Counted from the stretch's first letter, positions 1 to 64,000 are shown. The stretch: 64,000 bases of DNA from a virus (IMGVR_UViG_3300049595_003752:12163-76162), one strand, 5' to 3'. The notes: a model not told the origin generated them from the sequence alone. Numbers and translations: made by a program.

Positions 1-1
1 G

Positions 2-166
2 GTTATAACTACAGGTCTTTACGTAGTCGCAATGTTTACAGGTAAAGATACTCAGATAATTGGTTCTACTTGGTCTAATATGTTTGGTATACTATTAACA
101 AACGCTTTTAGTATTATTGGAACTATAATGGGCGTCAAATACGCTTCAGAGAAAAAAGATGGTTAA
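2..166 (+). CDS. 3-prime end of a membrane protein gene; the 5-prime end lies outside the window
   Basis: Open frame from the window edge to TAA at 164-166; the translation VITTGLYVVAMFTG...IIGTIMGVKYASEKKDG is hydrophobic. Confidence 0.4.
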   Translation, partial: VITTGLYVVAMFTGKDTQIIGSTWSNMFGILLTNAFSIIGTIMGVKYASEKKDG

Positions 167-171
167 AATAA

Positions 172-196
172 AAAACCCCATTTTATTGGGGTTTTT
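172..196. terminator. Bidirectional intrinsic terminator
   Basis: AAAACCCCA-ttttat-TGGGGTTTT hairpin flanked by A-run and T-run, between convergent genes. Confidence 0.6.
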
Positions 197-220
197 ATAA
201 TTTAATAAATTTATTAACTA

Positions 221-463
221 TTACTCTGTAGGTGTAGTGTTTTCAGATTTTTTACTTAAAAACTTTTCAACTACATTACCGCCTATACAAACTAAAACTA
301 TTGTTTTAACAGCGTCAACTAAATCAGTACTTGGTTTAATGTCTTCATGTGAGTAAGAATTTAATAACATAGTTATGGCTATAAATAAGAACCCTAAAAA
401 AGCTATTACTCTTTTCATAGAAGTATCTCCACCACCAAACATTTCTTTTAAGAATTTTTTCAT
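221..463 (-). CDS. Putative holin: small two-TM membrane protein immediately downstream of the endolysin
   Basis: 80 aa with two hydrophobic segments and a charged C-terminus; directly follows the M15 endolysin gene on the same strand. Confidence 0.45.
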   Translation of the reverse strand: MKKFLKEMFGGGDTSMKRVIAFLGFLFIAITMLLNSYSHEDIKPSTDLVDAVKTIVLVCIGGNVVEKFLSKKSENTTPTE

Positions 464-474
464 TTTTGTTTTTT

Positions 475-939
475 TTAAAATGGTTTATATGTTGTGTTAC
501 CGTTAACTCTAACGGCCTTTAAAACTTGTTTTCTTTGTCTACCTGTTGATTCATAAGAAACGTGAACCCAATCAGGATTAGAATCCGTGCCAAACTCCCA
601 AATTAATTGATCAAAATTTAAATTACCTTTGATATAATCAAAAACAGCTTTATTGGTAACCGTGTTTGAACGACCGTCCATATCGATATCGATAGCCTCA
701 CCACTACAATGCTGTGAAGTTAAAGAACCACCAATGGCAGTATTTAATTCTTTTGAACGATAACCTGATGATATGAAAATTGGTTGATTGAAATGTTTTC
801 TGATTGGTTCAAAAATGTTTTCAGCCAGCTTTTTAAAATTCTCTAAGTGTTCAGGTGTTGGCTCATTTGATATGCCTTTTCTTTTGGCCATATCACTTTT
901 TGTAACTTCTGATAAGTCTAAATGTTCTGATAATTTCAT
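475..939 (-). CDS. Endolysin, peptidase M15 family (L-alanyl-D-glutamate peptidase / VanY-like)
   Basis: SGYRS, H-x6-D (SQHCSGEAIDID) and DWVHV zinc-ligand motifs typical of M15 phage lysins. Confidence 0.8.
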   Translation of the reverse strand: MKLSEHLDLSEVTKSDMAKRKGISNEPTPEHLENFKKLAENIFEPIRKHFNQPIFISSGYRSKELNTAIGGSLTSQHCSGEAIDIDMDGRSNTVTNKAVFDYIKGNLNFDQLIWEFGTDSNPDWVHVSYESTGRQRKQVLKAVRVNGNTTYKPF

Positions 940-974
940 AATACTTTTTTAATTATAAATATTTACTTTTTTAA

Positions 975-1106
975 TTAACGACCTTGACCCCTATATTTTT
1001 TTGGTTTTTGTTGTTTAGGTCCGTATTTTTTTTTAACTTTTCCTTTGCTTTTTTTACCAAAAGAAACTTTCATTGAAGTTGTAGAACCACCTTTTGCTTT
1101 TGCCAT
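975..1106 (-). CDS. Small lysine-rich basic protein (43 aa), possible nucleic-acid binding
   Basis: ATG..TAA ORF below the ORF-track cutoff: MAKAKGGSTTSMKVSFGKKSKGKVKKKYGPKQQKPKKYRGQGR. Confidence 0.3.
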   Translation of the reverse strand: MAKAKGGSTTSMKVSFGKKSKGKVKKKYGPKQQKPKKYRGQGR

Positions 1107-1158
1107 TTTGTTTTTAAATTTTTATTTTATTATTATTAATTACAAATAAATATTAGTT

Positions 1159-1314
1159 ATGAGTAAAAAATTAGTAGTAAGTGAGTGTTGTAATGCTCAA
1201 GTCCAACATTATCCAACAATGGGATTAGGCCCCATGGAAAGTTACATTTTCTTTTGTTCAAAATGTAACAAAGAGTGTAAAACAAAAGTTATCGAACAAG
1301 ATGTAAAGAAGTGA
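1159..1314 (+). CDS. Small Cys-rich zinc-ribbon-like protein (51 aa)
   Basis: ECCNAQ...FFCSKCNKEC gives two Cys pairs; ATG..TGA in an intergenic gap. Confidence 0.35.
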   Translation: MSKKLVVSECCNAQVQHYPTMGLGPMESYIFFCSKCNKECKTKVIEQDVKK

Positions 1315-1329
1315 TATTTATATTATATC

Positions 1330-2418
1330 ATGAAAAATAAAATAACAGAAGCGGCTGGTGTATCATTTGAGGTTAGAGAATGGGCCAACATTGTATATCA
1401 CTTACTTGACGGTATACCTGATTCAGAAAATCGTTTATTGGTTGATGGTCAAGAATGGCCTGAACAATTTGAAAAATTTCCTGTTGATTGGTTTGTAATA
1501 GACTTTAACGATTGGACCAATGGCTATCTTGATGGTACTTCTGGTTATGATGCTGATGGTAATTACGTTGTTCATATAATGGTTTTGAATCAATTCAGAC
1601 ACCATCCGTATATGAAAACAATTCTTAATCATGAAATAAAACATGCTTACCAAGATTGGCAACGTAGAAGTAAGGGTTATGAAGGTATATTTGCAGCTAA
1701 AGAAGTTAAAGAAGTTTATACAGAGGATTTTATCAAAGTTGTTAAAGACAGAATTAAAGTTGGAGAATTTTTCAAAGATATGTTAAAAAAATATTATCTT
1801 TTAACAGACTTAGAGATGAATGCTTTTATGGAGAATGTTTATGACAATGACCAAATAAACAACTATAAAAGGATGGTTAAAAATGTTACACAATTTGATG
1901 CTCTCAAAGCTACTTATTATGAAGACCCCGATAGATTAGAAAAAGATTGGCAAACACTTTTGTCCGTAAACATACCTTTTTTAAAGAAATATAAAACTTA
2001 TGATGAATTTCTTAAAGCATCTACAAAATACTTTAAAGAAAGAGGTGAAGAGATACTTAAAAAAATTAACAAGTTAGAGTATGTTCACAGAGATAGAAAT
2101 CTAGGTGAAAGTGTAGTCAAAGAACAACAAGTAATTTGTAAAATGATTTCACCAAAAGGACACGAAAGAGGTAATTACATGTCCAATCAAGAAGCTTTGG
2201 AATTAATAAATAAAATTCAAGTATCGGGTAGGAAAAAAATTCAAGACCCTAAAATTTTAGCACAGTTTGTAAAAACTTTGTCGGATTTTAGAAACAATAT
2301 TAAAAATGTTGATACTAACAACGATACTATTGACACTTATATACACAAATTAAGGACTTTACTGAATTGTTATGGTATGGAAACCATGGATAATTCTCCT
2401 AAAGATTTTGTTTTTTAA
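1330..2418 (+). CDS. Hypothetical protein with HExxH (HEIKH) motif, putative zinc metallopeptidase
   Basis: 362 aa ORF; NHEIKHAYQDW motif. Confidence 0.55.
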   Translation: MKNKITEAAGVSFEVREWANIVYHLLDGIPDSENRLLVDGQEWPEQFEKFPVDWFVIDFNDWTNGYLDGTSGYDADGNYVVHIMVLNQFRHHPYMKTILNHEIKHAYQDWQRRSKGYEGIFAAKEVKEVYTEDFIKVVKDRIKVGEFFKDMLKKYYLLTDLEMNAFMENVYDNDQINNYKRMVKNVTQFDALKATYYEDPDRLEKDWQTLLSVNIPFLKKYKTYDEFLKASTKYFKERGEEILKKINKLEYVHRDRNLGESVVKEQQVICKMISPKGHERGNYMSNQEALELINKIQVSGRKKIQDPKILAQFVKTLSDFRNNIKNVDTNNDTIDTYIHKLRTLLNCYGMETMDNSPKDFVF

Positions 2419-2429
2419 AAAATCTTTTA

Positions 2430-2437
2430 TATCTTTG
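2430..2437 (+). promoter_or_regulatory. Bacteroidetes-type -7 box TATCTTTG, 5 nt upstream of the ATG at 2443
   Basis: Matches the TAnnTTTG consensus; the same motif recurs before many starts in this window. Confidence 0.4.
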
Positions 2438-2442
2438 TAATT

Positions 2443-2967
2443 ATGAAAGAAATTTTAGACGAAATAAAATGGTTTTGGAAATTCAAGGTTAAATATCCTT
2501 GGTATGGTTTCCGTAGAGGTATTCAAAATCTTTACACTCATTTTTCAGTTGTATGGAAAAGTGGTGATTTTGATTACGGTTACATTTTACAAATGATGAA
2601 GTTTAAACTTGAAAGGTTGGAAAAATCACTTCAAAATGGTTATGAAGTTGAGAAAGACCGTCTACCTAAGATCGAAGACATCAAAAGGTGTATAGAGTTA
2701 ATTAACAACTACTTGGAAGATAACTACGCAGAACGTTGTGGATATGTCCATAGTGATGGGAAAGTTGAATTTGTACCAACAGAAAAAAATGAAAATGGTG
2801 AACAACTTTATGAGATGGTCAGAGTTAAAGTTACACAGACAGATAAAGAATTACGTGAGATATTCAAAAAAGCCCAAGAATTAGAACAAAAAGAGTGGGA
2901 AGAACTTTGGGAAACTTTTAAGAAGGGTAATAAATCACCTATCGACGCTAGGGGATGGTGGGATTAA
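2443..2967 (+). CDS. Hypothetical protein
   Basis: 174 aa ORF preceded by a -7 box. Confidence 0.55.
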   Translation: MKEILDEIKWFWKFKVKYPWYGFRRGIQNLYTHFSVVWKSGDFDYGYILQMMKFKLERLEKSLQNGYEVEKDRLPKIEDIKRCIELINNYLEDNYAERCGYVHSDGKVEFVPTEKNENGEQLYEMVRVKVTQTDKELREIFKKAQELEQKEWEELWETFKKGNKSPIDARGWWD

Positions 2968-2980
2968 AAAAATTTTATTA

Positions 2981-3187
2981 TTGTTGTTTATGATTAACGA
3001 ATATGAGAGACAAGAATTTTGGAAAACTAAAATTAAAGTCACTAAATGTAACAGTGAAAATGCTTGGTATTATGACAAAATAGGCCAAGTATTTGAGGTT
3101 GATTCAACTACAGTTAGAGATTACTATATAAAAGAAAATGATAGTGTCAAACCCGTCTTAATAAAAGACGCTGAAATTTTAAATTAA
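2981..3187 (+). CDS. Small hypothetical protein, paralog of 36381..36593
   Basis: Shared motif W(Y)YxDKIGQVFE. Confidence 0.5.
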   Translation: MLFMINEYERQEFWKTKIKVTKCNSENAWYYDKIGQVFEVDSTTVRDYYIKENDSVKPVLIKDAEILN

Positions 3188-3213
3188 ACCCAAGAACATT
3201 CTTGGGTTTTTTC
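3188..3213 (+). terminator. Intrinsic terminator
   Basis: ACCCAAGAA..TTCTTGGGT hairpin followed by TTTTTT. Confidence 0.6.
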
Positions 3214-3225
3214 ATATTTATAGGT

Positions 3226-4389
3226 ATGAAACAATTATTAAATGAAATCTCAGGTATCGCTCAAGCTACAATACCTTACACAAAGGCTGTATTCGATAGA
3301 GTAAAAAAAGAGATGGACTATTTTTTTAATAATGTTTACGATGAGGATTATTTAGAAAGTGTTGAGGCTTTTCGTAGAAAAGGTTATCTACCGTCACCCG
3401 ACCATATTAAAGATTTAAAATTACCTTATAGATATTTAGCACCTTTTATAACAGACGAAGATTTTAAAGACCTACCTTTGGTTCAAATAAATATAGATTT
3501 AACTTTTAGGTATGTAAGTGTTGACTCACCCCAAAACAATAAATTTACTGTTGAAGGTGGTGCATGGCCTATTTTTGTTAGTCGTTTAGGTAAAGATAGT
3601 GTGTTTGGTTATAGGGTAAAACCTGAGTTATTTCCTGTATCAAAAAAAAGAAGTCAATCTGTAAATAGAGCTATTGTCGCTTCAATAGATTTTGATATTG
3701 TTGTCTATGATGATTTCGATATTTCAAAAGATTTAAAACGTCTCGAAAGAGAATTATACTCAGTAGTTTTCCATGAGATGATGCACATCTATGAGGCTCA
3801 TAAAAATAAATCTTTAGATGTCCACTCTTTAAAAATAGGGTCCGTCAAACCAAAATCAAAAATGGAGACAGCAAAAGCTCACTTGGGTGACACCAAAATG
3901 ATTGGTGTACCTAGAGAAATACAAGACGCCGTTAGGTCCTTGTTACAACTTTACTACGTTTCGTTACCAACAGAAGTTCAGGCCCTAACTCAAGAAATGT
4001 ATCCATATGTAATTGATACGGAATTAAAAGACTTTTTTACAAACACTTACCAAGGTCAAATTGTTAAAAATTTACAGGAATTTGACAAAGATTATTTTTA
4101 CCAAATTTTAAACGAAGAGGCTGAAATATATTTTCTAAAAAAGAGTGAAGAACCTACACAAGAACGTATAGATAATTTTTTTGAAGCAGTGAGAAAAGGT
4201 TTAATATCTAAATATATAAGGTCAGCTGAATCAAATCACCAAACCGTTGATAGAAAATTCATCAACAAAAAAACTTTAAAAGATTTAATTGATTATATGA
4301 GTGTTCAAATAAAAAGAGCGGGTGATAGGTTACATAAAAACGTTGGTAGACTTTATGCATTAAAAATGGATAAAAGTTTGACTGTTTAA
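3226..4389 (+). CDS. Hypothetical protein with HExxH (HEMMH) motif, putative zinc metallopeptidase; start placed after the terminator
   Basis: VVFHEMMHIYEAH motif; the ORF track starts at 3202, inside the terminator, so the ATG at 3226 is preferred. Confidence 0.55.
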   Translation: MKQLLNEISGIAQATIPYTKAVFDRVKKEMDYFFNNVYDEDYLESVEAFRRKGYLPSPDHIKDLKLPYRYLAPFITDEDFKDLPLVQINIDLTFRYVSVDSPQNNKFTVEGGAWPIFVSRLGKDSVFGYRVKPELFPVSKKRSQSVNRAIVASIDFDIVVYDDFDISKDLKRLERELYSVVFHEMMHIYEAHKNKSLDVHSLKIGSVKPKSKMETAKAHLGDTKMIGVPREIQDAVRSLLQLYYVSLPTEVQALTQEMYPYVIDTELKDFFTNTYQGQIVKNLQEFDKDYFYQILNEEAEIYFLKKSEEPTQERIDNFFEAVRKGLISKYIRSAESNHQTVDRKFINKKTLKDLIDYMSVQIKRAGDRLHKNVGRLYALKMDKSLTV

Positions 4390-4400
4390 AAAACTTTTTA

Positions 4401-4408
4401 TATATTTG
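4401..4408 (+). promoter_or_regulatory. -7 box TATATTTG
   Basis: TAnnTTTG about 25 nt upstream of the ATG at 4434. Confidence 0.35.
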
Positions 4409-4433
4409 TACTATAAATTTAAAATTAAAAGTT

Positions 4434-4727
4434 ATGGTATACCCAGAAATCGAAATTAAAGAAAAACGTAAATCTTTTACAATGAAAGTAAAAATTTCAA
4501 AAAAAGAAGTTGAAGGTGAGGTTTTTACTTCAGAAGAAGTAACCGAACTTAAAAGAACTATCTTAGAAGAAATTAATTATGAATTGGACAATCTTGTTCA
4601 CATGATGGTTGAGGACGAAGAGTTAAGTGTTGAACAAATTGAGGCTATGGAAAATGCCTTAAATAAAGTTTCAGTTTCAATCGAAAATGAATCTGAAGAG
4701 GTTAGTGAGACTGAAGAAAAAGCTTAA
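4434..4727 (+). CDS. Small acidic protein
   Basis: 97 aa, Glu-rich C-terminus. Confidence 0.5.
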   Translation: MVYPEIEIKEKRKSFTMKVKISKKEVEGEVFTSEEVTELKRTILEEINYELDNLVHMMVEDEELSVEQIEAMENALNKVSVSIENESEEVSETEEKA

Positions 4728-4745
4728 AATCTTTAAAAGAATTAA

Positions 4746-4776
4746 AAAGGGACAAAATTTTTGTCCCTTTTTTTAT
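4746..4776 (+). terminator. Intrinsic terminator
   Basis: AAAGGGACAAAA / TTTTGTCCCTTT hairpin followed by a T-run. Confidence 0.65.
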
Positions 4777-4805
4777 ATTTATATATTGATAAACTATATT
4801 AAAAA

Positions 4806-6359
4806 ATGGAATTATATAAAATATTTGAAAGTACTGTATTAACAGAAGGTCGTAAAGAAGATGTTATGGCTAAATACCCTGATGTATCTAAAGAGGTTAT
4901 TGAACATTTTTCACAAAATGACACGTCAGGTAATAACAAATATCTTGATTGGATGGTTAGTTCTTATGTCAAGGATGGTTCTGTAACAAGAGCGGTTGAG
5001 GCTGTTCAAGGTTATCATCGTAAATTGGCTATGATAAACCCTAACAACATGAGTGATTTTTCGGATAACTATGGTGATGATGTAAATAACATTGAAAAAA
5101 TTATTAAAAATCCGAAAGATATTAATAGTTTTGATTTATCTAGTTTAGAGGTTTTTGTTAGTTTTTTAAATAGTTTAACTTCTAAAAAACAAGAGGCTGT
5201 GCAGATGAAAAAAGAATCTGACAGAATTTATGAAGATAAAGAACTGATTGTTGTTTCACCAAAAACCCATAAAGCTTCTTGTAGTTACGGTATTCACAGT
5301 GCTTGGTGTGTCGCAACAGCAAACACAGGTCACTTCACTAATTATACCAAAAACGGTACATTATACTTTTTTATCAGTAAAATAGATAAAGCTTATAATG
5401 ACTATTGGAAAGATAAAGACAGCGGCCAACCACCGTATAAAACAGCTTTATTGTTAAAAGACAACGGTGAGGCAAGTTGGTGGTCAAAGGGTGACTCTAA
5501 CTATACAAATGGTTTAGACGTTAACAACCCTAAGTTACCTATGTTAACAAATGAAATTGTTAGTAGGGTTTTAGCTCATAACAAAAACGCTATTGAAACT
5601 CGTAAACAAAGAGAAATTGAAAGGGTAATGGTAGCATCAGGTTTTTATAAAAGATCGGGTGGTGATAATAATTTAAAAAACGATTTTGCTGGATTTGTTA
5701 GGTCTGAAATTTACACACCTGAACAATTAGTTTCAATTATTAGAAACGACAATTGGTTGGCTTTATATGAAAACTCTGAGACAGGAGCTGCATTACGTAA
5801 AACTTTAGGACCTAAAGTTGTTTTCTCACTTATTAGAGAATTAGTTACTGGACAGATTTCAACGTCTCAAGTCGAAGTATTAAAAGATATGCACACTCAA
5901 GAATTTTTATCAACTTATGGTAAAGAAATTAGTGATGATGAAAATAGAGAAATTGCCCAAATTATTGTTAAAAAATTAGGTAGAAAACCTACAGCAGCTG
6001 AAGTTGGTGGTGACGTTAAAATGTATGTTGATAAATGGACTATGTCCCCTGAAGATTGGCAAAAATACGAAAACAGTTCAAATTACTTTTTTATTGGTAA
6101 AATAGAACCTGTTGAGATTGGTGACGGTCAATACAAAAAAATGATGAATCTTGATTCTATCACTAAGGTAGATAGATTTAATCCAAAAGATCATCACAAT
6201 TTACAAATGATGATGTTAAGTGCAAGATTCAAAAACTCAAACTTATACGCTATTGTAACAGAAAAAAATTTATTAGATGATTATGTTGGTGTACCTTCTC
6301 AGGACATCCCTGAACCTGTCATGAAAACAATAATGGAAAAGGCTAAAAAGATAGGTTAA
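4806..6359 (+). CDS. Paralog family A protein (SGNNKYLDW plus ASCxYGxxxWC motifs)
   Basis: 517 aa; DTSGNNKYLDWM and YEDKELIVVSPKTHKASCSYGIHSAWCVATAN; related to 41058..42446 and 50356..52032. Confidence 0.7.
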   Translation: MELYKIFESTVLTEGRKEDVMAKYPDVSKEVIEHFSQNDTSGNNKYLDWMVSSYVKDGSVTRAVEAVQGYHRKLAMINPNNMSDFSDNYGDDVNNIEKIIKNPKDINSFDLSSLEVFVSFLNSLTSKKQEAVQMKKESDRIYEDKELIVVSPKTHKASCSYGIHSAWCVATANTGHFTNYTKNGTLYFFISKIDKAYNDYWKDKDSGQPPYKTALLLKDNGEASWWSKGDSNYTNGLDVNNPKLPMLTNEIVSRVLAHNKNAIETRKQREIERVMVASGFYKRSGGDNNLKNDFAGFVRSEIYTPEQLVSIIRNDNWLALYENSETGAALRKTLGPKVVFSLIRELVTGQISTSQVEVLKDMHTQEFLSTYGKEISDDENREIAQIIVKKLGRKPTAAEVGGDVKMYVDKWTMSPEDWQKYENSSNYFFIGKIEPVEIGDGQYKKMMNLDSITKVDRFNPKDHHNLQMMMLSARFKNSNLYAIVTEKNLLDDYVGVPSQDIPEPVMKTIMEKAKKIG

Positions 6360-6363
6360 TTAA

Positions 6364-7431
6364 TTGAAAAATCTTATTAGGAAAATATTAAAAGAATCAG
6401 AAGATGAATTTGATTGGGTCCAAGATTTGGTCCCAGCTGATTTTAACTATCCACCTGGAGCTATCTATTATAAATTTGGTGATAGTGAAGAAGTTAGAGG
6501 TTATATATTAAAAAAAGTTGTTGGTGGTTTTGTTGATTTAAAATTGGTTGGTGATAGAGTTATCTTGGAAACCGATGGTTGGTGTGATTTTGCCGATTTG
6601 TTCTATGACGATCATAGAGGTACTGATGGTTATGTTAATAGATATGTTGCAAAAAAAATGTTGTGTGATGAAGATGGTGATTGGTGGAACCCTTATGACG
6701 ATATTATAAGTAACAGACGTGAATGGAAATCAACATTGTGGGATGATAACGTTATTGGTAACGATGATGTGATAACAGAAATTTTAAATCATATTAAAAA
6801 GAATTATGTTTCAAAGCCTAACTACAACCCTAATCAGTTAGATATTTTTGATGAGTTACCCAAAAAACAAAACGTTGTTAACATTAAAGGTAGAATCTTA
6901 GATGATGATTATTTTTATGAATTAAAAAACGATTTAGATTTATTAGGTGATTTAATTAACCAAGAAGAAGAGTTTTCAAATTTAAGGTCTGAGTTGAGAT
7001 GGGCTTACGATGATGCGTATAACACTGCGGCAAGAGACCAAGTATGGAGTGCAGTTAAGGATAAGATTGAAAACGAATTTGGTGCCGGTAAATGGTTACA
7101 AAAAGACATTCAAAAACCAAGTGGTGTTTCAACTAAACATTATATGGAATTTGATATCACAGGTTTATTTTGGCCTAGTATATTCAACTTTTTTGATTAT
7201 TGTCTTAATAATCGCGTGGGTAAAGAATCTGTACAAGATTATACCTTAGAAGAATTAGAGGAAACTTTTGAAGAATGTATGTCACCCGCTAACGAATATA
7301 GTCATTTCTTAGAATTCTACAGTGTTCTGTTAGATGAAAATGGTGATGAATTTAACCCTAGATATCAGAACTATCCTGATGATGAGGATATTCAAAAATA
7401 TTTTACTGAATCTGTATCGAACAGAATCTAG
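6364..7431 (+). CDS. Acidic protein with N-terminal (M)KNLIRKILKE-SEDEFDWV signal-like motif; TTG start
   Basis: 355 aa ORF; first codon is TTG; N-terminus is shared with 10837, 21768 and 22186. Confidence 0.55.
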   Translation: MKNLIRKILKESEDEFDWVQDLVPADFNYPPGAIYYKFGDSEEVRGYILKKVVGGFVDLKLVGDRVILETDGWCDFADLFYDDHRGTDGYVNRYVAKKMLCDEDGDWWNPYDDIISNRREWKSTLWDDNVIGNDDVITEILNHIKKNYVSKPNYNPNQLDIFDELPKKQNVVNIKGRILDDDYFYELKNDLDLLGDLINQEEEFSNLRSELRWAYDDAYNTAARDQVWSAVKDKIENEFGAGKWLQKDIQKPSGVSTKHYMEFDITGLFWPSIFNFFDYCLNNRVGKESVQDYTLEELEETFEECMSPANEYSHFLEFYSVLLDENGDEFNPRYQNYPDDEDIQKYFTESVSNRI

Positions 7432-7886
7432 TTCAAATTTTCAAAAACTTGAAATAGTTTATTTCGTTGGTATAGATTAATTTCCATATTTTTAAATGCC
7501 TTCTCTATAACTTCAAAAGCTGAATCAATACCGGCAATCTCAAAGAACAACATTGCTTTCTCACCAACTTTATTAAAACCAATTTCGTTACCAACAAAAG
7601 AAGTACTGGCACCAGTACCTTTGTTTTTACCATTTGGGTTGTAGGTAGAAATTGATTTAGAACCACCTTTGGTCATACCTCTCATTACACCATACCCTGA
7701 ACGTTTTGCTGCTTTATTGATTGCTTCTGCACTTTTGGCATCCATTATCTCAACAGTGTTACCAGTCTTGTGGTAAACAACATCAACTACACCATATTTT
7801 TCTGTATCAGAACAGTTAACACATTTTTTAAAACCTAACTCAATACGTTTTTGTGGGATATCTTTATCACAATTTTTACATTTCAT
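7428..7886 (-). CDS. DksA/TraR-type C4 zinc-finger protein
   Basis: CKNCDKDIPQKRIELGFKKCVNCS: C-x2-C...R...C-x2-C arrangement. Confidence 0.45.
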   Translation of the reverse strand: MKCKNCDKDIPQKRIELGFKKCVNCSDTEKYGVVDVVYHKTGNTVEIMDAKSAEAINKAAKRSGYGVMRGMTKGGSKSISTYNPNGKNKGTGASTSFVGNEIGFNKVGEKAMLFFEIAGIDSAFEVIEKAFKNMEINLYQRNKLFQVFENLN

Positions 7887-7943
7887 AAAACAAAGATAAA
7901 AAAAATAGTTGAGAATTTGTGATAAAATTAATATATTTTAATT

Positions 7944-8132
7944 ATGGAAATATTAAATAAAAACACATTCAGTGATGAAAATGTTACCATAGAAAAGAAA
8001 AAAGGTGACACGCTGATTTATATTGGGAAAGCCTGTTATTCTCTGAATGATTTGGAAAAAGTTGTAAGCTTTGCTAAAACAAAAGATTTAAATGAGTCGT
8101 TAAACTATCGAGTTAAAAATTTTATAAAATAA
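7944..8132 (+). CDS. Small hypothetical protein
   Basis: 62 aa ORF. Confidence 0.3.
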   Translation: MEILNKNTFSDENVTIEKKKGDTLIYIGKACYSLNDLEKVVSFAKTKDLNESLNYRVKNFIK

Positions 8133-8390
8133 CTACCAAATTTGGTCTAAGAAAGACATGTTTGGGTCGTCAGATTTTAAAACATAAAAATTATCGTTTA
8201 AACCATTTATTAACTCTCTTAAAGTCATACTAGCATATTCAACACCTTCTTCAGGGTCTTCCCACTCAAGATCTAAACCACTGTCATCCATATCGATTAT
8301 GGTATATATAATACCCCTTTCATTATATTCTTGGGGATTATAAAACTCCTGCCCAACTAAGTTACTATCTGCTATAAATTGATAATCCAT
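8133..8390 (-). CDS. Small acidic hypothetical protein
   Basis: 85 aa ORF. Confidence 0.4.
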   Translation of the reverse strand: MDYQFIADSNLVGQEFYNPQEYNERGIIYTIIDMDDSGLDLEWEDPEEGVEYASMTLRELINGLNDNFYVLKSDDPNMSFLDQIW

Positions 8391-8417
8391 AACAATAAAT
8401 ATGCATATTTATAAGAT

Positions 8418-9443
8418 ATGTTATTATATTTTGAACCTGCTATAAACGATATTAAATGGTCTCGAGTAATTGAGGCTCTTAAAGTTTTACATCCTAAATT
8501 AACATGGGCTAGTAGAGTTAATCTAGATTCATTTAATCCTTTTGAAGCATTTGATCCACTTTCTCAAAGTGTAATTTCGTTACCACCAATTAATGGTCTT
8601 ACTATAGATTTTTATAATAAATTATCTTATGGTAGATTTGAAAATCCTGAGTCAATGTTAAAACTTAGAGGTTATGGTACTAAGGTTGTTGATGGTTGGG
8701 AATATCTAGGTATGAAACAAGATACTGAATCTATTTTTGATAAATTAAATGAATCTGACGAGTTTGGTTGGGCAGAAGAAATTATTAAAGATGTTCCTGA
8801 TGTAGTTGATTATCGTACTGTAAAACAAGGTGACAAAGTTGTCCCAGGAAAGGATTGGTTGTTTGGTAATCAAGCACAAGGTTCTATTTACGGTGTTGTT
8901 GATTTAGAAGAATATGACGGTGAACCACGTTTTATTGAAGATAGTACAGATGAAGAATTTTGGCAATATTGGGTTCACGTTGATTGGGTTAACAAAAACG
9001 GTAATGTACTTTTTAGAAACAATTATCGTGTTGGTCCCCTTTATCACGATTTAAAATATTATGTACCAAAACCTGTTAAGAAAAAAAAGATTAAAGAATC
9101 GGAAGATGATGAGTTTGAATGGGTTAAAGAAACTGTAAGTCAAGAATATCACAGATATGAAGATATTTTACCTTATTTGGATTTTGACGATATTATTTCT
9201 ATTACAGGTGATTTTACTGACGATTACGGAAATGTATTATTGTCGGTTGAAGATGTATCTTTTAAAGTTTACAAAAAAAACAATATAGTATATTTAAAAT
9301 GGGTTCAACCTAAAGATGAAAGACCTATTGATTGGTCTTTCATATCCAATAGTAGTGAAGAAGTACACATGGGTTCATCTACCTTTGAATGGGACAAAGA
9401 TTTAATGGTTAAAATTCTACACAAAGAAGAACACCCTTTTTAA
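8418..9443 (+). CDS. Modular protein with internal FDKLNES and KIKESEDDEFEWV junction motifs
   Basis: 341 aa; junction motifs match those at the N-termini of neighbouring genes. Confidence 0.6.
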   Translation: MLLYFEPAINDIKWSRVIEALKVLHPKLTWASRVNLDSFNPFEAFDPLSQSVISLPPINGLTIDFYNKLSYGRFENPESMLKLRGYGTKVVDGWEYLGMKQDTESIFDKLNESDEFGWAEEIIKDVPDVVDYRTVKQGDKVVPGKDWLFGNQAQGSIYGVVDLEEYDGEPRFIEDSTDEEFWQYWVHVDWVNKNGNVLFRNNYRVGPLYHDLKYYVPKPVKKKKIKESEDDEFEWVKETVSQEYHRYEDILPYLDFDDIISITGDFTDDYGNVLLSVEDVSFKVYKKNNIVYLKWVQPKDERPIDWSFISNSSEEVHMGSSTFEWDKDLMVKILHKEEHPF

Positions 9444-9559
9444 TTCCAAATTAATTTACTATCATTATTAAATGAAGAAGTTTTTAAAATTTCTTAATCC
9501 TTTGTATTGGATTAAGTTGTATATTTACACCAGAATTAATAATAGAAAGAATTTTTAAC

Positions 9560-9658
9560 ATGAAAAGAAAAGACCAAGAAGAGTTTTCTTCAAAATTAGC
9601 CTATTACGGTTTTATTGGATTGTTAGTGGTATTATTAATCATTGTTATTACAAAATAG
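9560..9658 (+). CDS. Tiny single-TM peptide (32 aa) upstream of the GH19 lysin; possible holin- or pinholin-like
   Basis: MKRKDQEEFSSKLAYYGFIGLLVVLLIIVITK. Confidence 0.3.
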   Translation: MKRKDQEEFSSKLAYYGFIGLLVVLLIIVITK

Positions 9659-9692
9659 GTTTAAGTTGTAGATATTTATAGTAAAAAACACT

Positions 9693-10307
9693 ATGAGTAT
9701 TAAAAACTTACAATCCAAAATCGGAGTCAATGCTGACGGGGCTTTTGGTCCTGGAACTTTAAAAGCGGCAATGAACTATTACAAGATGACTCCTGAAAGA
9801 GCTGCACATTTCTTTGCTCAAACCGCTCACGAAACTGGTGAATACAAATCATTTAGTGAAAATTTAAATTACTCAGCCGATGGTTTGAAAAAAACTTTTG
9901 GTAAGTATTTTCCCGATAAGTTAAATGAATCTTACGCCAAACAACCTGAAAAGATTGCTAATCGTGTCTACGGTAATCGTATGGGTAATGGTGATGAAAC
10001 TTCAGGGGAAGGGTGGAAATACCGTGGCCGTGGAGCTTTACAATTAACAGGGAAAAACAACTACCAATTATTTTCTAATTACCTTAAAAGACCTGAAATC
10101 ATGGCTAACCCTGATTTGGTTGCTACTGAATTTGCGTTTGAATCAGCTATGTTCTTTTTTGATAATAATAAACTTTGGGCTATAGCTGACAAAGGTGTTA
10201 ACGATGAAACCATATTAGCTATGACCAAAAGAATTAATGGAGGTACTTTAGGTTTAGACCACCGTAAAGCTTTAACATTAAAATATTATAGCTGGTTGAA
10301 ATCTTAA
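9693..10307 (+). CDS. Peptidoglycan hydrolase: PG-binding domain plus glycoside hydrolase family 19 (lysozyme/chitinase-like) domain
   Basis: IGVNADGAFGPGTLKAA is a PG_binding_1-like motif; FFAQTAHETG and YRGRGALQLTGKNNY are GH19 signatures. Confidence 0.75.
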   Translation: MSIKNLQSKIGVNADGAFGPGTLKAAMNYYKMTPERAAHFFAQTAHETGEYKSFSENLNYSADGLKKTFGKYFPDKLNESYAKQPEKIANRVYGNRMGNGDETSGEGWKYRGRGALQLTGKNNYQLFSNYLKRPEIMANPDLVATEFAFESAMFFFDNNKLWAIADKGVNDETILAMTKRINGGTLGLDHRKALTLKYYSWLKS

Positions 10308-10318
10308 TTTTTTAATGT

Positions 10319-10326
10319 TATATTTG
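10319..10326 (+). promoter_or_regulatory. -7 box TATATTTG
   Basis: 5 nt upstream of the ATG at 10331. Confidence 0.35.
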
Positions 10327-10330
10327 TTCT

Positions 10331-10672
10331 ATGAAAAAGTTTAATTTCATAGAACCGATTAAAATAGAAGTTAGATACCCCAACGTCAAATCTGTTTATG
10401 ATGAAGATGATTCTGATGTAGAGGCTGATTTTTTTTCTTTTACAAATGGTGTTCACGTTGATAATAAAACCGTTCAAGGGTGGGTTAATGATTGTGTCCG
10501 AAAGTTATTAGACGATCCTGAAAATCACTATTCTTATCATCATAGTGGTAATACACTTGTTATCGCAACAAGAAACTCAGAAGAAATAAATGTTTTTGTC
10601 TCTAGGTCACATATGCAGGCCACTATACCTTTTTACGAATATACCTACTATGATGAAGAAGAAACCATGTAA
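10331..10672 (+). CDS. Hypothetical protein
   Basis: 113 aa ORF. Confidence 0.5.
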   Translation: MKKFNFIEPIKIEVRYPNVKSVYDEDDSDVEADFFSFTNGVHVDNKTVQGWVNDCVRKLLDDPENHYSYHHSGNTLVIATRNSEEINVFVSRSHMQATIPFYEYTYYDEEETM

Positions 10673-10874
10673 AGAATGTCCTTGGGTTGTTAGGAATAAA
10701 CATAATAATACTATTGTAGAGTTTTCTAAAAGAATGGGTATGGGACACAATTGTCATATGACCAAAGCTGGTAAGAAAAACTTATGGAAAGTAGAAGAAA
10801 GTTGCCAATGTTTAGGTCGTGAGATATTTATTACTGATGCGAAATCTAATAAAGAAAATATTGAAAGAGTCTGA
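10647..10874 (+). CDS. Small Cys/His-rich putative zinc-binding protein (75 aa); overlaps its neighbours
   Basis: MMKKKPCKECPWVV...HNCH...CQC; alternative frame overlapping 10331..10672 and 10837..11244. Confidence 0.3.
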   Translation, partial: TMMKKKPCKECPWVVRNKHNNTIVEFSKRMGMGHNCHMTKAGKKNLWKVEESCQCLGREIFITDAKSNKENIERV

Positions 10875-11244
10875 AGAATTTGATTGGGTTCCTGAATTAA
10901 AAAAAGTTATTGTTGTGTCTAGGGGTAATTATTACCCCACAAATTTAGAGGCAATGGTGGAACTAGATGTTACTGGTGCCGAGGAATTTGCTGACAAATA
11001 CGGTTACTTTTATTGGAATACCCCCGCATACGGAGATTGGGTACGTGAGGCTGGTAGTTATGCTGACTCTGAAAGTTTTTTACGCCTTAAAATACCTAGT
11101 TTGGTTAAACCTGAAAATGGTGACATTTGTTATTTAATTGAAAAACGTACAACCCAGGGAAGTAATCAAATTTATCGGTTAATCAGAATTGAAGACAAAG
11201 GTGAATTTATTATTGGTAATCATGGATTTAAATTAATAAATTAA
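10837..11244 (+). CDS. Hypothetical protein with N-terminal MRNLIKKILKE-SEEFDWV motif
   Basis: Conserved N-terminal decapeptide family; the ORF track start at 10819 is probably too far upstream. Confidence 0.55.
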   Translation: MRNLIKKILKESEEFDWVPELKKVIVVSRGNYYPTNLEAMVELDVTGAEEFADKYGYFYWNTPAYGDWVREAGSYADSESFLRLKIPSLVKPENGDICYLIEKRTTQGSNQIYRLIRIEDKGEFIIGNHGFKLIN

Positions 11245-11245
11245 T

Positions 11246-11253
11246 TATATTTG
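11246..11253 (+). promoter_or_regulatory. -7 box TATATTTG
   Basis: 4 nt upstream of the ATG at 11258. Confidence 0.35.
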
Positions 11254-11257
11254 TTTT

Positions 11258-11590
11258 ATGGGAACAGCTAAATTTAAATTCAACAATGGTAACATGGCAA
11301 TCTTATGTTCTAACTGTGATAAAATAGTTAAAACAGGTAAAGATTTTACCGAACAAGAGTGGAAAGCTTTAGAAGGTAAGGGTGAAATAGAATCTGTTTT
11401 TTGTGAAGATTGTAAAAATAAAGTGGTTGATTTTGACAAAATTATAAGTACACCAAATGATAAGTTAGGCACTTTAAAAGACATTGTACCCATGTTAGCT
11501 CAAAATCCGGACTTTAAAGAAAGTTTAATTCAGATTATGTCTGAAAAGTTTTTAAAAGATATTAACATAAATGAGACTGATGAAAAATAA
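11258..11590 (+). CDS. Zinc-ribbon protein
   Basis: CSNCDK...CEDCKNK. Confidence 0.5.
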   Translation: MGTAKFKFNNGNMAILCSNCDKIVKTGKDFTEQEWKALEGKGEIESVFCEDCKNKVVDFDKIISTPNDKLGTLKDIVPMLAQNPDFKESLIQIMSEKFLKDININETDEK

Positions 11591-11840
11591 TAGTTTAGTT
11601 GAATGGGGTTGTGTAGTTGATAACCATTTAATGGGTATCACACCACTTGGCAAAGTTTTCATCAGAATAAACAGACAAGAAAAAGTAACTGGTATGTATA
11701 CCATGTTTGGTGAGGTTGAGAAATTTGTACCTCAAGACGAAACTCAAGAAAATGTTGACTCAGCAAAAAAAGTAATGTTTGATATCGTAAAAAATAAAAT
11801 TGAAAAGGATATCTTACTCAAAAAAGAATTAACATTATAA
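11571..11840 (+). CDS. Hypothetical protein
   Basis: 89 aa ORF. Confidence 0.45.
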   Translation: MRLMKNNSLVEWGCVVDNHLMGITPLGKVFIRINRQEKVTGMYTMFGEVEKFVPQDETQENVDSAKKVMFDIVKNKIEKDILLKKELTL

Positions 11841-11844
11841 AAAA

Positions 11845-11869
11845 TAAACCCCTCAATAGAGGGGTTTTT
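11845..11869. terminator. Bidirectional intrinsic terminator
   Basis: AAACCCCTC-aata-GAGGGGTTT followed by TTTT; lies between convergent genes. Confidence 0.65.
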
Positions 11870-11871
11870 TA

Positions 11872-12720
11872 TTAATATTTAAAATTTAGATAACTAGATT
11901 CTAGTTTTTCTTTTAACATCAGTTGGTAAGCTCGTGCCAGTCTTGTCATACCGATACCACCACCAAACCTTGGGAAGAATTCAAAAGATAAAAACTCTTC
12001 TAACTCTTTTTCAACTCTTTCTTTACCAAATAACTCAAACAACTTAGCACAGTATTTACCATCTTCTATGGTATAAAAATTATGTTTCATTTCTTCAACA
12101 TCACAACTTCTTTCAGCTGAACCAATAGTTTCTTGACCATAAAGTATAACATCAACCTTATTAAAAATACTATTTTCTTTGTGTTTCATATTCCAAAAAG
12201 GGTTTGTTCTTAAAGGAAAATTTTGTAATGAAACAACAGGACCTTTTTCTTGCCACATTCTTGTTTCATGTTCGTTCTCAAGTATTTCTACGTTACCGTA
12301 TTCTTGACAAACATCATCGTAATTCACCTCAATCGGCTTTTCAAAACCTAAGTGGTATAACAACTCAGATTCTAATTTTAACATTTTATCCATACCACCC
12401 TTAGATTCAAACTCGAACATTGGGAATATCATTTCATGTCTTCCTTCTATTGGGTTTTTTTCTTGTCTATAAGAAGTGGAAATACAATAAACACCTTTCC
12501 ATTCAGGGTTTTTAAGTAGTTCATACTCTAACCACATCTGACCTGTTTGTGGTAAAGGCCAAACTTGACCGTTGTAATTAAAAGTAGCGATTGAATGTGG
12601 GTTTTCACATGCCGCTAAGATTGATAACCTACTTTGTGTAGGTACTTCTTTGAAACCTTTCTCTTGAAAGAAGTTTCGCATTCTTTGTACTAGTTCATTG
12701 TAACTTTTTGTGTCTTTCAT
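11872..12720 (-). CDS. Class II aminoacyl-tRNA-synthetase-like catalytic-domain protein (AsnA/EpmA-like amino-acid ligase)
   Basis: Motif-2-like YRQEKNPIEGRHEMIFPMFEFE and motif-3-like FGGGIGMTRLA (compare AsnA GGGIGQSRL); no anticodon-binding domain; 282 aa. Confidence 0.6.
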   Translation of the reverse strand: MKDTKSYNELVQRMRNFFQEKGFKEVPTQSRLSILAACENPHSIATFNYNGQVWPLPQTGQMWLEYELLKNPEWKGVYCISTSYRQEKNPIEGRHEMIFPMFEFESKGGMDKMLKLESELLYHLGFEKPIEVNYDDVCQEYGNVEILENEHETRMWQEKGPVVSLQNFPLRTNPFWNMKHKENSIFNKVDVILYGQETIGSAERSCDVEEMKHNFYTIEDGKYCAKLFELFGKERVEKELEEFLSFEFFPRFGGGIGMTRLARAYQLMLKEKLESSYLNFKY

Positions 12721-12756
12721 TTTTTCTTTTTTTTTAGAATCGTTAGGGCAAAAAAA

Positions 12757-12779
12757 AATCCCTTCATTTAGAAGGGATT
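12757..12779 (-). promoter_or_regulatory. Hairpin plus U-run in the leader of the aaRS-like gene (attenuator-like)
   Basis: AATCCCTTC-attta-GAAGGGATT; on the minus strand it is followed by T8. Confidence 0.3.
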
Positions 12780-12872
12780 ACTGTCGCCGTTATTATTTTG
12801 TAACTTTATCATCAGAAATAAATATACCAAAAATGACTTGAGTGTAAAGATATTTTATATTATTTTTAAAAG

Positions 12873-13451
12873 ATGAAAATAATATTTTTAGATATAGACG
12901 GTGTCCTTAATTGTGAAACTGGATATAAATCAGGTGAGTGTAACTATGTGAAATGGAAATGGGATGACGGTACTGACGACCATCACCAATCTTTTTATTC
13001 AAAGAGTAAAGGATTATTAAATAAACTAATTGAAGAAACTGGTGCTAAGATAGTAATTTCATCAACATGGAGAAGTTCTGGCATTGATTTTATGAAAAAA
13101 GTTTGGGAAATTGAGGGTATGAAAGGTGATATTATTGGCGTCACCCCTAATTTTAGAGGTGATATTGATGGTTATACAATTCCTCGTGGGTGTGAGATTG
13201 ACTATTACATAAAAAATGATTTAGACTTTGGGCATATTAATTGGAGTAAAGAAAAACAACAAGAATATATGGATAAATCTGGTGTAGAAAATTATATTAT
13301 TATTGATGACGATTCTGATATGTTATATAACCAACGAAATCATTTTGTTCATGTGCTACCTTCTCCAAGAAATAGAGATGGATTTAATGAAAAATATTAC
13401 AAAGAGGCGTTAAAAAAATTAAGTAAAACAATTATAGATTTAAATTATTAA
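12873..13451 (+). CDS. HAD-family phosphatase, polynucleotide 3-phosphatase-like (Pnkp phosphatase-domain homolog)
   Basis: HAD motif I DIDGVL, motif II ISSTW, motif IV IIDDDSD. Confidence 0.65.
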   Translation: MKIIFLDIDGVLNCETGYKSGECNYVKWKWDDGTDDHHQSFYSKSKGLLNKLIEETGAKIVISSTWRSSGIDFMKKVWEIEGMKGDIIGVTPNFRGDIDGYTIPRGCEIDYYIKNDLDFGHINWSKEKQQEYMDKSGVENYIIIDDDSDMLYNQRNHFVHVLPSPRNRDGFNEKYYKEALKKLSKTIIDLNY

Positions 13452-13655
13452 ATGACGTTAAATACTTTATTACAAGAAGGTTATAAGATAATCTTTGAAG
13501 GTCATGACTCATACGAAAGGTGCCAATGGGTTGTGTTAGAAAAAAATAGTGAACAATTCTACTATTATCTATTTACAGAAAGTTTAGAAAAAATAGAAAT
13601 ACCCAAAGAATTAAAATGGGATGAATATGGAAATCTTTTGGACGAGTGTAAATAA
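13452..13655 (+). CDS. Small hypothetical protein
   Basis: 67 aa ORF. Confidence 0.4.
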   Translation: MTLNTLLQEGYKIIFEGHDSYERCQWVVLEKNSEQFYYYLFTESLEKIEIPKELKWDEYGNLLDECK

Positions 13656-13660
13656 TTGAT

Positions 13661-13668
13661 TATCTTTG
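13661..13668 (+). promoter_or_regulatory. -7 box TATCTTTG
   Basis: 4 nt upstream of the GTG start at 13673. Confidence 0.35.
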
Positions 13669-13672
13669 TACT

Positions 13673-14692
13673 GTGTTAAGAATATTAAACAAATATCACA
13701 ATGAAGGTTTGCTTTATAAACAAGTTCACCCTACTTTGCCTTTAACTATATGGAATTATAGTGAAGATGTGCAATACGGCAACAAGTGGGATGAAATGAC
13801 TTTGATGGCACGTGGTTTGGTGACTGATGAATTCGGTACCATTGTCGCAAGACCGTTCAAGAAGTTCTTTAACATGGAAGAAGGTAAACACACCCCAACT
13901 GTCGACTTTGAAGTATTTGAGAAGGTTGACGGCTCTTTGGGTATTGTCTTCAATTACAAAGGTGAGTGGATGATAGCGACCAGAGGTTCTTTTACTTCTG
14001 ACCAAGCAATTAAAGGTAAAGAAATGTTGGATAAATTGAAGATGGGCAAAGTACCTTACAATTTAACTTATCTTTTTGAGATTATTTATCCTGAGAACCG
14101 GATTGTGGTGAGCTACGGTGATGTAGAAAAGTTGGTGTTGTTGGGAGCCATAAATACTGAAACTGGTACTGAAGTTTCTCGTCACACTTTAGAGTATTTT
14201 GCTAGTGAAATAGGTTCTGACATCTCTAAGTCTTATGATGGTATAAAAGATTATTCTACTTTAAAAGGTATGATTAAAGACGATGAAGAAGGTTTTATCA
14301 TCCGTTTCTCTAACGGCGATAGAATGAAAATCAAAGGTGAAGAATATCTACGTCTACACAAAATCATGACTAATGTATCTACCACCGCGGTATGGGAAGT
14401 GTTAAGTAATGGTGGTAATTTTGAGGAATTACTTAAAGATGTTCCTGATGAATTTTACCAAAAGATACAAGAAGTTGTTAGAGATTTGGTTGTCAGACAT
14501 GACAATATCCAAAAAGACTACATGAGTTATTTTTTAGATATCACCAATAAAGTTTTAAGTACTGATAGAAAATCTTTCGCTGAAGAGGCTAAAAGATATA
14601 ACCACCCATCTTTGTTATTTGGTATCTTAGACGGTAAGGATATCTCACCAATTATTTGGAAATTAATTAAACCTGAATTTAAAAAGTTATGA
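13673..14692 (+). CDS. rnlA: RNA ligase, T4 Rnl1 family
   Basis: Nucleotidyltransferase motif I EKVDGSLG (T4 Rnl1 KEDGSL); motifs IV/V EGFIIRFSNGDRMKIKGEEY (T4 Rnl1 [20 protein letters not shown]); GTG start. Confidence 0.75.
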   Translation: MLRILNKYHNEGLLYKQVHPTLPLTIWNYSEDVQYGNKWDEMTLMARGLVTDEFGTIVARPFKKFFNMEEGKHTPTVDFEVFEKVDGSLGIVFNYKGEWMIATRGSFTSDQAIKGKEMLDKLKMGKVPYNLTYLFEIIYPENRIVVSYGDVEKLVLLGAINTETGTEVSRHTLEYFASEIGSDISKSYDGIKDYSTLKGMIKDDEEGFIIRFSNGDRMKIKGEEYLRLHKIMTNVSTTAVWEVLSNGGNFEELLKDVPDEFYQKIQEVVRDLVVRHDNIQKDYMSYFLDITNKVLSTDRKSFAEEAKRYNHPSLLFGILDGKDISPIIWKLIKPEFKKL

Positions 14693-15108
14693 CAGAAAAA
14701 GTATTATATATTGTAAGAGGTTTACCAGGAAGTGGTAAGAGTACATTCGCTAAAAAATTGGTTGGTCATGATTTCTTGGTGTGTGAGGCTGACAAGTATT
14801 TCACAGATGCCGACGGTAATTACAATTTCGACGTTACCAAAATCAAAGACGCTCATAAATGGTGTCAAGATAGAGTTGAAACTTACATGAAAGATAGTAT
14901 GGTTAACGACCAATTCTACCGTGAAATTGCTGTATCAAATACATTCACCCAAGAATGGGAGATGAAACCATACTATGTCTTAGCAGAAAAATATGGGTAT
15001 AAAATTTTCTGTATAATTGTTGAAAACCGTCATGGTGGTACAAACTTACATGATGTACCTGAAGACAAACTTAAAATAATGCGTAATCGTTTTGAATTTA
15101 AGCTCTGA
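14689..15108 (+). CDS. P-loop polynucleotide 5-kinase (Pnkp kinase-domain homolog)
   Basis: LYIVRGLPGSGKSTFAKKL resembles the T4 Pnk N-terminus ILTIGCPGSGKSTWAREF. Confidence 0.65.
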   Translation: MTEKVLYIVRGLPGSGKSTFAKKLVGHDFLVCEADKYFTDADGNYNFDVTKIKDAHKWCQDRVETYMKDSMVNDQFYREIAVSNTFTQEWEMKPYYVLAEKYGYKIFCIIVENRHGGTNLHDVPEDKLKIMRNRFEFKL

Positions 15109-15147
15109 TGTTTATAATTTATTAAACATATTTATAATTAAAACATT

Positions 15148-15711
15148 ATGGCAAACGAATTAAAAAATAGAATATTTAAAGAAATGAAAAACGTTAACGA
15201 AAATATTAAACCTCAAATGGGACCTAAATTATATAGGTTAAGTGAAAAAACAATTAATATATTAACCAACAGGTTAGCTGACGAATATATTGCACATTAT
15301 TTTTATAGAAATGCTGCTAATTGGTGTAATGATATGAACTATAAAAAAGCCGCAGCTTTTTTTACAACTGAGGCTAACACAGAGTTACAACACGCTGAAG
15401 GTCTTCAAAAATATATGACCGACTTTAACATTATTCCTGAAATACCGTCTGTAGGGACTTCGGATGAATTTAGTAGTTTAGTTGATATTATTTATGGGGC
15501 ATACGAAATGGAGTTAGGTCTTATGAAATCTTACAATAGAGATTCACAACTTGTATTTGGTGACGATATCACAACATTTGATTTTTTAACAGAATATAGA
15601 GAAGGTCAAAAACAATCTGTTATTGAATACAATGATTTAATTAACGCTTTAGACTTGATTGACAAAACTGATAAATTCCAAATTTTATATTTTGAACAAA
15701 CTTATTTTTAG
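15148..15711 (+). CDS. Ferritin-like diiron protein
   Basis: LADEYIAHYFY...FFTTEANTELQHAEGL ferritin-like helix pair. Confidence 0.45.
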   Translation: MANELKNRIFKEMKNVNENIKPQMGPKLYRLSEKTINILTNRLADEYIAHYFYRNAANWCNDMNYKKAAAFFTTEANTELQHAEGLQKYMTDFNIIPEIPSVGTSDEFSSLVDIIYGAYEMELGLMKSYNRDSQLVFGDDITTFDFLTEYREGQKQSVIEYNDLINALDLIDKTDKFQILYFEQTYF

Positions 15712-15732
15712 TAAAAAATAGTCTATTCCATC

Positions 15733-15761
15733 AAACCTCTCCCCCATGGAGAGGTTTTTTT
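15733..15761 (+). terminator. Intrinsic terminator
   Basis: AAACCTCTCC-cccat-GGAGAGGTTT followed by TTTT. Confidence 0.7.
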
Positions 15762-15775
15762 ATTATCTTTGTGTT

Positions 15776-15976
15776 ATGAGGTTTAAAATAAAAAATTTAG
15801 GTGTCAGCCTAATATTAACTCACCGTTGGCAAAAAGGTTTAAATTTTTATCAAAAAGAAAAATGGAATGACTTTAGACTAGGTTTTAGGGTTAGGTACTG
15901 GGATAACCCTACACAAATTTCAATAGGTTTATATTTAATTTTTTTTAAAGTTTGGGTTGTTTTTTACAAAATTTAA
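15776..15976 (+). CDS. Small hypothetical protein, paralog of 22539..22823
   Basis: LTHRWQKGLNF..DFRLGF versus LRHRWEKGGFA..NFKLGI; a -7 box TATCTTTG lies at 15764. Confidence 0.35.
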   Translation: MRFKIKNLGVSLILTHRWQKGLNFYQKEKWNDFRLGFRVRYWDNPTQISIGLYLIFFKVWVVFYKI

Positions 15977-16010
15977 AACTAATCTATATACGTATTTTAT
16001 AAAAGACTGA

Positions 16011-16319
16011 ATGAGAAAACTTCTACTGATAATTTTACTTTTAATACCATCCTTAGTTCAATCACAAATCGGTGGTAGGGTTAGAGAAGTTAAAAATCAA
16101 AAAAAATTAAAAATACATATAAGAAAAAGTGGTTGGAAGTATCGGAAATGGGAACCCAATAGATTAAAAGTTATTGAATCAGAAAAAAAACTTTTTTATA
16201 GATATAGGACAAATAATCAGAAAGAAAAAGAAAAAATACAAAAAAAAATAAACAAAAGAAGATATCGATTGTTGATGCGTAATAGAAATTCTTTTACGAA
16301 AAGAAAATATATGAGGTGA
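16011..16319 (+). CDS. Secreted, highly basic small protein
   Basis: Signal peptide MRKLLLIILLLIPSLVQSQ followed by a K/R-rich sequence. Confidence 0.45.
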   Translation: MRKLLLIILLLIPSLVQSQIGGRVREVKNQKKLKIHIRKSGWKYRKWEPNRLKVIESEKKLFYRYRTNNQKEKEKIQKKINKRRYRLLMRNRNSFTKRKYMR

Positions 16320-16355
16320 TTTTACTTTTAGAATAAAATTTTTTATATTTAACAA

Positions 16356-16691
16356 ATGAAGATTAAAGTTAAAAACATACACACCTTTTTTAACAACAAA
16401 GAAATTTCTCACGAAGGTTATTACAATTGGGATAAACTTGAAGGTGAATTGAAGGGTGGTTATGACGAAAAAAAACCTATGGAAGTTTTAAGGTTATTTA
16501 ACGGTAAATACATCTTAGTTGAAGGTAGTCACAGGTTATCCTTAATAAAAAAATTATATGGGGGTGAGTATGAAATTGAAGCTAAAAAAACTTATATGTT
16601 AAAAATACTTTTAACTTACGTTTTATTTTTGACTTTGGCTAGTTTTTGGTACATCTTCATGATAATAAAATCAATTTTTAAAAAAATATGA
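16356..16691 (+). CDS. Hypothetical protein with possible ParB-like nuclease motif and C-terminal TM segment
   Basis: YILVEGSHRLSLIKKL resembles the ParB N-terminal domain GxxR motif. Confidence 0.35.
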   Translation: MKIKVKNIHTFFNNKEISHEGYYNWDKLEGELKGGYDEKKPMEVLRLFNGKYILVEGSHRLSLIKKLYGGEYEIEAKKTYMLKILLTYVLFLTLASFWYIFMIIKSIFKKI

Positions 16692-16846
16692 GTGAAAATT
16701 TAAAAGACTTATTAATATCTTTTGGTTGTGCCGGAGTAACATTACTTTTTGTTAAACTTTTAGGTATAAAATCGGAAGATTTTTTAGTTGCTGCTGTGGG
16801 TATGATGGCATATCTTACTTACAGAAATTATGAAGAATCTTTGTAA
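16688..16846 (+). CDS. Small membrane protein (52 aa)
   Basis: ATG overlaps the upstream stop; the translation is hydrophobic. Confidence 0.3.
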   Translation: MSENLKDLLISFGCAGVTLLFVKLLGIKSEDFLVAAVGMMAYLTYRNYEESL

Positions 16847-16874
16847 ATAAAAGATTTTTTTGTATCTTTACGGT

Positions 16875-17402
16875 ATGAAAGAATTAATAAACATCCTCAA
16901 GACCGAAACCCAATCTTTAAAAGAACAATACATCCAAAAAACTAAAGAGTGGGCTGAAAGACATTTTAACCATGTCACACCAAGACATAAATGGAACACT
17001 GTTCAATGGTGTGAACATTTTGGTTTAACTCCTGAAGTTGCTAACAAAGGTAAAGGTTCAATGGAGTTTTTAACTTTCCCTCGTGGTTTTTACAACACTA
17101 AACAAGCTCGTGAACACGGTAGATTACGTGATGAAGCAATCAAACTTATCAACATGGGTATTGAAAAATACGTTGAGAAAGAAGTAATTAAAGCCGAAAA
17201 ACATTACGAAGCTTCTATTGATAAATTAGCTTACAGAATTGATAAAAAAGGTTTGGACATTTCTAAACTTAAAACTGTGACTTCTCATATCGGTGCTAAC
17301 ATTGATACTACATTAACTGACGGTGAAAAAACTGTTAAAGCTTTTACTATTATTGCTGAAGGTCCAATTCAACGTCCACACTATAGATATTTAATAAAAT
17401 AA
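16875..17402 (+). CDS. Hypothetical protein
   Basis: ORF track starts at 16860; the MKELINILK start follows a TATCTTTA box at 16863. Confidence 0.5.
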   Translation: MKELINILKTETQSLKEQYIQKTKEWAERHFNHVTPRHKWNTVQWCEHFGLTPEVANKGKGSMEFLTFPRGFYNTKQAREHGRLRDEAIKLINMGIEKYVEKEVIKAEKHYEASIDKLAYRIDKKGLDISKLKTVTSHIGANIDTTLTDGEKTVKAFTIIAEGPIQRPHYRYLIK

Positions 17403-17663
17403 ATGGAAAATAAATTTTTTTACTACCATAAAAAAGATCGGACTGGTTTTGACCATTACTACAAATTAAATGAAGACTTTGAAGGTCTTCACGTAAATCT
17501 GACCACACCGTGTATAAATTGGTTTAAGTCATCATCATTACTTGTTGAAAACGATTTGCCATTACTTAAGGTTGTGACGGAAGGTGTTTTTGAAAATGCC
17601 TTGAGTGAAGTTATCTTAAAATTAGGGTTGACTGTAAAAATGAAACCACATAAATTGATATAA
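17403..17663 (+). CDS. Hypothetical protein
   Basis: 86 aa ORF. Confidence 0.4.
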   Translation: MENKFFYYHKKDRTGFDHYYKLNEDFEGLHVNLTTPCINWFKSSSLLVENDLPLLKVVTEGVFENALSEVILKLGLTVKMKPHKLI

Positions 17664-17664
17664 T

Positions 17665-17829
17665 ATGAAAATGGTGAAAGCACCAAAAGAACATGTCGAC
17701 AGACTAAGAACTTGGTTACAATTTACTGACGAGCTATCACAAATAGAACCTGAAAACTCTCGTGAATGGGAAAAAGATATAAACGAAAACCCTGAAAGTG
17801 TGAAATTGGAATTATCTAGATATTTATAA
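17665..17829 (+). CDS. Small hypothetical protein (54 aa)
   Basis: ATG..TAA filling an intergenic gap. Confidence 0.3.
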   Translation: MKMVKAPKEHVDRLRTWLQFTDELSQIEPENSREWEKDINENPESVKLELSRYL

Positions 17830-17835
17830 AGTAAT

Positions 17836-19191
17836 ATGATTAGAGATATTATAAAACAAACATTACTAAGTGAAGCGTTAAAACCCTCACAATTTAGAAA
17901 CTATGTTAAACATTTTGATAGAGAAAAATATACCAAAATGTTTAAATCCCTAGGTGATAATTTTGAACACGATAGAAACTATTACCGAATTTATATCCCT
18001 TTGGGATCCCAAGAAAAAAAAGAATTTATTTCTGATACACAAAAGGAAATAATCAATTTTCTAAATCAAAACGGATATGAAGTTTTAGATTATGTTAAGG
18101 GTATCACTAAATATGGTGACGCCAAAAATACAACCACGATTGGTAAGGTTTTAACAAGATTAAAAGATGATGATTTAATGAAAAAATTTGTTTCCGATGA
18201 ATCAAGAAAAGCTTTAACATCTGATGTTGAAAATTTAATGGTTGTTATTTCACGTCACCCTTATGATATAGTTGGTTCGGATACTGATAGAAATTGGACT
18301 AATTGCATGACTCTCGGACACCCAGAGTCACAAAGAACAAAAGAATTGGTTCAAAAATATAATGAACTTAAAAAAGTGGGTGGTGACAAAGAAAAACTAA
18401 AGGATTTAAAAGATAAAATTGAATCTAGAAAAGAAACTGGAGAAAATACAAAATACCTACTTAATGATATTAAAGAGGGTTCTTTAATATCTTATCTAAT
18501 TAAAAAAGACGATAAAAATATTAATAACCCTTTGGCTGTTTTAAATATTAAACCATATGTTAATGAAAAAAATAACGCTGATATTATTTTATTGTCAGAT
18601 AATAAAATGTATGGAAACGCTAGACCAGAATTTAAAAAAACCGTGGATAATGTTTTAGAGGTTTTAAATGGGGATAAACACGGTAGTTATTGCATAAATA
18701 AATATATATATAAAGATGATGGTGATAGGGAGGTGATTTACTATTCTACCGAAGATTTATATAATCAGTTTAAAGAAATTATTAACTCTATTACAAATGT
18801 GGAAAAGACTAATTGTTATAGTAAAGATGATTTATACAAATATAAATCGAACTATGATTCAGAATTTTATCAATCAAAATTAGAAGAAAAATGTTTTTTA
18901 CTTAAAAATAATAAAAACCAAAAAATAGCTATTCTAAGAGTAAATTTTCTTCCCAACATTTATGGTGCTGAAGAAAAAGAAAATGAGATTACTTGGTATA
19001 AATACCCCAAGGGTTTGGTTAAAAGTGATTTTGGTGGTCTACGAACTAATTACGTCTATGAAAAAGTATATTCTATGTTGAATAACGGAAATTTATCTGA
19101 CTTAATTAACCCTAAAATTAAAAGTGTAATTGATTCTAATGGGGGTAAAAATTTAGATATAACATTTAATCAGTTTCGGTACGATAGATAA
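17836..19191 (+). CDS. Hypothetical protein; possibly a distant family A member
   Basis: N-terminus MIRDIIKQTLLSE; MVVISRHPYDIVGSDTDRNWTNCMT weakly resembles the family A Cys motif. Confidence 0.55.
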   Translation: MIRDIIKQTLLSEALKPSQFRNYVKHFDREKYTKMFKSLGDNFEHDRNYYRIYIPLGSQEKKEFISDTQKEIINFLNQNGYEVLDYVKGITKYGDAKNTTTIGKVLTRLKDDDLMKKFVSDESRKALTSDVENLMVVISRHPYDIVGSDTDRNWTNCMTLGHPESQRTKELVQKYNELKKVGGDKEKLKDLKDKIESRKETGENTKYLLNDIKEGSLISYLIKKDDKNINNPLAVLNIKPYVNEKNNADIILLSDNKMYGNARPEFKKTVDNVLEVLNGDKHGSYCINKYIYKDDGDREVIYYSTEDLYNQFKEIINSITNVEKTNCYSKDDLYKYKSNYDSEFYQSKLEEKCFLLKNNKNQKIAILRVNFLPNIYGAEEKENEITWYKYPKGLVKSDFGGLRTNYVYEKVYSMLNNGNLSDLINPKIKSVIDSNGGKNLDITFNQFRYDR

Positions 19192-19494
19192 ATTATAAAA
19201 AATTTTGTTTATGATTATTACTTTGATTACTACCGAGGTAATATTTCATACATCCACATGAGAGTTGTATTTGGTTATGAAATTTTGGTAGACAATGTAT
19301 GTGACCCAAACTTGGATTATTTGGAGTTTAAACCTGAACTTAAGGAACTTTTAGAAAAATAATAACATGACAAAACGTGAATGGGATTTATTACTAGAAT
19401 ATGAGATTTGGCCCGACCAGATAATATGTTCAATTGGGAAATTAACTTTGTTTAAAGAAAAGTTTACCAAAAAATTAAAATTAAAAATATTAAA

Positions 19495-19718
19495 ATGAAA
19501 AAGTATTAACAATATTATTATTAACAATTGGTTTGAGTTGTTATTCACAATGCGACTCATTGGATAACAAAATTATGATTGATTTTTTATCAGAAAAATT
19601 ACATGAATCTGATGTCCAAAATGAAAAGTTAAAGTATCAACTACAAATTACACGAGCAGAAACAATGAAACAAAGAACACTAAAGTGGATTGCTATTATA
19701 GGTGGTACTTACATATAG
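19495..19718 (+). pseudogene. Lipoprotein gene interrupted by a frameshift at an A5 homopolymer
   Basis: ATG AAA AAG TAT TAA stops after 4 codons; the +1 frame continues VLTILLLTIGLSCYSQ...GGTYI, i.e. a signal peptide plus lipobox. Confidence 0.35.
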
Positions 19719-19858
19719 ACCCTCTTAACAAACAATCTTACATAAGTGGCTCTACTAAATGTTATAATTTAATAAGATTGGGAACTATGGTTGCTTTTGT
19801 TATTGGTGAAAGTGGTTTTAAATTTCTTTGATTAAATTATTTTTGTTATCTTTACATT

Positions 19859-20215
19859 ATGATAACAACAGTAATAATCTCCTCTTTAGTTTTAAATTTG
19901 GTATTAGGTTTAATGGTTAGTTCTTTATCTAAAGAAAAACCAAACAATAAAACAAAAACCATCTACAAGGATAGAATTGTTTACAGAGACAAGCCTGTAG
20001 AAAAAATAATTTACAAAGATAAAATTGTGGAGAAAATTGTTTACAAAGATAAACCTGTTGTCCACGAATTTGTTAAAAAAGAAGAACCAAAAGTTAGTAC
20101 ACAAAGAAAAGAACTTTTAGATGCTCTCGCTGACTTAAAATCTAAGAAAAAGAAATCTAAAAAAGATATGGAAAATATCTACACGATTGAGAAAATTTTA
20201 CCTAATATTAAATAA
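19859..20215 (+). CDS. Membrane-anchored protein with tandem decapeptide repeats (KIVYKDKPVE x3) and a Lys-rich tail
   Basis: N-terminal TM; 30-bp DNA tandem repeats at about 19960-20060. Confidence 0.45.
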   Translation: MITTVIISSLVLNLVLGLMVSSLSKEKPNNKTKTIYKDRIVYRDKPVEKIIYKDKIVEKIVYKDKPVVHEFVKKEEPKVSTQRKELLDALADLKSKKKKSKKDMENIYTIEKILPNIK

Positions 20216-20216
20216 T

Positions 20217-20390
20217 ATGAAAAAAATAACAGACGCTTTAATGAAGACAGCCCTTACAATGGGAATTAGTTTACTAGTAGGGATTATATGGTTTTGTATA
20301 ATCCGTTTTCTTGACCCAGAATGGGCATTAACAACAATATTTATGTTGTGTTCAGTATTTATATTTTCCCTTTATTACAAAAAAAGTTAG
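20217..20390 (+). CDS. Small two-TM membrane protein
   Basis: MKKITDALMKTALTMGISLLVGIIWFCII...FMLCSVFIFSLYY. Confidence 0.4.
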   Translation: MKKITDALMKTALTMGISLLVGIIWFCIIRFLDPEWALTTIFMLCSVFIFSLYYKKS

Positions 20391-20392
20391 AC

Positions 20393-20494
20393 ATGGATAA
20401 AAAATTATATAATTTAGCTGTAGGAATGTTTGTGGTGGTATTAACACTATATATTGTTGCCGGTTTAATAAAATTATATGTTATGTTCAAATAA
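20393..20494 (+). CDS. Tiny single-TM peptide (33 aa)
   Basis: MDKKLYNLAVGMFVVVLTLYIVAGLIKLYVMFK. Confidence 0.25.
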   Translation: MDKKLYNLAVGMFVVVLTLYIVAGLIKLYVMFK

Positions 20495-20511
20495 TATAAC
20501 AGAAAAAAGAT

Positions 20512-20697
20512 ATGGATAGAGAAGAAATGATTAGTTTTATAATCGAAGGTGAACTTAAAATGATGGATGCTTTTAAAAAAGGACATAAACCTCATACAGA
20601 AGACAAATTCCAACCTCTAAGAGAATTAATAGAAAAATATAGGGAAGAATTAGGTTATAAAACTAACTACTGTCACTATAGAAACGTGACTCATTAA
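20512..20697 (+). CDS. Small hypothetical protein
   Basis: 61 aa ORF. Confidence 0.35.
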   Translation: MDREEMISFIIEGELKMMDAFKKGHKPHTEDKFQPLRELIEKYREELGYKTNYCHYRNVTH

Positions 20698-20721
20698 CAA
20701 AGTAGTGAATATTTATCTAAT

Positions 20722-21768
20722 ATGAAAAATCTCATCAAAAAAATTATATTAGAAAGTTTACTGTTTGAAGATATAAAACATGTTAAACAACTATTCACTA
20801 ATTGGGCTAACAAAAAATCTGGAAACCCAGAACTAGCATTGTCCTTGATGGACGATTTTTTAAAACACCAAAAAAAGTTAAAACGTGACTTTACATCTTT
20901 TTCTTCTGCAGAAGAGATGAAACAAGCATTGGACAAAGTACGTCAATCAGAGGTAGAAAAACAAAAATTATCTGACGCTGTTAAAATTTTTGAAAACAAC
21001 GAAGTTCTTGTTGTGGCAGCAAATACCCATGAAGCTTCTTGTCGTTATGCAGCAGGTACAAAATGGTGTACAGGAGCGGCTGATACGGATGAATATTGGA
21101 AAAGACATAATAGAACGGGAACCGAGTTTATTTGGATTTTTAAAACTTTAACACGGGATGACCCAAACTATAAATTTTCTTTCCATATAAAATGGAATAG
21201 ATTACCTGATTGGTGTAATGCAGTAAATAGGTGCTCAACAAAAACACCTTTAATTTTAACTGCACAATCTAGTGCACAATTTCCACAATATTTTGATTAT
21301 AAAGAGGTATTAAAAAAATGTTTTGAGTATCATGAAGAAAGACGTAAAAATTTAGGTATAGGATCTAAAAAGCCTAGTGGTGGGTTGTTAGAAAAGTTTA
21401 TAGAACGTGTTAGGCGAATTATAGTAGAAGAAATAAATTGGCAATTTGATGACGCAGTTAATAATTCTTTTGAAGACTATTATGCTGGTGAAGAATATGA
21501 AGAAGAATATATGGATTTCGTTTATGGTAAAAAAGAAGAAATTATAGAAGCTACCAAAAATCTTATTGAGGATGATATTTCTACCATAACAGAAGAAGAT
21601 TTGACAAATGATTATGAAGACTTTTTATTAGATAACCCAAACTTTACAGAAGAAGATTTTATTACATATAAGGTCGAAGATTATTTAACTTATTCATTAA
21701 CTGAAATCTTGATAGAAGAAATCGGTTTAGTTGCGGACGAATTTTTAAGGGAAAAAGATTTAAATTAA
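20722..21768 (+). CDS. Divergent paralog family A protein
   Basis: N-terminus MKNLIKKIILES; NNEVLVVAANTHEASCRYAAGTKWCTGA. Confidence 0.6.
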   Translation: MKNLIKKIILESLLFEDIKHVKQLFTNWANKKSGNPELALSLMDDFLKHQKKLKRDFTSFSSAEEMKQALDKVRQSEVEKQKLSDAVKIFENNEVLVVAANTHEASCRYAAGTKWCTGAADTDEYWKRHNRTGTEFIWIFKTLTRDDPNYKFSFHIKWNRLPDWCNAVNRCSTKTPLILTAQSSAQFPQYFDYKEVLKKCFEYHEERRKNLGIGSKKPSGGLLEKFIERVRRIIVEEINWQFDDAVNNSFEDYYAGEEYEEEYMDFVYGKKEEIIEATKNLIEDDISTITEEDLTNDYEDFLLDNPNFTEEDFITYKVEDYLTYSLTEILIEEIGLVADEFLREKDLN

Positions 21769-22181
21769 TGAGAAACCTAATTAGACAAATATTAAGAGAG
21801 ACTTACTCACCAGCGGGAGAAGAACACATCCCAAGTAAATTTATTTATCATAAATCCCCACCAAATGTTAGGAATAACATTCTTAAATCAGGTTTATTAG
21901 TTTCAGTTGGTGGTTGTTATAAAACTTATTCTGAGAACTTTACTGAAGAAGAGTGTGTTCCAGCTATTTTCGCAACTGATTCTGAATATAAAGATGATTG
22001 GTTTGATTCCACTTGGGATGATGATGTTTGGAAAATAAATACAAAAATAGCGGATGTTAAATGGTTTAAAGATAAGCATTTTGATGGCAGAGGTTATAAA
22101 AATAACCATATTGTTACATTTGAGGATATTAAACCCGAATCATTAAAATTAATCTATAAAGGAACTGGAAAAGATAATTAG
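21768..22181 (+). CDS. Hypothetical protein with MRNLIRQILRE N-terminus
   Basis: 137 aa; conserved decapeptide. Confidence 0.5.
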   Translation: MRNLIRQILRETYSPAGEEHIPSKFIYHKSPPNVRNNILKSGLLVSVGGCYKTYSENFTEEECVPAIFATDSEYKDDWFDSTWDDDVWKINTKIADVKWFKDKHFDGRGYKNNHIVTFEDIKPESLKLIYKGTGKDN

Positions 22182-22185
22182 TAAT

Positions 22186-22461
22186 ATGAAAAATCTAATT
22201 AGACAAATATTAAGGGAAGAACAAGAAGTAAAAAAAGGTGACAAACTTATGTCCACCAAAACCATTAAGAATAGTCGGACTGCAGGCAACGTTTATACCG
22301 TTGTAGGTGTACAAAATAACCCACATGGTGAAGATGAAATTGTATTTGTTAACGACAGAGGTCTATTATTACATTTTCCAATTAGTGAATATAAAGATTA
22401 TTTTGTCCCATTTGACTATGATAGTACATCAAATATTTTTAACCAATTAGACCCTGAATAA
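22186..22461 (+). CDS. Hypothetical protein with MKNLIRQILRE N-terminus and IFNQLDPE C-terminus
   Basis: Carries both the N-terminal and the C-terminal junction motifs. Confidence 0.5.
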   Translation: MKNLIRQILREEQEVKKGDKLMSTKTIKNSRTAGNVYTVVGVQNNPHGEDEIVFVNDRGLLLHFPISEYKDYFVPFDYDSTSNIFNQLDPE

Positions 22462-22476
22462 CATCAGGGTTTTTTA
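22451..22476 (+). terminator. Intrinsic terminator, copy 1 of a duplicated cassette
   Basis: ACCCTGA-ataaca-TCAGGGT followed by TTTTT; near-identical to 30565..30591. Confidence 0.65.
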
Positions 22477-22495
22477 TTTCAGGACGAAATCCGGA

Positions 22496-22531
22496 TATAT
22501 TTGTCTTCTTCCACAGAATTTACTATATTTG
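22496..22531 (+). promoter_or_regulatory. Tandem -7 boxes (TATATTTG x2) inside the repeated CCGGATATATTTGTCTTCTTCCACAGAA cassette
   Basis: Boxes at 22496 and 22524; the same cassette recurs at 25283..25313. Confidence 0.4.
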
Positions 22532-22538
22532 TAGTAAT

Positions 22539-22823
22539 ATGATAGGCAAAGTAAAAACAAAATGGTGCAAGATAAACTTTGTACTTAGACACAGATGGGA
22601 AAAGGGTGGTTTTGCTAATTATGAAGCACATCGAATGAAATCAAACTTTAAACTTGGAATATGGTTAAAAACATATCAAGCAGTAGGCAAAGCAAAAGGA
22701 CCAATCAAAGTAGTATTCGGTAAAGATAATCTTGTACGTGGATATATGATTGGGGTAGATTTAATAGTGTGTAAAGCTTGGATGGACATAAGTGGACCGA
22801 CACTAGAAATACCAATAGATTAA
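22539..22823 (+). CDS. Hypothetical protein, paralog of 15776..15976
   Basis: 94 aa ORF. Confidence 0.45.
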   Translation: MIGKVKTKWCKINFVLRHRWEKGGFANYEAHRMKSNFKLGIWLKTYQAVGKAKGPIKVVFGKDNLVRGYMIGVDLIVCKAWMDISGPTLEIPID

Positions 22824-22830
22824 CAATTAT

Positions 22831-23112
22831 ATGAAAAAAATTACAGACGATAATAAGATGGAAAACAAAACTCACAAATATGATTTAGCCATATACAATG
22901 GCAGAATCAAAGTATACATAGATGGTTATGTTGCTTTTACATTTAATCAAATAGACTTTAAAGGCTACTATGCTTACAAAGATGATACAGACTTATATGG
23001 TTTGGACATATACTTGATGAATGAAAAAGGTGGTGCTACTACTATGGAAGTTTACTTTAAAACAAAAGAAAACTGGCTTAATGTACTCAAGTTACTAGAT
23101 GAAAAACTTTAA
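22831..23112 (+). CDS. Hypothetical protein
   Basis: 93 aa ORF. Confidence 0.45.
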   Translation: MKKITDDNKMENKTHKYDLAIYNGRIKVYIDGYVAFTFNQIDFKGYYAYKDDTDLYGLDIYLMNEKGGATTMEVYFKTKENWLNVLKLLDEKL

Positions 23113-23124
23113 TATAAGACTAAT

Positions 23125-23304
23125 ATGTTTTACTATTTAAAATACTTTTTAAAATTAATGTTAGGACTAATGATTATTTTAGCATTAGATGTAATACTTA
23201 AAAAAGCAGACCCAAACGTAGGATGGTGGTGGTTTTACATGACACTAATATTTTACAATGGTTATTGTTACTTAGAATATAGATTAACAGATAAAGATGA
23301 ATAA
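23125..23304 (+). CDS. Small membrane protein (59 aa)
   Basis: MFYYLKYFLKLMLGLMIILALDVIL...WWWFYMTLIFYNGY. Confidence 0.3.
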   Translation: MFYYLKYFLKLMLGLMIILALDVILKKADPNVGWWWFYMTLIFYNGYCYLEYRLTDKDE

Positions 23305-23305
23305 T

Positions 23306-23638
23306 ATGAAAAAACTACTAATTACAATTTCGGTTATAGGACTATTAAGTTCTTGCGGAACCGACAAACAATTATTAACTGAAAAAGAAATGACAGACTT
23401 TACGGTAAAAGGTGATACCATCTTATATAAAGAAACTCCTGTCGCAATTTACACTCACTGGGAATATGAAATAAATCCATCCCATGGCAAAAACCCAAAA
23501 CCAATTATTGAATTGTGCATAAAACAATTTGGGGTTCCGCCAATGACAGATGATATCTTAAAGTTTGTTCATACAAAACATCCAAAGGTAAAGGTACAAG
23601 TAAGTGCACCAAGAGAATTTAGAAATGCGACCCATTAA
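23306..23638 (+). CDS. Lipoprotein
   Basis: MKKLLITISVIGLLSSCG signal peptide plus lipobox; the start is 9 nt after the ORF-track ATG. Confidence 0.5.
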   Translation: MKKLLITISVIGLLSSCGTDKQLLTEKEMTDFTVKGDTILYKETPVAIYTHWEYEINPSHGKNPKPIIELCIKQFGVPPMTDDILKFVHTKHPKVKVQVSAPREFRNATH

Positions 23639-23643
23639 GAATT

Positions 23644-24144
23644 ATGGATGAAAATGATTTATGGTGTAACTATAGTGGAATGCCATCACCCATGTCATAT
23701 ATAAGATGCGATGAGTGTGATGAAATATTATATGAATGTAAATGTAAAGAAAAAAGAATGAATAAAGAACAACAAGAATTATTGGACGAAGTGTATGAGA
23801 ATTATCTGAACAATTTTATAGAACCAGTATGTCCACCTAATTTAGATGTACAACCAAGTTATTATGAACCAATGACTAAAGAATGGTTTGTTAAATCTGC
23901 CAAAGAAAAAGGTTTAAGAGGTGATGAGTTCTCTGAAAAGTGGGGTTTAAGGATTGAAGAACGAGATTTGAGTAAAGATGAGAGAATTGATTTATATTGC
24001 GAAGAATATACTAATGGGGTTAAAGGTAAATATGAACCGCCATTTGATGATTTTATTGACGCTAAATTAACAACAAGAGATATCCCAACCCGACTAATCA
24101 CAATAACATATAACAATAAAACAATAGAAAGTTATGAAAATTAA
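23644..24144 (+). CDS. Cys-rich hypothetical protein
   Basis: CDECDEILYECKCKE. Confidence 0.45.
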   Translation: MDENDLWCNYSGMPSPMSYIRCDECDEILYECKCKEKRMNKEQQELLDEVYENYLNNFIEPVCPPNLDVQPSYYEPMTKEWFVKSAKEKGLRGDEFSEKWGLRIEERDLSKDERIDLYCEEYTNGVKGKYEPPFDDFIDAKLTTRDIPTRLITITYNNKTIESYEN

Positions 24145-24352
24145 TAGACCAAAGGATGGTGACTATAGATATAAAACCAAGTTTTTATGGTTACCTAAAA
24201 GATTTGATGGTGGGTGGTATTGGTTAGAAACTGTAACTATTAGACAAATATATTTTTATCATGGTCATGGGCTAATCCCTGGATGGCATAATGTATGTTT
24301 GTCAAACCCAAAATCCGGTCTCCCAATAAGTATTGACCCCATTAAAAAATAG
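24134..24352 (+). CDS. Small hypothetical protein
   Basis: 72 aa ORF. Confidence 0.35.
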   Translation: MKINRPKDGDYRYKTKFLWLPKRFDGGWYWLETVTIRQIYFYHGHGLIPGWHNVCLSNPKSGLPISIDPIKK

Positions 24353-24610
24353 AAAGTTATGAATAAAGAAGAAGCAAAAGACGCACTAATTGAAGTGCTA
24401 ATGAATCAAGTAATAGACTTATCAATGATGTCTAAAATTGAATTAGGTGATGATGTAATCGCTGAAATTAAAAGATTAAAAGATATTATAAATGGATAGT
24501 CAAGTATATAATTGGATGAAAGAGTGGGTTGATAGAACCTTATAATTTTGATATTGAGTATATAAAAGTTATAAGAACCGATAATCACGAAATTATAGAA
24601 CGAGTAAAAT

Positions 24611-24922
24611 ATGAACAACATAGATAAAGATTTAAATTCTGTTTTAAAAAGAGGTGATGGATTTGCCTTGATTGTTTCTATGGTAGAATGTCCTGAATGT
24701 AACAAAGATATTTGGGTAGAAATGGGAAGTCATTGTGGCTTTGATGGTACTTTAGATTTTTCCGTTGATACTCATTGTTATGAATGCTGTGAACCTATTA
24801 AAGTTGTATTTGAGATTAGTAATACAAAAGATACTGGATTTATGACTATATCAGAATCTACAGACTTTACACTTAATAATTTTATAAAAAATTGTAAAAA
24901 CAAATATGAACAACCTAAATAA
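24611..24922 (+). CDS. Zinc-ribbon-like hypothetical protein
   Basis: CPECNK...CYECCEP. Confidence 0.4.
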   Translation: MNNIDKDLNSVLKRGDGFALIVSMVECPECNKDIWVEMGSHCGFDGTLDFSVDTHCYECCEPIKVVFEISNTKDTGFMTISESTDFTLNNFIKNCKNKYEQPK

Positions 24923-25030
24923 ACAAAACATAATCCAAATAGACTTAAGTGGTTGTAAAAATTGGGATGAGTGTCAGAAGGTAATTGAATTAATAACATC
25001 AGGTAAAGTTAAAATTACGATAGACAAAAA

Positions 25031-25273
25031 ATGAGTTACACAGCAAGACATATAGGCAATGGTAAGTTTGAAGCAATCTTACATGAAACAGGAGAGGTAA
25101 AAGAATGTGGCCCAAATTTAGTAGGCATGATAAGATATACTTACTTTGAAGATTTCACCTACCCACCAATTAACTGGGAAGTAAGCCAAAAACAATTGAT
25201 GGAAGATTACCATCCAAAGGTAATGAAAGATATTATGGAAGGCAAAATAAAACCAGGGAAACACGAATTCTAA
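25031..25273 (+). CDS. Small hypothetical protein
   Basis: 80 aa ORF. Confidence 0.4.
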   Translation: MSYTARHIGNGKFEAILHETGEVKECGPNLVGMIRYTYFEDFTYPPINWEVSQKQLMEDYHPKVMKDIMEGKIKPGKHEF

Positions 25274-25333
25274 ATCACAGACGGTTCCGGAATATATTTG
25301 TCTAATTCCACAGAAACGATTATTATTAAAAAC

Positions 25334-26002
25334 ATGACAAAGAATTATACCAAATACACAGAAGAAGAATGGCTTAATATTAGAAAAGATTATATAGATA
25401 ATAATCTAAATAGAAAAGATATACAAGAAAAATATAATGTCTCCAATAGAATGATGAATAAACATATGGGTGGCATAAAAACCATGAAAATCAAAGAAAA
25501 TGATACATATGGTAAATTAACTTTTTTGGAGGAGGTAGATTATAGAAACATTCATGGTGATAAAATTAGGAAGGCGAAATTTAAATGTGAATGTGGGAAT
25601 GAGGTTATATCAAATATTTCTCAAGTTAAAAGAGGTTCAACTAAATCTTGTGGGTGTCTTAAAAATAAAAGTACTGGTGAATCTAAAACAAATGGTTATA
25701 CAAAAACCTATACAACATGGAGTGCTATGAAACAAAGATGCTACAATAGAAATCATATTAATTATAAAAACTACGGTGGTAGAGGAATTACTGTATGTGA
25801 AAGATGGTTGGATAAAGAAAAGGGTTATATTAATTTTAAAGAAGATATGGGAGAAAGACCTGAGAATATGACCATAGATAGGATTGATGTAAATGGAAAT
25901 TATGAACCTGGTAATTGTAGATGGGCCACATGGGAAGAACAAAATAATAATCAACAAAAACACAAGAAGAAAAAATATAATGAAAGTAATACAAATATAT
26001 AA
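25334..26002 (+). CDS. HNH-family (HNH_3-like) putative homing endonuclease
   Basis: C-terminal NYGGRGITVCERW...DMGERPENMTIDRIDVNGNYEPGNCRWATWEEQNNN, a pattern I recall from phage proteins annotated as HNH endonucleases; preceded by the repeated promoter cassette. Confidence 0.45.
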   Translation: MTKNYTKYTEEEWLNIRKDYIDNNLNRKDIQEKYNVSNRMMNKHMGGIKTMKIKENDTYGKLTFLEEVDYRNIHGDKIRKAKFKCECGNEVISNISQVKRGSTKSCGCLKNKSTGESKTNGYTKTYTTWSAMKQRCYNRNHINYKNYGGRGITVCERWLDKEKGYINFKEDMGERPENMTIDRIDVNGNYEPGNCRWATWEEQNNNQQKHKKKKYNESNTNI

Positions 26003-26351
26003 ACCTTTACAAGATGATAAAACCAAATTGGAAGATTTGGAACTGGTAGAGTTTGTAACCAAAACAGAAGATGATTTTAAAAACCCTGGTACAATAACAA
26101 CAAAGGTAGAAAAGAAAGTTCCTTACTGGTGTGTTAAATCAGAAATGTTAAAACCAAATGAAACTTATCAAGAATGGTTAAAAAGAAAAAAAGAAGCTAT
26201 TGAATACGCAAAAGAACATTCAACCTCAATTAAAGATGTTGAAGGAATTTATTTCTATGATATGCAAGCAATAGGTCGCACTGTTACAAGCATGGATAAA
26301 TTTGGCATGATGGTTAGATACGATTATATCTATAGAAATAGTTTACAATGA
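25980..26351 (+). CDS. Hypothetical protein
   Basis: MKVIQIYKPLQDD...; overlaps the end of the HNH gene. Confidence 0.4.
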   Translation: MKVIQIYKPLQDDKTKLEDLELVEFVTKTEDDFKNPGTITTKVEKKVPYWCVKSEMLKPNETYQEWLKRKKEAIEYAKEHSTSIKDVEGIYFYDMQAIGRTVTSMDKFGMMVRYDYIYRNSLQ

Positions 26352-26468
26352 TAGATATAATCCGTTTAAACAAAGATAACAGAATGTTAAGAATAGGCTT
26401 TGGTAAACATGAAAAGAAATGGTTTGTTAGAGTAGATTTATGGTTTATAGGGATTAGAATTAAATAAA

Positions 26469-26786
26469 ATGAGAGAAGAATTAGAAAGGTTATTGGAACA
26501 ATATAGGTTTGAAATTAACGATGAAAGAACCATAAGTAACATTAAACATGTAATAGAAACTTTCTTGACAAGAAAAATAAATCTAATGGAAATATATGAT
26601 TTTAAAGTTGAGGATAGGACCATGTTTAATGATGAAAATAATTTATACTTTCAAATAATTTACCAACCAACAAGAATCCCTGATTTTAGAGTTATAGATA
26701 TTACGTTATGGAACCAAGAATTAAAGATAAGTGATTTTGAAAAGAATGTTATTGGTGACAGAAATATTAAAAAATTAAAGATATGA
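26469..26786 (+). CDS. Hypothetical protein
   Basis: 105 aa ORF. Confidence 0.4.
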   Translation: MREELERLLEQYRFEINDERTISNIKHVIETFLTRKINLMEIYDFKVEDRTMFNDENNLYFQIIYQPTRIPDFRVIDITLWNQELKISDFEKNVIGDRNIKKLKI

Positions 26787-26929
26787 AAAAATGAAAACTC
26801 AAATACGTTTAAACATTAACATGAAGGTTCTTGAATACAATGAACATTATTGTATCTTAGCATATGATAATGACAGAAAAATAAAACTATACAGTTTTGA
26901 ACCTGAGTATAAACTAATCAAAAGATTAT

Positions 26930-27175
26930 GTGATGATACGGAAAAATGAAGAACAATTTGATAGTGGTGGCATAATGCTTAAACATACCTTTCTATTAGG
27001 ATTTAATGATTTAAATATACCAACTGAGGATATCACGGAAGAAATGATTGGTTCTTATGTAAAAGAAAAATCACAAGATTTCGAATGGGACTTTAAATTC
27101 TTTCTAATGACACAATATCTAGGTTATATAGGAATAGATGATAACGGTAAATGGGTCAAAGAAGAAACAAAATAA
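26930..27175 (+). CDS. Small hypothetical protein
   Basis: 81 aa ORF. Confidence 0.35.
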   Translation: MMIRKNEEQFDSGGIMLKHTFLLGFNDLNIPTEDITEEMIGSYVKEKSQDFEWDFKFFLMTQYLGYIGIDDNGKWVKEETK

Positions 27176-27213
27176 ACAATAAAATTATTTTTAACAATTA
27201 AAAAAGAAAAATT

Positions 27214-27411
27214 ATGATTAAAGAGAATGTAAATGGATTCAATATGTTGGTTACATATGGTGATGAAAAAGATGTGAAAACGAAGGATAAATATTGTTCT
27301 CATTTATGGATACACAACAACATATTAAATAAAAATCACACATCATTAAAATATGATACTGGTAGATTTATGACGGAAAGTGAAATAATTTTTATAAAAA
27401 ATCAAAAATAA
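27214..27411 (+). CDS. Small hypothetical protein
   Basis: 65 aa ORF. Confidence 0.35.
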   Translation: MIKENVNGFNMLVTYGDEKDVKTKDKYCSHLWIHNNILNKNHTSLKYDTGRFMTESEIIFIKNQK

Positions 27412-27435
27412 TTTATTAAATTTATACTTTGTTAT

Positions 27436-27475
27436 AAAATCGTTTTAATGTTTTTTACACTTTGTTATACACAGT
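27436..27475 (+). repeat. 40-bp intergenic cassette, copy 1 (AAAATCGTTTTAATGTTTTTTACACTTTGTTATA..)
   Basis: 34/34 identity with 29621..29654; contains the AAAACGTTTT-like palindrome and GTTATA(A/C) motifs. Confidence 0.6.
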
Positions 27476-27511
27476 CAAAAATTATTTATAAACAAATTAA
27501 AATCACTTGAT

Positions 27512-27706
27512 ATGGAAATTACAAAAGAAATGATTGAAAAGGAACTTGGATATGAGATTAATAAATTCAAGTTAGAACCACTTTATAAAGATGGTGAATG
27601 TATTGGATTAAATGTTAAAGTTGAACCGAAGAAGAAACTTGAATTTATTAATACTACGATAACTATTGGTAAAACAAGTGATTTTAATACCGATGAAAAA
27701 GAATAA
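27512..27706 (+). CDS. Small hypothetical protein
   Basis: 64 aa ORF downstream of cassette copy 1. Confidence 0.4.
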   Translation: MEITKEMIEKELGYEINKFKLEPLYKDGECIGLNVKVEPKKKLEFINTTITIGKTSDFNTDEKE

Positions 27707-27726
27707 TTTTTTATTGTGTTATAACG

Positions 27727-27766
27727 TCTGATGATAAACAATCGTTTTAATGTTGTTTATCATTTG
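27727..27766 (+). repeat. 40-bp intergenic cassette, degenerate copy
   Basis: AACAATCGTTTTAATGTTGTTTATCATTTGTTATAAGTATG. Confidence 0.5.
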
Positions 27767-27804
27767 TTATAAGTATGTAAAAAATAATAATAATAACTAA
27801 TAAT

Positions 27805-27951
27805 ATGAAAACGAATAAAATTAAACGAAAAATGAATGAGAATTATATTCTGATGAAAAATTTATTTCTTTCATTTCAGGATGTTAAAAAATTGAAAAAC
27901 TACGAAAAGAGAACTATGTTGGACTTATTACATAGTATGGGAAAGAAATAA
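27805..27951 (+). CDS. Small basic hypothetical protein (48 aa)
   Basis: MKTNKIKRKMNENYILMKNLFLSF... Confidence 0.3.
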   Translation: MKTNKIKRKMNENYILMKNLFLSFQDVKKLKNYEKRTMLDLLHSMGKK

Positions 27952-28134
27952 ATTTTATTATTTTTTATTACTTATAACGGTTTGCGGCTTTGCGTTCGGT
28001 TTTTGGCTTACCGAATGTTTCAAGTTTACTACAATGCTAAATAGCCAAAAACTGACGACAAAGGTGCTGTTATAACTAGTAGGGATTATTTAGTATAATG
28101 TTAATACGAAGAACTAAAGAAAAAAAAAGAAAAA

Positions 28135-28821
28135 ATGCGAAGCGAGGAGCTTAATTGTGGTGAAATAGTAAAATCAATTATTTCATTCATTCGTGATACG
28201 AGAAACAAATACAATATACCAAAAGATAAACTTGTATTGTATATTGATATGTGGAGCAAAGAAGTTGAAATGATGGATATTCAACTTATTGGATGGGAAG
28301 GAGCAATATCAAAATACAATATGGGTAATTTGGAGAAAATAGAATATTCACTGTATGAATTATTTGAAAACGACATTTATTTTGAAGCTACCAATATAGA
28401 TGGGTATAATATTTATTTGGCATTACCAACAATACAAAAGGAAACACAAATGAATGACTTTACCAATGAAATAAATAGATTGGAAAGCCAAAAAATAAAA
28501 TATCAAAATAAATTATCGGATGAAAAATTTACATTAAAAGCACCAAAAGATATTGTTGATGTAGAGCGAAAGAAATTAACGGATGCAGAAGGCAGAATAC
28601 AAAACCTAAAAGCAAATATGCTGATGCTTACTTGCGGAAAAGAATATTACGATTTACTGATAAAACTTGGCGATAATGAAAAGATAAATTGGAATATACA
28701 ATACCAAAGAGAGCAAGGTTCAGAAAATGAACAATACGAACAGAGGTGGTTTGATGAAATTTATAACCCACAAATAAATAATTATGAAATTAAGACATTA
28801 CATTCTAAAATTTGTGCGTAG
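28135..28821 (+). CDS. Hypothetical protein
   Basis: 228 aa ORF. Confidence 0.5.
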   Translation: MRSEELNCGEIVKSIISFIRDTRNKYNIPKDKLVLYIDMWSKEVEMMDIQLIGWEGAISKYNMGNLEKIEYSLYELFENDIYFEATNIDGYNIYLALPTIQKETQMNDFTNEINRLESQKIKYQNKLSDEKFTLKAPKDIVDVERKKLTDAEGRIQNLKANMLMLTCGKEYYDLLIKLGDNEKINWNIQYQREQGSENEQYEQRWFDEIYNPQINNYEIKTLHSKICA

Positions 28822-28893
28822 GGGCATTTTTTCTTTTTTACTTCCACAAAAGTTAAATTGGAGAACGAATGTAGTGCTTGCGTATAACGGTTG

Positions 28894-28965
28894 GGTATAT
28901 GTGAAGTACCTTACCACAAAACTTTAAAAATTAGTAGAAACTTTATGAGGTATTTCACATATACC
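28894..28965. repeat. 17-bp inverted repeat (16/17 matches) with a 38-nt spacer
   Basis: GGTATATGTGAAGTACC ... GGTATTTCACATATACC, just upstream of the gene at 28986. Confidence 0.55.
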
Positions 28966-28985
28966 TTGTTATAAAACGTTTTAAT

Positions 28986-29180
28986 ATGGAAAAATTAACA
29001 AAAGAACAAGAAGAAAGAGTTGAAAAATTCTGGGATAAAGCTAAATTAAATGATTTAGTTACATCAAATGCACCACCTTATTTAGTAGAACATCATTTGT
29101 TTTCAACTCTTTCTTTGGAAGATGAAACAGAATTTTTGGTAAAATCAAAGGAACTTGGTGTGTTGAAAAATGTTTTATAA
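28986..29180 (+). CDS. Small hypothetical protein
   Basis: 64 aa ORF. Confidence 0.4.
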   Translation: MEKLTKEQEERVEKFWDKAKLNDLVTSNAPPYLVEHHLFSTLSLEDETEFLVKSKELGVLKNVL

Positions 29181-29235
29181 CGGTTACAGATATATGTAGT
29201 TTTTTTCTTAAATTGAAACACAAAACTTAAATAAT

Positions 29236-29457
29236 ATGAACAAAGATAATAAGAACACGGAAGTTGATAACACAGATAAAAAATTACATATATCTGATGT
29301 TATAACTCGTTTTGGATTACCAGATGAAACGGAGGAAAAAGTATTAAGGTTTTTACACCTCAAAGGTATGATTAAAACAAAAACCTATATATTCTCTAAT
29401 TTTGATGATGTTTATCGTGAAATGTCTGAACTAAGAGAATGGTTGGGTCGTTTATAA
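29236..29457 (+). CDS. Small hypothetical protein
   Basis: 73 aa ORF. Confidence 0.4.
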   Translation: MNKDNKNTEVDNTDKKLHISDVITRFGLPDETEEKVLRFLHLKGMIKTKTYIFSNFDDVYREMSELREWLGRL

Positions 29458-29620
29458 AATGAGTTATAACGGTTGCAAATATATTGTCGTTTTAATGCAA
29501 TGAGCCAAAGTTGTTTCAACAATTATTAAACCCTACAAATCATATTGATAACTTGAAACAAAGAATAATAGAATTAAAGAATAATGATATTGAAGGTGTG
29601 TTCTCAAGCGATTTGTGTAA

Positions 29621-29660
29621 AAAATCGTTTTAATGTTTTTTACACTTTGTTATAAGTATG
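29621..29660 (+). repeat. 40-bp intergenic cassette, copy 2
   Basis: AAAATCGTTTTAATGTTTTTTACACTTTGTTATAAGTATG. Confidence 0.6.
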
Positions 29661-29695
29661 TATTTTAAAATATTAACAAATAAAAAAGAAAGTTT

Positions 29696-29914
29696 ATGGG
29701 ATTAGAAAAATGTCCAAAATGTGGGAAAGAAAGTTTAATTAAAACACCACACAGTAGAATTATGACAGAAAAATTAGGTTGTATGTTACACACAGCAGAT
29801 GAACATTCATTTGATTGTTTAGATAAACAATGTGGGTATAATTCTGGTATAATTCGGATTAAAACAGAGATGGGTAATAAACTTTCTTTACCTTGGTATA
29901 AACGAATATTTTAA
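29696..29914 (+). CDS. Zinc-ribbon hypothetical protein
   Basis: CPKCGKES...CLDKQCGYN. Confidence 0.4.
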   Translation: MGLEKCPKCGKESLIKTPHSRIMTEKLGCMLHTADEHSFDCLDKQCGYNSGIIRIKTEMGNKLSLPWYKRIF

Positions 29915-30020
29915 AATATTACTTATAACGATGAAATATCAACAAAGTCAAAACAATTTTTTAATTAAACATAACGGTTGGGATAATAAAACTATATATA
30001 ATGTTTAGATAATAACACAA

Positions 30021-30362
30021 ATGAAAGAATCCAAGGACATACAATTCAATACAACAACAAAAGCCTTAATAAAGCTACTCAAGTATATTGATAGTATAAG
30101 AGTAGATAGCAATGGTATACAATTAAACAAACAAGACAATGAAAACAAAAGAAGAAATACACAGAGGAAAATGCGAGAAGAAAGAGACACAGATAAAAGT
30201 AGAATATACATCCTTCAAAATGATTTGGGTGATGGTACCAAAGTGGGTACAACAATAAGAGAAATGTCTGATGGTGGATATGAAACAGAAGATGAACATT
30301 ATACATATTACTGGTGGACAGAAATAGAAAATAATCCAAACTGGAAAAGAATAGACAAATGA
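30021..30362 (+). CDS. Hypothetical protein
   Basis: 113 aa ORF. Confidence 0.45.
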   Translation: MKESKDIQFNTTTKALIKLLKYIDSIRVDSNGIQLNKQDNENKRRNTQRKMREERDTDKSRIYILQNDLGDGTKVGTTIREMSDGGYETEDEHYTYYWWTEIENNPNWKRIDK

Positions 30363-30565
30363 ATAAATACGAAAAAGGATTTAAAAGATATAGAAGATTC
30401 ATAGAAAGAATGTCAGGATGGGAAACTGTTTATGCAGGATTATCTTATGAAACATTCTGTACCTATGTAGACCTAGGAAAAAATCCTTATGTAAAGTATG
30501 TAATCATGGGTGAGAATGATTCTATGTTTATAGACAACTATATAAGAAAACATAAGATGATATGA
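30359..30565 (+). CDS. Small hypothetical protein
   Basis: 68 aa ORF. Confidence 0.4.
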   Translation: MNKYEKGFKRYRRFIERMSGWETVYAGLSYETFCTYVDLGKNPYVKYVIMGENDSMFIDNYIRKHKMI

Positions 30566-30591
30566 AACCCTGAGTAACATCAGGGTTTTTT
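30565..30591 (+). terminator. Intrinsic terminator, copy 2 of the duplicated cassette
   Basis: AAACCCTGA-gtaaca-TCAGGGTTT followed by TTT; followed by TATATTTGTAGTATGATAT as at 22524. Confidence 0.65.
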
Positions 30592-30625
30592 ATGCCATAT
30601 AAAATTAAATTATTATATTTGTAGT

Positions 30626-30814
30626 ATGATATTCAGAAAAGGAGACATATACAAAAATACCCATAGTGAGGGTCTTGTTTATATAACAGAAGTAAACAAT
30701 AACAAATATAAATTGGAATGGACAAACACTGATGGAACAAAGGTAGAGAAATGGTATATACATGAATTCTTATCCATGTGCGTTAATAAAGGCTTTATGA
30801 AATTAGTATCTTAA
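30626..30814 (+). CDS. Small hypothetical protein, paralog of 32419..32730
   Basis: MIFRKGDIYKN versus (M)LIKKGDIYRN. Confidence 0.45.
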   Translation: MIFRKGDIYKNTHSEGLVYITEVNNNKYKLEWTNTDGTKVEKWYIHEFLSMCVNKGFMKLVS

Positions 30815-30849
30815 CTCTACTTTAATAGTTAATCAGGTTTATTTGATTA

Positions 30850-31500
30850 TATACGATAAACTATCGTTTATTGTCACCTTAATTAACTAAATGTGTGGAA
30901 GTCATCGATCCGTACAATAGGCAACGCCCGCTGCCAAAGCCAGTAAAAATCTCGATCCTACTATAGTTGCATAGGCAAAATAGGCAAGGGTGTGGTAAAT
31001 AGTGGTAGAAAGTGGTAACATGTGTTACAAAAGTGGTGGGCAATACAAAAGGGAACTGACCCCTTCGCGAGCCTTCCCCTAAATTTCCTGACAAAATAAC
31101 AATGATCCGTGGACTGACAGTATGACAGGCCGAGAAAAACCAGTGTACCATAATCCCACTAAACTGGGATTCTGTTTCAAGAGCCATAACCCAGCTAAAA
31201 TGGGTAGTGACAGACTGTCATGTTAGGAGCGACCATTCAGAGGACAGTTGTCGAAAACCCGTTGCCACCATTTGAAGTTGTAGGGCGGTGACGATAACGA
31301 GCTACGTTATACAATTCCCTGAGAACGAGGTAAAGGTTCACTGTTTGTTTAAGGTACAAACACAACTTATAAAAAACCTCCAACAACCATTACCTTACTA
31401 AGATTAGTTTTTATTAGACAGTGGTACATTCGGTCTCTCGGTTGGGCTACGAGATATTATCATTCCACTGTTACCGTCTTTTAGATCATCAATCTTTGTG
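30850..31500. ncRNA. Candidate structured noncoding RNA or foreign-DNA remnant (GC-enriched, ORF-free)
   Basis: About 45% GC versus about 30% overall; no credible ORF in six frames; many local hairpins (GTAACATGTGTTAC, AATCCCActaaacTGGGATT, GACAGaCTGTC) and ATAGGCAA / AGTGGTA repeats. Confidence 0.3.
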
Positions 31501-31522
31501 TTGATGTCTTTTTCTCTTCAAA

Positions 31523-31699
31523 TTATTTTTTAAACTTATCAATCATTGGTGGAACTTCATATTGTTCCACGTAGACATTGTTGGTACCCAAAGCTTCAGC
31601 TCTTGCGTAAGCGTATAACGCACTTGGACTCCAATATTTTTCACCATCTTTTGTTTTATAAGAGTAGATGGACTCTATGTTATTATCTTTCTCAATCAT
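31523..31699 (-). CDS. Small hypothetical protein (58 aa)
   Basis: MIEKDNNIESIYSYK...; TATATTTG box on the minus strand at 31704..31711. Confidence 0.35.
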   Translation of the reverse strand: MIEKDNNIESIYSYKTKDGEKYWSPSALYAYARAEALGTNNVYVEQYEVPPMIDKFKK

Positions 31700-31735
31700 A
31701 GTACAAATATACTGTTTTTTATTTTATGAATCAAA

Positions 31736-32239
31736 TTAATTTTGAATTAATCTATAAGTTTTAATTAAGCTAAAATCAACCAAGGTTACTGATTCAACTT
31801 TAATACCCCAGTCTTCAACCATTACTTTTGATTTTTCTGTAATTAATGTATCTAACTTTGTGGCATCACCCCATGTAAAATCTTCTATTACATTTTTAAT
31901 TACGCCTTGTACAGTATCAACCAATACATCTCTTGCACTATTAACCGAAATTAAATATTTCTTTGGGTCCTCAATCTTATAACGGATAATGCCCTTTAAT
32001 ACAATATTCTTGTTATCCTTGGTGGTTAAAGTTTGTGATAATAAATCAACCGTTTGTGGCACGGTATGAACAACCCAAAACTGATCAATAAATGGGATTT
32101 TAAAATTTAATCCAGGTTGGGTGGATTTTAAAAACTTGCCAGCTCTCATATGAATGCCACCTTCCCATTCATTAATAATTCTAACGGGTATTACCTCGTC
32201 TTTTAAATTTAAAACAAAATCAATTAACTTATCAAACAT
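31736..32239 (-). CDS. Hypothetical protein
   Basis: 167 aa ORF; TATATTTG box on the minus strand at 32244..32251. Confidence 0.55.
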   Translation of the reverse strand: MFDKLIDFVLNLKDEVIPVRIINEWEGGIHMRAGKFLKSTQPGLNFKIPFIDQFWVVHTVPQTVDLLSQTLTTKDNKNIVLKGIIRYKIEDPKKYLISVNSARDVLVDTVQGVIKNVIEDFTWGDATKLDTLITEKSKVMVEDWGIKVESVTLVDFSLIKTYRLIQN

Positions 32240-32418
32240 GGTACAAATATACAGTATATTAATTTATTGGCCAAATAAATCTTATATGACAATGTGTCAT
32301 ATAAAAAAAATATAAGGCACGGTTGGCGCTGGATTCGCTCCTGTTGTCTTTGGCCTTTGACAATACAAATATAAAAAAATTTTTTGACATGGTAAAATAA
32401 TTTAAGTATTATTATGCT

Positions 32419-32730
32419 GTGTTAATTAAAAAAGGCGACATATATAGAAATCGAGAAACCAATATCGCATGCTTTATCCGACAGGTAAAGAATGATTCAT
32501 GCCAAGTGGTATGGTCTTTTAAATCTGAACGAGGCGTTGGACATTGGGGTCGACCATTACAAGAAGTAATAGAAGGCCCTGATGGTTATATGGAATATAG
32601 ATGTATAAAGAAACATTCTGAAGTATTAAACGAAATGAGTATGGGCTACCTTAATACAGAATCATATGGTTACGAAGATACCTTTATACTCAACTGGATT
32701 CCCCAACATACTTTTATTGCCGCTATATAA
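32419..32730 (+). CDS. Hypothetical protein (GTG start), paralog of 30626..30814
   Basis: N-terminal KGDIYRN motif. Confidence 0.45.
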   Translation: MLIKKGDIYRNRETNIACFIRQVKNDSCQVVWSFKSERGVGHWGRPLQEVIEGPDGYMEYRCIKKHSEVLNEMSMGYLNTESYGYEDTFILNWIPQHTFIAAI

Positions 32731-32750
32731 ATTATCCTTATCTTTGTTAT

Positions 32751-33200
32751 ATGATAGGATATTGGAAAAACGGTCACAGACCCATTACAACAACAGGGAA
32801 TAACTTTATGGAGAACTTTGTTTTCCTAACTCCCAACTTTGGCATATTAATGTTTGTATTATTGATAGGCATACCAATTGCCTTTATCTACAACATAGTT
32901 AGCCCAACCAATACATATAAGTTTGAAGATTACCATAACTACTTAAAGATTACATATCAAACAAGTGGTGATGAGGTAACAGGCACAATAGAAAAAATAT
33001 GGGATGATAATGATAACAACTATCATGTTGATACCAAGTTTAAGGGCAAGATAAATGGGAATACCCTAACCGTTGAATTGGAAAGCCCTTCAGTTAGAAA
33101 AGATGTTGGTGGACCTGTATGGGATTTAAATAAGATGGTTACATTAACAGTTAACAATAATAAGATTTACTTTGATGGTATTGAGGCAGAAAAGATTTGA
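32751..33200 (+). CDS. Membrane-anchored hypothetical protein
   Basis: TM segment FGILMFVLLIGIPIAFIYNIV; TATCTTTG box at 32739. Confidence 0.5.
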   Translation: MIGYWKNGHRPITTTGNNFMENFVFLTPNFGILMFVLLIGIPIAFIYNIVSPTNTYKFEDYHNYLKITYQTSGDEVTGTIEKIWDDNDNNYHVDTKFKGKINGNTLTVELESPSVRKDVGGPVWDLNKMVTLTVNNNKIYFDGIEAEKI

Positions 33201-33297
33201 TAGTCTCAAGTATTATAACTATATTTGTATATGAGTAAGAAGAAACATAAAGGCAAGAAGAAGATATTCATTTGGGCCGAATAATATATAAAAGAAT

Positions 33298-33384
33298 ATG
33301 AACGTAGAAATAATATTAGCAATAAGCGTACCGATAGTTTTGTTCGGTGTGGGCATAGTAGTTAAGTTAAGGGATAAAAAGTAA
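33298..33384 (+). CDS. Tiny TM peptide (28 aa)
   Basis: MNVEIILAISVPIVLFGVGIVVKLRDKK. Confidence 0.25.
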   Translation: MNVEIILAISVPIVLFGVGIVVKLRDKK

Positions 33385-33545
33385 ACCTGACATATTGACA
33401 GGGTGGGCTAGACCCCATGGCCACCCCGCTGGGGTATGGCCCCCAGCTACCCTGCCGGTATCCCCCCTCCCCTAGGGAGAGCCCCCAGGGCCACAAAGGG
33501 GGGCTCGGTTCCGTTTTCAGATCTCGGGGTTGCCAATAAAAATTT
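33385..33545. other. GC-rich island (about 65% GC) in the intergenic region; possible structured RNA, recombination site or foreign fragment
   Basis: GGGTGGGCTAGACCCCATGGCCACCCCGCTGGGGTATGGCCCCCAGC...; hairpins GCTGGGG/CCCCAGC and CCCTAGGG; the only ORF here is a Pro/Gly-rich artefact. Confidence 0.35.
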
Positions 33546-33546
33546 T

Positions 33547-33630
33547 CCGGGAAAAATTCTCCCTAAAAATCGAGCGTATCCCCCATGTAATTCTAAAACC
33601 CCAGAAAAAATTTCCGGAAAAATTTGTCTA
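33547..33630. promoter_or_regulatory. Two palindromic candidate operator sites, TTTTCCGGGAAAA and TTTCCGGAAA, about 66 bp apart, upstream of the gene at 33659
   Basis: AAAAATTTTCCGGGAAAAATT and AAAAAATTTCCGGAAAAATTT, each a near-perfect palindrome. Confidence 0.4.
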
Positions 33631-33658
33631 TAAATTTCCTCTTATGTATATTTGTCTT

Positions 33659-34219
33659 ATGGAACATAAAATTATAAACACAGGAGATTATTTGCTAATA
33701 GTAGATGAAGATGTATATTCTATCAAAAATGGTGACTATTGTTATGACCTAGTAACTAAATCTATAAGACAATGGATTTCTGAAGATAGAGCCTTTATAG
33801 AGTTAAGAAAAATCATATCTCATTTACCACTCAACAACTCACCAATACTTAAAGGTGTAGATTTATTACCACCACTTGAAGATGATATTATAGGAAAACC
33901 TTTAGATAACTATATAAGAGAAAGGCATAATCAAGATGAGTGTGTTGGTTTTATAGATGGCTACAACAAAGCCAAAGAGAAATATAAGTACACAGAGGAG
34001 GATGTTATGAAAGCATATGATTTTGGTAGTAATGCTTTATTGGGTGTATCTAAAAATAGTCTTATCCAATCCCTCCAACAACCAAAGATGCCTGTTGGGT
34101 TTAAGTGTAAAACAGATTGTTGTTATAGGTGTATTGAGGGATTAGATGAATGTAATCCAAATTTATTAACAACCAACTCACAAGGTTTTACTCAATGGGT
34201 AGGAGAATGGATTTATTAA
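33659..34219 (+). CDS. Hypothetical protein; start placed after the -7 box
   Basis: TATATTTGTCTTATG context identical to 35856; the ORF-track start at 33530 lies inside the GC island. Confidence 0.5.
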   Translation: MEHKIINTGDYLLIVDEDVYSIKNGDYCYDLVTKSIRQWISEDRAFIELRKIISHLPLNNSPILKGVDLLPPLEDDIIGKPLDNYIRERHNQDECVGFIDGYNKAKEKYKYTEEDVMKAYDFGSNALLGVSKNSLIQSLQQPKMPVGFKCKTDCCYRCIEGLDECNPNLLTTNSQGFTQWVGEWIY

Positions 34220-34620
34220 ACAAAACTAATATGAAAAATGAATTTGTAATATACGAACAAGCATTAGCTTTAAAAGAATTAGGATTTGATGAACCTTGTT
34301 TAGCATTTTATTCTCCTAAAGAAGAATTATATCCTGTATTTCAAGAACCATCAAAAGGACCTTATTTCAATAATGGAAATTTTATAGAAACTTTAAGAGC
34401 ACCACTTTACCAACAAGCATTTAGATGGTTTAGAGAGAAACACAATCTAGTATTCAACTTTATAAGTTATAATATTGTAAAACCTGGAGAATATCATTGG
34501 TCTATAACATGGAATGATGAAGCTAAAGCATCAGGTATAGTTAAAACATATGAAGAAGCAGAACAAGCTTGTTTATCTAAACTTATAGAAATAGTAAATG
34601 ACAAACGAAGAAATTCATAA
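34195..34620 (+). CDS. Hypothetical protein
   Basis: 141 aa ORF. Confidence 0.45.
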   Translation: MGRRMDLLNKTNMKNEFVIYEQALALKELGFDEPCLAFYSPKEELYPVFQEPSKGPYFNNGNFIETLRAPLYQQAFRWFREKHNLVFNFISYNIVKPGEYHWSITWNDEAKASGIVKTYEEAEQACLSKLIEIVNDKRRNS

Positions 34621-34918
34621 TATTGAAGTTGGTGATAAGCTTTATGTTGACCATAAGATTCATAAAAGAATTTTTAATGGTGATTGGTTTATTGTCTATA
34701 AGCCTGATAAATTCTATACCGTTTTTGAAATTGATAAAACAAAAGATTATATTAAATTAACCACTGCTTCTGAATTGAGTTTGAATAAGCTTGTTGTTTA
34801 TAAATCTTCTAATGTTAAAATTCCCATTTCCATTCCCACTCTTTATATGCAACATTTTAAATTGCTTAAGAAAAAAGATTATGAATTTATTAATATCGAT
34901 TATTTTGCTCAGATATAG
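34598..34918 (+). CDS. Hypothetical protein
   Basis: 106 aa ORF. Confidence 0.45.
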   Translation: MTNEEIHNIEVGDKLYVDHKIHKRIFNGDWFIVYKPDKFYTVFEIDKTKDYIKLTTASELSLNKLVVYKSSNVKIPISIPTLYMQHFKLLKKKDYEFINIDYFAQI

Positions 34919-34946
34919 ATATTTATCTATATAAAAGAAACTTAAT

Positions 34947-35273
34947 ATGGAAAAAAATATAAAAATAGTTAGGCTAACTGAAAACGATTTGGAGCGTATG
35001 GTTAAAAAAATTATAAAAGAAGATTCAGTTGAGCTTACCACTGTTAGGCTAATTGATGATACTTATGATTTACTAACAACTTTGGGTTATGAATATGTTG
35101 AAGATTTATATATTCAGGATTTGTATGAGGCCGCAGAAGTATTGGAGGATGAATTATATGATGGTGATCATGGTCCTAATATGAATAAAGAAATTGAAGA
35201 TTTGTTAACAAACATTTATGAAATAATTGGTTATCCTGATGAGGCCGAAGATTGGGATGAATCTGAATATTAA
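34947..35273 (+). CDS. Acidic hypothetical protein
   Basis: 108 aa ORF. Confidence 0.45.
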   Translation: MEKNIKIVRLTENDLERMVKKIIKEDSVELTTVRLIDDTYDLLTTLGYEYVEDLYIQDLYEAAEVLEDELYDGDHGPNMNKEIEDLLTNIYEIIGYPDEAEDWDESEY

Positions 35274-35274
35274 C

Positions 35275-35709
35275 ATGAGAAAAAGAGATAAACTAAAAGC
35301 CATTAATGAGGCCAACCAAAGATTGGAGGAAAAGTGGTATCATACTTTGGCTACAACCGCTGCTTTACTTGCCTCTAGTCAGGGAGAATTAAAAGCACAA
35401 AATCAGCAAGATTATAAAAGTCATGAAATTGAACAAGTAACTGAAACTAAAGCTCAAAAGGAAATTAAAGCAATGATGGTCATTGGTCAGGATAATACAA
35501 TTCCTTCTGTATATGTTGTTGGTAAATCACCAGATATTGCAACGGCAAAAAAAATAGCCTTAATGAATGCCAAACAAGAACTTATTAAGAAATATAAAGA
35601 AAACAAAGATATCTTTAAAAATCTTGGTATGTCAGATATGGGTATTAAAGCCGAGGTTATAAATAAAACCGAAGATGGAATTGAATATCATATCTTATTT
35701 GGCAAGTAA
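35275..35709 (+). CDS. Hypothetical protein
   Basis: MRKRDKLKAINEANQRLEEKWY...; the ATG directly follows the upstream stop. Confidence 0.45.
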   Translation: MRKRDKLKAINEANQRLEEKWYHTLATTAALLASSQGELKAQNQQDYKSHEIEQVTETKAQKEIKAMMVIGQDNTIPSVYVVGKSPDIATAKKIALMNAKQELIKKYKENKDIFKNLGMSDMGIKAEVINKTEDGIEYHILFGK

Positions 35710-35728
35710 AAAATTTTTATAATTAATT

Positions 35729-35760
35729 AATCCCATGGGCATTCTCTGTGGGATTTTTTG
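35729..35760 (+). terminator. Intrinsic terminator
   Basis: AATCCCA-loop-TGGGATT followed by TTTTT. Confidence 0.6.
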
Positions 35761-35867
35761 TTTTATCTAATATGTGGAAATGGTTTTTGATGTCCGGAAT
35801 CCGTCTTTTATCCCCCTACCCCCTTTTTTTATTTGGTCATTTAATTTATTCTTCTTATATTTGTCTT

Positions 35868-36104
35868 ATGAAAACATTTGTTAAAATTTTATTGTTCGTT
35901 TCTTTTATTATGTCATTTATTTTTGTGGGTGGTGTGGTTGTGGATGGTCTGATGGCTTTGTTTCCCGTTTCTGCTAGTGAATGGTTTCCCGTTATCAGAT
36001 TTATCTTGTGGATATTTACCTTTACCTTTAATTTAATTTTAACTTTTATTTTATATTTTATATTGGTTTATATTATTTCTGTGGTAATGAGTTTGTTGAT
36101 GTAA
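35868..36104 (+). CDS. Polytopic small membrane protein (78 aa)
   Basis: MKTFVKILLFVSFIMSFIFVGGVVV...; the -7 box TATATTTG at 35856 is in the same context as 33647. Confidence 0.45.
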   Translation: MKTFVKILLFVSFIMSFIFVGGVVVDGLMALFPVSASEWFPVIRFILWIFTFTFNLILTFILYFILVYIISVVMSLLM

Positions 36105-36132
36105 AATAAAATTATTATATTTGTATTAATAA

Positions 36133-36381
36133 ATGGAGGTAGGCAGAAAATATAAATTTAAAGATTCGTTAAACTTTGAATCTATTAGAGGTTATGAATT
36201 TATCTTTTTGGGCTTTACCGGCCGACACAATGATACTTGTGTGGCCAATCTTATTATTGGTGGATTACCTAGTCCTGTTTGTAAACATTTTAATACTATT
36301 TCTTGGGATTTATTGGTTGAACCCGATTATGTACCACCCATACAAGGTGAATCAAGATTAATTTTTAGATTTATTCGTTAA
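36133..36381 (+). CDS. Small hypothetical protein
   Basis: TATATTTG box at 36116. Confidence 0.45.
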   Translation: MEVGRKYKFKDSLNFESIRGYEFIFLGFTGRHNDTCVANLIIGGLPSPVCKHFNTISWDLLVEPDYVPPIQGESRLIFRFIR

Positions 36382-36593
36382 TGGAAATAGTTAAGGTTAT
36401 AATTAGAAAGGCAACATTACCAACTTATTGGTATGCCGATAAAATAGGACAAGTCTTTGAATGTTATCAACGTGGTTCAAATCAATACCAAGTTGTGGAA
36501 CATAAAGGTTCGGTTTGTTTTATTGTTGCTGACGATTGTATTCCTACTGATTGTATTGGTCGTAAACCAATTAAAAGATTAAAATTAATATAA
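36381..36593 (+). CDS. Small hypothetical protein, paralog of 2981..3187
   Basis: YWYADKIGQVFECY. Confidence 0.45.
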   Translation: MEIVKVIIRKATLPTYWYADKIGQVFECYQRGSNQYQVVEHKGSVCFIVADDCIPTDCIGRKPIKRLKLI

Positions 36594-36778
36594 TGGAAAG
36601 ACAAGAAGGATATTATTGGGTTAAATATAAAACAGGACATCAAATTGCTTATTGGGGTGTATGGATATCAAGTAAATTTGCTTGGTTTTGTATAGGAAGT
36701 GAAGAACAATATGAAGATTCGGATTTTGAACACATTAATGAAATAAGAATTAAACAACCTGGGGAGTTACCTGATTAA
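36593..36778 (+). CDS. Small hypothetical protein
   Basis: 61 aa ORF. Confidence 0.4.
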   Translation: MERQEGYYWVKYKTGHQIAYWGVWISSKFAWFCIGSEEQYEDSDFEHINEIRIKQPGELPD

Positions 36779-36781
36779 ACT

Positions 36782-37021
36782 ATGATTGAAGTAGGTCGAT
36801 ATTCTTTTTACGGTGTTACGCATATTAACGTCATGGATATTAAATATGAAGATGGTGATGTCCACTATTTTGTTCAACCCGATGTAAACCCTGAAGGTTG
36901 GTGGGTTAATTCTAATAATATGAAACGTATCTGTACTGATTTTAATTTAACGTATGTCGGTCCTTATGTCCCCATCCAACCAAAACCTTATCTAAAGGAA
37001 TTTCGTTTTCCTGTCGACTAA
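36782..37021 (+). CDS. Small hypothetical protein
   Basis: 79 aa ORF. Confidence 0.4.
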   Translation: MIEVGRYSFYGVTHINVMDIKYEDGDVHYFVQPDVNPEGWWVNSNNMKRICTDFNLTYVGPYVPIQPKPYLKEFRFPVD

Positions 37022-37031
37022 TTTTATTTTC

Positions 37032-39050
37032 TTGTTGGATATTTATTATTTAGTGAGAGAACAATACAATATAGAAGACTTGGATTTTTTCTATAACGCT
37101 AGAACATTATTTTATGAAATTGGTTATGATGATAAACCTGTAAAAATTCATGATGCTGTTAGTGATGATAATGGTTATTTAATACATGTTGGTATTCGTG
37201 ATGGTGAATATAATATTTGTTATTATATTTTCGTTGGTGAGGATAGTACTGAAGTTGAGGAATGTATTGCAGGTCAAAAGTTATTGCTGAATGCTTTAAA
37301 TAACGGGAATATTGAACCAATTATGTCAAGTCTTGATGTAGAAGATGTTTTTAATTCATTAAATGAATCGACCGACAATTACCAACCAAAATTATATCTA
37401 AGATTTGAACCACCGATTCATAACGATACTCTTGGCATTAGACAATTGGATAAAATTTTAATTTTGATTGAAAATGAATACCCAACAGTTAGTTGGTTTC
37501 AAGGTCAAGAACCTTCCCAATACAATCCTTTTATCCAAGAAGGTGAAGATATCCCCGAACAAGTTAAATCTATCACCATTGGTTATTGGCCTGATAAACC
37601 AAATCTTTTAACTTATGGTCAGTGGGATGATAATGAAGAAGGTTATACAAATACAATTGACGGTTGGTTGTGGCTTGAAGAACGTGATGTTGATTATGAT
37701 AAAACTTCCGATTTATTTAATTCATTGAATGAATCCGATGAATCAAGAATTCCTAGTGCCGGTGATTATCTTATTTTTGTTGGCAGTGAATATGGTAAAT
37801 GGTTCCACCCACTTTTTACAGTTGGTAAAGTTTATAAAGTGTTTAACACCTCAGAAGGCATTATAGAAGTTCAAAATGATAGGGGTGGTCTATCAAATTT
37901 TAGTGTTGATTTACTTGACAATCTTAATTGGGAAACTTGGTTTCGATTAGCCAAATTTGATTATGACAAAACAACAGAAATCTTCAATCAATTAAACGAA
38001 TCCACGTACCAACCAAAATTAAATTTAAGATTTGAGGATGGTATTTCTGATGCTAATGAACTTGATAAGGTATTAAAAGTTTTAAGTCTTGTTTATCCTG
38101 GATTAAAATGGCTAGGAGGCGACCCAATTACGTCACACAATGTTATTCGTAATGTTGAAGATGATGAAAGAGAAGATTTTATATACGACCCAATTTATTA
38201 TTTAACAATTGGTTATTTTCCTCACGCTCCAGATAAACTTACTTATACAAATGGACCTGATGATGATATTGGTTATGCGGATGAGGAACAACATGGTTAT
38301 AATTGGGTTGACGGTTGGGAATGGGTACAAAAAAATGAGGTTGACTATGATGAAACATCAGATATCTTTAATCAACTAAATGAATCGTATGATTTTCTTA
38401 AAACAACAAATTTAATTGGTTATAGTTTTAAAACTGTAGCTACTACTGACTCTAGGTATTGGATTATTCGTCATGTTTTTAATGATAAAGGTGGTTACGT
38501 AACTGTTACTATGGAATACTCACCACTTTTTATTACAGACGTAGGAATAGAAGGTTTTCCAACAACAAAAACAATAAAAAAAGATAAGGTTATTGATTTT
38601 ATTAGTTCTGGTAAATGGGAAATTGTTAGTGTACCTAATCAGATTGATTCTTTTGATGTTTTTGATAAACTAAATGAATCTACTCGAAAAGAAGATGGAT
38701 TTACTTTAATTTTTGACCCACCAATTGAGGACCCAAAAACAATGGAAATGGTTTTGATGAAATTACAAATTATTCATCCTGATTGGACTTGGGTTAATGA
38801 TAAAAGATTGATTGATTACAATATTTTTGATTCGGGTGAAATAGGGTTTTATAAAGGACAATATGATACTGTAGTTGGTGCCTTAACCGTTAACCATCCT
38901 GAATGGGAAAACTCAAAAGGGGTTAGTTGGAGTTCTACCGATTATGACGAACCTTATATCAGAAATATGCCAAAATATAATGGTTGGGAGTATATAGAAG
39001 AATTAGGTGACATACCAACTACTGAAGACATTTTTAATCAATTAGGTTAA
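37032..39050 (+). CDS. Large modular polyprotein-like protein: at least 5 modules separated by (I/V)FNxLNES junctions, with 3 homologous ~130-aa repeats
   Basis: Junctions FNSLNES (x2), FNQLNES (x2), FDKLNES; C-terminus ...DIFNQLG; repeats YQPKLxLRFE...TIGYWPDKP/TIGYFPHAP...DGWxW...VDYD.TSD. Confidence 0.65.
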   Translation: MLDIYYLVREQYNIEDLDFFYNARTLFYEIGYDDKPVKIHDAVSDDNGYLIHVGIRDGEYNICYYIFVGEDSTEVEECIAGQKLLLNALNNGNIEPIMSSLDVEDVFNSLNESTDNYQPKLYLRFEPPIHNDTLGIRQLDKILILIENEYPTVSWFQGQEPSQYNPFIQEGEDIPEQVKSITIGYWPDKPNLLTYGQWDDNEEGYTNTIDGWLWLEERDVDYDKTSDLFNSLNESDESRIPSAGDYLIFVGSEYGKWFHPLFTVGKVYKVFNTSEGIIEVQNDRGGLSNFSVDLLDNLNWETWFRLAKFDYDKTTEIFNQLNESTYQPKLNLRFEDGISDANELDKVLKVLSLVYPGLKWLGGDPITSHNVIRNVEDDEREDFIYDPIYYLTIGYFPHAPDKLTYTNGPDDDIGYADEEQHGYNWVDGWEWVQKNEVDYDETSDIFNQLNESYDFLKTTNLIGYSFKTVATTDSRYWIIRHVFNDKGGYVTVTMEYSPLFITDVGIEGFPTTKTIKKDKVIDFISSGKWEIVSVPNQIDSFDVFDKLNESTRKEDGFTLIFDPPIEDPKTMEMVLMKLQIIHPDWTWVNDKRLIDYNIFDSGEIGFYKGQYDTVVGALTVNHPEWENSKGVSWSSTDYDEPYIRNMPKYNGWEYIEELGDIPTTEDIFNQLG

Positions 39051-39078
39051 AAAACTTTTCAATTTAAAGTTAATTTAT

Positions 39079-39086
39079 TATCTTTG
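39079..39086 (+). promoter_or_regulatory. -7 box TATCTTTG
   Basis: Upstream of the ATG at 39104. Confidence 0.35.
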
Positions 39087-39103
39087 TTTAAATAATTAAA
39101 TCT

Positions 39104-39352
39104 ATGAAATTCGGAACATTTTTATCTTTATTAGGTGGTACCACTAATCTTATCCTCACTATTGTTAATTTACTTGAAGGACAAAATCAAATAGCTTCAG
39201 TATGGGGTACAGCATCTATTTGGGCCTTTTCTACTTTTTTTACTGAATTAAACCTTAGTAAAAAAGAAAAACAAATTCAAAACATTAAAGACGCTATTGT
39301 TTCTTCTGAAAACGAAGTTGAGGCGATTAACAAAATTAACGACATACTTTAA
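39104..39352 (+). CDS. Small membrane protein
   Basis: MKFGTFLSLLGGTTNLILTIVNLL. Confidence 0.4.
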   Translation: MKFGTFLSLLGGTTNLILTIVNLLEGQNQIASVWGTASIWAFSTFFTELNLSKKEKQIQNIKDAIVSSENEVEAINKINDIL

Positions 39353-39354
39353 AT

Positions 39355-39576
39355 ATGATTCGTACTGTCACTGTAAACTACAAAGGTCTTGAACTAGAAT
39401 GTAAGGGTTATCATACACCTTATAAAAATAATGGGCGGGATAATCCACCTGATAATGAATGTTTTGAAATTGATACCGTTATTTGGAACGGTGTGGATAT
39501 TTTAGAAGTACTTGATTCTTTAAATGTTGATTGGTGTGAGTTAGAATCGGTATGTCTCGAGTTTTTAAACGACTAA
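39355..39576 (+). CDS. Small hypothetical protein
   Basis: 73 aa ORF. Confidence 0.4.
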   Translation: MIRTVTVNYKGLELECKGYHTPYKNNGRDNPPDNECFEIDTVIWNGVDILEVLDSLNVDWCELESVCLEFLND

Positions 39577-39594
39577 TAGAGATATTTATTATCG

Positions 39595-40632
39595 ATGAGT
39601 AATATAAATTCTTTCTACGATAAAAAAATTATTTGGTTGGCTGACTACAATATTTGTGGTGATAATTTTAACTATTTTAAAAATCAACTAATAACCATAC
39701 TAAGATCTTTAAAAGAATTAGATAACCATGTTATAGAAACACTTAATAATATTGGAATTGATTTAAAAAAATATAATGGTTGTTTATTGTATGTAAGATT
39801 CATCAACAGAAGTACTAATATTAAGTATTATTCTGTTGATGATTATGAACAAGGGGATGATGCACATTTAGATGCTTTGGAGGCTTATCAAGATTTTGTT
39901 GATCGTGGATATTCACCTTTAATATGGTCCGATTTAATAGGTAATACTACAGATACTTACGATATTTTTGATAAAATAAGTGAGTCAAATGAGTACTCAA
40001 ATGTTTCACATTTAATTAATAAAAAAATTTGGTTTGACTATCCAACCGAAAGGGAAGACATTGAAAAAGTAAATCAATTTTTTATCGATAACGGTTTCCG
40101 TGGTTTAAAGAGTGATAATATAGACGAGTTTGAAGATTTTATTTATGATAATGATGCAGCTTATTTTAAATTAACACAACATACATCACCTTTACATAGT
40201 GTTGAAGAAAGAAGACCTTATATTGATTATTTTTCTTTGGATTGGACAAACCCTGAAAGATTAAAAAATGACCCAAGCTTTATTTATTATCAAGATATTT
40301 TAAATATGACTGATACCACTTTAGACATTCTTTCCAATTTGAATGAGTCGGTAGAAGAAATGCAACCAAAAATCGGTGACTACCTTTATTGTCATAAAGA
40401 AGTTGTTATGGATGATGGTAGCAAAGAAACAACAGTAGGTAAATTCTACCAAATTAAAAATGTAATGCGTGATAGGTTGGAGATATTAAATGACCATAGA
40501 GGTGACCACGTATTTGGTACTAACCCTAAAACATATTGGTATTATGGTATTTGGTTCCATTTAATACCAAAAGAACATAAAAAAGATTTTGATTCTTTTA
40601 ATCCTGAAGACATCTTCAATCAGTTAGATTAA
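39595..40632 (+). CDS. Modular protein with FDKISES / LSNLNES junctions and DIFNQLD C-terminus
   Basis: Same junction grammar as 37032..39050. Confidence 0.6.
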   Translation: MSNINSFYDKKIIWLADYNICGDNFNYFKNQLITILRSLKELDNHVIETLNNIGIDLKKYNGCLLYVRFINRSTNIKYYSVDDYEQGDDAHLDALEAYQDFVDRGYSPLIWSDLIGNTTDTYDIFDKISESNEYSNVSHLINKKIWFDYPTEREDIEKVNQFFIDNGFRGLKSDNIDEFEDFIYDNDAAYFKLTQHTSPLHSVEERRPYIDYFSLDWTNPERLKNDPSFIYYQDILNMTDTTLDILSNLNESVEEMQPKIGDYLYCHKEVVMDDGSKETTVGKFYQIKNVMRDRLEILNDHRGDHVFGTNPKTYWYYGIWFHLIPKEHKKDFDSFNPEDIFNQLD

Positions 40633-40680
40633 CCCTATTATTTTTATTTCTAAGAACTATATTTATCTAATATAGATAAA

Positions 40681-41040
40681 TTGGTTATGACAGGTACTAC
40701 AAAAAACGAAACATATAGTGTTAGAGCATTATATGAAGTCATCAAACTTAGTCTTTTAATGCGAGATAGAGATTTAGTCCATTTCATTAGAACAATGAAT
40801 GATAATATCATCGAGGACTTTGAAAAGATTAAAAAAAATCCTAATACACCTTTAAATGATATTATAAAATACTATGAAAATTATACCATAGTTTTTATGA
40901 TGATTAGAGCGATAATGCAAGAAGCTAACATTTCTTTTTACCAAGAAAAAACAAGGGAAGTTACAAATTATTTTTTAACTGACGAATTATATATAAAATC
41001 AGAGAAACCATCAAAATCAGTTTATGATGATGAAGATTAG
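40681..41040 (+). CDS. Hypothetical protein
   Basis: 119 aa ORF. Confidence 0.45.
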   Translation: MVMTGTTKNETYSVRALYEVIKLSLLMRDRDLVHFIRTMNDNIIEDFEKIKKNPNTPLNDIIKYYENYTIVFMMIRAIMQEANISFYQEKTREVTNYFLTDELYIKSEKPSKSVYDDED

Positions 41041-41057
41041 CATATTTATTTGATAGA

Positions 41058-42446
41058 ATGAAAAATATTTTTAAATACGTCATATTAGAACAACTCTTAA
41101 CTGAGAATAGAATACAACAGGCAAAGGATAAATATCCTTGTTTACCACCAAAATTGATAGATTATCTATCTAATGGTGATCCTTCAGGTAATAACAAATA
41201 TCTTGATTGGATGTGTAAACAAGTTTGGGATTCTGATGGAAATAATACTTTTGGTACTTTTGATGAAAACCAAGGTATATATACTTGGTTGGAGGATAAT
41301 GGTGACTACAATATAAATAACCCAACAAGTTCACCTGATTGTCAAAAAGTTTGGTCTGAAAATTATAGAAGAGGTGATTTTAATGTCATACCTGTTGAAG
41401 GTTGGCTTAAAGACGTAGCTGATTATATTATAGAAGAAGTTGTTTACTTCAACCGTTTTTCAGGTTCTTTAGAAAAAAAAGATATAAATAGTTATAGTTA
41501 TGACACTTTAGCAAAGGCTTTAGCAATTAAAAAACTTCAGTCAAAAGAAAAAGAATTAGCTAAAGATGTTACTAAAATCTATGAAGATAGTAGTTGGTTG
41601 ATTGTTTCACCAAAATCACATCAAGCTTCTTGTACTTATGGTGCAAATACAAAATGGTGTGTTACTACAAAAAATAACCCTGAATACTTTAAACGTTATA
41701 CAAACGAACCACAATACTTAATTTTTGTTATCAATAAAGGAAGTAATCAAAAATGGGCTATTAATACCGCTAGAAAACAAGGTCAGGAAAGTGAAGAAGA
41801 AGTAACTGTACCTTGGCATAAAGAAGTTAAAAATTTAGGAAGACGTTACGTCAATCCTGAAAATGTGGGGGAAAAATTTGGTACTATAGCAGCACAAAAA
41901 ACTGAGACAGGTAGAAGATATGCTCAGGCTGGAGAATATCAAACAACATATTGGAACCCTGAAGATTATGAAATTGGGTGGGGTGCGTTTATTAAAGAAT
42001 CTAGTTTACCTAAAAACTTACAAGAATTATTAAAATTTGTTGAAAAACGAGTTAAAGTTAACTTCCAAAAAAAAGAAAAAAATCAAAAAGCCTACGAAAC
42101 AAACCCAAACCCTATTCGTCTTAAAAAAGGTGATAAAGTTAAACTTTTAGCGAGTGGATATGGTTTATATAAAGGTGATGAAGGTTATGTAATTTCTACT
42201 TATATCGGAGCACCTGGTAGAGAAAGAGAGGTATATACAGGTAATGCCGGTGTTTATGTTATACATGTTAATGATAGAAAATTAGATTACGAGGCTAATA
42301 GAGGTGTTAATTTAAAAAAAACTGATAAATTATTAACTAAACTAAAATTAAGTGACCCTGAAAAAGATAATTTTAGAAATTATGAAAGTTATGTAAACGT
42401 TACAGGTATACCAGTTAACGGTTTATTCTTACAAAAAATAAAATAA
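41058..42446 (+). CDS. Paralog family A protein
   Basis: DPSGNNKYLDWM; YEDSSWLIVSPKSHQASCTYGANTKWCVTTKNN. Confidence 0.7.
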   Translation: MKNIFKYVILEQLLTENRIQQAKDKYPCLPPKLIDYLSNGDPSGNNKYLDWMCKQVWDSDGNNTFGTFDENQGIYTWLEDNGDYNINNPTSSPDCQKVWSENYRRGDFNVIPVEGWLKDVADYIIEEVVYFNRFSGSLEKKDINSYSYDTLAKALAIKKLQSKEKELAKDVTKIYEDSSWLIVSPKSHQASCTYGANTKWCVTTKNNPEYFKRYTNEPQYLIFVINKGSNQKWAINTARKQGQESEEEVTVPWHKEVKNLGRRYVNPENVGEKFGTIAAQKTETGRRYAQAGEYQTTYWNPEDYEIGWGAFIKESSLPKNLQELLKFVEKRVKVNFQKKEKNQKAYETNPNPIRLKKGDKVKLLASGYGLYKGDEGYVISTYIGAPGREREVYTGNAGVYVIHVNDRKLDYEANRGVNLKKTDKLLTKLKLSDPEKDNFRNYESYVNVTGIPVNGLFLQKIK

Positions 42447-42452
42447 AAAAAA

Positions 42453-43313
42453 ATGAAAAAATTTATACTTTCCGAATTACAATATAGAAATATAAGAAAA
42501 TACTTAATAGAGTCTAAACTTAGATCTTACGTTTTCGATTGGGACGATAACATCCTAAGAATGCCAACAAAGGTTAATATGGAAAAAAATGAAAACGGTA
42601 AGTGGGTTCCAGTAAAAGTTTCAACCGAAGAGTTTGCTCATTTTAGAACAGATCCTAATTATAGAACAACTTCAAATTCATTTGCTGACTTTACAAACAA
42701 CGAACCTTTTTTGGTTGACGCTGAAAAGGCCATTCATAACGGAAGTTTCGCACCAAGCTATAAAAAATTTATTGAAGCTTTGACACATGCAAATCCTTTT
42801 GCAATTAATACCGCTAGAGGTCACAGTCCTGAAACTTTAAAAAAAGGTGTTAAACTTTTTGTTAAAATGGTTTTAAGTGATGATGAAAAAAGAATGATGT
42901 TTACAAACATACAGAAAGAACTACCAAACGCTTTAACCCAAGGTCTTAATGCCTCACAACTACTAGATTTATATATGGATGAAAGAGGTGAATTTTATCC
43001 TGTTTCATCTGAAGAGTTTGGTGAAAGATTTGGTCTTGAGGTTAAAGGAGGAGCATCAAATCCTGAACATGCTAAGAAAGTAGCAATTGAAAACTTTGTT
43101 AAGAAATTAATTGACGGTGTTAAAAAACATATGGTTGCTGGTAAATACAAAAAAATATCTTTAGGTTTTTCTGATGATGATAAAAGAAATGTTAAAGCGG
43201 CACAAGAATTTTTACAAAACGAATTAAGTCAAATGTATCCAGAGGTACATTTTGTAATCTACGATACTTCCGAAGGTGGTAAAAGAAAAATTGTTATTGA
43301 AAAGGAATCTTAA
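42453..43313 (+). CDS. Hypothetical protein
   Basis: 286 aa ORF. Confidence 0.55.
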   Translation: MKKFILSELQYRNIRKYLIESKLRSYVFDWDDNILRMPTKVNMEKNENGKWVPVKVSTEEFAHFRTDPNYRTTSNSFADFTNNEPFLVDAEKAIHNGSFAPSYKKFIEALTHANPFAINTARGHSPETLKKGVKLFVKMVLSDDEKRMMFTNIQKELPNALTQGLNASQLLDLYMDERGEFYPVSSEEFGERFGLEVKGGASNPEHAKKVAIENFVKKLIDGVKKHMVAGKYKKISLGFSDDDKRNVKAAQEFLQNELSQMYPEVHFVIYDTSEGGKRKIVIEKES

Positions 43314-43678
43314 GTAAACTTAAAGGGTTTAATGCTTTGTGATACACTACCACTATCTATAACATTTTTTAATGCCATAGAATAACCGTAGTTCATTCCA
43401 TTAACTATACTGTCCACTATTGCAATATCTGTACTATAATAGTTTTGTACTCTTTGGCCTTTAAAGGATATGTATTTACCTTCATGATTAATCTCAAATG
43501 GTCTAACACTGTAAGAGCCATCATCATCGATAATTGAGCCTGTACCAACAACTTTTTCTAAAAATTCTTTTAATTCCATTTTAATATAAGTTTTCTGAAA
43601 ATTATCATAAAGAAAAGTTAAATAAATTCCTCTAAACAAAACACACTTAATTAAGTGTATCAGTTTTGACCTTTTCAA
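43310..43678 (-). CDS. Hypothetical protein
   Basis: 122 aa ORF. Confidence 0.45.
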   Translation of the reverse strand: MKRSKLIHLIKCVLFRGIYLTFLYDNFQKTYIKMELKEFLEKVVGTGSIIDDDGSYSVRPFEINHEGKYISFKGQRVQNYYSTDIAIVDSIVNGMNYGYSMALKNVIDSGSVSQSIKPFKFT

Positions 43679-43892
43679 CCCATTTGATTTTTTCTATAGT
43701 AATAGTGTCATAAATTTTTATGACTTTTTTAACGGATACGGTATCGTAAATTTTTACATGATCCTCAACTTTAATGTCTGTGTTATTTTTTTCTGAAATA
43801 ATTGGTAGTATGATTAAAATAATCAAAACAAAAAAAGGCAAACCAATAAGTATTAACCCTGTGTATAATAGATTGTTAAATTGTTTCTTCAT
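43647..43892 (-). CDS. Small membrane protein
   Basis: TM segment LLYTGLILIGLPFFVLIILIILPII. Confidence 0.4.
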   Translation of the reverse strand: MKKQFNNLLYTGLILIGLPFFVLIILIILPIISEKNNTDIKVEDHVKIYDTVSVKKVIKIYDTITIEKIKWVEKVKTDTLN

Positions 43893-44304
43893 TTATTAAA
43901 CTTTTATAAATGTTAGATAATGAGTGTTTTACATTTGATTTAATTTCTTTTTCCATAGCAGATCTCCTAGACTCAACCTCATTATCGAAAATATGGATTA
44001 ATCTTTCACAAGCTTTAGGGTGTAAATCTATTGTGTAACTATATTGATGATTGACTATGGTTAAAGTCCTATTTGATTCAAAAATAATGAATATTCTTTT
44101 TTGGTCATTTTTTATATAACGTTTTTTAGAAATAGGTGAGATTAAAAGTTTTGAATCTTCTCTTGAAATTAAATTTTTACAAATAGAAAGACCTTCATTT
44201 TCAAAATCACCGTGTTCAAATTGTTCATCTAAAGAAAAAAGCTTGAAATATTTTATAGCAATTTTTTGAATTTTTCTTTTAATTTTATGTTTTAAATTTT
44301 TCAT
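43876..44304 (-). CDS. Hypothetical protein
   Basis: 142 aa ORF. Confidence 0.45.
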   Translation of the reverse strand: MKNLKHKIKRKIQKIAIKYFKLFSLDEQFEHGDFENEGLSICKNLISREDSKLLISPISKKRYIKNDQKRIFIIFESNRTLTIVNHQYSYTIDLHPKACERLIHIFDNEVESRRSAMEKEIKSNVKHSLSNIYKSLINEETI

Positions 44305-44312
44305 CTTTAATT

Positions 44313-44519
44313 TTAAATTTTAACGTCACTAATATCAACACCACCTAATTCATAAAATCTTTTTTCTATATGATTTTTAAAAGTACTAGAGTAAACTACG
44401 TCATCTAAGTGTTTGTTGGACCAAAACATTAACATTTTTGACGCACCTTTTAATTGTTCAATAGTTACACAACTATCGATAACACTTAAAACTTTTTTAT
44501 AATCTTCCCAAATTTTCAT
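44313..44519 (-). CDS. Small hypothetical protein
   Basis: 68 aa ORF. Confidence 0.4.
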   Translation of the reverse strand: MKIWEDYKKVLSVIDSCVTIEQLKGASKMLMFWSNKHLDDVVYSSTFKNHIEKRFYELGGVDISDVKI

Positions 44520-44553
44520 AATAAATTTTACTTTACTAATATAATAAACTTAT

Positions 44554-45852
44554 TTAAACATTTCTACCGTTTTCGTAAATATATTTTAAAACAGGAAATC
44601 TAAGACTAATTCCACCTTCTTGATTTTTAGTTTCTTCAAAATATTGAATATTTACAGTTTTACCCACAATTTTGGATGAATCTTTATAGAATTCTTGACG
44701 TTGTTCGATACTAAAACCACTACCAACACCAACCTCAAATCCTTTATGCTCAATCACAATTTGTGATGTCATAGTTTCAGTAACTTCTTTACCGTTAATA
44801 ATAATACGAATAGGTCCATAAGTAATTCCTTTAACTACATACTCAGCATCATGGAATTTTTTAGCCTTTAAAAGGTCCTTACTACGTTTACCTTTGTAAG
44901 TAACATTTTTACGTACCATCACACCTTCCCATTTACCTTCTTCAGACTTATCCATCCATTCTTGAAAGTGTTTTACGTCACGTATTTTTTCTTGTGGTAA
45001 AATTTCAAGAGTACAATTATTTTCATTACAAATAATAGTTTCACCTAAAACTTTAAGACGTTCAGAAAGTTTACGAACACTTCTTTGGTTAGAAAATTCT
45101 TCTAAACTTAAACAATCAAATACTTTATACTTAACATTTTGAATGGTGTGATTTTTTCTACGAATTTCTTTCATAATAGATTGGAAATCTTCGTCACCAT
45201 TTTCATCGACCATACAAATCTCACCGTCAAAAACAATATTACGAAGTCCAAGATTAGTAATCACTTCCTCAACTTTGTCTAGAGTATCAAATATTTTACC
45301 CTGACGAGAGTAAGAAGTTACTTGACCATTTTCCCCAACAACTGTAATACAACGAACACCATCAAGTTTACGAGATACATACCACTCTTCAGTTTCAAAG
45401 TTAACCATTTCAGGTTCAAATTTTTCAGCGAGAGCAACATCAAATGTTGGTACAGTTCCAGGAACGGCTTTATTGATAAGACTTTCACCGACACGACATT
45501 TCAAATCTTTGTCAATTATATTAAAAATTAATTCTTTATGTTCAGAATTTAATTCTACAAATGAATTTACAAGTCCAATAGCATTATGACCTGTAACTTC
45601 GCGAGTACGTAACTCATCCAACAATTCAAAAATATTATATTCTTTTTCGGTTAAAAAAAGAAGTGTGTGTAACTTTTTGCAATTATCGGAAGTTATGTGA
45701 AACTGATAAAAAGGATTTGTGACATACATCACAAGTTTCTTCAAATCAGAATCGTGAAGATATTCTTTTAAAAGTTCTACTTTTTTGTTTGAGGAAGAGT
45801 CTGATTGTAACTTAGTAACTAATTCTTGAAGACGTGATAGAATATTTTTCAT
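44554..45852 (-). CDS. ATP-dependent DNA ligase
   Basis: Motif I SRKLDGVRC (KxDGxR), motif III IVFDGEI, motif IV EGVMVRK, motif V LLKAKKF; a minus-strand -7 box TATCTTTG at 45857..45864 precedes the ATG. Confidence 0.7.
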   Translation of the reverse strand: MKNILSRLQELVTKLQSDSSSNKKVELLKEYLHDSDLKKLVMYVTNPFYQFHITSDNCKKLHTLLFLTEKEYNIFELLDELRTREVTGHNAIGLVNSFVELNSEHKELIFNIIDKDLKCRVGESLINKAVPGTVPTFDVALAEKFEPEMVNFETEEWYVSRKLDGVRCITVVGENGQVTSYSRQGKIFDTLDKVEEVITNLGLRNIVFDGEICMVDENGDEDFQSIMKEIRRKNHTIQNVKYKVFDCLSLEEFSNQRSVRKLSERLKVLGETIICNENNCTLEILPQEKIRDVKHFQEWMDKSEEGKWEGVMVRKNVTYKGKRSKDLLKAKKFHDAEYVVKGITYGPIRIIINGKEVTETMTSQIVIEHKGFEVGVGSGFSIEQRQEFYKDSSKIVGKTVNIQYFEETKNQEGGISLRFPVLKYIYENGRNV

Positions 45853-45897
45853 TCTACAAAGATACGATTATTAATTTAATATACAAATTTAATAAAA

Positions 45898-45925
45898 TAA
45901 AAAAAGGACCTCTAAGGTCCTTTTC
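45898..45925. terminator. Bidirectional intrinsic terminator
   Basis: AAAGGACC-tcta-AGGTCCTTTT with an A8 run upstream. Confidence 0.6.
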
Positions 45926-45944
45926 CCAATTCAGTGTTCTACTT

Positions 45945-46127
45945 TTATTTTGTAGCTGTAGATACTGCTGTTGAATCAGTAACAACTACTGATTCTGTAG
46001 CAACAACTGCAGTTGTGTCAACTGCGGCTACAACTGTACTATCAGTTTTAGGAGCTTCAGATTCTGATGAAGATCCACAAGCGGTCATAAGACCAATAAC
46101 ACTTAGAACTAAGATAACTTTTTTCAT
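45945..46127 (-). CDS. Small lipoprotein with Ser/Thr/Val/Ala-rich repeats
   Basis: MKKVILVLSVIGLMTACG lipobox; the plus-strand ORF 45934..46164 is its antisense artefact. Confidence 0.45.
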   Translation of the reverse strand: MKKVILVLSVIGLMTACGSSSESEAPKTDSTVVAAVDTTAVVATESVVVTDSTAVSTATK

Positions 46128-46197
46128 TTTGTTTTTGTTTTTGTTTTTTTGTTTATGTGATTAATTATAATTAATTTATTTCTAATTGTAAATATGT

Positions 46198-47094
46198 TTA
46201 GACTAATAAAAGTCCGAATTTTTTACGATATTCTAACACAGAAAGTTCTTTTGCCTTAGATTCAAACATTAAATCTAAATCATAACCGTAAGTGTCAACT
46301 TCGTTTTGAATATAGTCATGGTGTGCACGAAAATTTTGTTCATCACGAGGTTCAGAAATATGAACAACTGGTGTTATATCAGAAGGCCAAGTTGCCACGG
46401 CAAGTTTTAAGGCATCTTCGATACTCATACCATCATTGTGACAGTTATGGTGATGATAGTCGAATACAATAGGTATTTTGGTGTTTTCATGGATATATAA
46501 CAAGTCTTTAACAGTAAACATATTTGGCTTGTCATCATTCTCAACAGTCAAACGTTTTTTGGTGTTTTCACCAAGTAATTGGAAGTTATCAACCCAACGT
46601 TTCATCGCATCTTGTTTATTACCATAGGCACCACCAACGTGAATGTTAATTTTAGAAAAAGGTGAAACAGGCAAACCTATCATATCCATAATTTCTGAAT
46701 GTTTGTCTAATTCTGAAATTGTTTTTTTAACAACATTTTCACTAGGTGAGGCTAAAACATTAAATGGACCTGGGTGAAAACTTAAACGATGGTTATATTG
46801 TCTGACAAGGTTACCTAAACCATTTAATAAGTTTTTAATTTTACCAATGTCAGGTAAGTCATCAAAATTATATTCACTCGACCAAGGAAACATATCAGAA
46901 CTCATGCGGTAAAGATTGATACCGTTTTTTTCATTCCATTTAATAACTTCAATAAGGTCCCGAACATTTTGTAAAGAAAGTTCTGACACATAATTAAGCC
47001 CTTTGGAGTCAAAAGTTTTTCGAATCATACCACGATTAGTCGTAATATTTTTCTCACCTAGGGTCATGTTGATACACGCGTAACCAATTTTCAT
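46198..47094 (-). CDS. uvdE: UV damage endonuclease (UvdE/UvsE family)
   Basis: INIHVGGAYGNK, LTVENDDK, PIVFDYHHH, RAHHDYI match B. subtilis UvsE blocks; start placed at MKIGYACINMT, 4 nt after a minus-strand TATGTTTG box. Confidence 0.85.
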   Translation of the reverse strand: MKIGYACINMTLGEKNITTNRGMIRKTFDSKGLNYVSELSLQNVRDLIEVIKWNEKNGINLYRMSSDMFPWSSEYNFDDLPDIGKIKNLLNGLGNLVRQYNHRLSFHPGPFNVLASPSENVVKKTISELDKHSEIMDMIGLPVSPFSKINIHVGGAYGNKQDAMKRWVDNFQLLGENTKKRLTVENDDKPNMFTVKDLLYIHENTKIPIVFDYHHHNCHNDGMSIEDALKLAVATWPSDITPVVHISEPRDEQNFRAHHDYIQNEVDTYGYDLDLMFESKAKELSVLEYRKKFGLLLV

Positions 47095-47121
47095 AATACA
47101 AACATACACATTTATATTTTA

Positions 47122-47322
47122 TTGTACAATATTAATCTTATGAAAAATTATTTTGTTAATGCTTATGTTAGAAGTAGGTCATCTAGTTTTATAGACGCTC
47201 ATATAAGAATGATGGAAATGTATGTACCGTATCTTAAAAACGGTAAATTAGAATACAAAGAAAAATCGATTGAACCTGAATATAGGTTAAAACCACATAT
47301 ATTTATTAGCAATGGAAGATAA
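47122..47322 (+). CDS. Small hypothetical protein
   Basis: 66 aa ORF. Confidence 0.4.
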   Translation: MYNINLMKNYFVNAYVRSRSSSFIDAHIRMMEMYVPYLKNGKLEYKEKSIEPEYRLKPHIFISNGR

Positions 47323-47551
47323 AGCTAGTAAAGTGTTTATTATTTTGGATTCACTACTTGAATCTAAAGCTAGATATATTGAAATATCTAAAAACGGTGA
47401 GTCTATTTTTAAAGTTAAATTGATTACTGAGGCTGAAGACATGGTTGAGTTTTTGGATGGTTTTTTTGATAACGGTTTTACTGTTAAAGAAATTAGTAAA
47501 AAAGAATTTGACGATTTTGAAGGTATAGAAACTTTAAAATTTAATATCTAA
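47312..47551 (+). CDS. Small hypothetical protein
   Basis: 79 aa ORF. Confidence 0.4.
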   Translation: MEDKASKVFIILDSLLESKARYIEISKNGESIFKVKLITEAEDMVEFLDGFFDNGFTVKEISKKEFDDFEGIETLKFNI

Positions 47552-47582
47552 AGACATATTTATTATTAAACATAAAGGTAAA

Positions 47583-47996
47583 ATGAAAAAGAGAGTTAGA
47601 ATTAACAATGATAAAGTTAAAAAACTTGTTAGTGAAAAACTAAAACAGGGTGGTACCTTTGTGCATGAATCTAAAATTGATAAAGCAATTAAACAATATT
47701 TAAGTGAACGTAAAGAAGGTTTAGACCCTGAAAACGCTCCTGAATATGAAGAAAAAAACTTTAGTGATAGAGCTAGAAAAAGTTTTAGTGATATGACTAA
47801 GGCTTTATACGATATTGTAGAAGATTTAATGATAATTCAGGCCAAAGAACCAGATGTTTTAGTAGATATGTACCCAGAAGAGGTATATTCGGAAGGTTAT
47901 ATAGAGGAAGTTGTTAACCAATTAGAGCTTATTATAGAACATCTTGAATACTTGGAAGGTCTTAACCCGGAAGATTTCGAGGATTTTAAAAAGTAA
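47583..47996 (+). CDS. Hypothetical protein
   Basis: 137 aa ORF. Confidence 0.45.
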   Translation: MKKRVRINNDKVKKLVSEKLKQGGTFVHESKIDKAIKQYLSERKEGLDPENAPEYEEKNFSDRARKSFSDMTKALYDIVEDLMIIQAKEPDVLVDMYPEEVYSEGYIEEVVNQLELIIEHLEYLEGLNPEDFEDFKK

Positions 47997-48046
47997 TATT
48001 TAGTATCAATTATAAATTATTTAGTTTTATCTAAACAATCAAATTT

Positions 48047-48292
48047 ATGATAGATGAATTATACGATTCCGTATTAAGTATTACAAATCAAACAGGTTAT
48101 ATAGATAAAATAGCAGAATTTGAAGATAAAAAATCTTATTTACGCTGGTCTTCGAACAATCTATTCAAACACAATAACCATAAAATTTACAATCCAAATT
48201 ACCCAATAAAAACTTTTTCACACGATTACAATTTTAGACTACCTTTTTCTTTTATAATAAAAGAAGATGGTACCATTGACAATGTTGATTGA
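48047..48292 (+). CDS. Small hypothetical protein
   Basis: 81 aa ORF. Confidence 0.4.
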   Translation: MIDELYDSVLSITNQTGYIDKIAEFEDKKSYLRWSSNNLFKHNNHKIYNPNYPIKTFSHDYNFRLPFSFIIKEDGTIDNVD

Positions 48293-48304
48293 TATTTATA
48301 TCTG

Positions 48305-49522
48305 ATGGCAATTAAAGGACATAAAGAAAGAGCGTTATTACGTAGAGGTTATCAAGTTCAAGAGGCATTAAAAAGAAGACCTATGTTGAATGAAACTTCT
48401 TTTTTACGTAGAAGTCTGATTTCTGAAAGTATTGATGCAGAAAAAAATTTAAAACTAAGCCAACTTTGTGGGGAAGATATATCACACAACATCAAAGATA
48501 GTGTGTATTGTGATTTAGCTAAAATTTTAGATGAATTACCACAAGCTTTAGCTGAAGAAACTTATGGTGCAATAGTTAATTTATATAACTTTTTTAAACC
48601 CATTAAAAAAGATAATAGGATTGTTTTTATAAAAACTATCAAAGTTATTTTAAAAAATGAAAATCCAGCCAACTCTTTAAGGTTAATATCTAAATTTTTA
48701 AAAGACCCTGAATTTGAAAAAGATGATGTTAAAAAAGCACTTATAAGTTTTAGAAATAAAGAATCTGTACCACAAAACCAGTTAGAAGAATTTTTAAAGA
48801 AAGCTAGATATAAAGAGTATTCTAAATACGAAGAATCTTTTTCAGGTAATAATTTTGATTTATTAAGAGGTAAAAGTAAATTAAGTCATGGTCAAATAAA
48901 TCCCGAAACTGGTAAATCAGAATCATTTTTTAAAATGGTTAGAAGTGTTTATGAAGGAAATATTGATGTTAAATTATTTATCGATTCAGTCTCTAAGGCT
49001 GTATTAAATACTGATATAGAAGACTTACTTTTTAAATCAGATTTAAAAGTAAAAAGTGATTTAATGGTTGGTGAAGATGTTATAATCCCACAGGGTTCCA
49101 GTATTGAGGTTAAAAAATTTGATTACGAAATTGATAGTTATTTTTCAGAATATTTTGCTATATACAAAAATAGTGACATACCTGAAATAGCTTACGAGGA
49201 AGATTTTAAAGATTTATATAATTACATTATTGATAGTATTTTTAAAAATGTTGAAAAAAATGGTCAATACATGATTAACAAAATCTCTGATAATGTTGAT
49301 GGTATTATGTACGACAGAAACATTATTGTGTTAAAAAAAGATATTGAGTTTTACTGGAGTAATAAAGGTCAAAGAGGTTGTGATGAACGTAGATTAAGTG
49401 TTAGGTTTAGAATAAAAAACCCAAACATTATCGCTTACACGTATGATTCAAAAACACACAGTAACCAGTTAATCCCTCAAGAGCTTGACGTTGATGTTAA
49501 GTCTAAAGTTTTTTGTCAGTAA
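48305..49522 (+). CDS. Hypothetical protein
   Basis: 405 aa ORF. Confidence 0.55.
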   Translation: MAIKGHKERALLRRGYQVQEALKRRPMLNETSFLRRSLISESIDAEKNLKLSQLCGEDISHNIKDSVYCDLAKILDELPQALAEETYGAIVNLYNFFKPIKKDNRIVFIKTIKVILKNENPANSLRLISKFLKDPEFEKDDVKKALISFRNKESVPQNQLEEFLKKARYKEYSKYEESFSGNNFDLLRGKSKLSHGQINPETGKSESFFKMVRSVYEGNIDVKLFIDSVSKAVLNTDIEDLLFKSDLKVKSDLMVGEDVIIPQGSSIEVKKFDYEIDSYFSEYFAIYKNSDIPEIAYEEDFKDLYNYIIDSIFKNVEKNGQYMINKISDNVDGIMYDRNIIVLKKDIEFYWSNKGQRGCDERRLSVRFRIKNPNIIAYTYDSKTHSNQLIPQELDVDVKSKVFCQ

Positions 49523-50310
49523 TTTTTAACGACACTTTTAGCTGTTATAGCGTTGTAGTTAATTAAAATTTTACACAAATCTATTGGTATTATTACTCTG
49601 TCAGATTCAAAAATAAATTTTTTAGGTTGATTATCGAAAACTGCGACGTGATACTCCTGACCACTCTGTTTCCCAAAAATTATCAAATCAGTGTTGTAAT
49701 CTCTTCTTAGAGAATCTGTCGATACATACCAATATTTTTTACCTTTTGATAGATTTTCAAAAGTTTTAACTTGTGCAGTTGACGATTTTCTAGGAAATCC
49801 GTTATAATTTGATTCTATAGACATATCAATACCTGCAAAATCTAAACTACCACCAGCTTCGGAAACCATAGTAACTTTAGTTTCAGGTAATGATTCTAAA
49901 ACAATTTTAACAAAATTTTCCCTTTTAACCCCACTACGTCTTGTTTTATTTACCGTATTTACAATATCATTTTTTAAAGTAGAGTTTGGACCAAAAATAT
50001 TTTGTCTTTCTTGCCATAATAATCTAAAAAAATTACGGTTACCTTCATCTTCGGTGTAACTTTTATTAAAATCTATAGTAAAATCACCAATATTTTTTAA
50101 ATAAGGTATAACAATTTTATCTCTAACAATATAATGTGTATTAATAAAATTATAATTTGACCAATTAAGGTCATCTTCGTCAGTCAAAGGTCTAACTACG
50201 CCTTCATTACCGGCAGAACCAATACCCCAATATGGAGTATTTTCATATATATCTTTAATAATGTTACTTATCGCAACTTTATAATCGTTTTCAAATTTAG
50301 TACGTGCCAT
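49516..50310 (-). CDS. Hypothetical protein
   Basis: 264 aa ORF. Confidence 0.5.
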   Translation of the reverse strand: MARTKFENDYKVAISNIIKDIYENTPYWGIGSAGNEGVVRPLTDEDDLNWSNYNFINTHYIVRDKIVIPYLKNIGDFTIDFNKSYTEDEGNRNFFRLLWQERQNIFGPNSTLKNDIVNTVNKTRRSGVKRENFVKIVLESLPETKVTMVSEAGGSLDFAGIDMSIESNYNGFPRKSSTAQVKTFENLSKGKKYWYVSTDSLRRDYNTDLIIFGKQSGQEYHVAVFDNQPKKFIFESDRVIIPIDLCKILINYNAITAKSVVKNY

Positions 50311-50355
50311 TTAGTTAAATTTTGATATTTATAAATATAATCAAAAATTTCTTTA

Positions 50356-52032
50356 ATGAACATAATTTTAGAAAACATAAGAAAAGTTTTATTAGAAAAC
50401 AGGGTTGATGATGTTAAGAAAAAATATCCTGAAGTTGACCCTGCTATTATTGACTATTTTGTAAAAGAAGACCCGTCAGGTAACAACAAATATCTTGATT
50501 GGTTGGTTAAGGCTATGACCCATGGACCAACAATCCAATCTGTTGAAGATATTTTGGATGAGGCTATGCAATTTAACACACCTCAAGAGTTTTTAATGAT
50601 GTTGGTTAAAAAATTTCACGAATTATTACCTTATATGGTATATGTTGAAGATGGTAAGAAAGTTGGTACTACTGATTTGTATCAATATAAATTTACTGAC
50701 AGTGAAATGATTAATTTTTTGGGTTTTGATTTATCTCAAGCAAAAGAAAGAAAAGACGAAAAGAATAAACAAAAAGACGCGAAGAAAAATTCTGATAAAA
50801 TCTATGAAGATAAAAATTGGTTGGTAGTTAGACCAAAAAATTGGGAGTCTTCTTGTGTATATGGAGCCGGTACTAAGTGGTGTACAACATCCAAAGAAAA
50901 TAGTTCACACTTTAAACGTGAAACTGACCGTAACTTTTTAATTTACGTAATTAACAAAAATAAAACTTCTAAAGATACTGAATACAAGGTTGCTTGGCAA
51001 ATTCCTTATACGAAAAAAGTAAATAAATACGTTACCTCAACACCAGGTAACCCATCAGTTTGGACTTTAAATACCGATAAAATTAAATTATGGAATGCTG
51101 AGGATACTAATATAGCAAGTAGAGGTTCTTCTGGTTATGATTATTTAGATACGGTTCCGGCCTCTGTTAAGGGGAATATTTTAAAATACATGCAAAGACA
51201 AATGGATGAAATGTATGCCAACATGGCTTACGTTGAAGATCCTTACACCCAAGCTTTGGTTGAGCATTTGGCTTTAAGTGAAGAAGAAGTTGAAGAGGTT
51301 GAACAAAGAGATTACGGTTATTACGGTATGCGTGTTTATACCGTAGACGGTAGTGATGATTATGCTGTAGCAACAACAGATGAGGTTGAGAGGGCGAAAC
51401 ACGAATGGGCGGAAAATTATATTAACGATTTAGGTATTTGGGAAGCTATTGGTAATAATCCCGAAAAATACATTTATATTAACGACCCAAGGACTATAGC
51501 AAATGATATGGCTGAAAATTATATAGGGGATTTAAATGTAACTGACGATATATTACACGAAGGAAAAAGATTGGACAAAGAAACCAAAGCTATGGTTGAA
51601 GAATGGGAAGTTAATCAATCAATCATGGAAACTAATCAAGAAGATATTGATGATATGATGGAAAGATATGGTGAATTAGATGAAGACGAAGAACAAGAAT
51701 TGTCAGAATTAGAAATTGAAAATGAATCAATAGAAAAAACAAACGATAAACTTTTACAATCTATTAAAGATAGAATTCGTGACGATTATTATGAAACTTA
51801 TGTTACTCGTATGACAGACGACCCATTAGATTGGTTGGAAGAGTTTGGTTACTGGAGTAGTAAAACTGGTTTAGATAAATTTGCCATTAAAAACGGTTTG
51901 GTTGGTATTGACGAAACCGAATTAATTAATGATATGGCAGATGATTTAGATTACGAATATTTTAGTAGGACTGGTAATTACGAGTATGTAAACATAGAAG
52001 GTGATAGATACTACATCTTCCCAACAGATTAA
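50356..52032 (+). CDS. Paralog family A protein with acidic C-terminal half
   Basis: DPSGNNKYLDWL; YEDKNWLVVRPKNWESSCVYGAGTKWCTTSKEN. Confidence 0.7.
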   Translation: MNIILENIRKVLLENRVDDVKKKYPEVDPAIIDYFVKEDPSGNNKYLDWLVKAMTHGPTIQSVEDILDEAMQFNTPQEFLMMLVKKFHELLPYMVYVEDGKKVGTTDLYQYKFTDSEMINFLGFDLSQAKERKDEKNKQKDAKKNSDKIYEDKNWLVVRPKNWESSCVYGAGTKWCTTSKENSSHFKRETDRNFLIYVINKNKTSKDTEYKVAWQIPYTKKVNKYVTSTPGNPSVWTLNTDKIKLWNAEDTNIASRGSSGYDYLDTVPASVKGNILKYMQRQMDEMYANMAYVEDPYTQALVEHLALSEEEVEEVEQRDYGYYGMRVYTVDGSDDYAVATTDEVERAKHEWAENYINDLGIWEAIGNNPEKYIYINDPRTIANDMAENYIGDLNVTDDILHEGKRLDKETKAMVEEWEVNQSIMETNQEDIDDMMERYGELDEDEEQELSELEIENESIEKTNDKLLQSIKDRIRDDYYETYVTRMTDDPLDWLEEFGYWSSKTGLDKFAIKNGLVGIDETELINDMADDLDYEYFSRTGNYEYVNIEGDRYYIFPTD

Positions 52033-52211
52033 AAAGGGTAAGTATTTGTTAGAGCAAATATTTTTTCACACTCAAATCTTTCTTTATTTTCCTCATAAAA
52101 ATCCACAATAGCTTTATCCTCTTGTTGTTTAAGCCATTCTGTGTACTGATAATCGTAGTCTTCATTTACACGATTAATTTCATCAATAAATTGTTCTTTA
52201 ATTCTGCTCAT
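52029..52211 (-). CDS. Small hypothetical protein
   Basis: 60 aa ORF. Confidence 0.35.
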   Translation of the reverse strand: MSRIKEQFIDEINRVNEDYDYQYTEWLKQQEDKAIVDFYEENKERFECEKIFALTNTYPF

Positions 52212-52447
52212 ACGAATGATAATTTTTTAAGTTCTTGTTTTGGTTTAATATTTTCGATAATTTTTATAACACCCATATTAATATCTCTTTTGAAAATTTC
52301 ATACCCATACCAACCAGGGTGAACACTATTATTGGTGTTGTAAGTAAAACCAGCTACTTCACCATCCAAACCGTAGTTTGGTTCAAAATAATGTTCGAAA
52401 TAATAATTTGGATATCTTTCTGATAGTGGGTAAACTCTTACTTTCAT
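52208..52447 (-). CDS. Small hypothetical protein
   Basis: 79 aa ORF. Confidence 0.4.
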   Translation of the reverse strand: MKVRVYPLSERYPNYYFEHYFEPNYGLDGEVAGFTYNTNNSVHPGWYGYEIFKRDINMGVIKIIENIKPKQELKKLSFV

Positions 52448-52512
52448 ACCACAAAGATATAAAAAAAATGGGAACCTAAAAAGATTCCCATTGATTTTTT
52501 CTAACTAATTTT

Positions 52513-53613
52513 TTAGAAAACAAATTCACAATCATGTTCCTTTTTGAACATAAATAAACCAGCTTGTTTTCTCAAATCAGCTTTCGCATATTCACCGATA
52601 CCCATACCATAATCGTGAGATGCCACATCAGTCAAAGAGTTAAGAAGTTCCCAAGAAGTCATGTTAGTCTTAGCATTTTTCCAATGACGATTAGTCAAAG
52701 TATCAAGGTTGTAACCTTTTTGATTGTAATCTGCCTTAATTTCGTTTGTAGGGAAGAAACGGTCAAGAACTGCCTCAACACGTGCGTCATTCTTGTCAGT
52801 AACTTTGTTTGCCACCATTTCACGAAGTTTCATAACTTCATTATAAGAAGCTGAAATTGAATTCATTTTTCTTACTTGGTCAGAAAACACCCCTTGAAAT
52901 TTTTGGTTAGTTTCAGCCAAACCTTTAACATCTGTCATAAATTTGTTGATACTTTCAATAGAGTTATCCATCAAACGAGGACCCATTTCAAGACGACGAG
53001 GACCAACCATCCCGTTCTCACAAACAAGACGAAGAATATAAGGGTCAATTGCGATATCCTCAGTAGGACCTGCGGTTACAATAACACCTGTATGGAAAGC
53101 TTCATCCTTCAAATCAGGAATATCAAAACCCCAATTACTTTTTACAGTAGAGATTTGGATGTTTCCGTCACTTGAGATTGACATGTTACCAACATCCAAT
53201 TGGTGGTCATTGATTACATTTTCAACCATATCAAAATAGAAATCTGTTGAAATGTATGGTTTACTTGCGTCAGTGATAGCCACAACTCTCATAGTTGAAG
53301 GGGATATATAAATCGCCACTTTCATGTCTTTTTGAGTTGCCATCTTGGTTTTAATGACTTTTACCAATTGGTTACGAGAATTCATACCGAAGATATCAGT
53401 AAATTTACCCATAAAAGAATCACTAATCTTAAGAGTTTTAAGTAATGACTTAAAAGCCCCAGACGATAGTTTTAATTTTACTCCGTCAATAGAGATATTA
53501 CCATTACGACTTTCAACATCTTCAAAATCAATGTTAAGTTCAGCAAGAGTCATATTCTTACGGATGGGATAATTGTCTTTTACTTCTTTTTTAAAATTTT
53601 CGTAGTTTTCCAT
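52513..53613 (-). CDS. Hypothetical protein
   Basis: 366 aa ORF. Confidence 0.55.
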   Translation of the reverse strand: MENYENFKKEVKDNYPIRKNMTLAELNIDFEDVESRNGNISIDGVKLKLSSGAFKSLLKTLKISDSFMGKFTDIFGMNSRNQLVKVIKTKMATQKDMKVAIYISPSTMRVVAITDASKPYISTDFYFDMVENVINDHQLDVGNMSISSDGNIQISTVKSNWGFDIPDLKDEAFHTGVIVTAGPTEDIAIDPYILRLVCENGMVGPRRLEMGPRLMDNSIESINKFMTDVKGLAETNQKFQGVFSDQVRKMNSISASYNEVMKLREMVANKVTDKNDARVEAVLDRFFPTNEIKADYNQKGYNLDTLTNRHWKNAKTNMTSWELLNSLTDVASHDYGMGIGEYAKADLRKQAGLFMFKKEHDCEFVF

Positions 53614-53675
53614 ATTTTTTTATTGTTTATACAAATATAATGATTTTTTTAATAAATACAACACTTTATAGATAA

Positions 53676-54689
53676 TTATCTACCCATTTGGATTATTCTT
53701 TCCGCCTCAATTTCATCATCAGATTCACCCTCAAACTCTCTCATTATTTGTTCTTCAGTTTCACTAGTAAATAAAACATCACTAACGGTATCTTCTTCAA
53801 CAAATTCTTTTACCAAAGGAACCTTACTATAAATTTCTTTGTCAGAAGTTTCTGATTGTTGGAGAAGTTCCAAAAGTTTTTGGTCATTTTCATTTTGAAA
53901 TGAATCCATTTGTTTTTGAATTTCAATAGCCTTTTCTAACTCATTGTATTTTTTAGAGTCATAGTTAATCTCACCACTAATTTTATCTAAAACCATATAA
54001 AGTTTTTTACGTGTATCACCTCTACGGTTTTTAACATAAACTAAATAACGTTGTCCAGTAACTTCATCAACACGAACAAACATCATAGCTGTTGTATTGT
54101 GTTTAAGTTTAGTAGAACCTGCGTACTCACCACCTTTAGTGATATGTTGGATAACATCGAAAGATGTATATTTTTTAAGTTCGTTTTGACCTTTAGTGTG
54201 TTTAACTAATAGATTAATTAACCAAGTTTCAACGGTTGAAGCGTTCATCTTACTTTGTGAGTCTTTGATTTTATCTTTCACATCCATAAAAGAGTCCATG
54301 ATAACATAATCCCAACCCATATCAAGAGCTTGTTCCAAGGCTAATTTAGGATTTTCATAATCCGCCATGTAAAGTGTATTCAAATTCATTAATTGTGGGA
54401 GTTCTTCAGCTAATTCACGGTTGTCAATTGGATTCATTTCAGATGAAATATAAAGACATTTTTTGTCGGGGTTATAACGTTCAATACCAGTCATTTTATC
54501 AACTAACATTGTGGTTTTACCTGAACCTGGTTCACCAACTACAACCGAAATGGTTGCTGGCATGGTACCACCTTTTTTAGATATTACAGTATCGATGAAT
54601 TTACCACTTTTTAATGGGATAAAAACTTCAGGCGGAAAATTAAAGTCAGTTAGTTTTACAATTTGTACCGATTCTTTTTGTTTTGTCAT
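53676..54689 (-). CDS. P-loop NTPase, RecA/DnaB-C-terminal/Sak4-like
   Basis: Walker A VVVGEPGSGKTT; acidic C-terminus. Confidence 0.5.
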   Translation of the reverse strand: MTKQKESVQIVKLTDFNFPPEVFIPLKSGKFIDTVISKKGGTMPATISVVVGEPGSGKTTMLVDKMTGIERYNPDKKCLYISSEMNPIDNRELAEELPQLMNLNTLYMADYENPKLALEQALDMGWDYVIMDSFMDVKDKIKDSQSKMNASTVETWLINLLVKHTKGQNELKKYTSFDVIQHITKGGEYAGSTKLKHNTTAMMFVRVDEVTGQRYLVYVKNRRGDTRKKLYMVLDKISGEINYDSKKYNELEKAIEIQKQMDSFQNENDQKLLELLQQSETSDKEIYSKVPLVKEFVEEDTVSDVLFTSETEEQIMREFEGESDDEIEAERIIQMGR

Positions 54690-54758
54690 ACAGTTTGTGT
54701 TTAGTTTTATTTACTCTTACAAAGATATAATATTGTTATTTAACAAACAAATTTATTT

Positions 54759-54995
54759 ATGGAAAACAAAGAAATGGTTAGTCATCCACAACATTATGGT
54801 GGTAAAGATAACGTTTATGAGGCAATTAAAGTAATAGATGCTTGGGATTTAGGATTTTCTTTGGGGAATACCATAAAATATATCTCAAGAGCTGGTAAAA
54901 AGAATCAAACTAAAGAATTAGAGGATTTAAAAAAAGCCTTATGGTATTTAAATCACCATATTAAAACATTAGAAAGTAAATTGAAAGAAAATTAG
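54759..54995 (+). CDS. DUF3310-like small phage protein
   Basis: HPQHYGG...YEAIKVIDAWDLGFSLGNTIKYISRAGKK pattern. Confidence 0.5.
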   Translation: MENKEMVSHPQHYGGKDNVYEAIKVIDAWDLGFSLGNTIKYISRAGKKNQTKELEDLKKALWYLNHHIKTLESKLKEN

Positions 54996-55022
54996 TGATA
55001 TTTATTATTAAAGTAATTTTTA

Positions 55023-56453
55023 ATGTCAACTTTATTATTAGAAAACAAATATCTCATAACTGAATCTGGTATCAGAGATATAAACAAATTAGCACAACGT
55101 TATGATAACGCTAAAATATACTTCCACCAAGACTTAGATGGTGTAACCACCGCTATTGCAATGAAAAACTACCTTGAACAAAATGGTATCAAAGTTGTTG
55201 AAACAGAAGTTATACAGTATGGTGATAAAGAATTTAGTATTAAAAAACCAATGGCAAGAGGTGATATAATGCCGGTTTTGGTTGACTTTGCACACGGTAA
55301 ACCAATGTTTGTTATTCATACTGATCATCACGATAAACAGGTTGGTGCTGAAAAAGGAGCGTCAACATCTTTTAGACAATCACGTTCAAACGTTGAAACT
55401 ATTTCACAAATAGTTTCCCCAAAAGAAATATTCCCATACTTAGATGTTTTAATGATTTCTACTGTTGATAGTGCGGATTATGCTAAAATGGGTATTACCC
55501 CTGAACAAGTTATGAACTATGTGTTTGTTTTGGATAAGGAAAAAAGTCTTGAAAAGAATAAAAAGATGATGGCCCTTGTAACTAACAAATTATTGTTAGC
55601 TTATAAAAACAAACCTAAATTTTTAGAAAGGCTGGTTATGGAATCTTCCGCATCCCTTTTAAGTATATATCAAAATATAGTTAGATTAGCAAAAGAAGAA
55701 GGTTATACTTCACCTGAAGTAATGACACAACACGCTAAGGAATACGCTGAATCAATGAAGACTAGTAAAAATGTATCATATGACCCTACAACTGGTATTA
55801 TTTCACAGTATGGTGGTGGTTACATGGTAAAACCTGGTTCTTATGATAGATACGTACCTTTTAAAAACTTTCCTGAGGCTAATTTCTTAATTATAGCATG
55901 GCCTTTAGGTTTACTACAAGCTAGTTGTAACCCATTTAAGGCTGAAAGAAGTCTTAAAGGTGTTAATTTGGGTGAAATAGCTCAAGAAGTTTTAGTCAAA
56001 TTTAAACCACAATTAGAACAGTTTGAAATTACTGTTGATACAATCAAATATTTTGCTGAAAAACACAAAGATTTTAGTCAAGAATCAGTTGGTTTTACCT
56101 ATAATGACCTTATGGCAATTTATGGTCAGACAGAAGGTGGTATCACTGGTTTAAATACGGTACCCGAAGGTGCTAAAGAAGGTTACACGGTTGAAAGGTG
56201 GAGGGAAGCTATTAAAAAAGTTATGGATAAACCTTATACAAGTTTGGGTGAGAAAGAAATTAAAGCCTTAAAAATGTTAAAAGTTTCGGGGTGGGATATC
56301 ATTCAAGCTAATAGTGGTGGTCACAAGTGTATAACCAATATTTCAGGTCTTATGTATTTTGGAAAACAAGGTGTACCTTATCTTAAAGAATTTCAAGCTG
56401 AGTTTGAAAAAGAACTTAGAACAAAAATATTAACAAACAATCAAACAAAATAA
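55023..56453 (+). CDS. DHH-family phosphoesterase (RecJ/NrnA-like)
   Basis: Motifs HQDLDG, VDFAHG, HTDHHD. Confidence 0.55.
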   Translation: MSTLLLENKYLITESGIRDINKLAQRYDNAKIYFHQDLDGVTTAIAMKNYLEQNGIKVVETEVIQYGDKEFSIKKPMARGDIMPVLVDFAHGKPMFVIHTDHHDKQVGAEKGASTSFRQSRSNVETISQIVSPKEIFPYLDVLMISTVDSADYAKMGITPEQVMNYVFVLDKEKSLEKNKKMMALVTNKLLLAYKNKPKFLERLVMESSASLLSIYQNIVRLAKEEGYTSPEVMTQHAKEYAESMKTSKNVSYDPTTGIISQYGGGYMVKPGSYDRYVPFKNFPEANFLIIAWPLGLLQASCNPFKAERSLKGVNLGEIAQEVLVKFKPQLEQFEITVDTIKYFAEKHKDFSQESVGFTYNDLMAIYGQTEGGITGLNTVPEGAKEGYTVERWREAIKKVMDKPYTSLGEKEIKALKMLKVSGWDIIQANSGGHKCITNISGLMYFGKQGVPYLKEFQAEFEKELRTKILTNNQTK

Positions 56454-56478
56454 AAAAGGGGTTTTTAACCCCTTTTTT
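56452..56478. terminator. Bidirectional intrinsic terminator
   Basis: AAAAGGGGTT-ttt-AACCCCTTTT between convergent genes. Confidence 0.65.
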
Positions 56479-57073
56479 AATCTTTAACATATTTTTCAAT
56501 ATTATCAGCAATGTTTTTTAAATCGGAAAGATAATTCACGTTTCCCGGGTGTTCGGTATCAAAATAATTCATCTCTTTTAAAAACTGTAAGTAATCTTCT
56601 TCTGTTTTTATTTTACTTAAACCTATATAAGTTTGGTAAAAAGCATAATCTATGACAGCGTCCTTCCAAGTATCGTAATAAGCGTGTCCGTGTTGTGACC
56701 CATTTTGTTTATTTGGTCTTTTATTAGCCTCTTTCATACCAAAAGGGTTGTGATTATCTTTCCATATTCTAGATTTAAACCCACTTTCTTTAATTGCTTG
56801 AGCAAAAACAAGATTAGGAAACTTAATATTAATTTTTTTCAGGTATTCGTAAAAATTTTTCTTACTAAAAGAGTTATTTTCAGAATCCATGTAAAGTAAA
56901 ACAACATCATTTTCCGTTATCTTTTCATTTTTACCCACTTTTACCCCTTGTTTGTAACAAATAACGCTAATTACAAAATAAAACCATATAACTGCTAATA
57001 TTACAAATAAAATAGTTTTAGGATTTATTTTAACCATTTCAAGTCCTGTTTTGTCCCATCGATAAATTTTCAT
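56477..57073 (-). CDS. Membrane-anchored peptidoglycan hydrolase, glucosaminidase (FlgJ-like) family
   Basis: N-terminal TM ILFVILAVIWFYFVISVICY, then AQAIKESGF...NPFGMK (compare AQAxxESGWG...NNLFGIK). Confidence 0.6.
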   Translation of the reverse strand: MKIYRWDKTGLEMVKINPKTILFVILAVIWFYFVISVICYKQGVKVGKNEKITENDVVLLYMDSENNSFSKKNFYEYLKKINIKFPNLVFAQAIKESGFKSRIWKDNHNPFGMKEANKRPNKQNGSQHGHAYYDTWKDAVIDYAFYQTYIGLSKIKTEEDYLQFLKEMNYFDTEHPGNVNYLSDLKNIADNIEKYVKD

Positions 57074-57116
57074 AATTTAATTTTTTTTAATTTAAACAAA
57101 TATAATCAAAATATTA

Positions 57117-57146
57117 ACAAAAAACCCCTCAAAAGAGGGGTTTTTT
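57117..57146. terminator. Intrinsic terminator downstream of the clpC-like gene
   Basis: AAAACCCCTC-aaaa-GAGGGGTTTT with T-runs on both strands. Confidence 0.65.
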
Positions 57147-57150
57147 AGTA

Positions 57151-59667
57151 TTACTTACCTTTATCTTCCTTTTTTTTAGAATTTTTAGGTTTTTTGATAT
57201 CAACTTTAACATCTTCAATTTTGGTATTGTAAGAAATTGTGATTGTATCACCAATACTAAGTTCACCCTCGAGTACTTTTTCAGAAATTGGGTCTTCTAC
57301 GTACTTTTGGATTGCTCTATTTAAAGGACGTGCTCCATATTTTTCGTCATAACCTTTTTCAACCAAATACTCTTTTAAAGTATCTTCAATTTTAAGGACA
57401 TAACCCATTTCTTTAACACGACCAACTACTTCACTTAAAGGAATATCGACAATTCTCTTAATATTTTCTTTGTCAAGTGATTTGAAAACAATAACATCGT
57501 CGATACGATTTAAAAATTCAGGTGAAAAGGCCTTCTTTAATGAATCTTGTATCACACCTTCAGCTATTTCATCGTGAGCATTATTTTTAGATTGAGTACC
57601 AAAACCCACACCAGTTCCAAACTCTTGAAGTTTACGAGCTCCTACGTTTGAAGTCATAATGATAAGACAGTTTTTAAAATCAACTTTACGACCTAAACCA
57701 TCACTTAAATGACCATCATCAAATACTTGAAGTAAAACATTAAAAACATCTGGATGTGCTTTTTCAACTTCATCTAAAAGAATTACCGAAAATGGTTTTC
57801 TTCTAATTTTTTCAGTCAACTGACCACCTTCTTCATACCCAACATAACCTGGAGGAGCCCCGATTAATTTAGATACCGTGTGTTTTTCCATATACTCAGA
57901 CATGTCAACACGAATTAAAGATTCAGGAGAACCAAAAATACTTTCAGCTAACATTTTAGCTAAGTGAGTTTTACCTACACCTGTTGGACCTAGAAACATA
58001 AAAGAACCTATCGGTTTCTTTTGGTTTTTAATACCTACACGATTACGTTTAATTGCTTTAGTAATTTTATCGATAGCATTATCTTGACCAATAACTTTAG
58101 TCTTAATTTCCTTATCCATGTTACGGAGTTTTTCATTTTCACTTTGTGAAACTTTAGTAACAGGAATACCTGTAACCATAGAAACAACTTTGGCAACATC
58201 ATCTTCATTAACAGTAGGTCTTACTCTATCAAGATTTTTGGCCCACTCATTAGTGGAATGTTCTAAATCATCTTGTAAATGTTTTTCTTCATCACGAAGT
58301 TTTGCTGCGTCTTCATAACGTTGTTGTTTTACAACTTCAATTTTTTGACGACCTACTTCAGTTATTTTTTCTTCAAGGTCAATAATTTCTTGTGGGGGTT
58401 TAATATGAACTTGCATTCTAGCCCCAACCTCATCTAAAATATCTATAGCTTTATCAGGTTGTTCACGGTCACTAATATAACGGTCAGCTAAATTAACACA
58501 AGCCTCAATAGCTTCAGTTGTATAATTCACCTTGTGATGGTCTTCATACTTATTCTTAATGTTGTTAAGAATTATAAGTGTTTCATCTTTAGAAGGTGGA
58601 TCAACCACTACCATTTGAAAACGTCTAGCCAAAGCTCCATCTTTTTCAATATTCTCACGATATTCGTCAAGGGTTGTTGCCCCAATACATTGAACTTCTC
58701 CACGAGCCAAAGCTGGTTTTAAAATATTAGAAGCGTCTAGAGAACCTGAAGCATTACCCGCTCCAACCATTGTGTGAATTTCATCAATAAAAAGAATAAC
58801 ATCATCGGCTTTTTCAAGTTCTTGCATGATACCTTTCATTCTTTCTTCAAATTGACCCCGATATTTGGTTCCAGCAACTAAAGATGCTAAATCCAAACTT
58901 ACAACACGTTTGTCAAAAAGAATACGAGGACATTTCCTCTCAACAATTTTAAGAGCTAACCCCTCAACGATTGCGGTTTTACCCACACCAGGTTCACCAA
59001 TAAGAATTGGATTGTTCTTTTTACGTCTTGAAAGAATTTGTGACACTCTCTCAATCTCATCTTCCCTTCCAATAATTGGGTCTATCTGACCTTCAGAGGC
59101 AAGTTTTGTAATGTCTCGACCAAAATTGTCAAGTACTGGGGTTGTTGATTTACCTTGAGCAGCTTTTTTAGCTTTTTTACCCAAGTCGTCGATTTCTTCA
59201 AAGTCTCCTGTCATATTCATTATTTTTTGTTTCTTTAAATGTAATAAAGTTTCTTTAAAAGTTCTATAGGTAATACCCTGATTTCCTAAAACTTTTGTAC
59301 CGTCTAACGATTTATTTTTTAAAATAGATAAAAACAAATGTTCCACACCAATAGAATCATCACGTAATTTATCAGATTCAAGTTCAGCGGAACTGATAGC
59401 GTTTTTTGATGACTCACTAAAAGGTACTATTTTTAGTTCTACAATATTAGGATTTTTTATTTTAAATCTCAAGTAACCTTCTAATTTTTCCATCAAATCG
59501 TCAACATCAGAACCCATGGCCTCTAACACCTCAATTACTTGATTATCATCAAGGTTTAAAATAGAAAGTAATAGATGTTCGGGTTTTATTTTGTTTTCAC
59601 CAAATCTTACTGATTCTTTAAAAGCCTCTTTCATTATAGCTTTTAAATTAGGCGTCATTTTTTTCAT
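57151..59667 (-). CDS. clpC: ClpC/ClpA-family AAA+ unfoldase: two Clp_N repeats, two AAA modules, UVR-like linker, VGF ClpP-docking loop
   Basis: Walker A motifs GEPGVGKTA and GPTGVGKTH; YEDAAKLRDEE UVR-like; FGTGVGFG; start placed at MKKMTPNLK (the ORF track extends to 59730). Confidence 0.85.
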   Translation of the reverse strand: MKKMTPNLKAIMKEAFKESVRFGENKIKPEHLLLSILNLDDNQVIEVLEAMGSDVDDLMEKLEGYLRFKIKNPNIVELKIVPFSESSKNAISSAELESDKLRDDSIGVEHLFLSILKNKSLDGTKVLGNQGITYRTFKETLLHLKKQKIMNMTGDFEEIDDLGKKAKKAAQGKSTTPVLDNFGRDITKLASEGQIDPIIGREDEIERVSQILSRRKKNNPILIGEPGVGKTAIVEGLALKIVERKCPRILFDKRVVSLDLASLVAGTKYRGQFEERMKGIMQELEKADDVILFIDEIHTMVGAGNASGSLDASNILKPALARGEVQCIGATTLDEYRENIEKDGALARRFQMVVVDPPSKDETLIILNNIKNKYEDHHKVNYTTEAIEACVNLADRYISDREQPDKAIDILDEVGARMQVHIKPPQEIIDLEEKITEVGRQKIEVVKQQRYEDAAKLRDEEKHLQDDLEHSTNEWAKNLDRVRPTVNEDDVAKVVSMVTGIPVTKVSQSENEKLRNMDKEIKTKVIGQDNAIDKITKAIKRNRVGIKNQKKPIGSFMFLGPTGVGKTHLAKMLAESIFGSPESLIRVDMSEYMEKHTVSKLIGAPPGYVGYEEGGQLTEKIRRKPFSVILLDEVEKAHPDVFNVLLQVFDDGHLSDGLGRKVDFKNCLIIMTSNVGARKLQEFGTGVGFGTQSKNNAHDEIAEGVIQDSLKKAFSPEFLNRIDDVIVFKSLDKENIKRIVDIPLSEVVGRVKEMGYVLKIEDTLKEYLVEKGYDEKYGARPLNRAIQKYVEDPISEKVLEGELSIGDTITISYNTKIEDVKVDIKKPKNSKKKEDKGK

Positions 59668-59777
59668 TTTCCTAACTTTATTTAAATGAAATATATTTAA
59701 AAATAAGGGAAAGAAAAGTTTACAGAACAATTCCCTTTTATTGGTAAAATTATTAGTTTTAAATAAAAATTAGACAT

Positions 59778-59969
59778 ATGTTATACAAAAAACTTACACT
59801 TTGGATTAAAGACAATGGTTCTGTAATCGCTTTAGAATATCACAGGGTTATGGTGACAGTATCTGGTGATTACATGATACTTTCACTTCATAATGATGAT
59901 AGTACAGAAGTTACTACTGAGGTACACCATTTAAGTACCATAAAGAATTGGAAAACTTACATTAATTAA
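59778..59969 (+). CDS. Small hypothetical protein
   Basis: 63 aa ORF. Confidence 0.4.
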   Translation: MLYKKLTLWIKDNGSVIALEYHRVMVTVSGDYMILSLHNDDSTEVTTEVHHLSTIKNWKTYIN

Positions 59970-60289
59970 TGTTTATAGAAAGAAATGAAAAAGACGGGGT
60001 AATTTCCTGTCTTTTTAAATCATCCAATATCTTGGCATCAGATTATAATCAAGAAAAAAAAGAATTAACTATAATCTTTAACGCAGGACGTAGATATACA
60101 TATTCTGATGTTAATCACAAAGATTACCATCGTTTTGAAATGGCTGAGAGTCAAGGTCAATTTTTCAATAAGTACATTAAAAAGTACCCAACAAAGAAAA
60201 ATAGTGATATTAACCCAGCAGAATTGTTAAACAGAGTAACAGAAATTTTAAATGAGCAAAATAGAACAACAATACCTAAATCTTCTTAA
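59969..60289 (+). CDS. KTSC-domain-like protein
   Basis: SSNILASDYNQEKKELTIIFNAGRRYTYSDVNHKDYHRFEMAESQGQFFNKYIK fits my recollection of the KTSC consensus. Confidence 0.45.
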   Translation: MFIERNEKDGVISCLFKSSNILASDYNQEKKELTIIFNAGRRYTYSDVNHKDYHRFEMAESQGQFFNKYIKKYPTKKNSDINPAELLNRVTEILNEQNRTTIPKSS

Positions 60290-60326
60290 AGATATCTTAG
60301 AAAATGGAACAAGAAAAAATGGATGA
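60252..60326 (+). pseudogene. 24-codon remnant of a second thymidylate synthase N-terminus
   Basis: MSKIEQQYLNLLKDILENGTRKNG* versus ThyA MNKLDLDYQNLLRDILENGTKKETRNGG; diverged at the nucleotide level. Confidence 0.5.
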
Positions 60327-60433
60327 AAAATACTTAGAAGATAACATGGATATGATATTTGGTACTGAATGTATAAACGGTAGTTTTAGTGTAAATCTTC
60401 GTAAAAAATTAGAAAATAATGTAGTAGAAAAAG

Positions 60434-61210
60434 ATGATAGAACATATTTATCTAATAAAGAAAAATATGGTAATATACAAGACTACAAATTTGGTGAATG
60501 ATAAAATCTATATCGGACAAGACAAAAACAATAACCCAAATTATTTAGGTTCTGGTAAAAAATTAAAAAGAGCTATTAAAAAATACGGTAAAAATAATTT
60601 TTTAAAAGAGGTTATTGAAATTTGTGATAGTGAAGAGTTACTAAATGAAAGGGAGATTTTTTGGATATCTTATTATAAATCAACAGATAGAAAAACAGGT
60701 TATAACATAAGTGACGGTAGTAAAGAAGGTGATAGAAGATTAGGGTATAATTCTCTTATAAAAAAAGGTAGGTATAAAACTTGGTTAGAAAAATACGGTA
60801 AAGAGGAGGCTGATAGAAAACATCATGAATGGAAACAAAAAATATCCGATTATCAAAAAATAAAAATGTTAAATGGTTGGTCTCACACTGAAGAGGTTAG
60901 AAAAAAAATCTCAGAAGCACAAAAAGGTAAAATTCTTACTCAAGAAACAAGAGATAAGATGAGAAAACCAAAACCAAATGGGTTTTCAGAAACCATATCA
61001 AAAATTAAAAAAGGTGTGCCTTTAGGACCTTCAAAAAGAAGAAAACCGGTTGACCAATTTGATTTAAAATGGAATTATATTAAAACTTGGGAGAGTATAA
61101 GTAAAGTTGAACAAGAGTTGAGAATTTATAACATAAACGCGGTCTGTAAAGATAAACAAGATACTGCCGGTGGGTATAGATGGAAATATAGTATAAAAGA
61201 AAATGAATAA
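60434..61210 (+). CDS. GIY-YIG homing endonuclease with NUMOD3-like DNA-binding repeats
   Basis: MVIYKTTNLVNDKIYIGQ...YLGSG...REIFWISYY; EVRKKISEAQKGK / ETRDKMRKPK repeats; C-terminal AGGYRWKY; alternative start at 60467; overlaps the thyA start by 8 nt. Confidence 0.75.
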   Translation: MIEHIYLIKKNMVIYKTTNLVNDKIYIGQDKNNNPNYLGSGKKLKRAIKKYGKNNFLKEVIEICDSEELLNEREIFWISYYKSTDRKTGYNISDGSKEGDRRLGYNSLIKKGRYKTWLEKYGKEEADRKHHEWKQKISDYQKIKMLNGWSHTEEVRKKISEAQKGKILTQETRDKMRKPKPNGFSETISKIKKGVPLGPSKRRKPVDQFDLKWNYIKTWESISKVEQELRIYNINAVCKDKQDTAGGYRWKYSIKENE

Positions 61211-62447
61211 ATTAGATTTAGATTACCAAAACCTATTAAGAGATATATTAGAGAATGGTACAAAAAAAGAAACTAGAAATGGTGGCACTATCTCAGTATT
61301 TGGAAGACAACTCCGACATGATTTTCGGGACGGATTTCCTCTACTCACCACCAAGCGAATGGCTTTTAAAGCGATTGTCACCGAGTTATTATGGTTTCTT
61401 AGAGGAGACACAAACATCAAATACTTAGTTGACAACAATTGTCATATTTGGGATGGTGATGCTTATAAGAACTTTGAAAAGAGATATTATAAAGAGATTT
61501 TTAATTATGAAACGGGTTCTCATAATAGATTAATGAGTTTAGATGAATTCATACTCAATATCAAAACAAATGATGAGTTTGCTAATAAGTGGGGTGATTT
61601 AGGTCCAATTTATGGTAAGCAATGGAGAAGTTGGGAAGGTGTAATAAAAAAACAATTAACATCTATAAGCTATGAAATGAATTGGGGTAGTCTTGACCAA
61701 ATCACAAACCTAATCAATGACCTTAAAACAAATCCAGACTCAAGACGATTAATGGTTAATGCTTGGAATGTAGGTGAATTAGACCAAATGGTACTTCCAC
61801 CTTGTCATTATGGATTTCAAGTTTATACAAGAGAGTTGAGTTTAGAAGAGAGAAAACAAATCTTCGATGACAGAGGCTATGTTTGTGATTTATGGCCTTT
61901 TAATGGTGATTGGCACGGTGAGTATGATGGTTTTGGAATACCTAGTAGAGCAATCTCATTAATGTGGAATCAACGTTCAGTAGATACATTCTTAGGTTTA
62001 CCATTCAACATTGCTTCTTATGGATTGTTATTAGAGATAATCGCTAAAGCAGTCAACATGATTCCTGATGAATTGATTGGTAATTTAGGTGATGTACATT
62101 TATATTCAAATCATGTTGAACAAGCTAAGGAACAGATTGGTAGAGATTATTCAGTTGGAGAAAGATTAGAATTTTTATCTGAAAAAAAACCTGACTTTAA
62201 TCCTGAAACCGCTTTTGGTATTACAAAACACATTGATAGTTATTGTCATTATGTTATTGACGATTACAGTATTCCTAGAAGAACAAGGGAACCTTATCCA
62301 CTACCTAAACTAAATATTAATTCAGGTAACGAAAATTGGCATCTATTAGATATTGATGATATTATAAATTCTTTAGATAATGAACTAACTTTTAAATTAG
62401 AAAACTATCAATCACACCCTAAAATATCAGCACCTTTAAGTAATTAA
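61203..62447 (+). CDS. thyA: Thymidylate synthase (ThyA) with three insertions (414 aa)
   Basis: Collinear with E. coli ThyA: FPLLTTKR, LLWFLRGDTN, DLGPIYGKQWR, DQI..LI..LK.NPDSRR, LPPCH, LGLPFNIASY (Asn gives dUMP specificity), HLYSNH, EPYPLPKL. Confidence 0.85.
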   Translation: MNKLDLDYQNLLRDILENGTKKETRNGGTISVFGRQLRHDFRDGFPLLTTKRMAFKAIVTELLWFLRGDTNIKYLVDNNCHIWDGDAYKNFEKRYYKEIFNYETGSHNRLMSLDEFILNIKTNDEFANKWGDLGPIYGKQWRSWEGVIKKQLTSISYEMNWGSLDQITNLINDLKTNPDSRRLMVNAWNVGELDQMVLPPCHYGFQVYTRELSLEERKQIFDDRGYVCDLWPFNGDWHGEYDGFGIPSRAISLMWNQRSVDTFLGLPFNIASYGLLLEIIAKAVNMIPDELIGNLGDVHLYSNHVEQAKEQIGRDYSVGERLEFLSEKKPDFNPETAFGITKHIDSYCHYVIDDYSIPRRTREPYPLPKLNINSGNENWHLLDIDDIINSLDNELTFKLENYQSHPKISAPLSN

Positions 62448-62450
62448 ATT

Positions 62451-62771
62451 ATGTCAAAAAGAAGAGCAAAATACCAAAAAATAATTAAAGAATGGAATGA
62501 AGCTACACCACAAGAAATATGGGAAGGCATCAGAGACAATTTTACTTTTGGTTTCATAGGTGCAACACTTGTTGTATTTATAGCATTAAAAATAGATATA
62601 GCCGTTTTAGTTGGTTACTTATCTTATTACATGTTTATGGGTAAAATAGTAAACAGACCTAAATATGTAACTGATTTAGGACAACTTATAGTATTCCCAG
62701 TACCATCCGCTTTAGGGGCATTTACTGGTTATAAACTATCATACGCTTTAATTCAACTTTTAACTTATTAA
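62451..62771 (+). CDS. Membrane protein
   Basis: Two or more hydrophobic segments. Confidence 0.45.
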   Translation: MSKRRAKYQKIIKEWNEATPQEIWEGIRDNFTFGFIGATLVVFIALKIDIAVLVGYLSYYMFMGKIVNRPKYVTDLGQLIVFPVPSALGAFTGYKLSYALIQLLTY

Positions 62772-62782
62772 AAATATAAAAT

Positions 62783-62986
62783 ATGGAAAATAAAAAATAC
62801 GAGGCTGGTTCAGTTAATACAGCTGAAATTAAAGAAACAATAAAATCAATTGAGGTATTAACTTCTCAGTATAAAAAAAGAAGATTAAATACTGAAAACT
62901 ACATTAAGTTAATACACGAAAATTTGTCTAACTTAACAAATCAAAGAAACTATAGGGAATATTTAAATAAAATCGGACAAAATTAA
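62783..62986 (+). CDS. Small hypothetical protein
   Basis: 67 aa ORF. Confidence 0.4.
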   Translation: MENKKYEAGSVNTAEIKETIKSIEVLTSQYKKRRLNTENYIKLIHENLSNLTNQRNYREYLNKIGQN

Positions 62987-62987
62987 T

Positions 62988-63224
62988 ATGTTCATACAAA
63001 TTTTACCTGACGAATTAATAGAGGAGTTCAGAGCTCCTTGGAAACAACAATTGATTAAAAATCTACACATAGATTATGCGACTAATGCGATACATGGTTG
63101 GTTTGAAGACAAAGAAGTTATTATTTTTAGATTTAAAGATTATGGTTGGGTTATGGATAATAGAAATTCTGGGTATAAAATATCAAATGGTGGTGCCGGA
63201 ATTTTAATTTGTGTAAAAACTTAA
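62988..63224 (+). CDS. Small hypothetical protein
   Basis: 78 aa ORF. Confidence 0.4.
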   Translation: MFIQILPDELIEEFRAPWKQQLIKNLHIDYATNAIHGWFEDKEVIIFRFKDYGWVMDNRNSGYKISNGGAGILICVKT

Positions 63225-63236
63225 ATATTTATAATT

Positions 63237-63488
63237 ATGAAAAAAATTTATTATCTAATCATATTTTTAGGGTTTTATAGTTGTACACCTAAGTACAAAG
63301 AATTATTTGACCTAAAATATAAAGAACATGAGTCTTTGAAGAAAAAATACGAAAGTTTACATTACGAGTACATAACAATAAAAGACGAAAAAGAATACTT
63401 AAGAGACCAATGTAGAGTTTTCTATATGGAAAAAGAAAACCTTAACTTTAAAATAGATTCTTTGAAAAAAGTTATATCAGGAAAATAA
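63237..63488 (+). CDS. Small lipoprotein
   Basis: MKKIYYLIIFLGFYSC lipobox. Confidence 0.4.
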   Translation: MKKIYYLIIFLGFYSCTPKYKELFDLKYKEHESLKKKYESLHYEYITIKDEKEYLRDQCRVFYMEKENLNFKIDSLKKVISGK

Positions 63489-63564
63489 AAAAGATATTAT
63501 TATATTTGAAAAAAATTGGTGATGCTCAAATAAGAATGATGTTACATTCTGGTTGGGGTAAGTT

Positions 63565-63990
63565 TTAAATTTGTTGATAAACTTTAACGTCATATATTGT
63601 TAAACAAGGTCTGTCATCAGCAGTAACTTCAGATTTTGTTTTATAAAAAAATACAGGACCTTCCGTATAGGCAATATATCGAAGGTCTTTTGTTTGCTCA
63701 TCATAACCTAAAAATAAAACTTTAATATCTTCATATCCGTATTTAGTTAATATTTTTTTAACCAAATACTTTAAATCAGCACCAGTACATTCTATTGATT
63801 CTAACTTAGTTGCAATATCCTCAATATTAAAGTCGTTGATACGAGTTTCAATTAATTTCTTAAGTTGATGTTCTTTTAGTATGATTTTTCTCTTCATTTT
63901 ATTACAATAATCTGTTTCTTTTGATATTACGATTAACCTTACTACAAAGTGGCTGTAAATTTGTGTAATGAAATAATTGTAATAACTCAT
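63565..63990 (-). CDS. Hypothetical protein
   Basis: 141 aa ORF. Confidence 0.45.
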   Translation of the reverse strand: MSYYNYFITQIYSHFVVRLIVISKETDYCNKMKRKIILKEHQLKKLIETRINDFNIEDIATKLESIECTGADLKYLVKKILTKYGYEDIKVLFLGYDEQTKDLRYIAYTEGPVFFYKTKSEVTADDRPCLTIYDVKVYQQI

Positions 63991-64000
63991 CTTTAGTCTT

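Follow-up and report, generated by a model that had tools for sequence, protein, structure and literature searches.

The N-terminal tag carried by several genes of this virus, its variants and the F-x-x-L-N-E-S junctions inside its multi-module proteins are, on balance, probably a T4-style capsid-targeting and processing signal that has been greatly expanded; we base this reading on comparisons of sequence. The window, as we call the whole stretch of 64,000 nucleotides that was analysed, was scanned in six frames with regular expressions, and the tag matched only at ORF starts and only on the + strand, where all tags, junctions and motif copies given below lie together with the genes that carry them. 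The strict form, M(K/R)NLI(R/K)(K/Q)I(L/I)(K/R/L)E, has 11 residues and begins five genes (6364, which has a TTG start, 10837, 20722, 21768 and 22186). A relaxed motif, N[LI][ILF][RK].[IV][LI].E, occurs six times in the window against 0.055 in shuffles (200 shuffles), and the DNA-level pattern twice against 0.00 expected. The tag ends in ILKE, ILRE or IILE, has a pI of 10.3 and makes a basic amphipathic helix with M1, L4, I5, I8 and L9 on one face and K/R at positions 2, 6, 7 and 10. Most of the tagged and modular proteins are acidic (pI 4.2-6.1).

The five strict carriers belong to five mutually unrelated families. MKNLIRKILKE (6364..6396, gene 6364..7431) is followed by SEDEFDWV, as the preliminary description had it for two genes; in the second, MRNLIKKILKE (10837..10869, gene 10837..11244), the string that follows reads SEEFDWV. 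The others are MKNLIKKIILE (20722..20754, gene 20722..21768), MRNLIRQILRE (21768..21800, gene 21768..22181), whose gene comes directly after 20722..21768 with no promoter-like motif of its own, and MKNLIRQILRE (22186..22218, gene 22186..22461). A loose match, MKNIFKYVILE, was found at 41058..41090 (gene 41058..42446), and still looser ones at 17836..17874 (MIRDIIKQTLLSE, gene 17836..19191) and 50356..50397 (MNIILENIRKVLLE, gene 50356..52032); these three had been anticipated, and MELYKIFESTVLTE at 4806..4847 (gene 4806..6359) is a further loose carrier. The earlier count of at least six unrelated genes holds for the five strict carriers, but 20722, 41058, 50356 and 4806 are paralogues of one another. 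Likewise the tag of 22186 is confirmed, but the gene is a stand-alone copy of a B-type module of the polyprotein 37032..39050 (residues 18-74 are related by BLAST to residues 263-321 of the polyprotein); its protein sequence is also present in 120 blocks of metagenome assemblies. A second, longer N-terminal tag, MEKNIKIVRLTENDLERMVKKIIKE, lies at 34947..35021 (gene 34947..35273). Related contigs have at least 10 other proteins that begin with this 25-residue motif, and in two of the contigs (L039 and L141) the gene next after that for the gp21 protease is of this type.

Viral contigs from IMG/VR, scanned with a degenerate DNA pattern, yielded at least 117 loci, and all 140 tag matches listed start an ORF. 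Among these listed matches the tag begins at least 107 distinct proteins in at least 61 BLAST-unrelated clusters. A profile was also searched against 1.84 billion representatives; there were 109 matches at E<=0.001, with the tag inside the first 16 residues in 86 of the 108 sequences examined. The strict tag is absent from the cultured phages in the collection searched, including Flavobacterium phage immuto, the closest cultured relative, and full-text literature searches for the motif strings returned no paper containing them. As far as these searches go, the tag is a portable N-terminal extension, kept as a peptide, that recurs across a clade, and its carriers are an uncultured group of T4-like freshwater phages.

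Many tagged proteins look like cytoplasmic enzymes: Pfam domains among them include Fe/Mn SOD, PolyA_pol, GNAT, AAA_33/zeta kinase and Peptidase_C39/C70, and HAD-like and DHH enzymes are also found. Moreover, many of the genes lie amid nucleotide- and RNA-repair genes rather than structural genes. Both points favour another explanation, in which an uncleaved helix docks on some other shared partner and recruits enzymes to one place in the infected cell. The partner could be a phage ClpC-like unfoldase, another chaperone, a replication or metabolic assembly, or the membrane, and the window encodes a ClpC-like AAA+ protein with a Clp_N domain at 57151..59730. A basic amphipathic helix would suit this role. 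In the AlphaFold model of the 6364 protein residues 1-24 have a pLDDT below 50 and helix 2-11 is unpacked on the body, and a free helix of this kind fits any docking role. We nevertheless consider this explanation unlikely, as it does not account for the invariant Glu with L/I two residues earlier or for several of the observations presented below.

The tag is conserved as a peptide rather than as DNA. Its codons vary synonymously, K and R interchange, and the DNA upstream of it is not conserved. Orthologues of 6364 as distant as 38% identity still have the tag, and E11 and W18 are invariant among them. At I8, however, ATA is used 102 times against 43 expected, and L9 is biased towards TTA. 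Selection thus acts mainly at the peptide level, as judged from codon usage, and the bias at these two positions points to some nucleotide-level constraint or to recent common descent.

Tagged genes are also linked by a promoter-like motif, ATATTTAT, with 32 copies in the window against 18.4 +/- 3.9 in shuffles. In related contigs, 16 of 21 T4-like structural genes have it upstream, as do 43% of tagged genes and 22% of the rest (Fisher p=2e-6); the structural homologues that share it with tagged genes are gp13, gp18, gp19 and gp20. Within the window, the two endolysin candidates have a copy in front of them, and so has each transcription unit with tagged or modular genes. Copies ending 5 nt before the ATG are found at 10824-10831 (gene 10837), 8405-8412 (gene 8418) and 39582-39589 (gene 39595); others lie at 20709-20716 before 20722, 41042-41049 before 41058, 17820-17827 before 17836, 50325-50332 before 50356 and 4775-4782 before 4806, and two start at 34919 and 37039, for the genes 34947 and 37032. 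Upstream of tagged genes, 39 of 51 motif occurrences are 5-7 nt from the ATG. A PeSL-like cassette was also considered and rejected, since only the 8-nt motif is conserved and the other upstream DNA is not alignable.

The enrichment of ATATTTAT before tagged genes, its fixed spacing, the strong codon bias and the presence of the tag on unrelated genes could also be explained if the tag were mainly the translated portion of a mobile "promoter plus start" cassette. The motif would then give rise to mRNAs that may be leaderless, the first codons would spread by recombination, and the peptide would be a passenger or an aid to expression; gene shuffling by cassettes in T4-type phages reportedly has published precedent. 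We regard this as improbable. The remaining tag positions show synonymous variety and K/R exchange, the bases from the motif to the ATG are not conserved, and the tag persists in distant orthologues, in an internal position as a junction, and in 6364, 21768 and 22186, all of which lack a motif of their own. Such a cassette may account for the spread of the tag, but not for its retention.

The second element is the junction (I/V/L)F(N/D)xLNES, which divides the modules of three window genes; a strict regular expression matches seven times in the window against 0.005 in shuffles. The six-module, acidic (pI 4.2) putative polyprotein 37032..39050 has five junctions (37347-37370, 37713-37736, 37980-38003, 38364-38387 and 38658-38681) and ends in IFNQLG (39030-39047); its true start is probably the GTG at 37053, which matches the starts of the homologues. 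The three-module protein 8418..9443 opens with an A-type module. The junction IFDKLNES (8733-8756), with DEFGWA next to it, leads to a MIB_HERC2-like domain, and a second, tag-like junction, KIKES (9087-9101), is continued by EDDEFEWV. The regular expression confirms the five junctions and the single one reported previously for these two genes, and the KIKES-EDDEFEWV string is borne out at 9087-9125. A third protein, 39595..40632, also has three modules; the two junctions attributed to it are present, although both are degenerate (IFDKISES at 39964-39987 and ILSNLNES at 40327-40350), and it ends in IFNQLD (40612-40629). Only this gene and the polyprotein end exactly in DIFNQL(D/G), instead of the three genes claimed, for in 22186..22461 the IFNQLD at 22435..22452 is followed by PE and the stop, the end reading NIFNQLDPE.

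In 57 homologues of the polyprotein the junction is near-invariant and the number of modules varies, and many of them begin exactly at "MYQPKL" and finish at "IFNQL[DGN]". It is conceivable that a junction belongs to the structure of the module itself, for instance as a helix capping its C-terminus, in ordinary multi-domain proteins that stay uncleaved, and that junctions recur through tandem duplication only. The modules are clearly duplicated, and AlphaFold predicts short helices at the junctions. We find this very unlikely, because at 30% overall identity the junction is still far better conserved than the bodies of the modules, it is found after two unrelated module types, and in the polyprotein models, where the modules reach a pLDDT of 80-90, it falls below 50 and is unpacked against the domains. 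Nor would a structural element be expected to be interchangeable with the N-terminal tag.

That interchange is the observation that joins the two elements. One and the same module has the tag at the start of a protein and a junction further inside. The B-type module carries the tag in 22186 and is preceded by a junction in the polyprotein; in longer orthologues of 6364 the tag is on a new first module, and "DTHSLFES|EDDFGWV" occupies the former tag position. In P0245 a full tag is found internally. Junctions end in L-N-E-S or L-F-E-S. By these alignments, tag and junction are positionally equivalent and interchangeable at module boundaries, and both are predicted to lie in exposed, low-confidence segments. 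Docking of an uncleaved helix leaves this equivalence at exact module boundaries unexplained.

The reading as a capsid-targeting and processing signal draws further on the T4-like context of the tag. With T4 proteins as phmmer queries, tag-bearing loci were found to have homologues of gp13, gp18, gp19, gp20, gp21 and gp23; tag-bearing contigs have genes for sheath, tube, portal and capsid proteins of T4 type and for a gp21 prohead protease (Peptidase S77). The protease is present in five tag-bearing relatives (L039, L057, L080, L136 and L141), and all of the best 120 relatives of the L039 protein contain PF03420. In the 20-kb head module of a 260-kb contig, four tagged genes surround the protease and gp23; tags are clustered in the L141 head module, and the scaffold proteins of L039, L079 and L141 are extremely acidic. 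The search for a prohead protease that had been called for thus succeeded in relatives; neither an S77 protease nor other T4-like structural genes were found in the window and 10 kb on either side, and for this reason the protease is linked to this genome by relatedness only. The window has many genes in common with tag-bearing contigs, and some are 54-61% identical to genes in loci carrying gp18 or gp19.

The specificity of the protease can be approached through its capsid substrate. In an alignment with T4 gp23, the invariant E of "VLINE|T" in these phages falls opposite E65 (LTE|A), and therefore the (L/I)-x-E specificity is probably kept in the clade. In T4, gp24 starts with MAKINELLRE|S, and IPII and IPIII with MKTYQEFIAE|A. 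Residues 4 and 7 of the T4 capsid-targeting sequence target the protein and residues 8 and 10 direct its processing (PMC9026906). As a calibration, the pattern [LIVMF][LI].E was sought in the first 16 residues of 37 T4 genes. It picked out only gp68, gp21, gp22, gp24 and alt.-1, which are all known prohead-core proteins or gp21 substrates. Of the 119 genes of the window, 21 have this pattern, compared with 4.8% of interior segments (p=2e-7). About 15 window genes above chance would then count as tagged, which implies dozens per genome, far above the handful of T4. The match to the predicted cleavage site of the capsid protein, this calibration, the sharing of ATATTTAT with late structural genes and the clustering of tags in the L141 head module are likewise left unexplained by docking on another partner.

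According to the capsid-targeting reading, tagged genes would be expressed late, from ATATTTAT-type promoters common to the structural genes. The basic amphipathic tag helix would dock the protein on the scaffolding core, which is very acidic, while the prohead is being assembled, and a gp21-type serine protease (Peptidase S77) would cut (I/L)-(K/R/N)-E on the C-terminal side of its invariant Glu. In this way the tag would be taken off and multi-module proteins would be split at each L-N-E|S into modules of 90-125 residues; the mature proteins would remain in the head and reach the host cell together with the DNA. In this scheme we infer docking, cleavage, packaging and ejection, and also that the genome studied here encodes the protease. 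The earlier proposal of head packaging and prohead-protease maturation thus gains from indirect tests, namely portability, T4-like relatives, the gp23 Glu, the T4 calibration and tag-junction equivalence, and loses from the search for a protease in the window and its flanks. It must also be taken into account that many tagged proteins are ordinary enzymes, unusual as capsid cargo; to our knowledge SOD, CCA/polyA polymerase, HAD-like enzymes, kinases and DHH proteins are not classical cargo. In addition, L-x-E carries little information, amphipathic N-terminal helices are common, and beyond the pattern the tag has no residue-level similarity to the T4 sequence.

A more extended version, which we put forward tentatively and hold to be doubtful, is that one whole clade of uncultured T4-like phages, whose hosts are probably Flavobacteriia, has a single universal basic 11-residue label which, together with L-N-E|S polyproteins, serves to load dozens of fast-evolving enzymes and modules, injected with the DNA. 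The cargo would comprise SOD, tRNA CCA/polyA polymerase, acetyltransferases, kinases, papain-like proteases and small modules. If so, the "effector delivery" repertoire would be an order of magnitude above the internal proteins of T4. If the tag is a capsid-targeting signal, the cargo of an abundant uncultured freshwater phage clade could be read from metagenomic sequence, and the T4 internal-protein strategy would be scalable to dozens of enzymes and polyprotein precursors. It would point to injected proteins that may counter host defences, and would offer a short natural tag to load foreign proteins into phages of Bacteroidota.

Several known systems resemble parts of this one. As in viral polyproteins, junctions are better conserved than domains, and natural gene starts and stops coincide with junctions; cutting of one chain at 5-7 sites by a prohead protease is, however, putative here, and we know of no established phage strategy in which accessory polyproteins are processed in this way. 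Encapsulation peptides of microcompartments and cargo-loading peptides of encapsulins are short amphipathic helices, terminal or interdomain, on flexible linkers, and they address unrelated enzymes to a protein shell with no removal by a protease. Some microcompartment peptides presumably resemble the tag (for example ...LIRTILSE...), which we take as a lead only; no shell-protein family of either kind was among the Pfam hits in the window and flanks. Arbiol et al. are said to have described, in 2010, mobile regulatory cassettes of promoter and stem-loop that mediate gene shuffling in T4-type phages. The likeness is a short conserved sequence that recurs at gene starts through a T4-type genome and could favour the exchange of modules, here the tag codons with ATATTTAT at its constant spacing, but those cassettes are non-coding early promoters with stem-loops, whereas the tag is translated and selected as a peptide.

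In giant phages (phiKZ, 201phi2-1, SPN3US), proteases of the gp175/gp245 type process many head proteins at short x-x-E motifs, paralogues have conserved N-termini, and the phages, whose genomes are large, package enzymes and eject them into the host (PMC5694885). Unlike the tag, their motifs are (S/A/G)-x-E, with propeptides mostly over 100 residues, and the capsid protein and protease of the present clade are nearer to T4 and immuto than to the phiKZ group. The closest parallel is drawn with the capsid-targeting sequence of T4 IPI-III and Alt, which gp21 removes. In each case a peptide of about 10 residues begins otherwise unrelated proteins; it has an M-K start, hydrophobic residues at 4 and 7/8 and an (I/L)-x-E end, and the present clade is T4-like, with Peptidase S77 and a conserved Glu at the cleavage site of the capsid protein. 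The differences are that the tag has 11 residues instead of 10, is known from sequence alone, and is basic (MKNLIRKILKE), whereas that of T4 (MKTYQEFIAE) is acidic to neutral; IPII and IPIII themselves we take to be basic, unlike the mostly acidic tagged and modular proteins described here. At least 61 families, including housekeeping-type enzymes, carry the tag, as opposed to a handful in T4, and here it also stands internally, at the junctions of multi-module proteins.

The N-terminal tag M(K/R)NLI(R/K)(K/Q)I(L/I)(K/R/L)E was located by a six-frame regular expression search of the window at the starts of all the genes for which it had been proposed: in strict form at 6364 (TTG start), 10837, 20722, 21768 and 22186, and only at ORF starts, in a looser form at 41058, and looser still at 17836 and 50356, to which we add 4806. 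The junction expression [ILV][FL][ND][QSK][LI][NS]ES gave seven matches in the window, all in frame, five of them in 37032..39050, which encodes a putative six-module polyprotein, and one each in the modular genes 8418..9443 and 39595..40632. A further, degenerate junction in 39595..40632, at 40327, lies outside the strict expression. Mononucleotide shuffles gave 0.055 matches for the tag motif (6 observed) and 0.005 for the junction (7 observed). An exact DIFNQL(D/G) ending, ascribed to three genes, is present in two only. The tagged genes had also been called otherwise unrelated, which is true of the five strict carriers, unrelated to one another outside the tag, and fails for 20722, 41058, 50356 and 4806, which are paralogous. 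The window has 30% G+C and tightly packed genes, most of them on the + strand; searches of Pfam and PHROGs returned nothing informative for its tagged and modular proteins, and a search for tRNA genes found none. The TTG start listed for the polyprotein (37032-37056) is probably wrong, and the GTG at 37053 (MREQYN...) is preferred because most homologues begin at its equivalent; this start places the 8-nt promoter-like motif ATATTTAT (37039-37046) 6 nt upstream.

Members of the paralogous family (PHROGs 17056 and 28193) share the motifs NNKYLDWM and SC.YG..TKWC, and the phage has at least six of them. The family is found in the window at 4806..6359, 20722..21768, 41058..42446 and 50356..52032, and in other viral loci at L124 15182-16138(-) and 19149-20465, L141 17772-18617 and L079 5727-6467(-); the L141 copy is tagged and directly downstream of gp23.

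Judged from sequence, tag and junction mark boundaries of one kind. Homologues of the polyprotein, in 57 clusters and down to about 30% identity, have one to seven modules and keep [ILVM]F[NDS]xLNES nearly unchanged between divergent module bodies, and many of them begin exactly at a module start (MYQPKL...) and finish at ...IFNQL[DGN]. The tag of 6364 is present in orthologues with as little as 38% identity, and E11 and W18 are the same in all of them. Four longer variants of this protein have an extra N-terminal module with the tag on the new N-terminus, and their former tag position reads ...DTHSLFES|EDDFGWV. Similarly, 22186 encodes a B-type polyprotein module as a protein of its own, with the tag; at an internal position this module type has a junction instead. 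These cases of interchange are in line with the proposal that the modules are exchangeable cassettes bounded by L-x-E. Moreover, the database protein P0245 has a complete tag at an internal position, and in the DHH phosphoesterase family (L/I)-x-E-S invariably precedes the domain start GIRD; the window member, 55023..56453, is without the strict tag (MSTLLLENKYLITES|GIRD) and its orthologues in L030, L070 and L091 are tagged. A scan of IMG/VR found the strict junction at three loci, all in one protein family, and therefore the junction is family-specific and the tag is not.

In about one third of the carriers, as counted by eye, the residues directly after the tag or the junction form an acidic-aromatic motif, (S)E(D/E)(D/E)F(D/E/G)W(V/I/A). 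In the window it occurs at 6397-6420 and 10870-10890, the two SEDEFDWV-type strings already described directly after the tag, at 8757-8774, and at 9102-9125, where the KIKE-SEDDEFEWV string had been placed inside 8418..9443. Its Trp is invariant in the 6364 family and unstructured in AlphaFold. If cleavage occurs at the boundary, this motif would become the new N-terminus.

In the AlphaFold model of the polyprotein the A-type modules have pLDDT values of 80-90, and all the junctions fall in segments below 50, with only a short isolated helix. A purely structural linker would account for part of the data, but it leaves unexplained the invariant L/I-x-E at interchangeable module boundaries, and we regard it as very improbable. 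The model of the 6364 protein is confident (mean pLDDT 84.7) with the exception of residues 1-24 (tag and SEDEFDWV), where the helix 2-11 is unpacked from the body. Foldseek found no fold match in the PDB for either model. The tag is basic (pI 10.3) and its carriers are acidic (pI 4.2-6.1); the scaffold proteins adjoining gp23 in L039, L079 and L141 are extremely acidic, and such a scaffold would offer a simple electrostatic docking partner for the tag. The tag could instead be a docking helix for a non-capsid partner, which would also explain part of the data, but the same invariant L/I-x-E has no place in this explanation and we find it unlikely.

Scanning IMG/VR with the degenerate back-translated tag matched at least 117 loci. 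All 140 matches listed are ORF beginnings, and among them are 107 distinct proteins in 61 BLAST-unrelated clusters, that is, at least 61 families. Pfam domains in the tagged proteins include Fe/Mn superoxide dismutase, PolyA_pol (CCA-type nucleotidyltransferase), GNAT acetyltransferases, AAA_33/zeta-type kinases, Peptidase_C39/C70-like proteases and a HAD-like family, and in the enzymes the tag is an extension ahead of the usual domain start. When 1.84 billion proteins were searched with a profile built from the five N-termini of the window, 109 cluster representatives were retrieved at E<=0.001, with the tag inside the first 16 residues in 86 of the 108 sequences examined. About 35 of the 117 listed tag loci hold a structural gene, as counted from the list of T4-protein matches, with no clear enrichment. 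A second, longer tag, M.K.(V/I)RL(T/N)ENDIE.LVKKII.E, is likewise portable and N-terminal and was found in at least ten otherwise unrelated proteins, among them window 34947..35273, L039 8549-8935, L079 6537-7001 and L141 10810-11199; one carrier is encoded directly after the prohead protease gene. No paper with the motif strings came up in full-text searches, and the tag system is undocumented in the literature searched.

Between tag copies the DNA 5' of the ATG cannot be aligned, and a shared 5' region or a DNA-level repeat was rejected as the source of the identical N-termini. Different copies of the tag use synonymous codons, codon use at most tag positions equals the background of the same genes, and K and R are exchanged; therefore selection acts on the peptide. 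The exceptions are Ile8, which is ATA in 102 of 114 tags (43 expected), and Leu9, which is TTA in 93 of 113 (64 expected), in loci L007-L123; the other positions deviate far less. Such a bias suggests either a constraint at the nucleotide level or a cassette of recent common origin. Apart from it, the synonymous codon variety led us to reject a purely RNA-level signal; a secretion signal was also rejected, since a hydrophobic core is missing from the tag. A mobile promoter-plus-start cassette explains part of the data and may well account for the spread of the tag; as an explanation of the whole it seems quite improbable, given that the invariant L/I-x-E at interchangeable boundaries is left unexplained.

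As we infer from sequence, ATATTTAT is a probable late-promoter element. The window has 32 copies (18.4 +/- 3.9 in shuffles). The motif lies 4-23 nt before about 22 start codons; it precedes all tagged transcription units, all three modular genes and both endolysin candidates, 475..939 (-) and 9693..10307, and is nearly missing from the small-ORF stretch at 22.5-34.9 kb. Sites are at 955-962(-), 1314, 3214, 4775, 8395(-), 8405, 9672, 10824, 15128, 17820, 20709, 34919, 37039, 39582, 40659, 41042, 47299, 47556, 48292, 50325, 50331(-), 54998 and 63225. In related contigs, 16 of 21 T4-like structural genes have the motif in the 60 nt before the gene, mostly at 33-45 nt from the ATG; 43% of tagged genes have it upstream, usually only 5-7 nt away, versus 22% of other genes (Fisher p=2e-6). 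Where 4-8 nt separate the motif from the start codon, the mRNA would have little or no leader.

Among cultured phages, near and protein-level searches turned up neither a close relative of the window nor a carrier of the tag. The 22186 protein occurs with identical sequence in 120 metagenome-assembly blocks, many of them JGI metagenome samples. Across all fetched loci, phmmer identified T4-type gp13 (neck), gp18 (sheath), gp19 (tube), gp20 (portal), gp21 (prohead protease) and gp23 (capsid) in tag-bearing contigs, with E=1e-22 for gp21 in L039, L057 and L080, and all of the best 120 relatives of the L039 protease, on contigs of up to 318 kb, have the Peptidase S77 domain (PF03420). No T4-like structural or protease gene was found in the window or its 10-kb flanks by phmmer, or by PHROGs on the flank genes; nor was any of the protease matches listed on the contigs of 232, 299 and 312 kb with polyprotein homologues. 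Many window genes have counterparts in the T4-like contigs, and 42453..43313 is 54-61% identical to genes in gp18/gp19 loci. Among cultured phages, Flavobacterium phage immuto has the nearest relatives of the capsid and protease (42% and 45% identity), which suggests a host in the Flavobacteriia; the absence of Shine-Dalgarno-like sequences from the upstream regions inspected by eye would agree with this. Immuto (MW353175) lacks the strict tag, but sets of its genes share other N-terminal helices that end in (L/I)-x-E: MENFDLKKFLVENKLT in four genes, MKKQILSEQF.RMQ.LAGIITES in two and a MKKSQLRQIIKE-like motif in three to four, and its small gene 199, between portal and protease, bears one of them.

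In the 260-kb contig L141, a 20-kb head module has four tagged genes around the protease and capsid genes, encoding a 769-residue PolyA_pol, a longer-tag protein right after the protease, a 157-residue protein and a 281-residue member of the paralogous family. A glutamine-synthetase-like gene and an opposite-strand tagged PolyA_pol/CCA-type nucleotidyltransferase lie between portal and protease in the head module (L039 3850-7708; L136 2421-6321; L141 6029-9950). Before the L141 portal, a 1052-residue gene cut at the locus edge (1-1652) matches LAGLIDADG_3 and is possibly an intein-containing large terminase. ORFs of 136-145 aa resembling an internal part of gp23 (RATWSPELAQDLQAYHGIDAEAELT) adjoin a tagged gene in L013, L023, L115, L045 and L010, and could be capsid-protein fragments or decoration-like derivatives.

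Other genes of the window and its flank were also recognized. Window 57151..59730 (-) encodes a ClpC/ClpB-like AAA+ protein (Clp_N, two AAA modules, ClpB_D2-small) with a GVGFG stretch resembling a ClpP-docking loop and homologues of 58-66% identity in L108, L025 and L117. Just upstream of the left end (L124 11454-13503) are a PAS-domain histidine kinase (HATPase_c) and a response-regulator receiver protein, to our knowledge an unusual pair in a phage. Accessory genes at 11872..12720(-), 13673..15108, 15148..15711 and 60434..62447 comprise a class II tRNA-synthetase-like gene (tRNA-synt_2), a T4 RnlA-type RNA ligase followed by an AAA_33 kinase, ferritin and thymidylate synthase; the ORF directly before the last is presumably a GIY-YIG homing endonuclease.

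In the alignment of gp23 N-termini, T4 gp23 E65 (FLTE|A) is an invariant column, reading SVLINE|T in the tag clade and TLISE in L141. T4 gp24 starts with MAKINELLRE|S, and IPII and IPIII with MKTYQEFIAE|A. The gp23 propeptide has 65 residues and the others 10-20 (PMC5694885); in the T4 capsid targeting sequence (CTS), residues 4 and 7 serve targeting and residues 8 and 10 direct processing, and Asp in place of the cleavage-site Glu prevents processing in T4 (PMC9026906). The tag is hydrophobic at 4/5 and 8, followed by L9 and E11, which is the CTS layout shifted by one. As a calibration, [LIVMF][LI].E occurs in the first 16 residues of 5 of 37 genes of the T4 structural region, and these (gp68, gp21, gp22, gp24 and the Alt-derived alt.-1) are all prohead-core proteins or gp21 substrates; in the window, 21 of 119 genes have it, versus 4.8% of interior segments (p=2e-7).

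A T4-style capsid-targeting and processing system is the most economical reading, which we hold with moderate confidence. The tagged and modular proteins would be expressed late, and the basic tag helix would attach to the acidic core of the prohead. Cleavage by the S77 protease after the invariant Glu would then remove the tags and split multi-module proteins into modules, which would remain in the head. Its weak points are that the tagged proteins are numerous and of housekeeping type, that the cargo would be acidic, that L-x-E is low in information, that codons 8-9 are under some nucleotide-level constraint, and that no protease was seen in the window or 10-kb flanks.

The likeness to the T4 CTS and gp21 is in the proposed working, as the CTS sequence itself is absent from the tag, which differs in scale (at least 61 families), charge, cargo types and internal use as polyprotein junctions. 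Giant phages of the phiKZ type have comparable ejection proteins that are processed, with a different motif and different propeptide lengths. The tag is also reminiscent of microcompartment and encapsulin targeting peptides.
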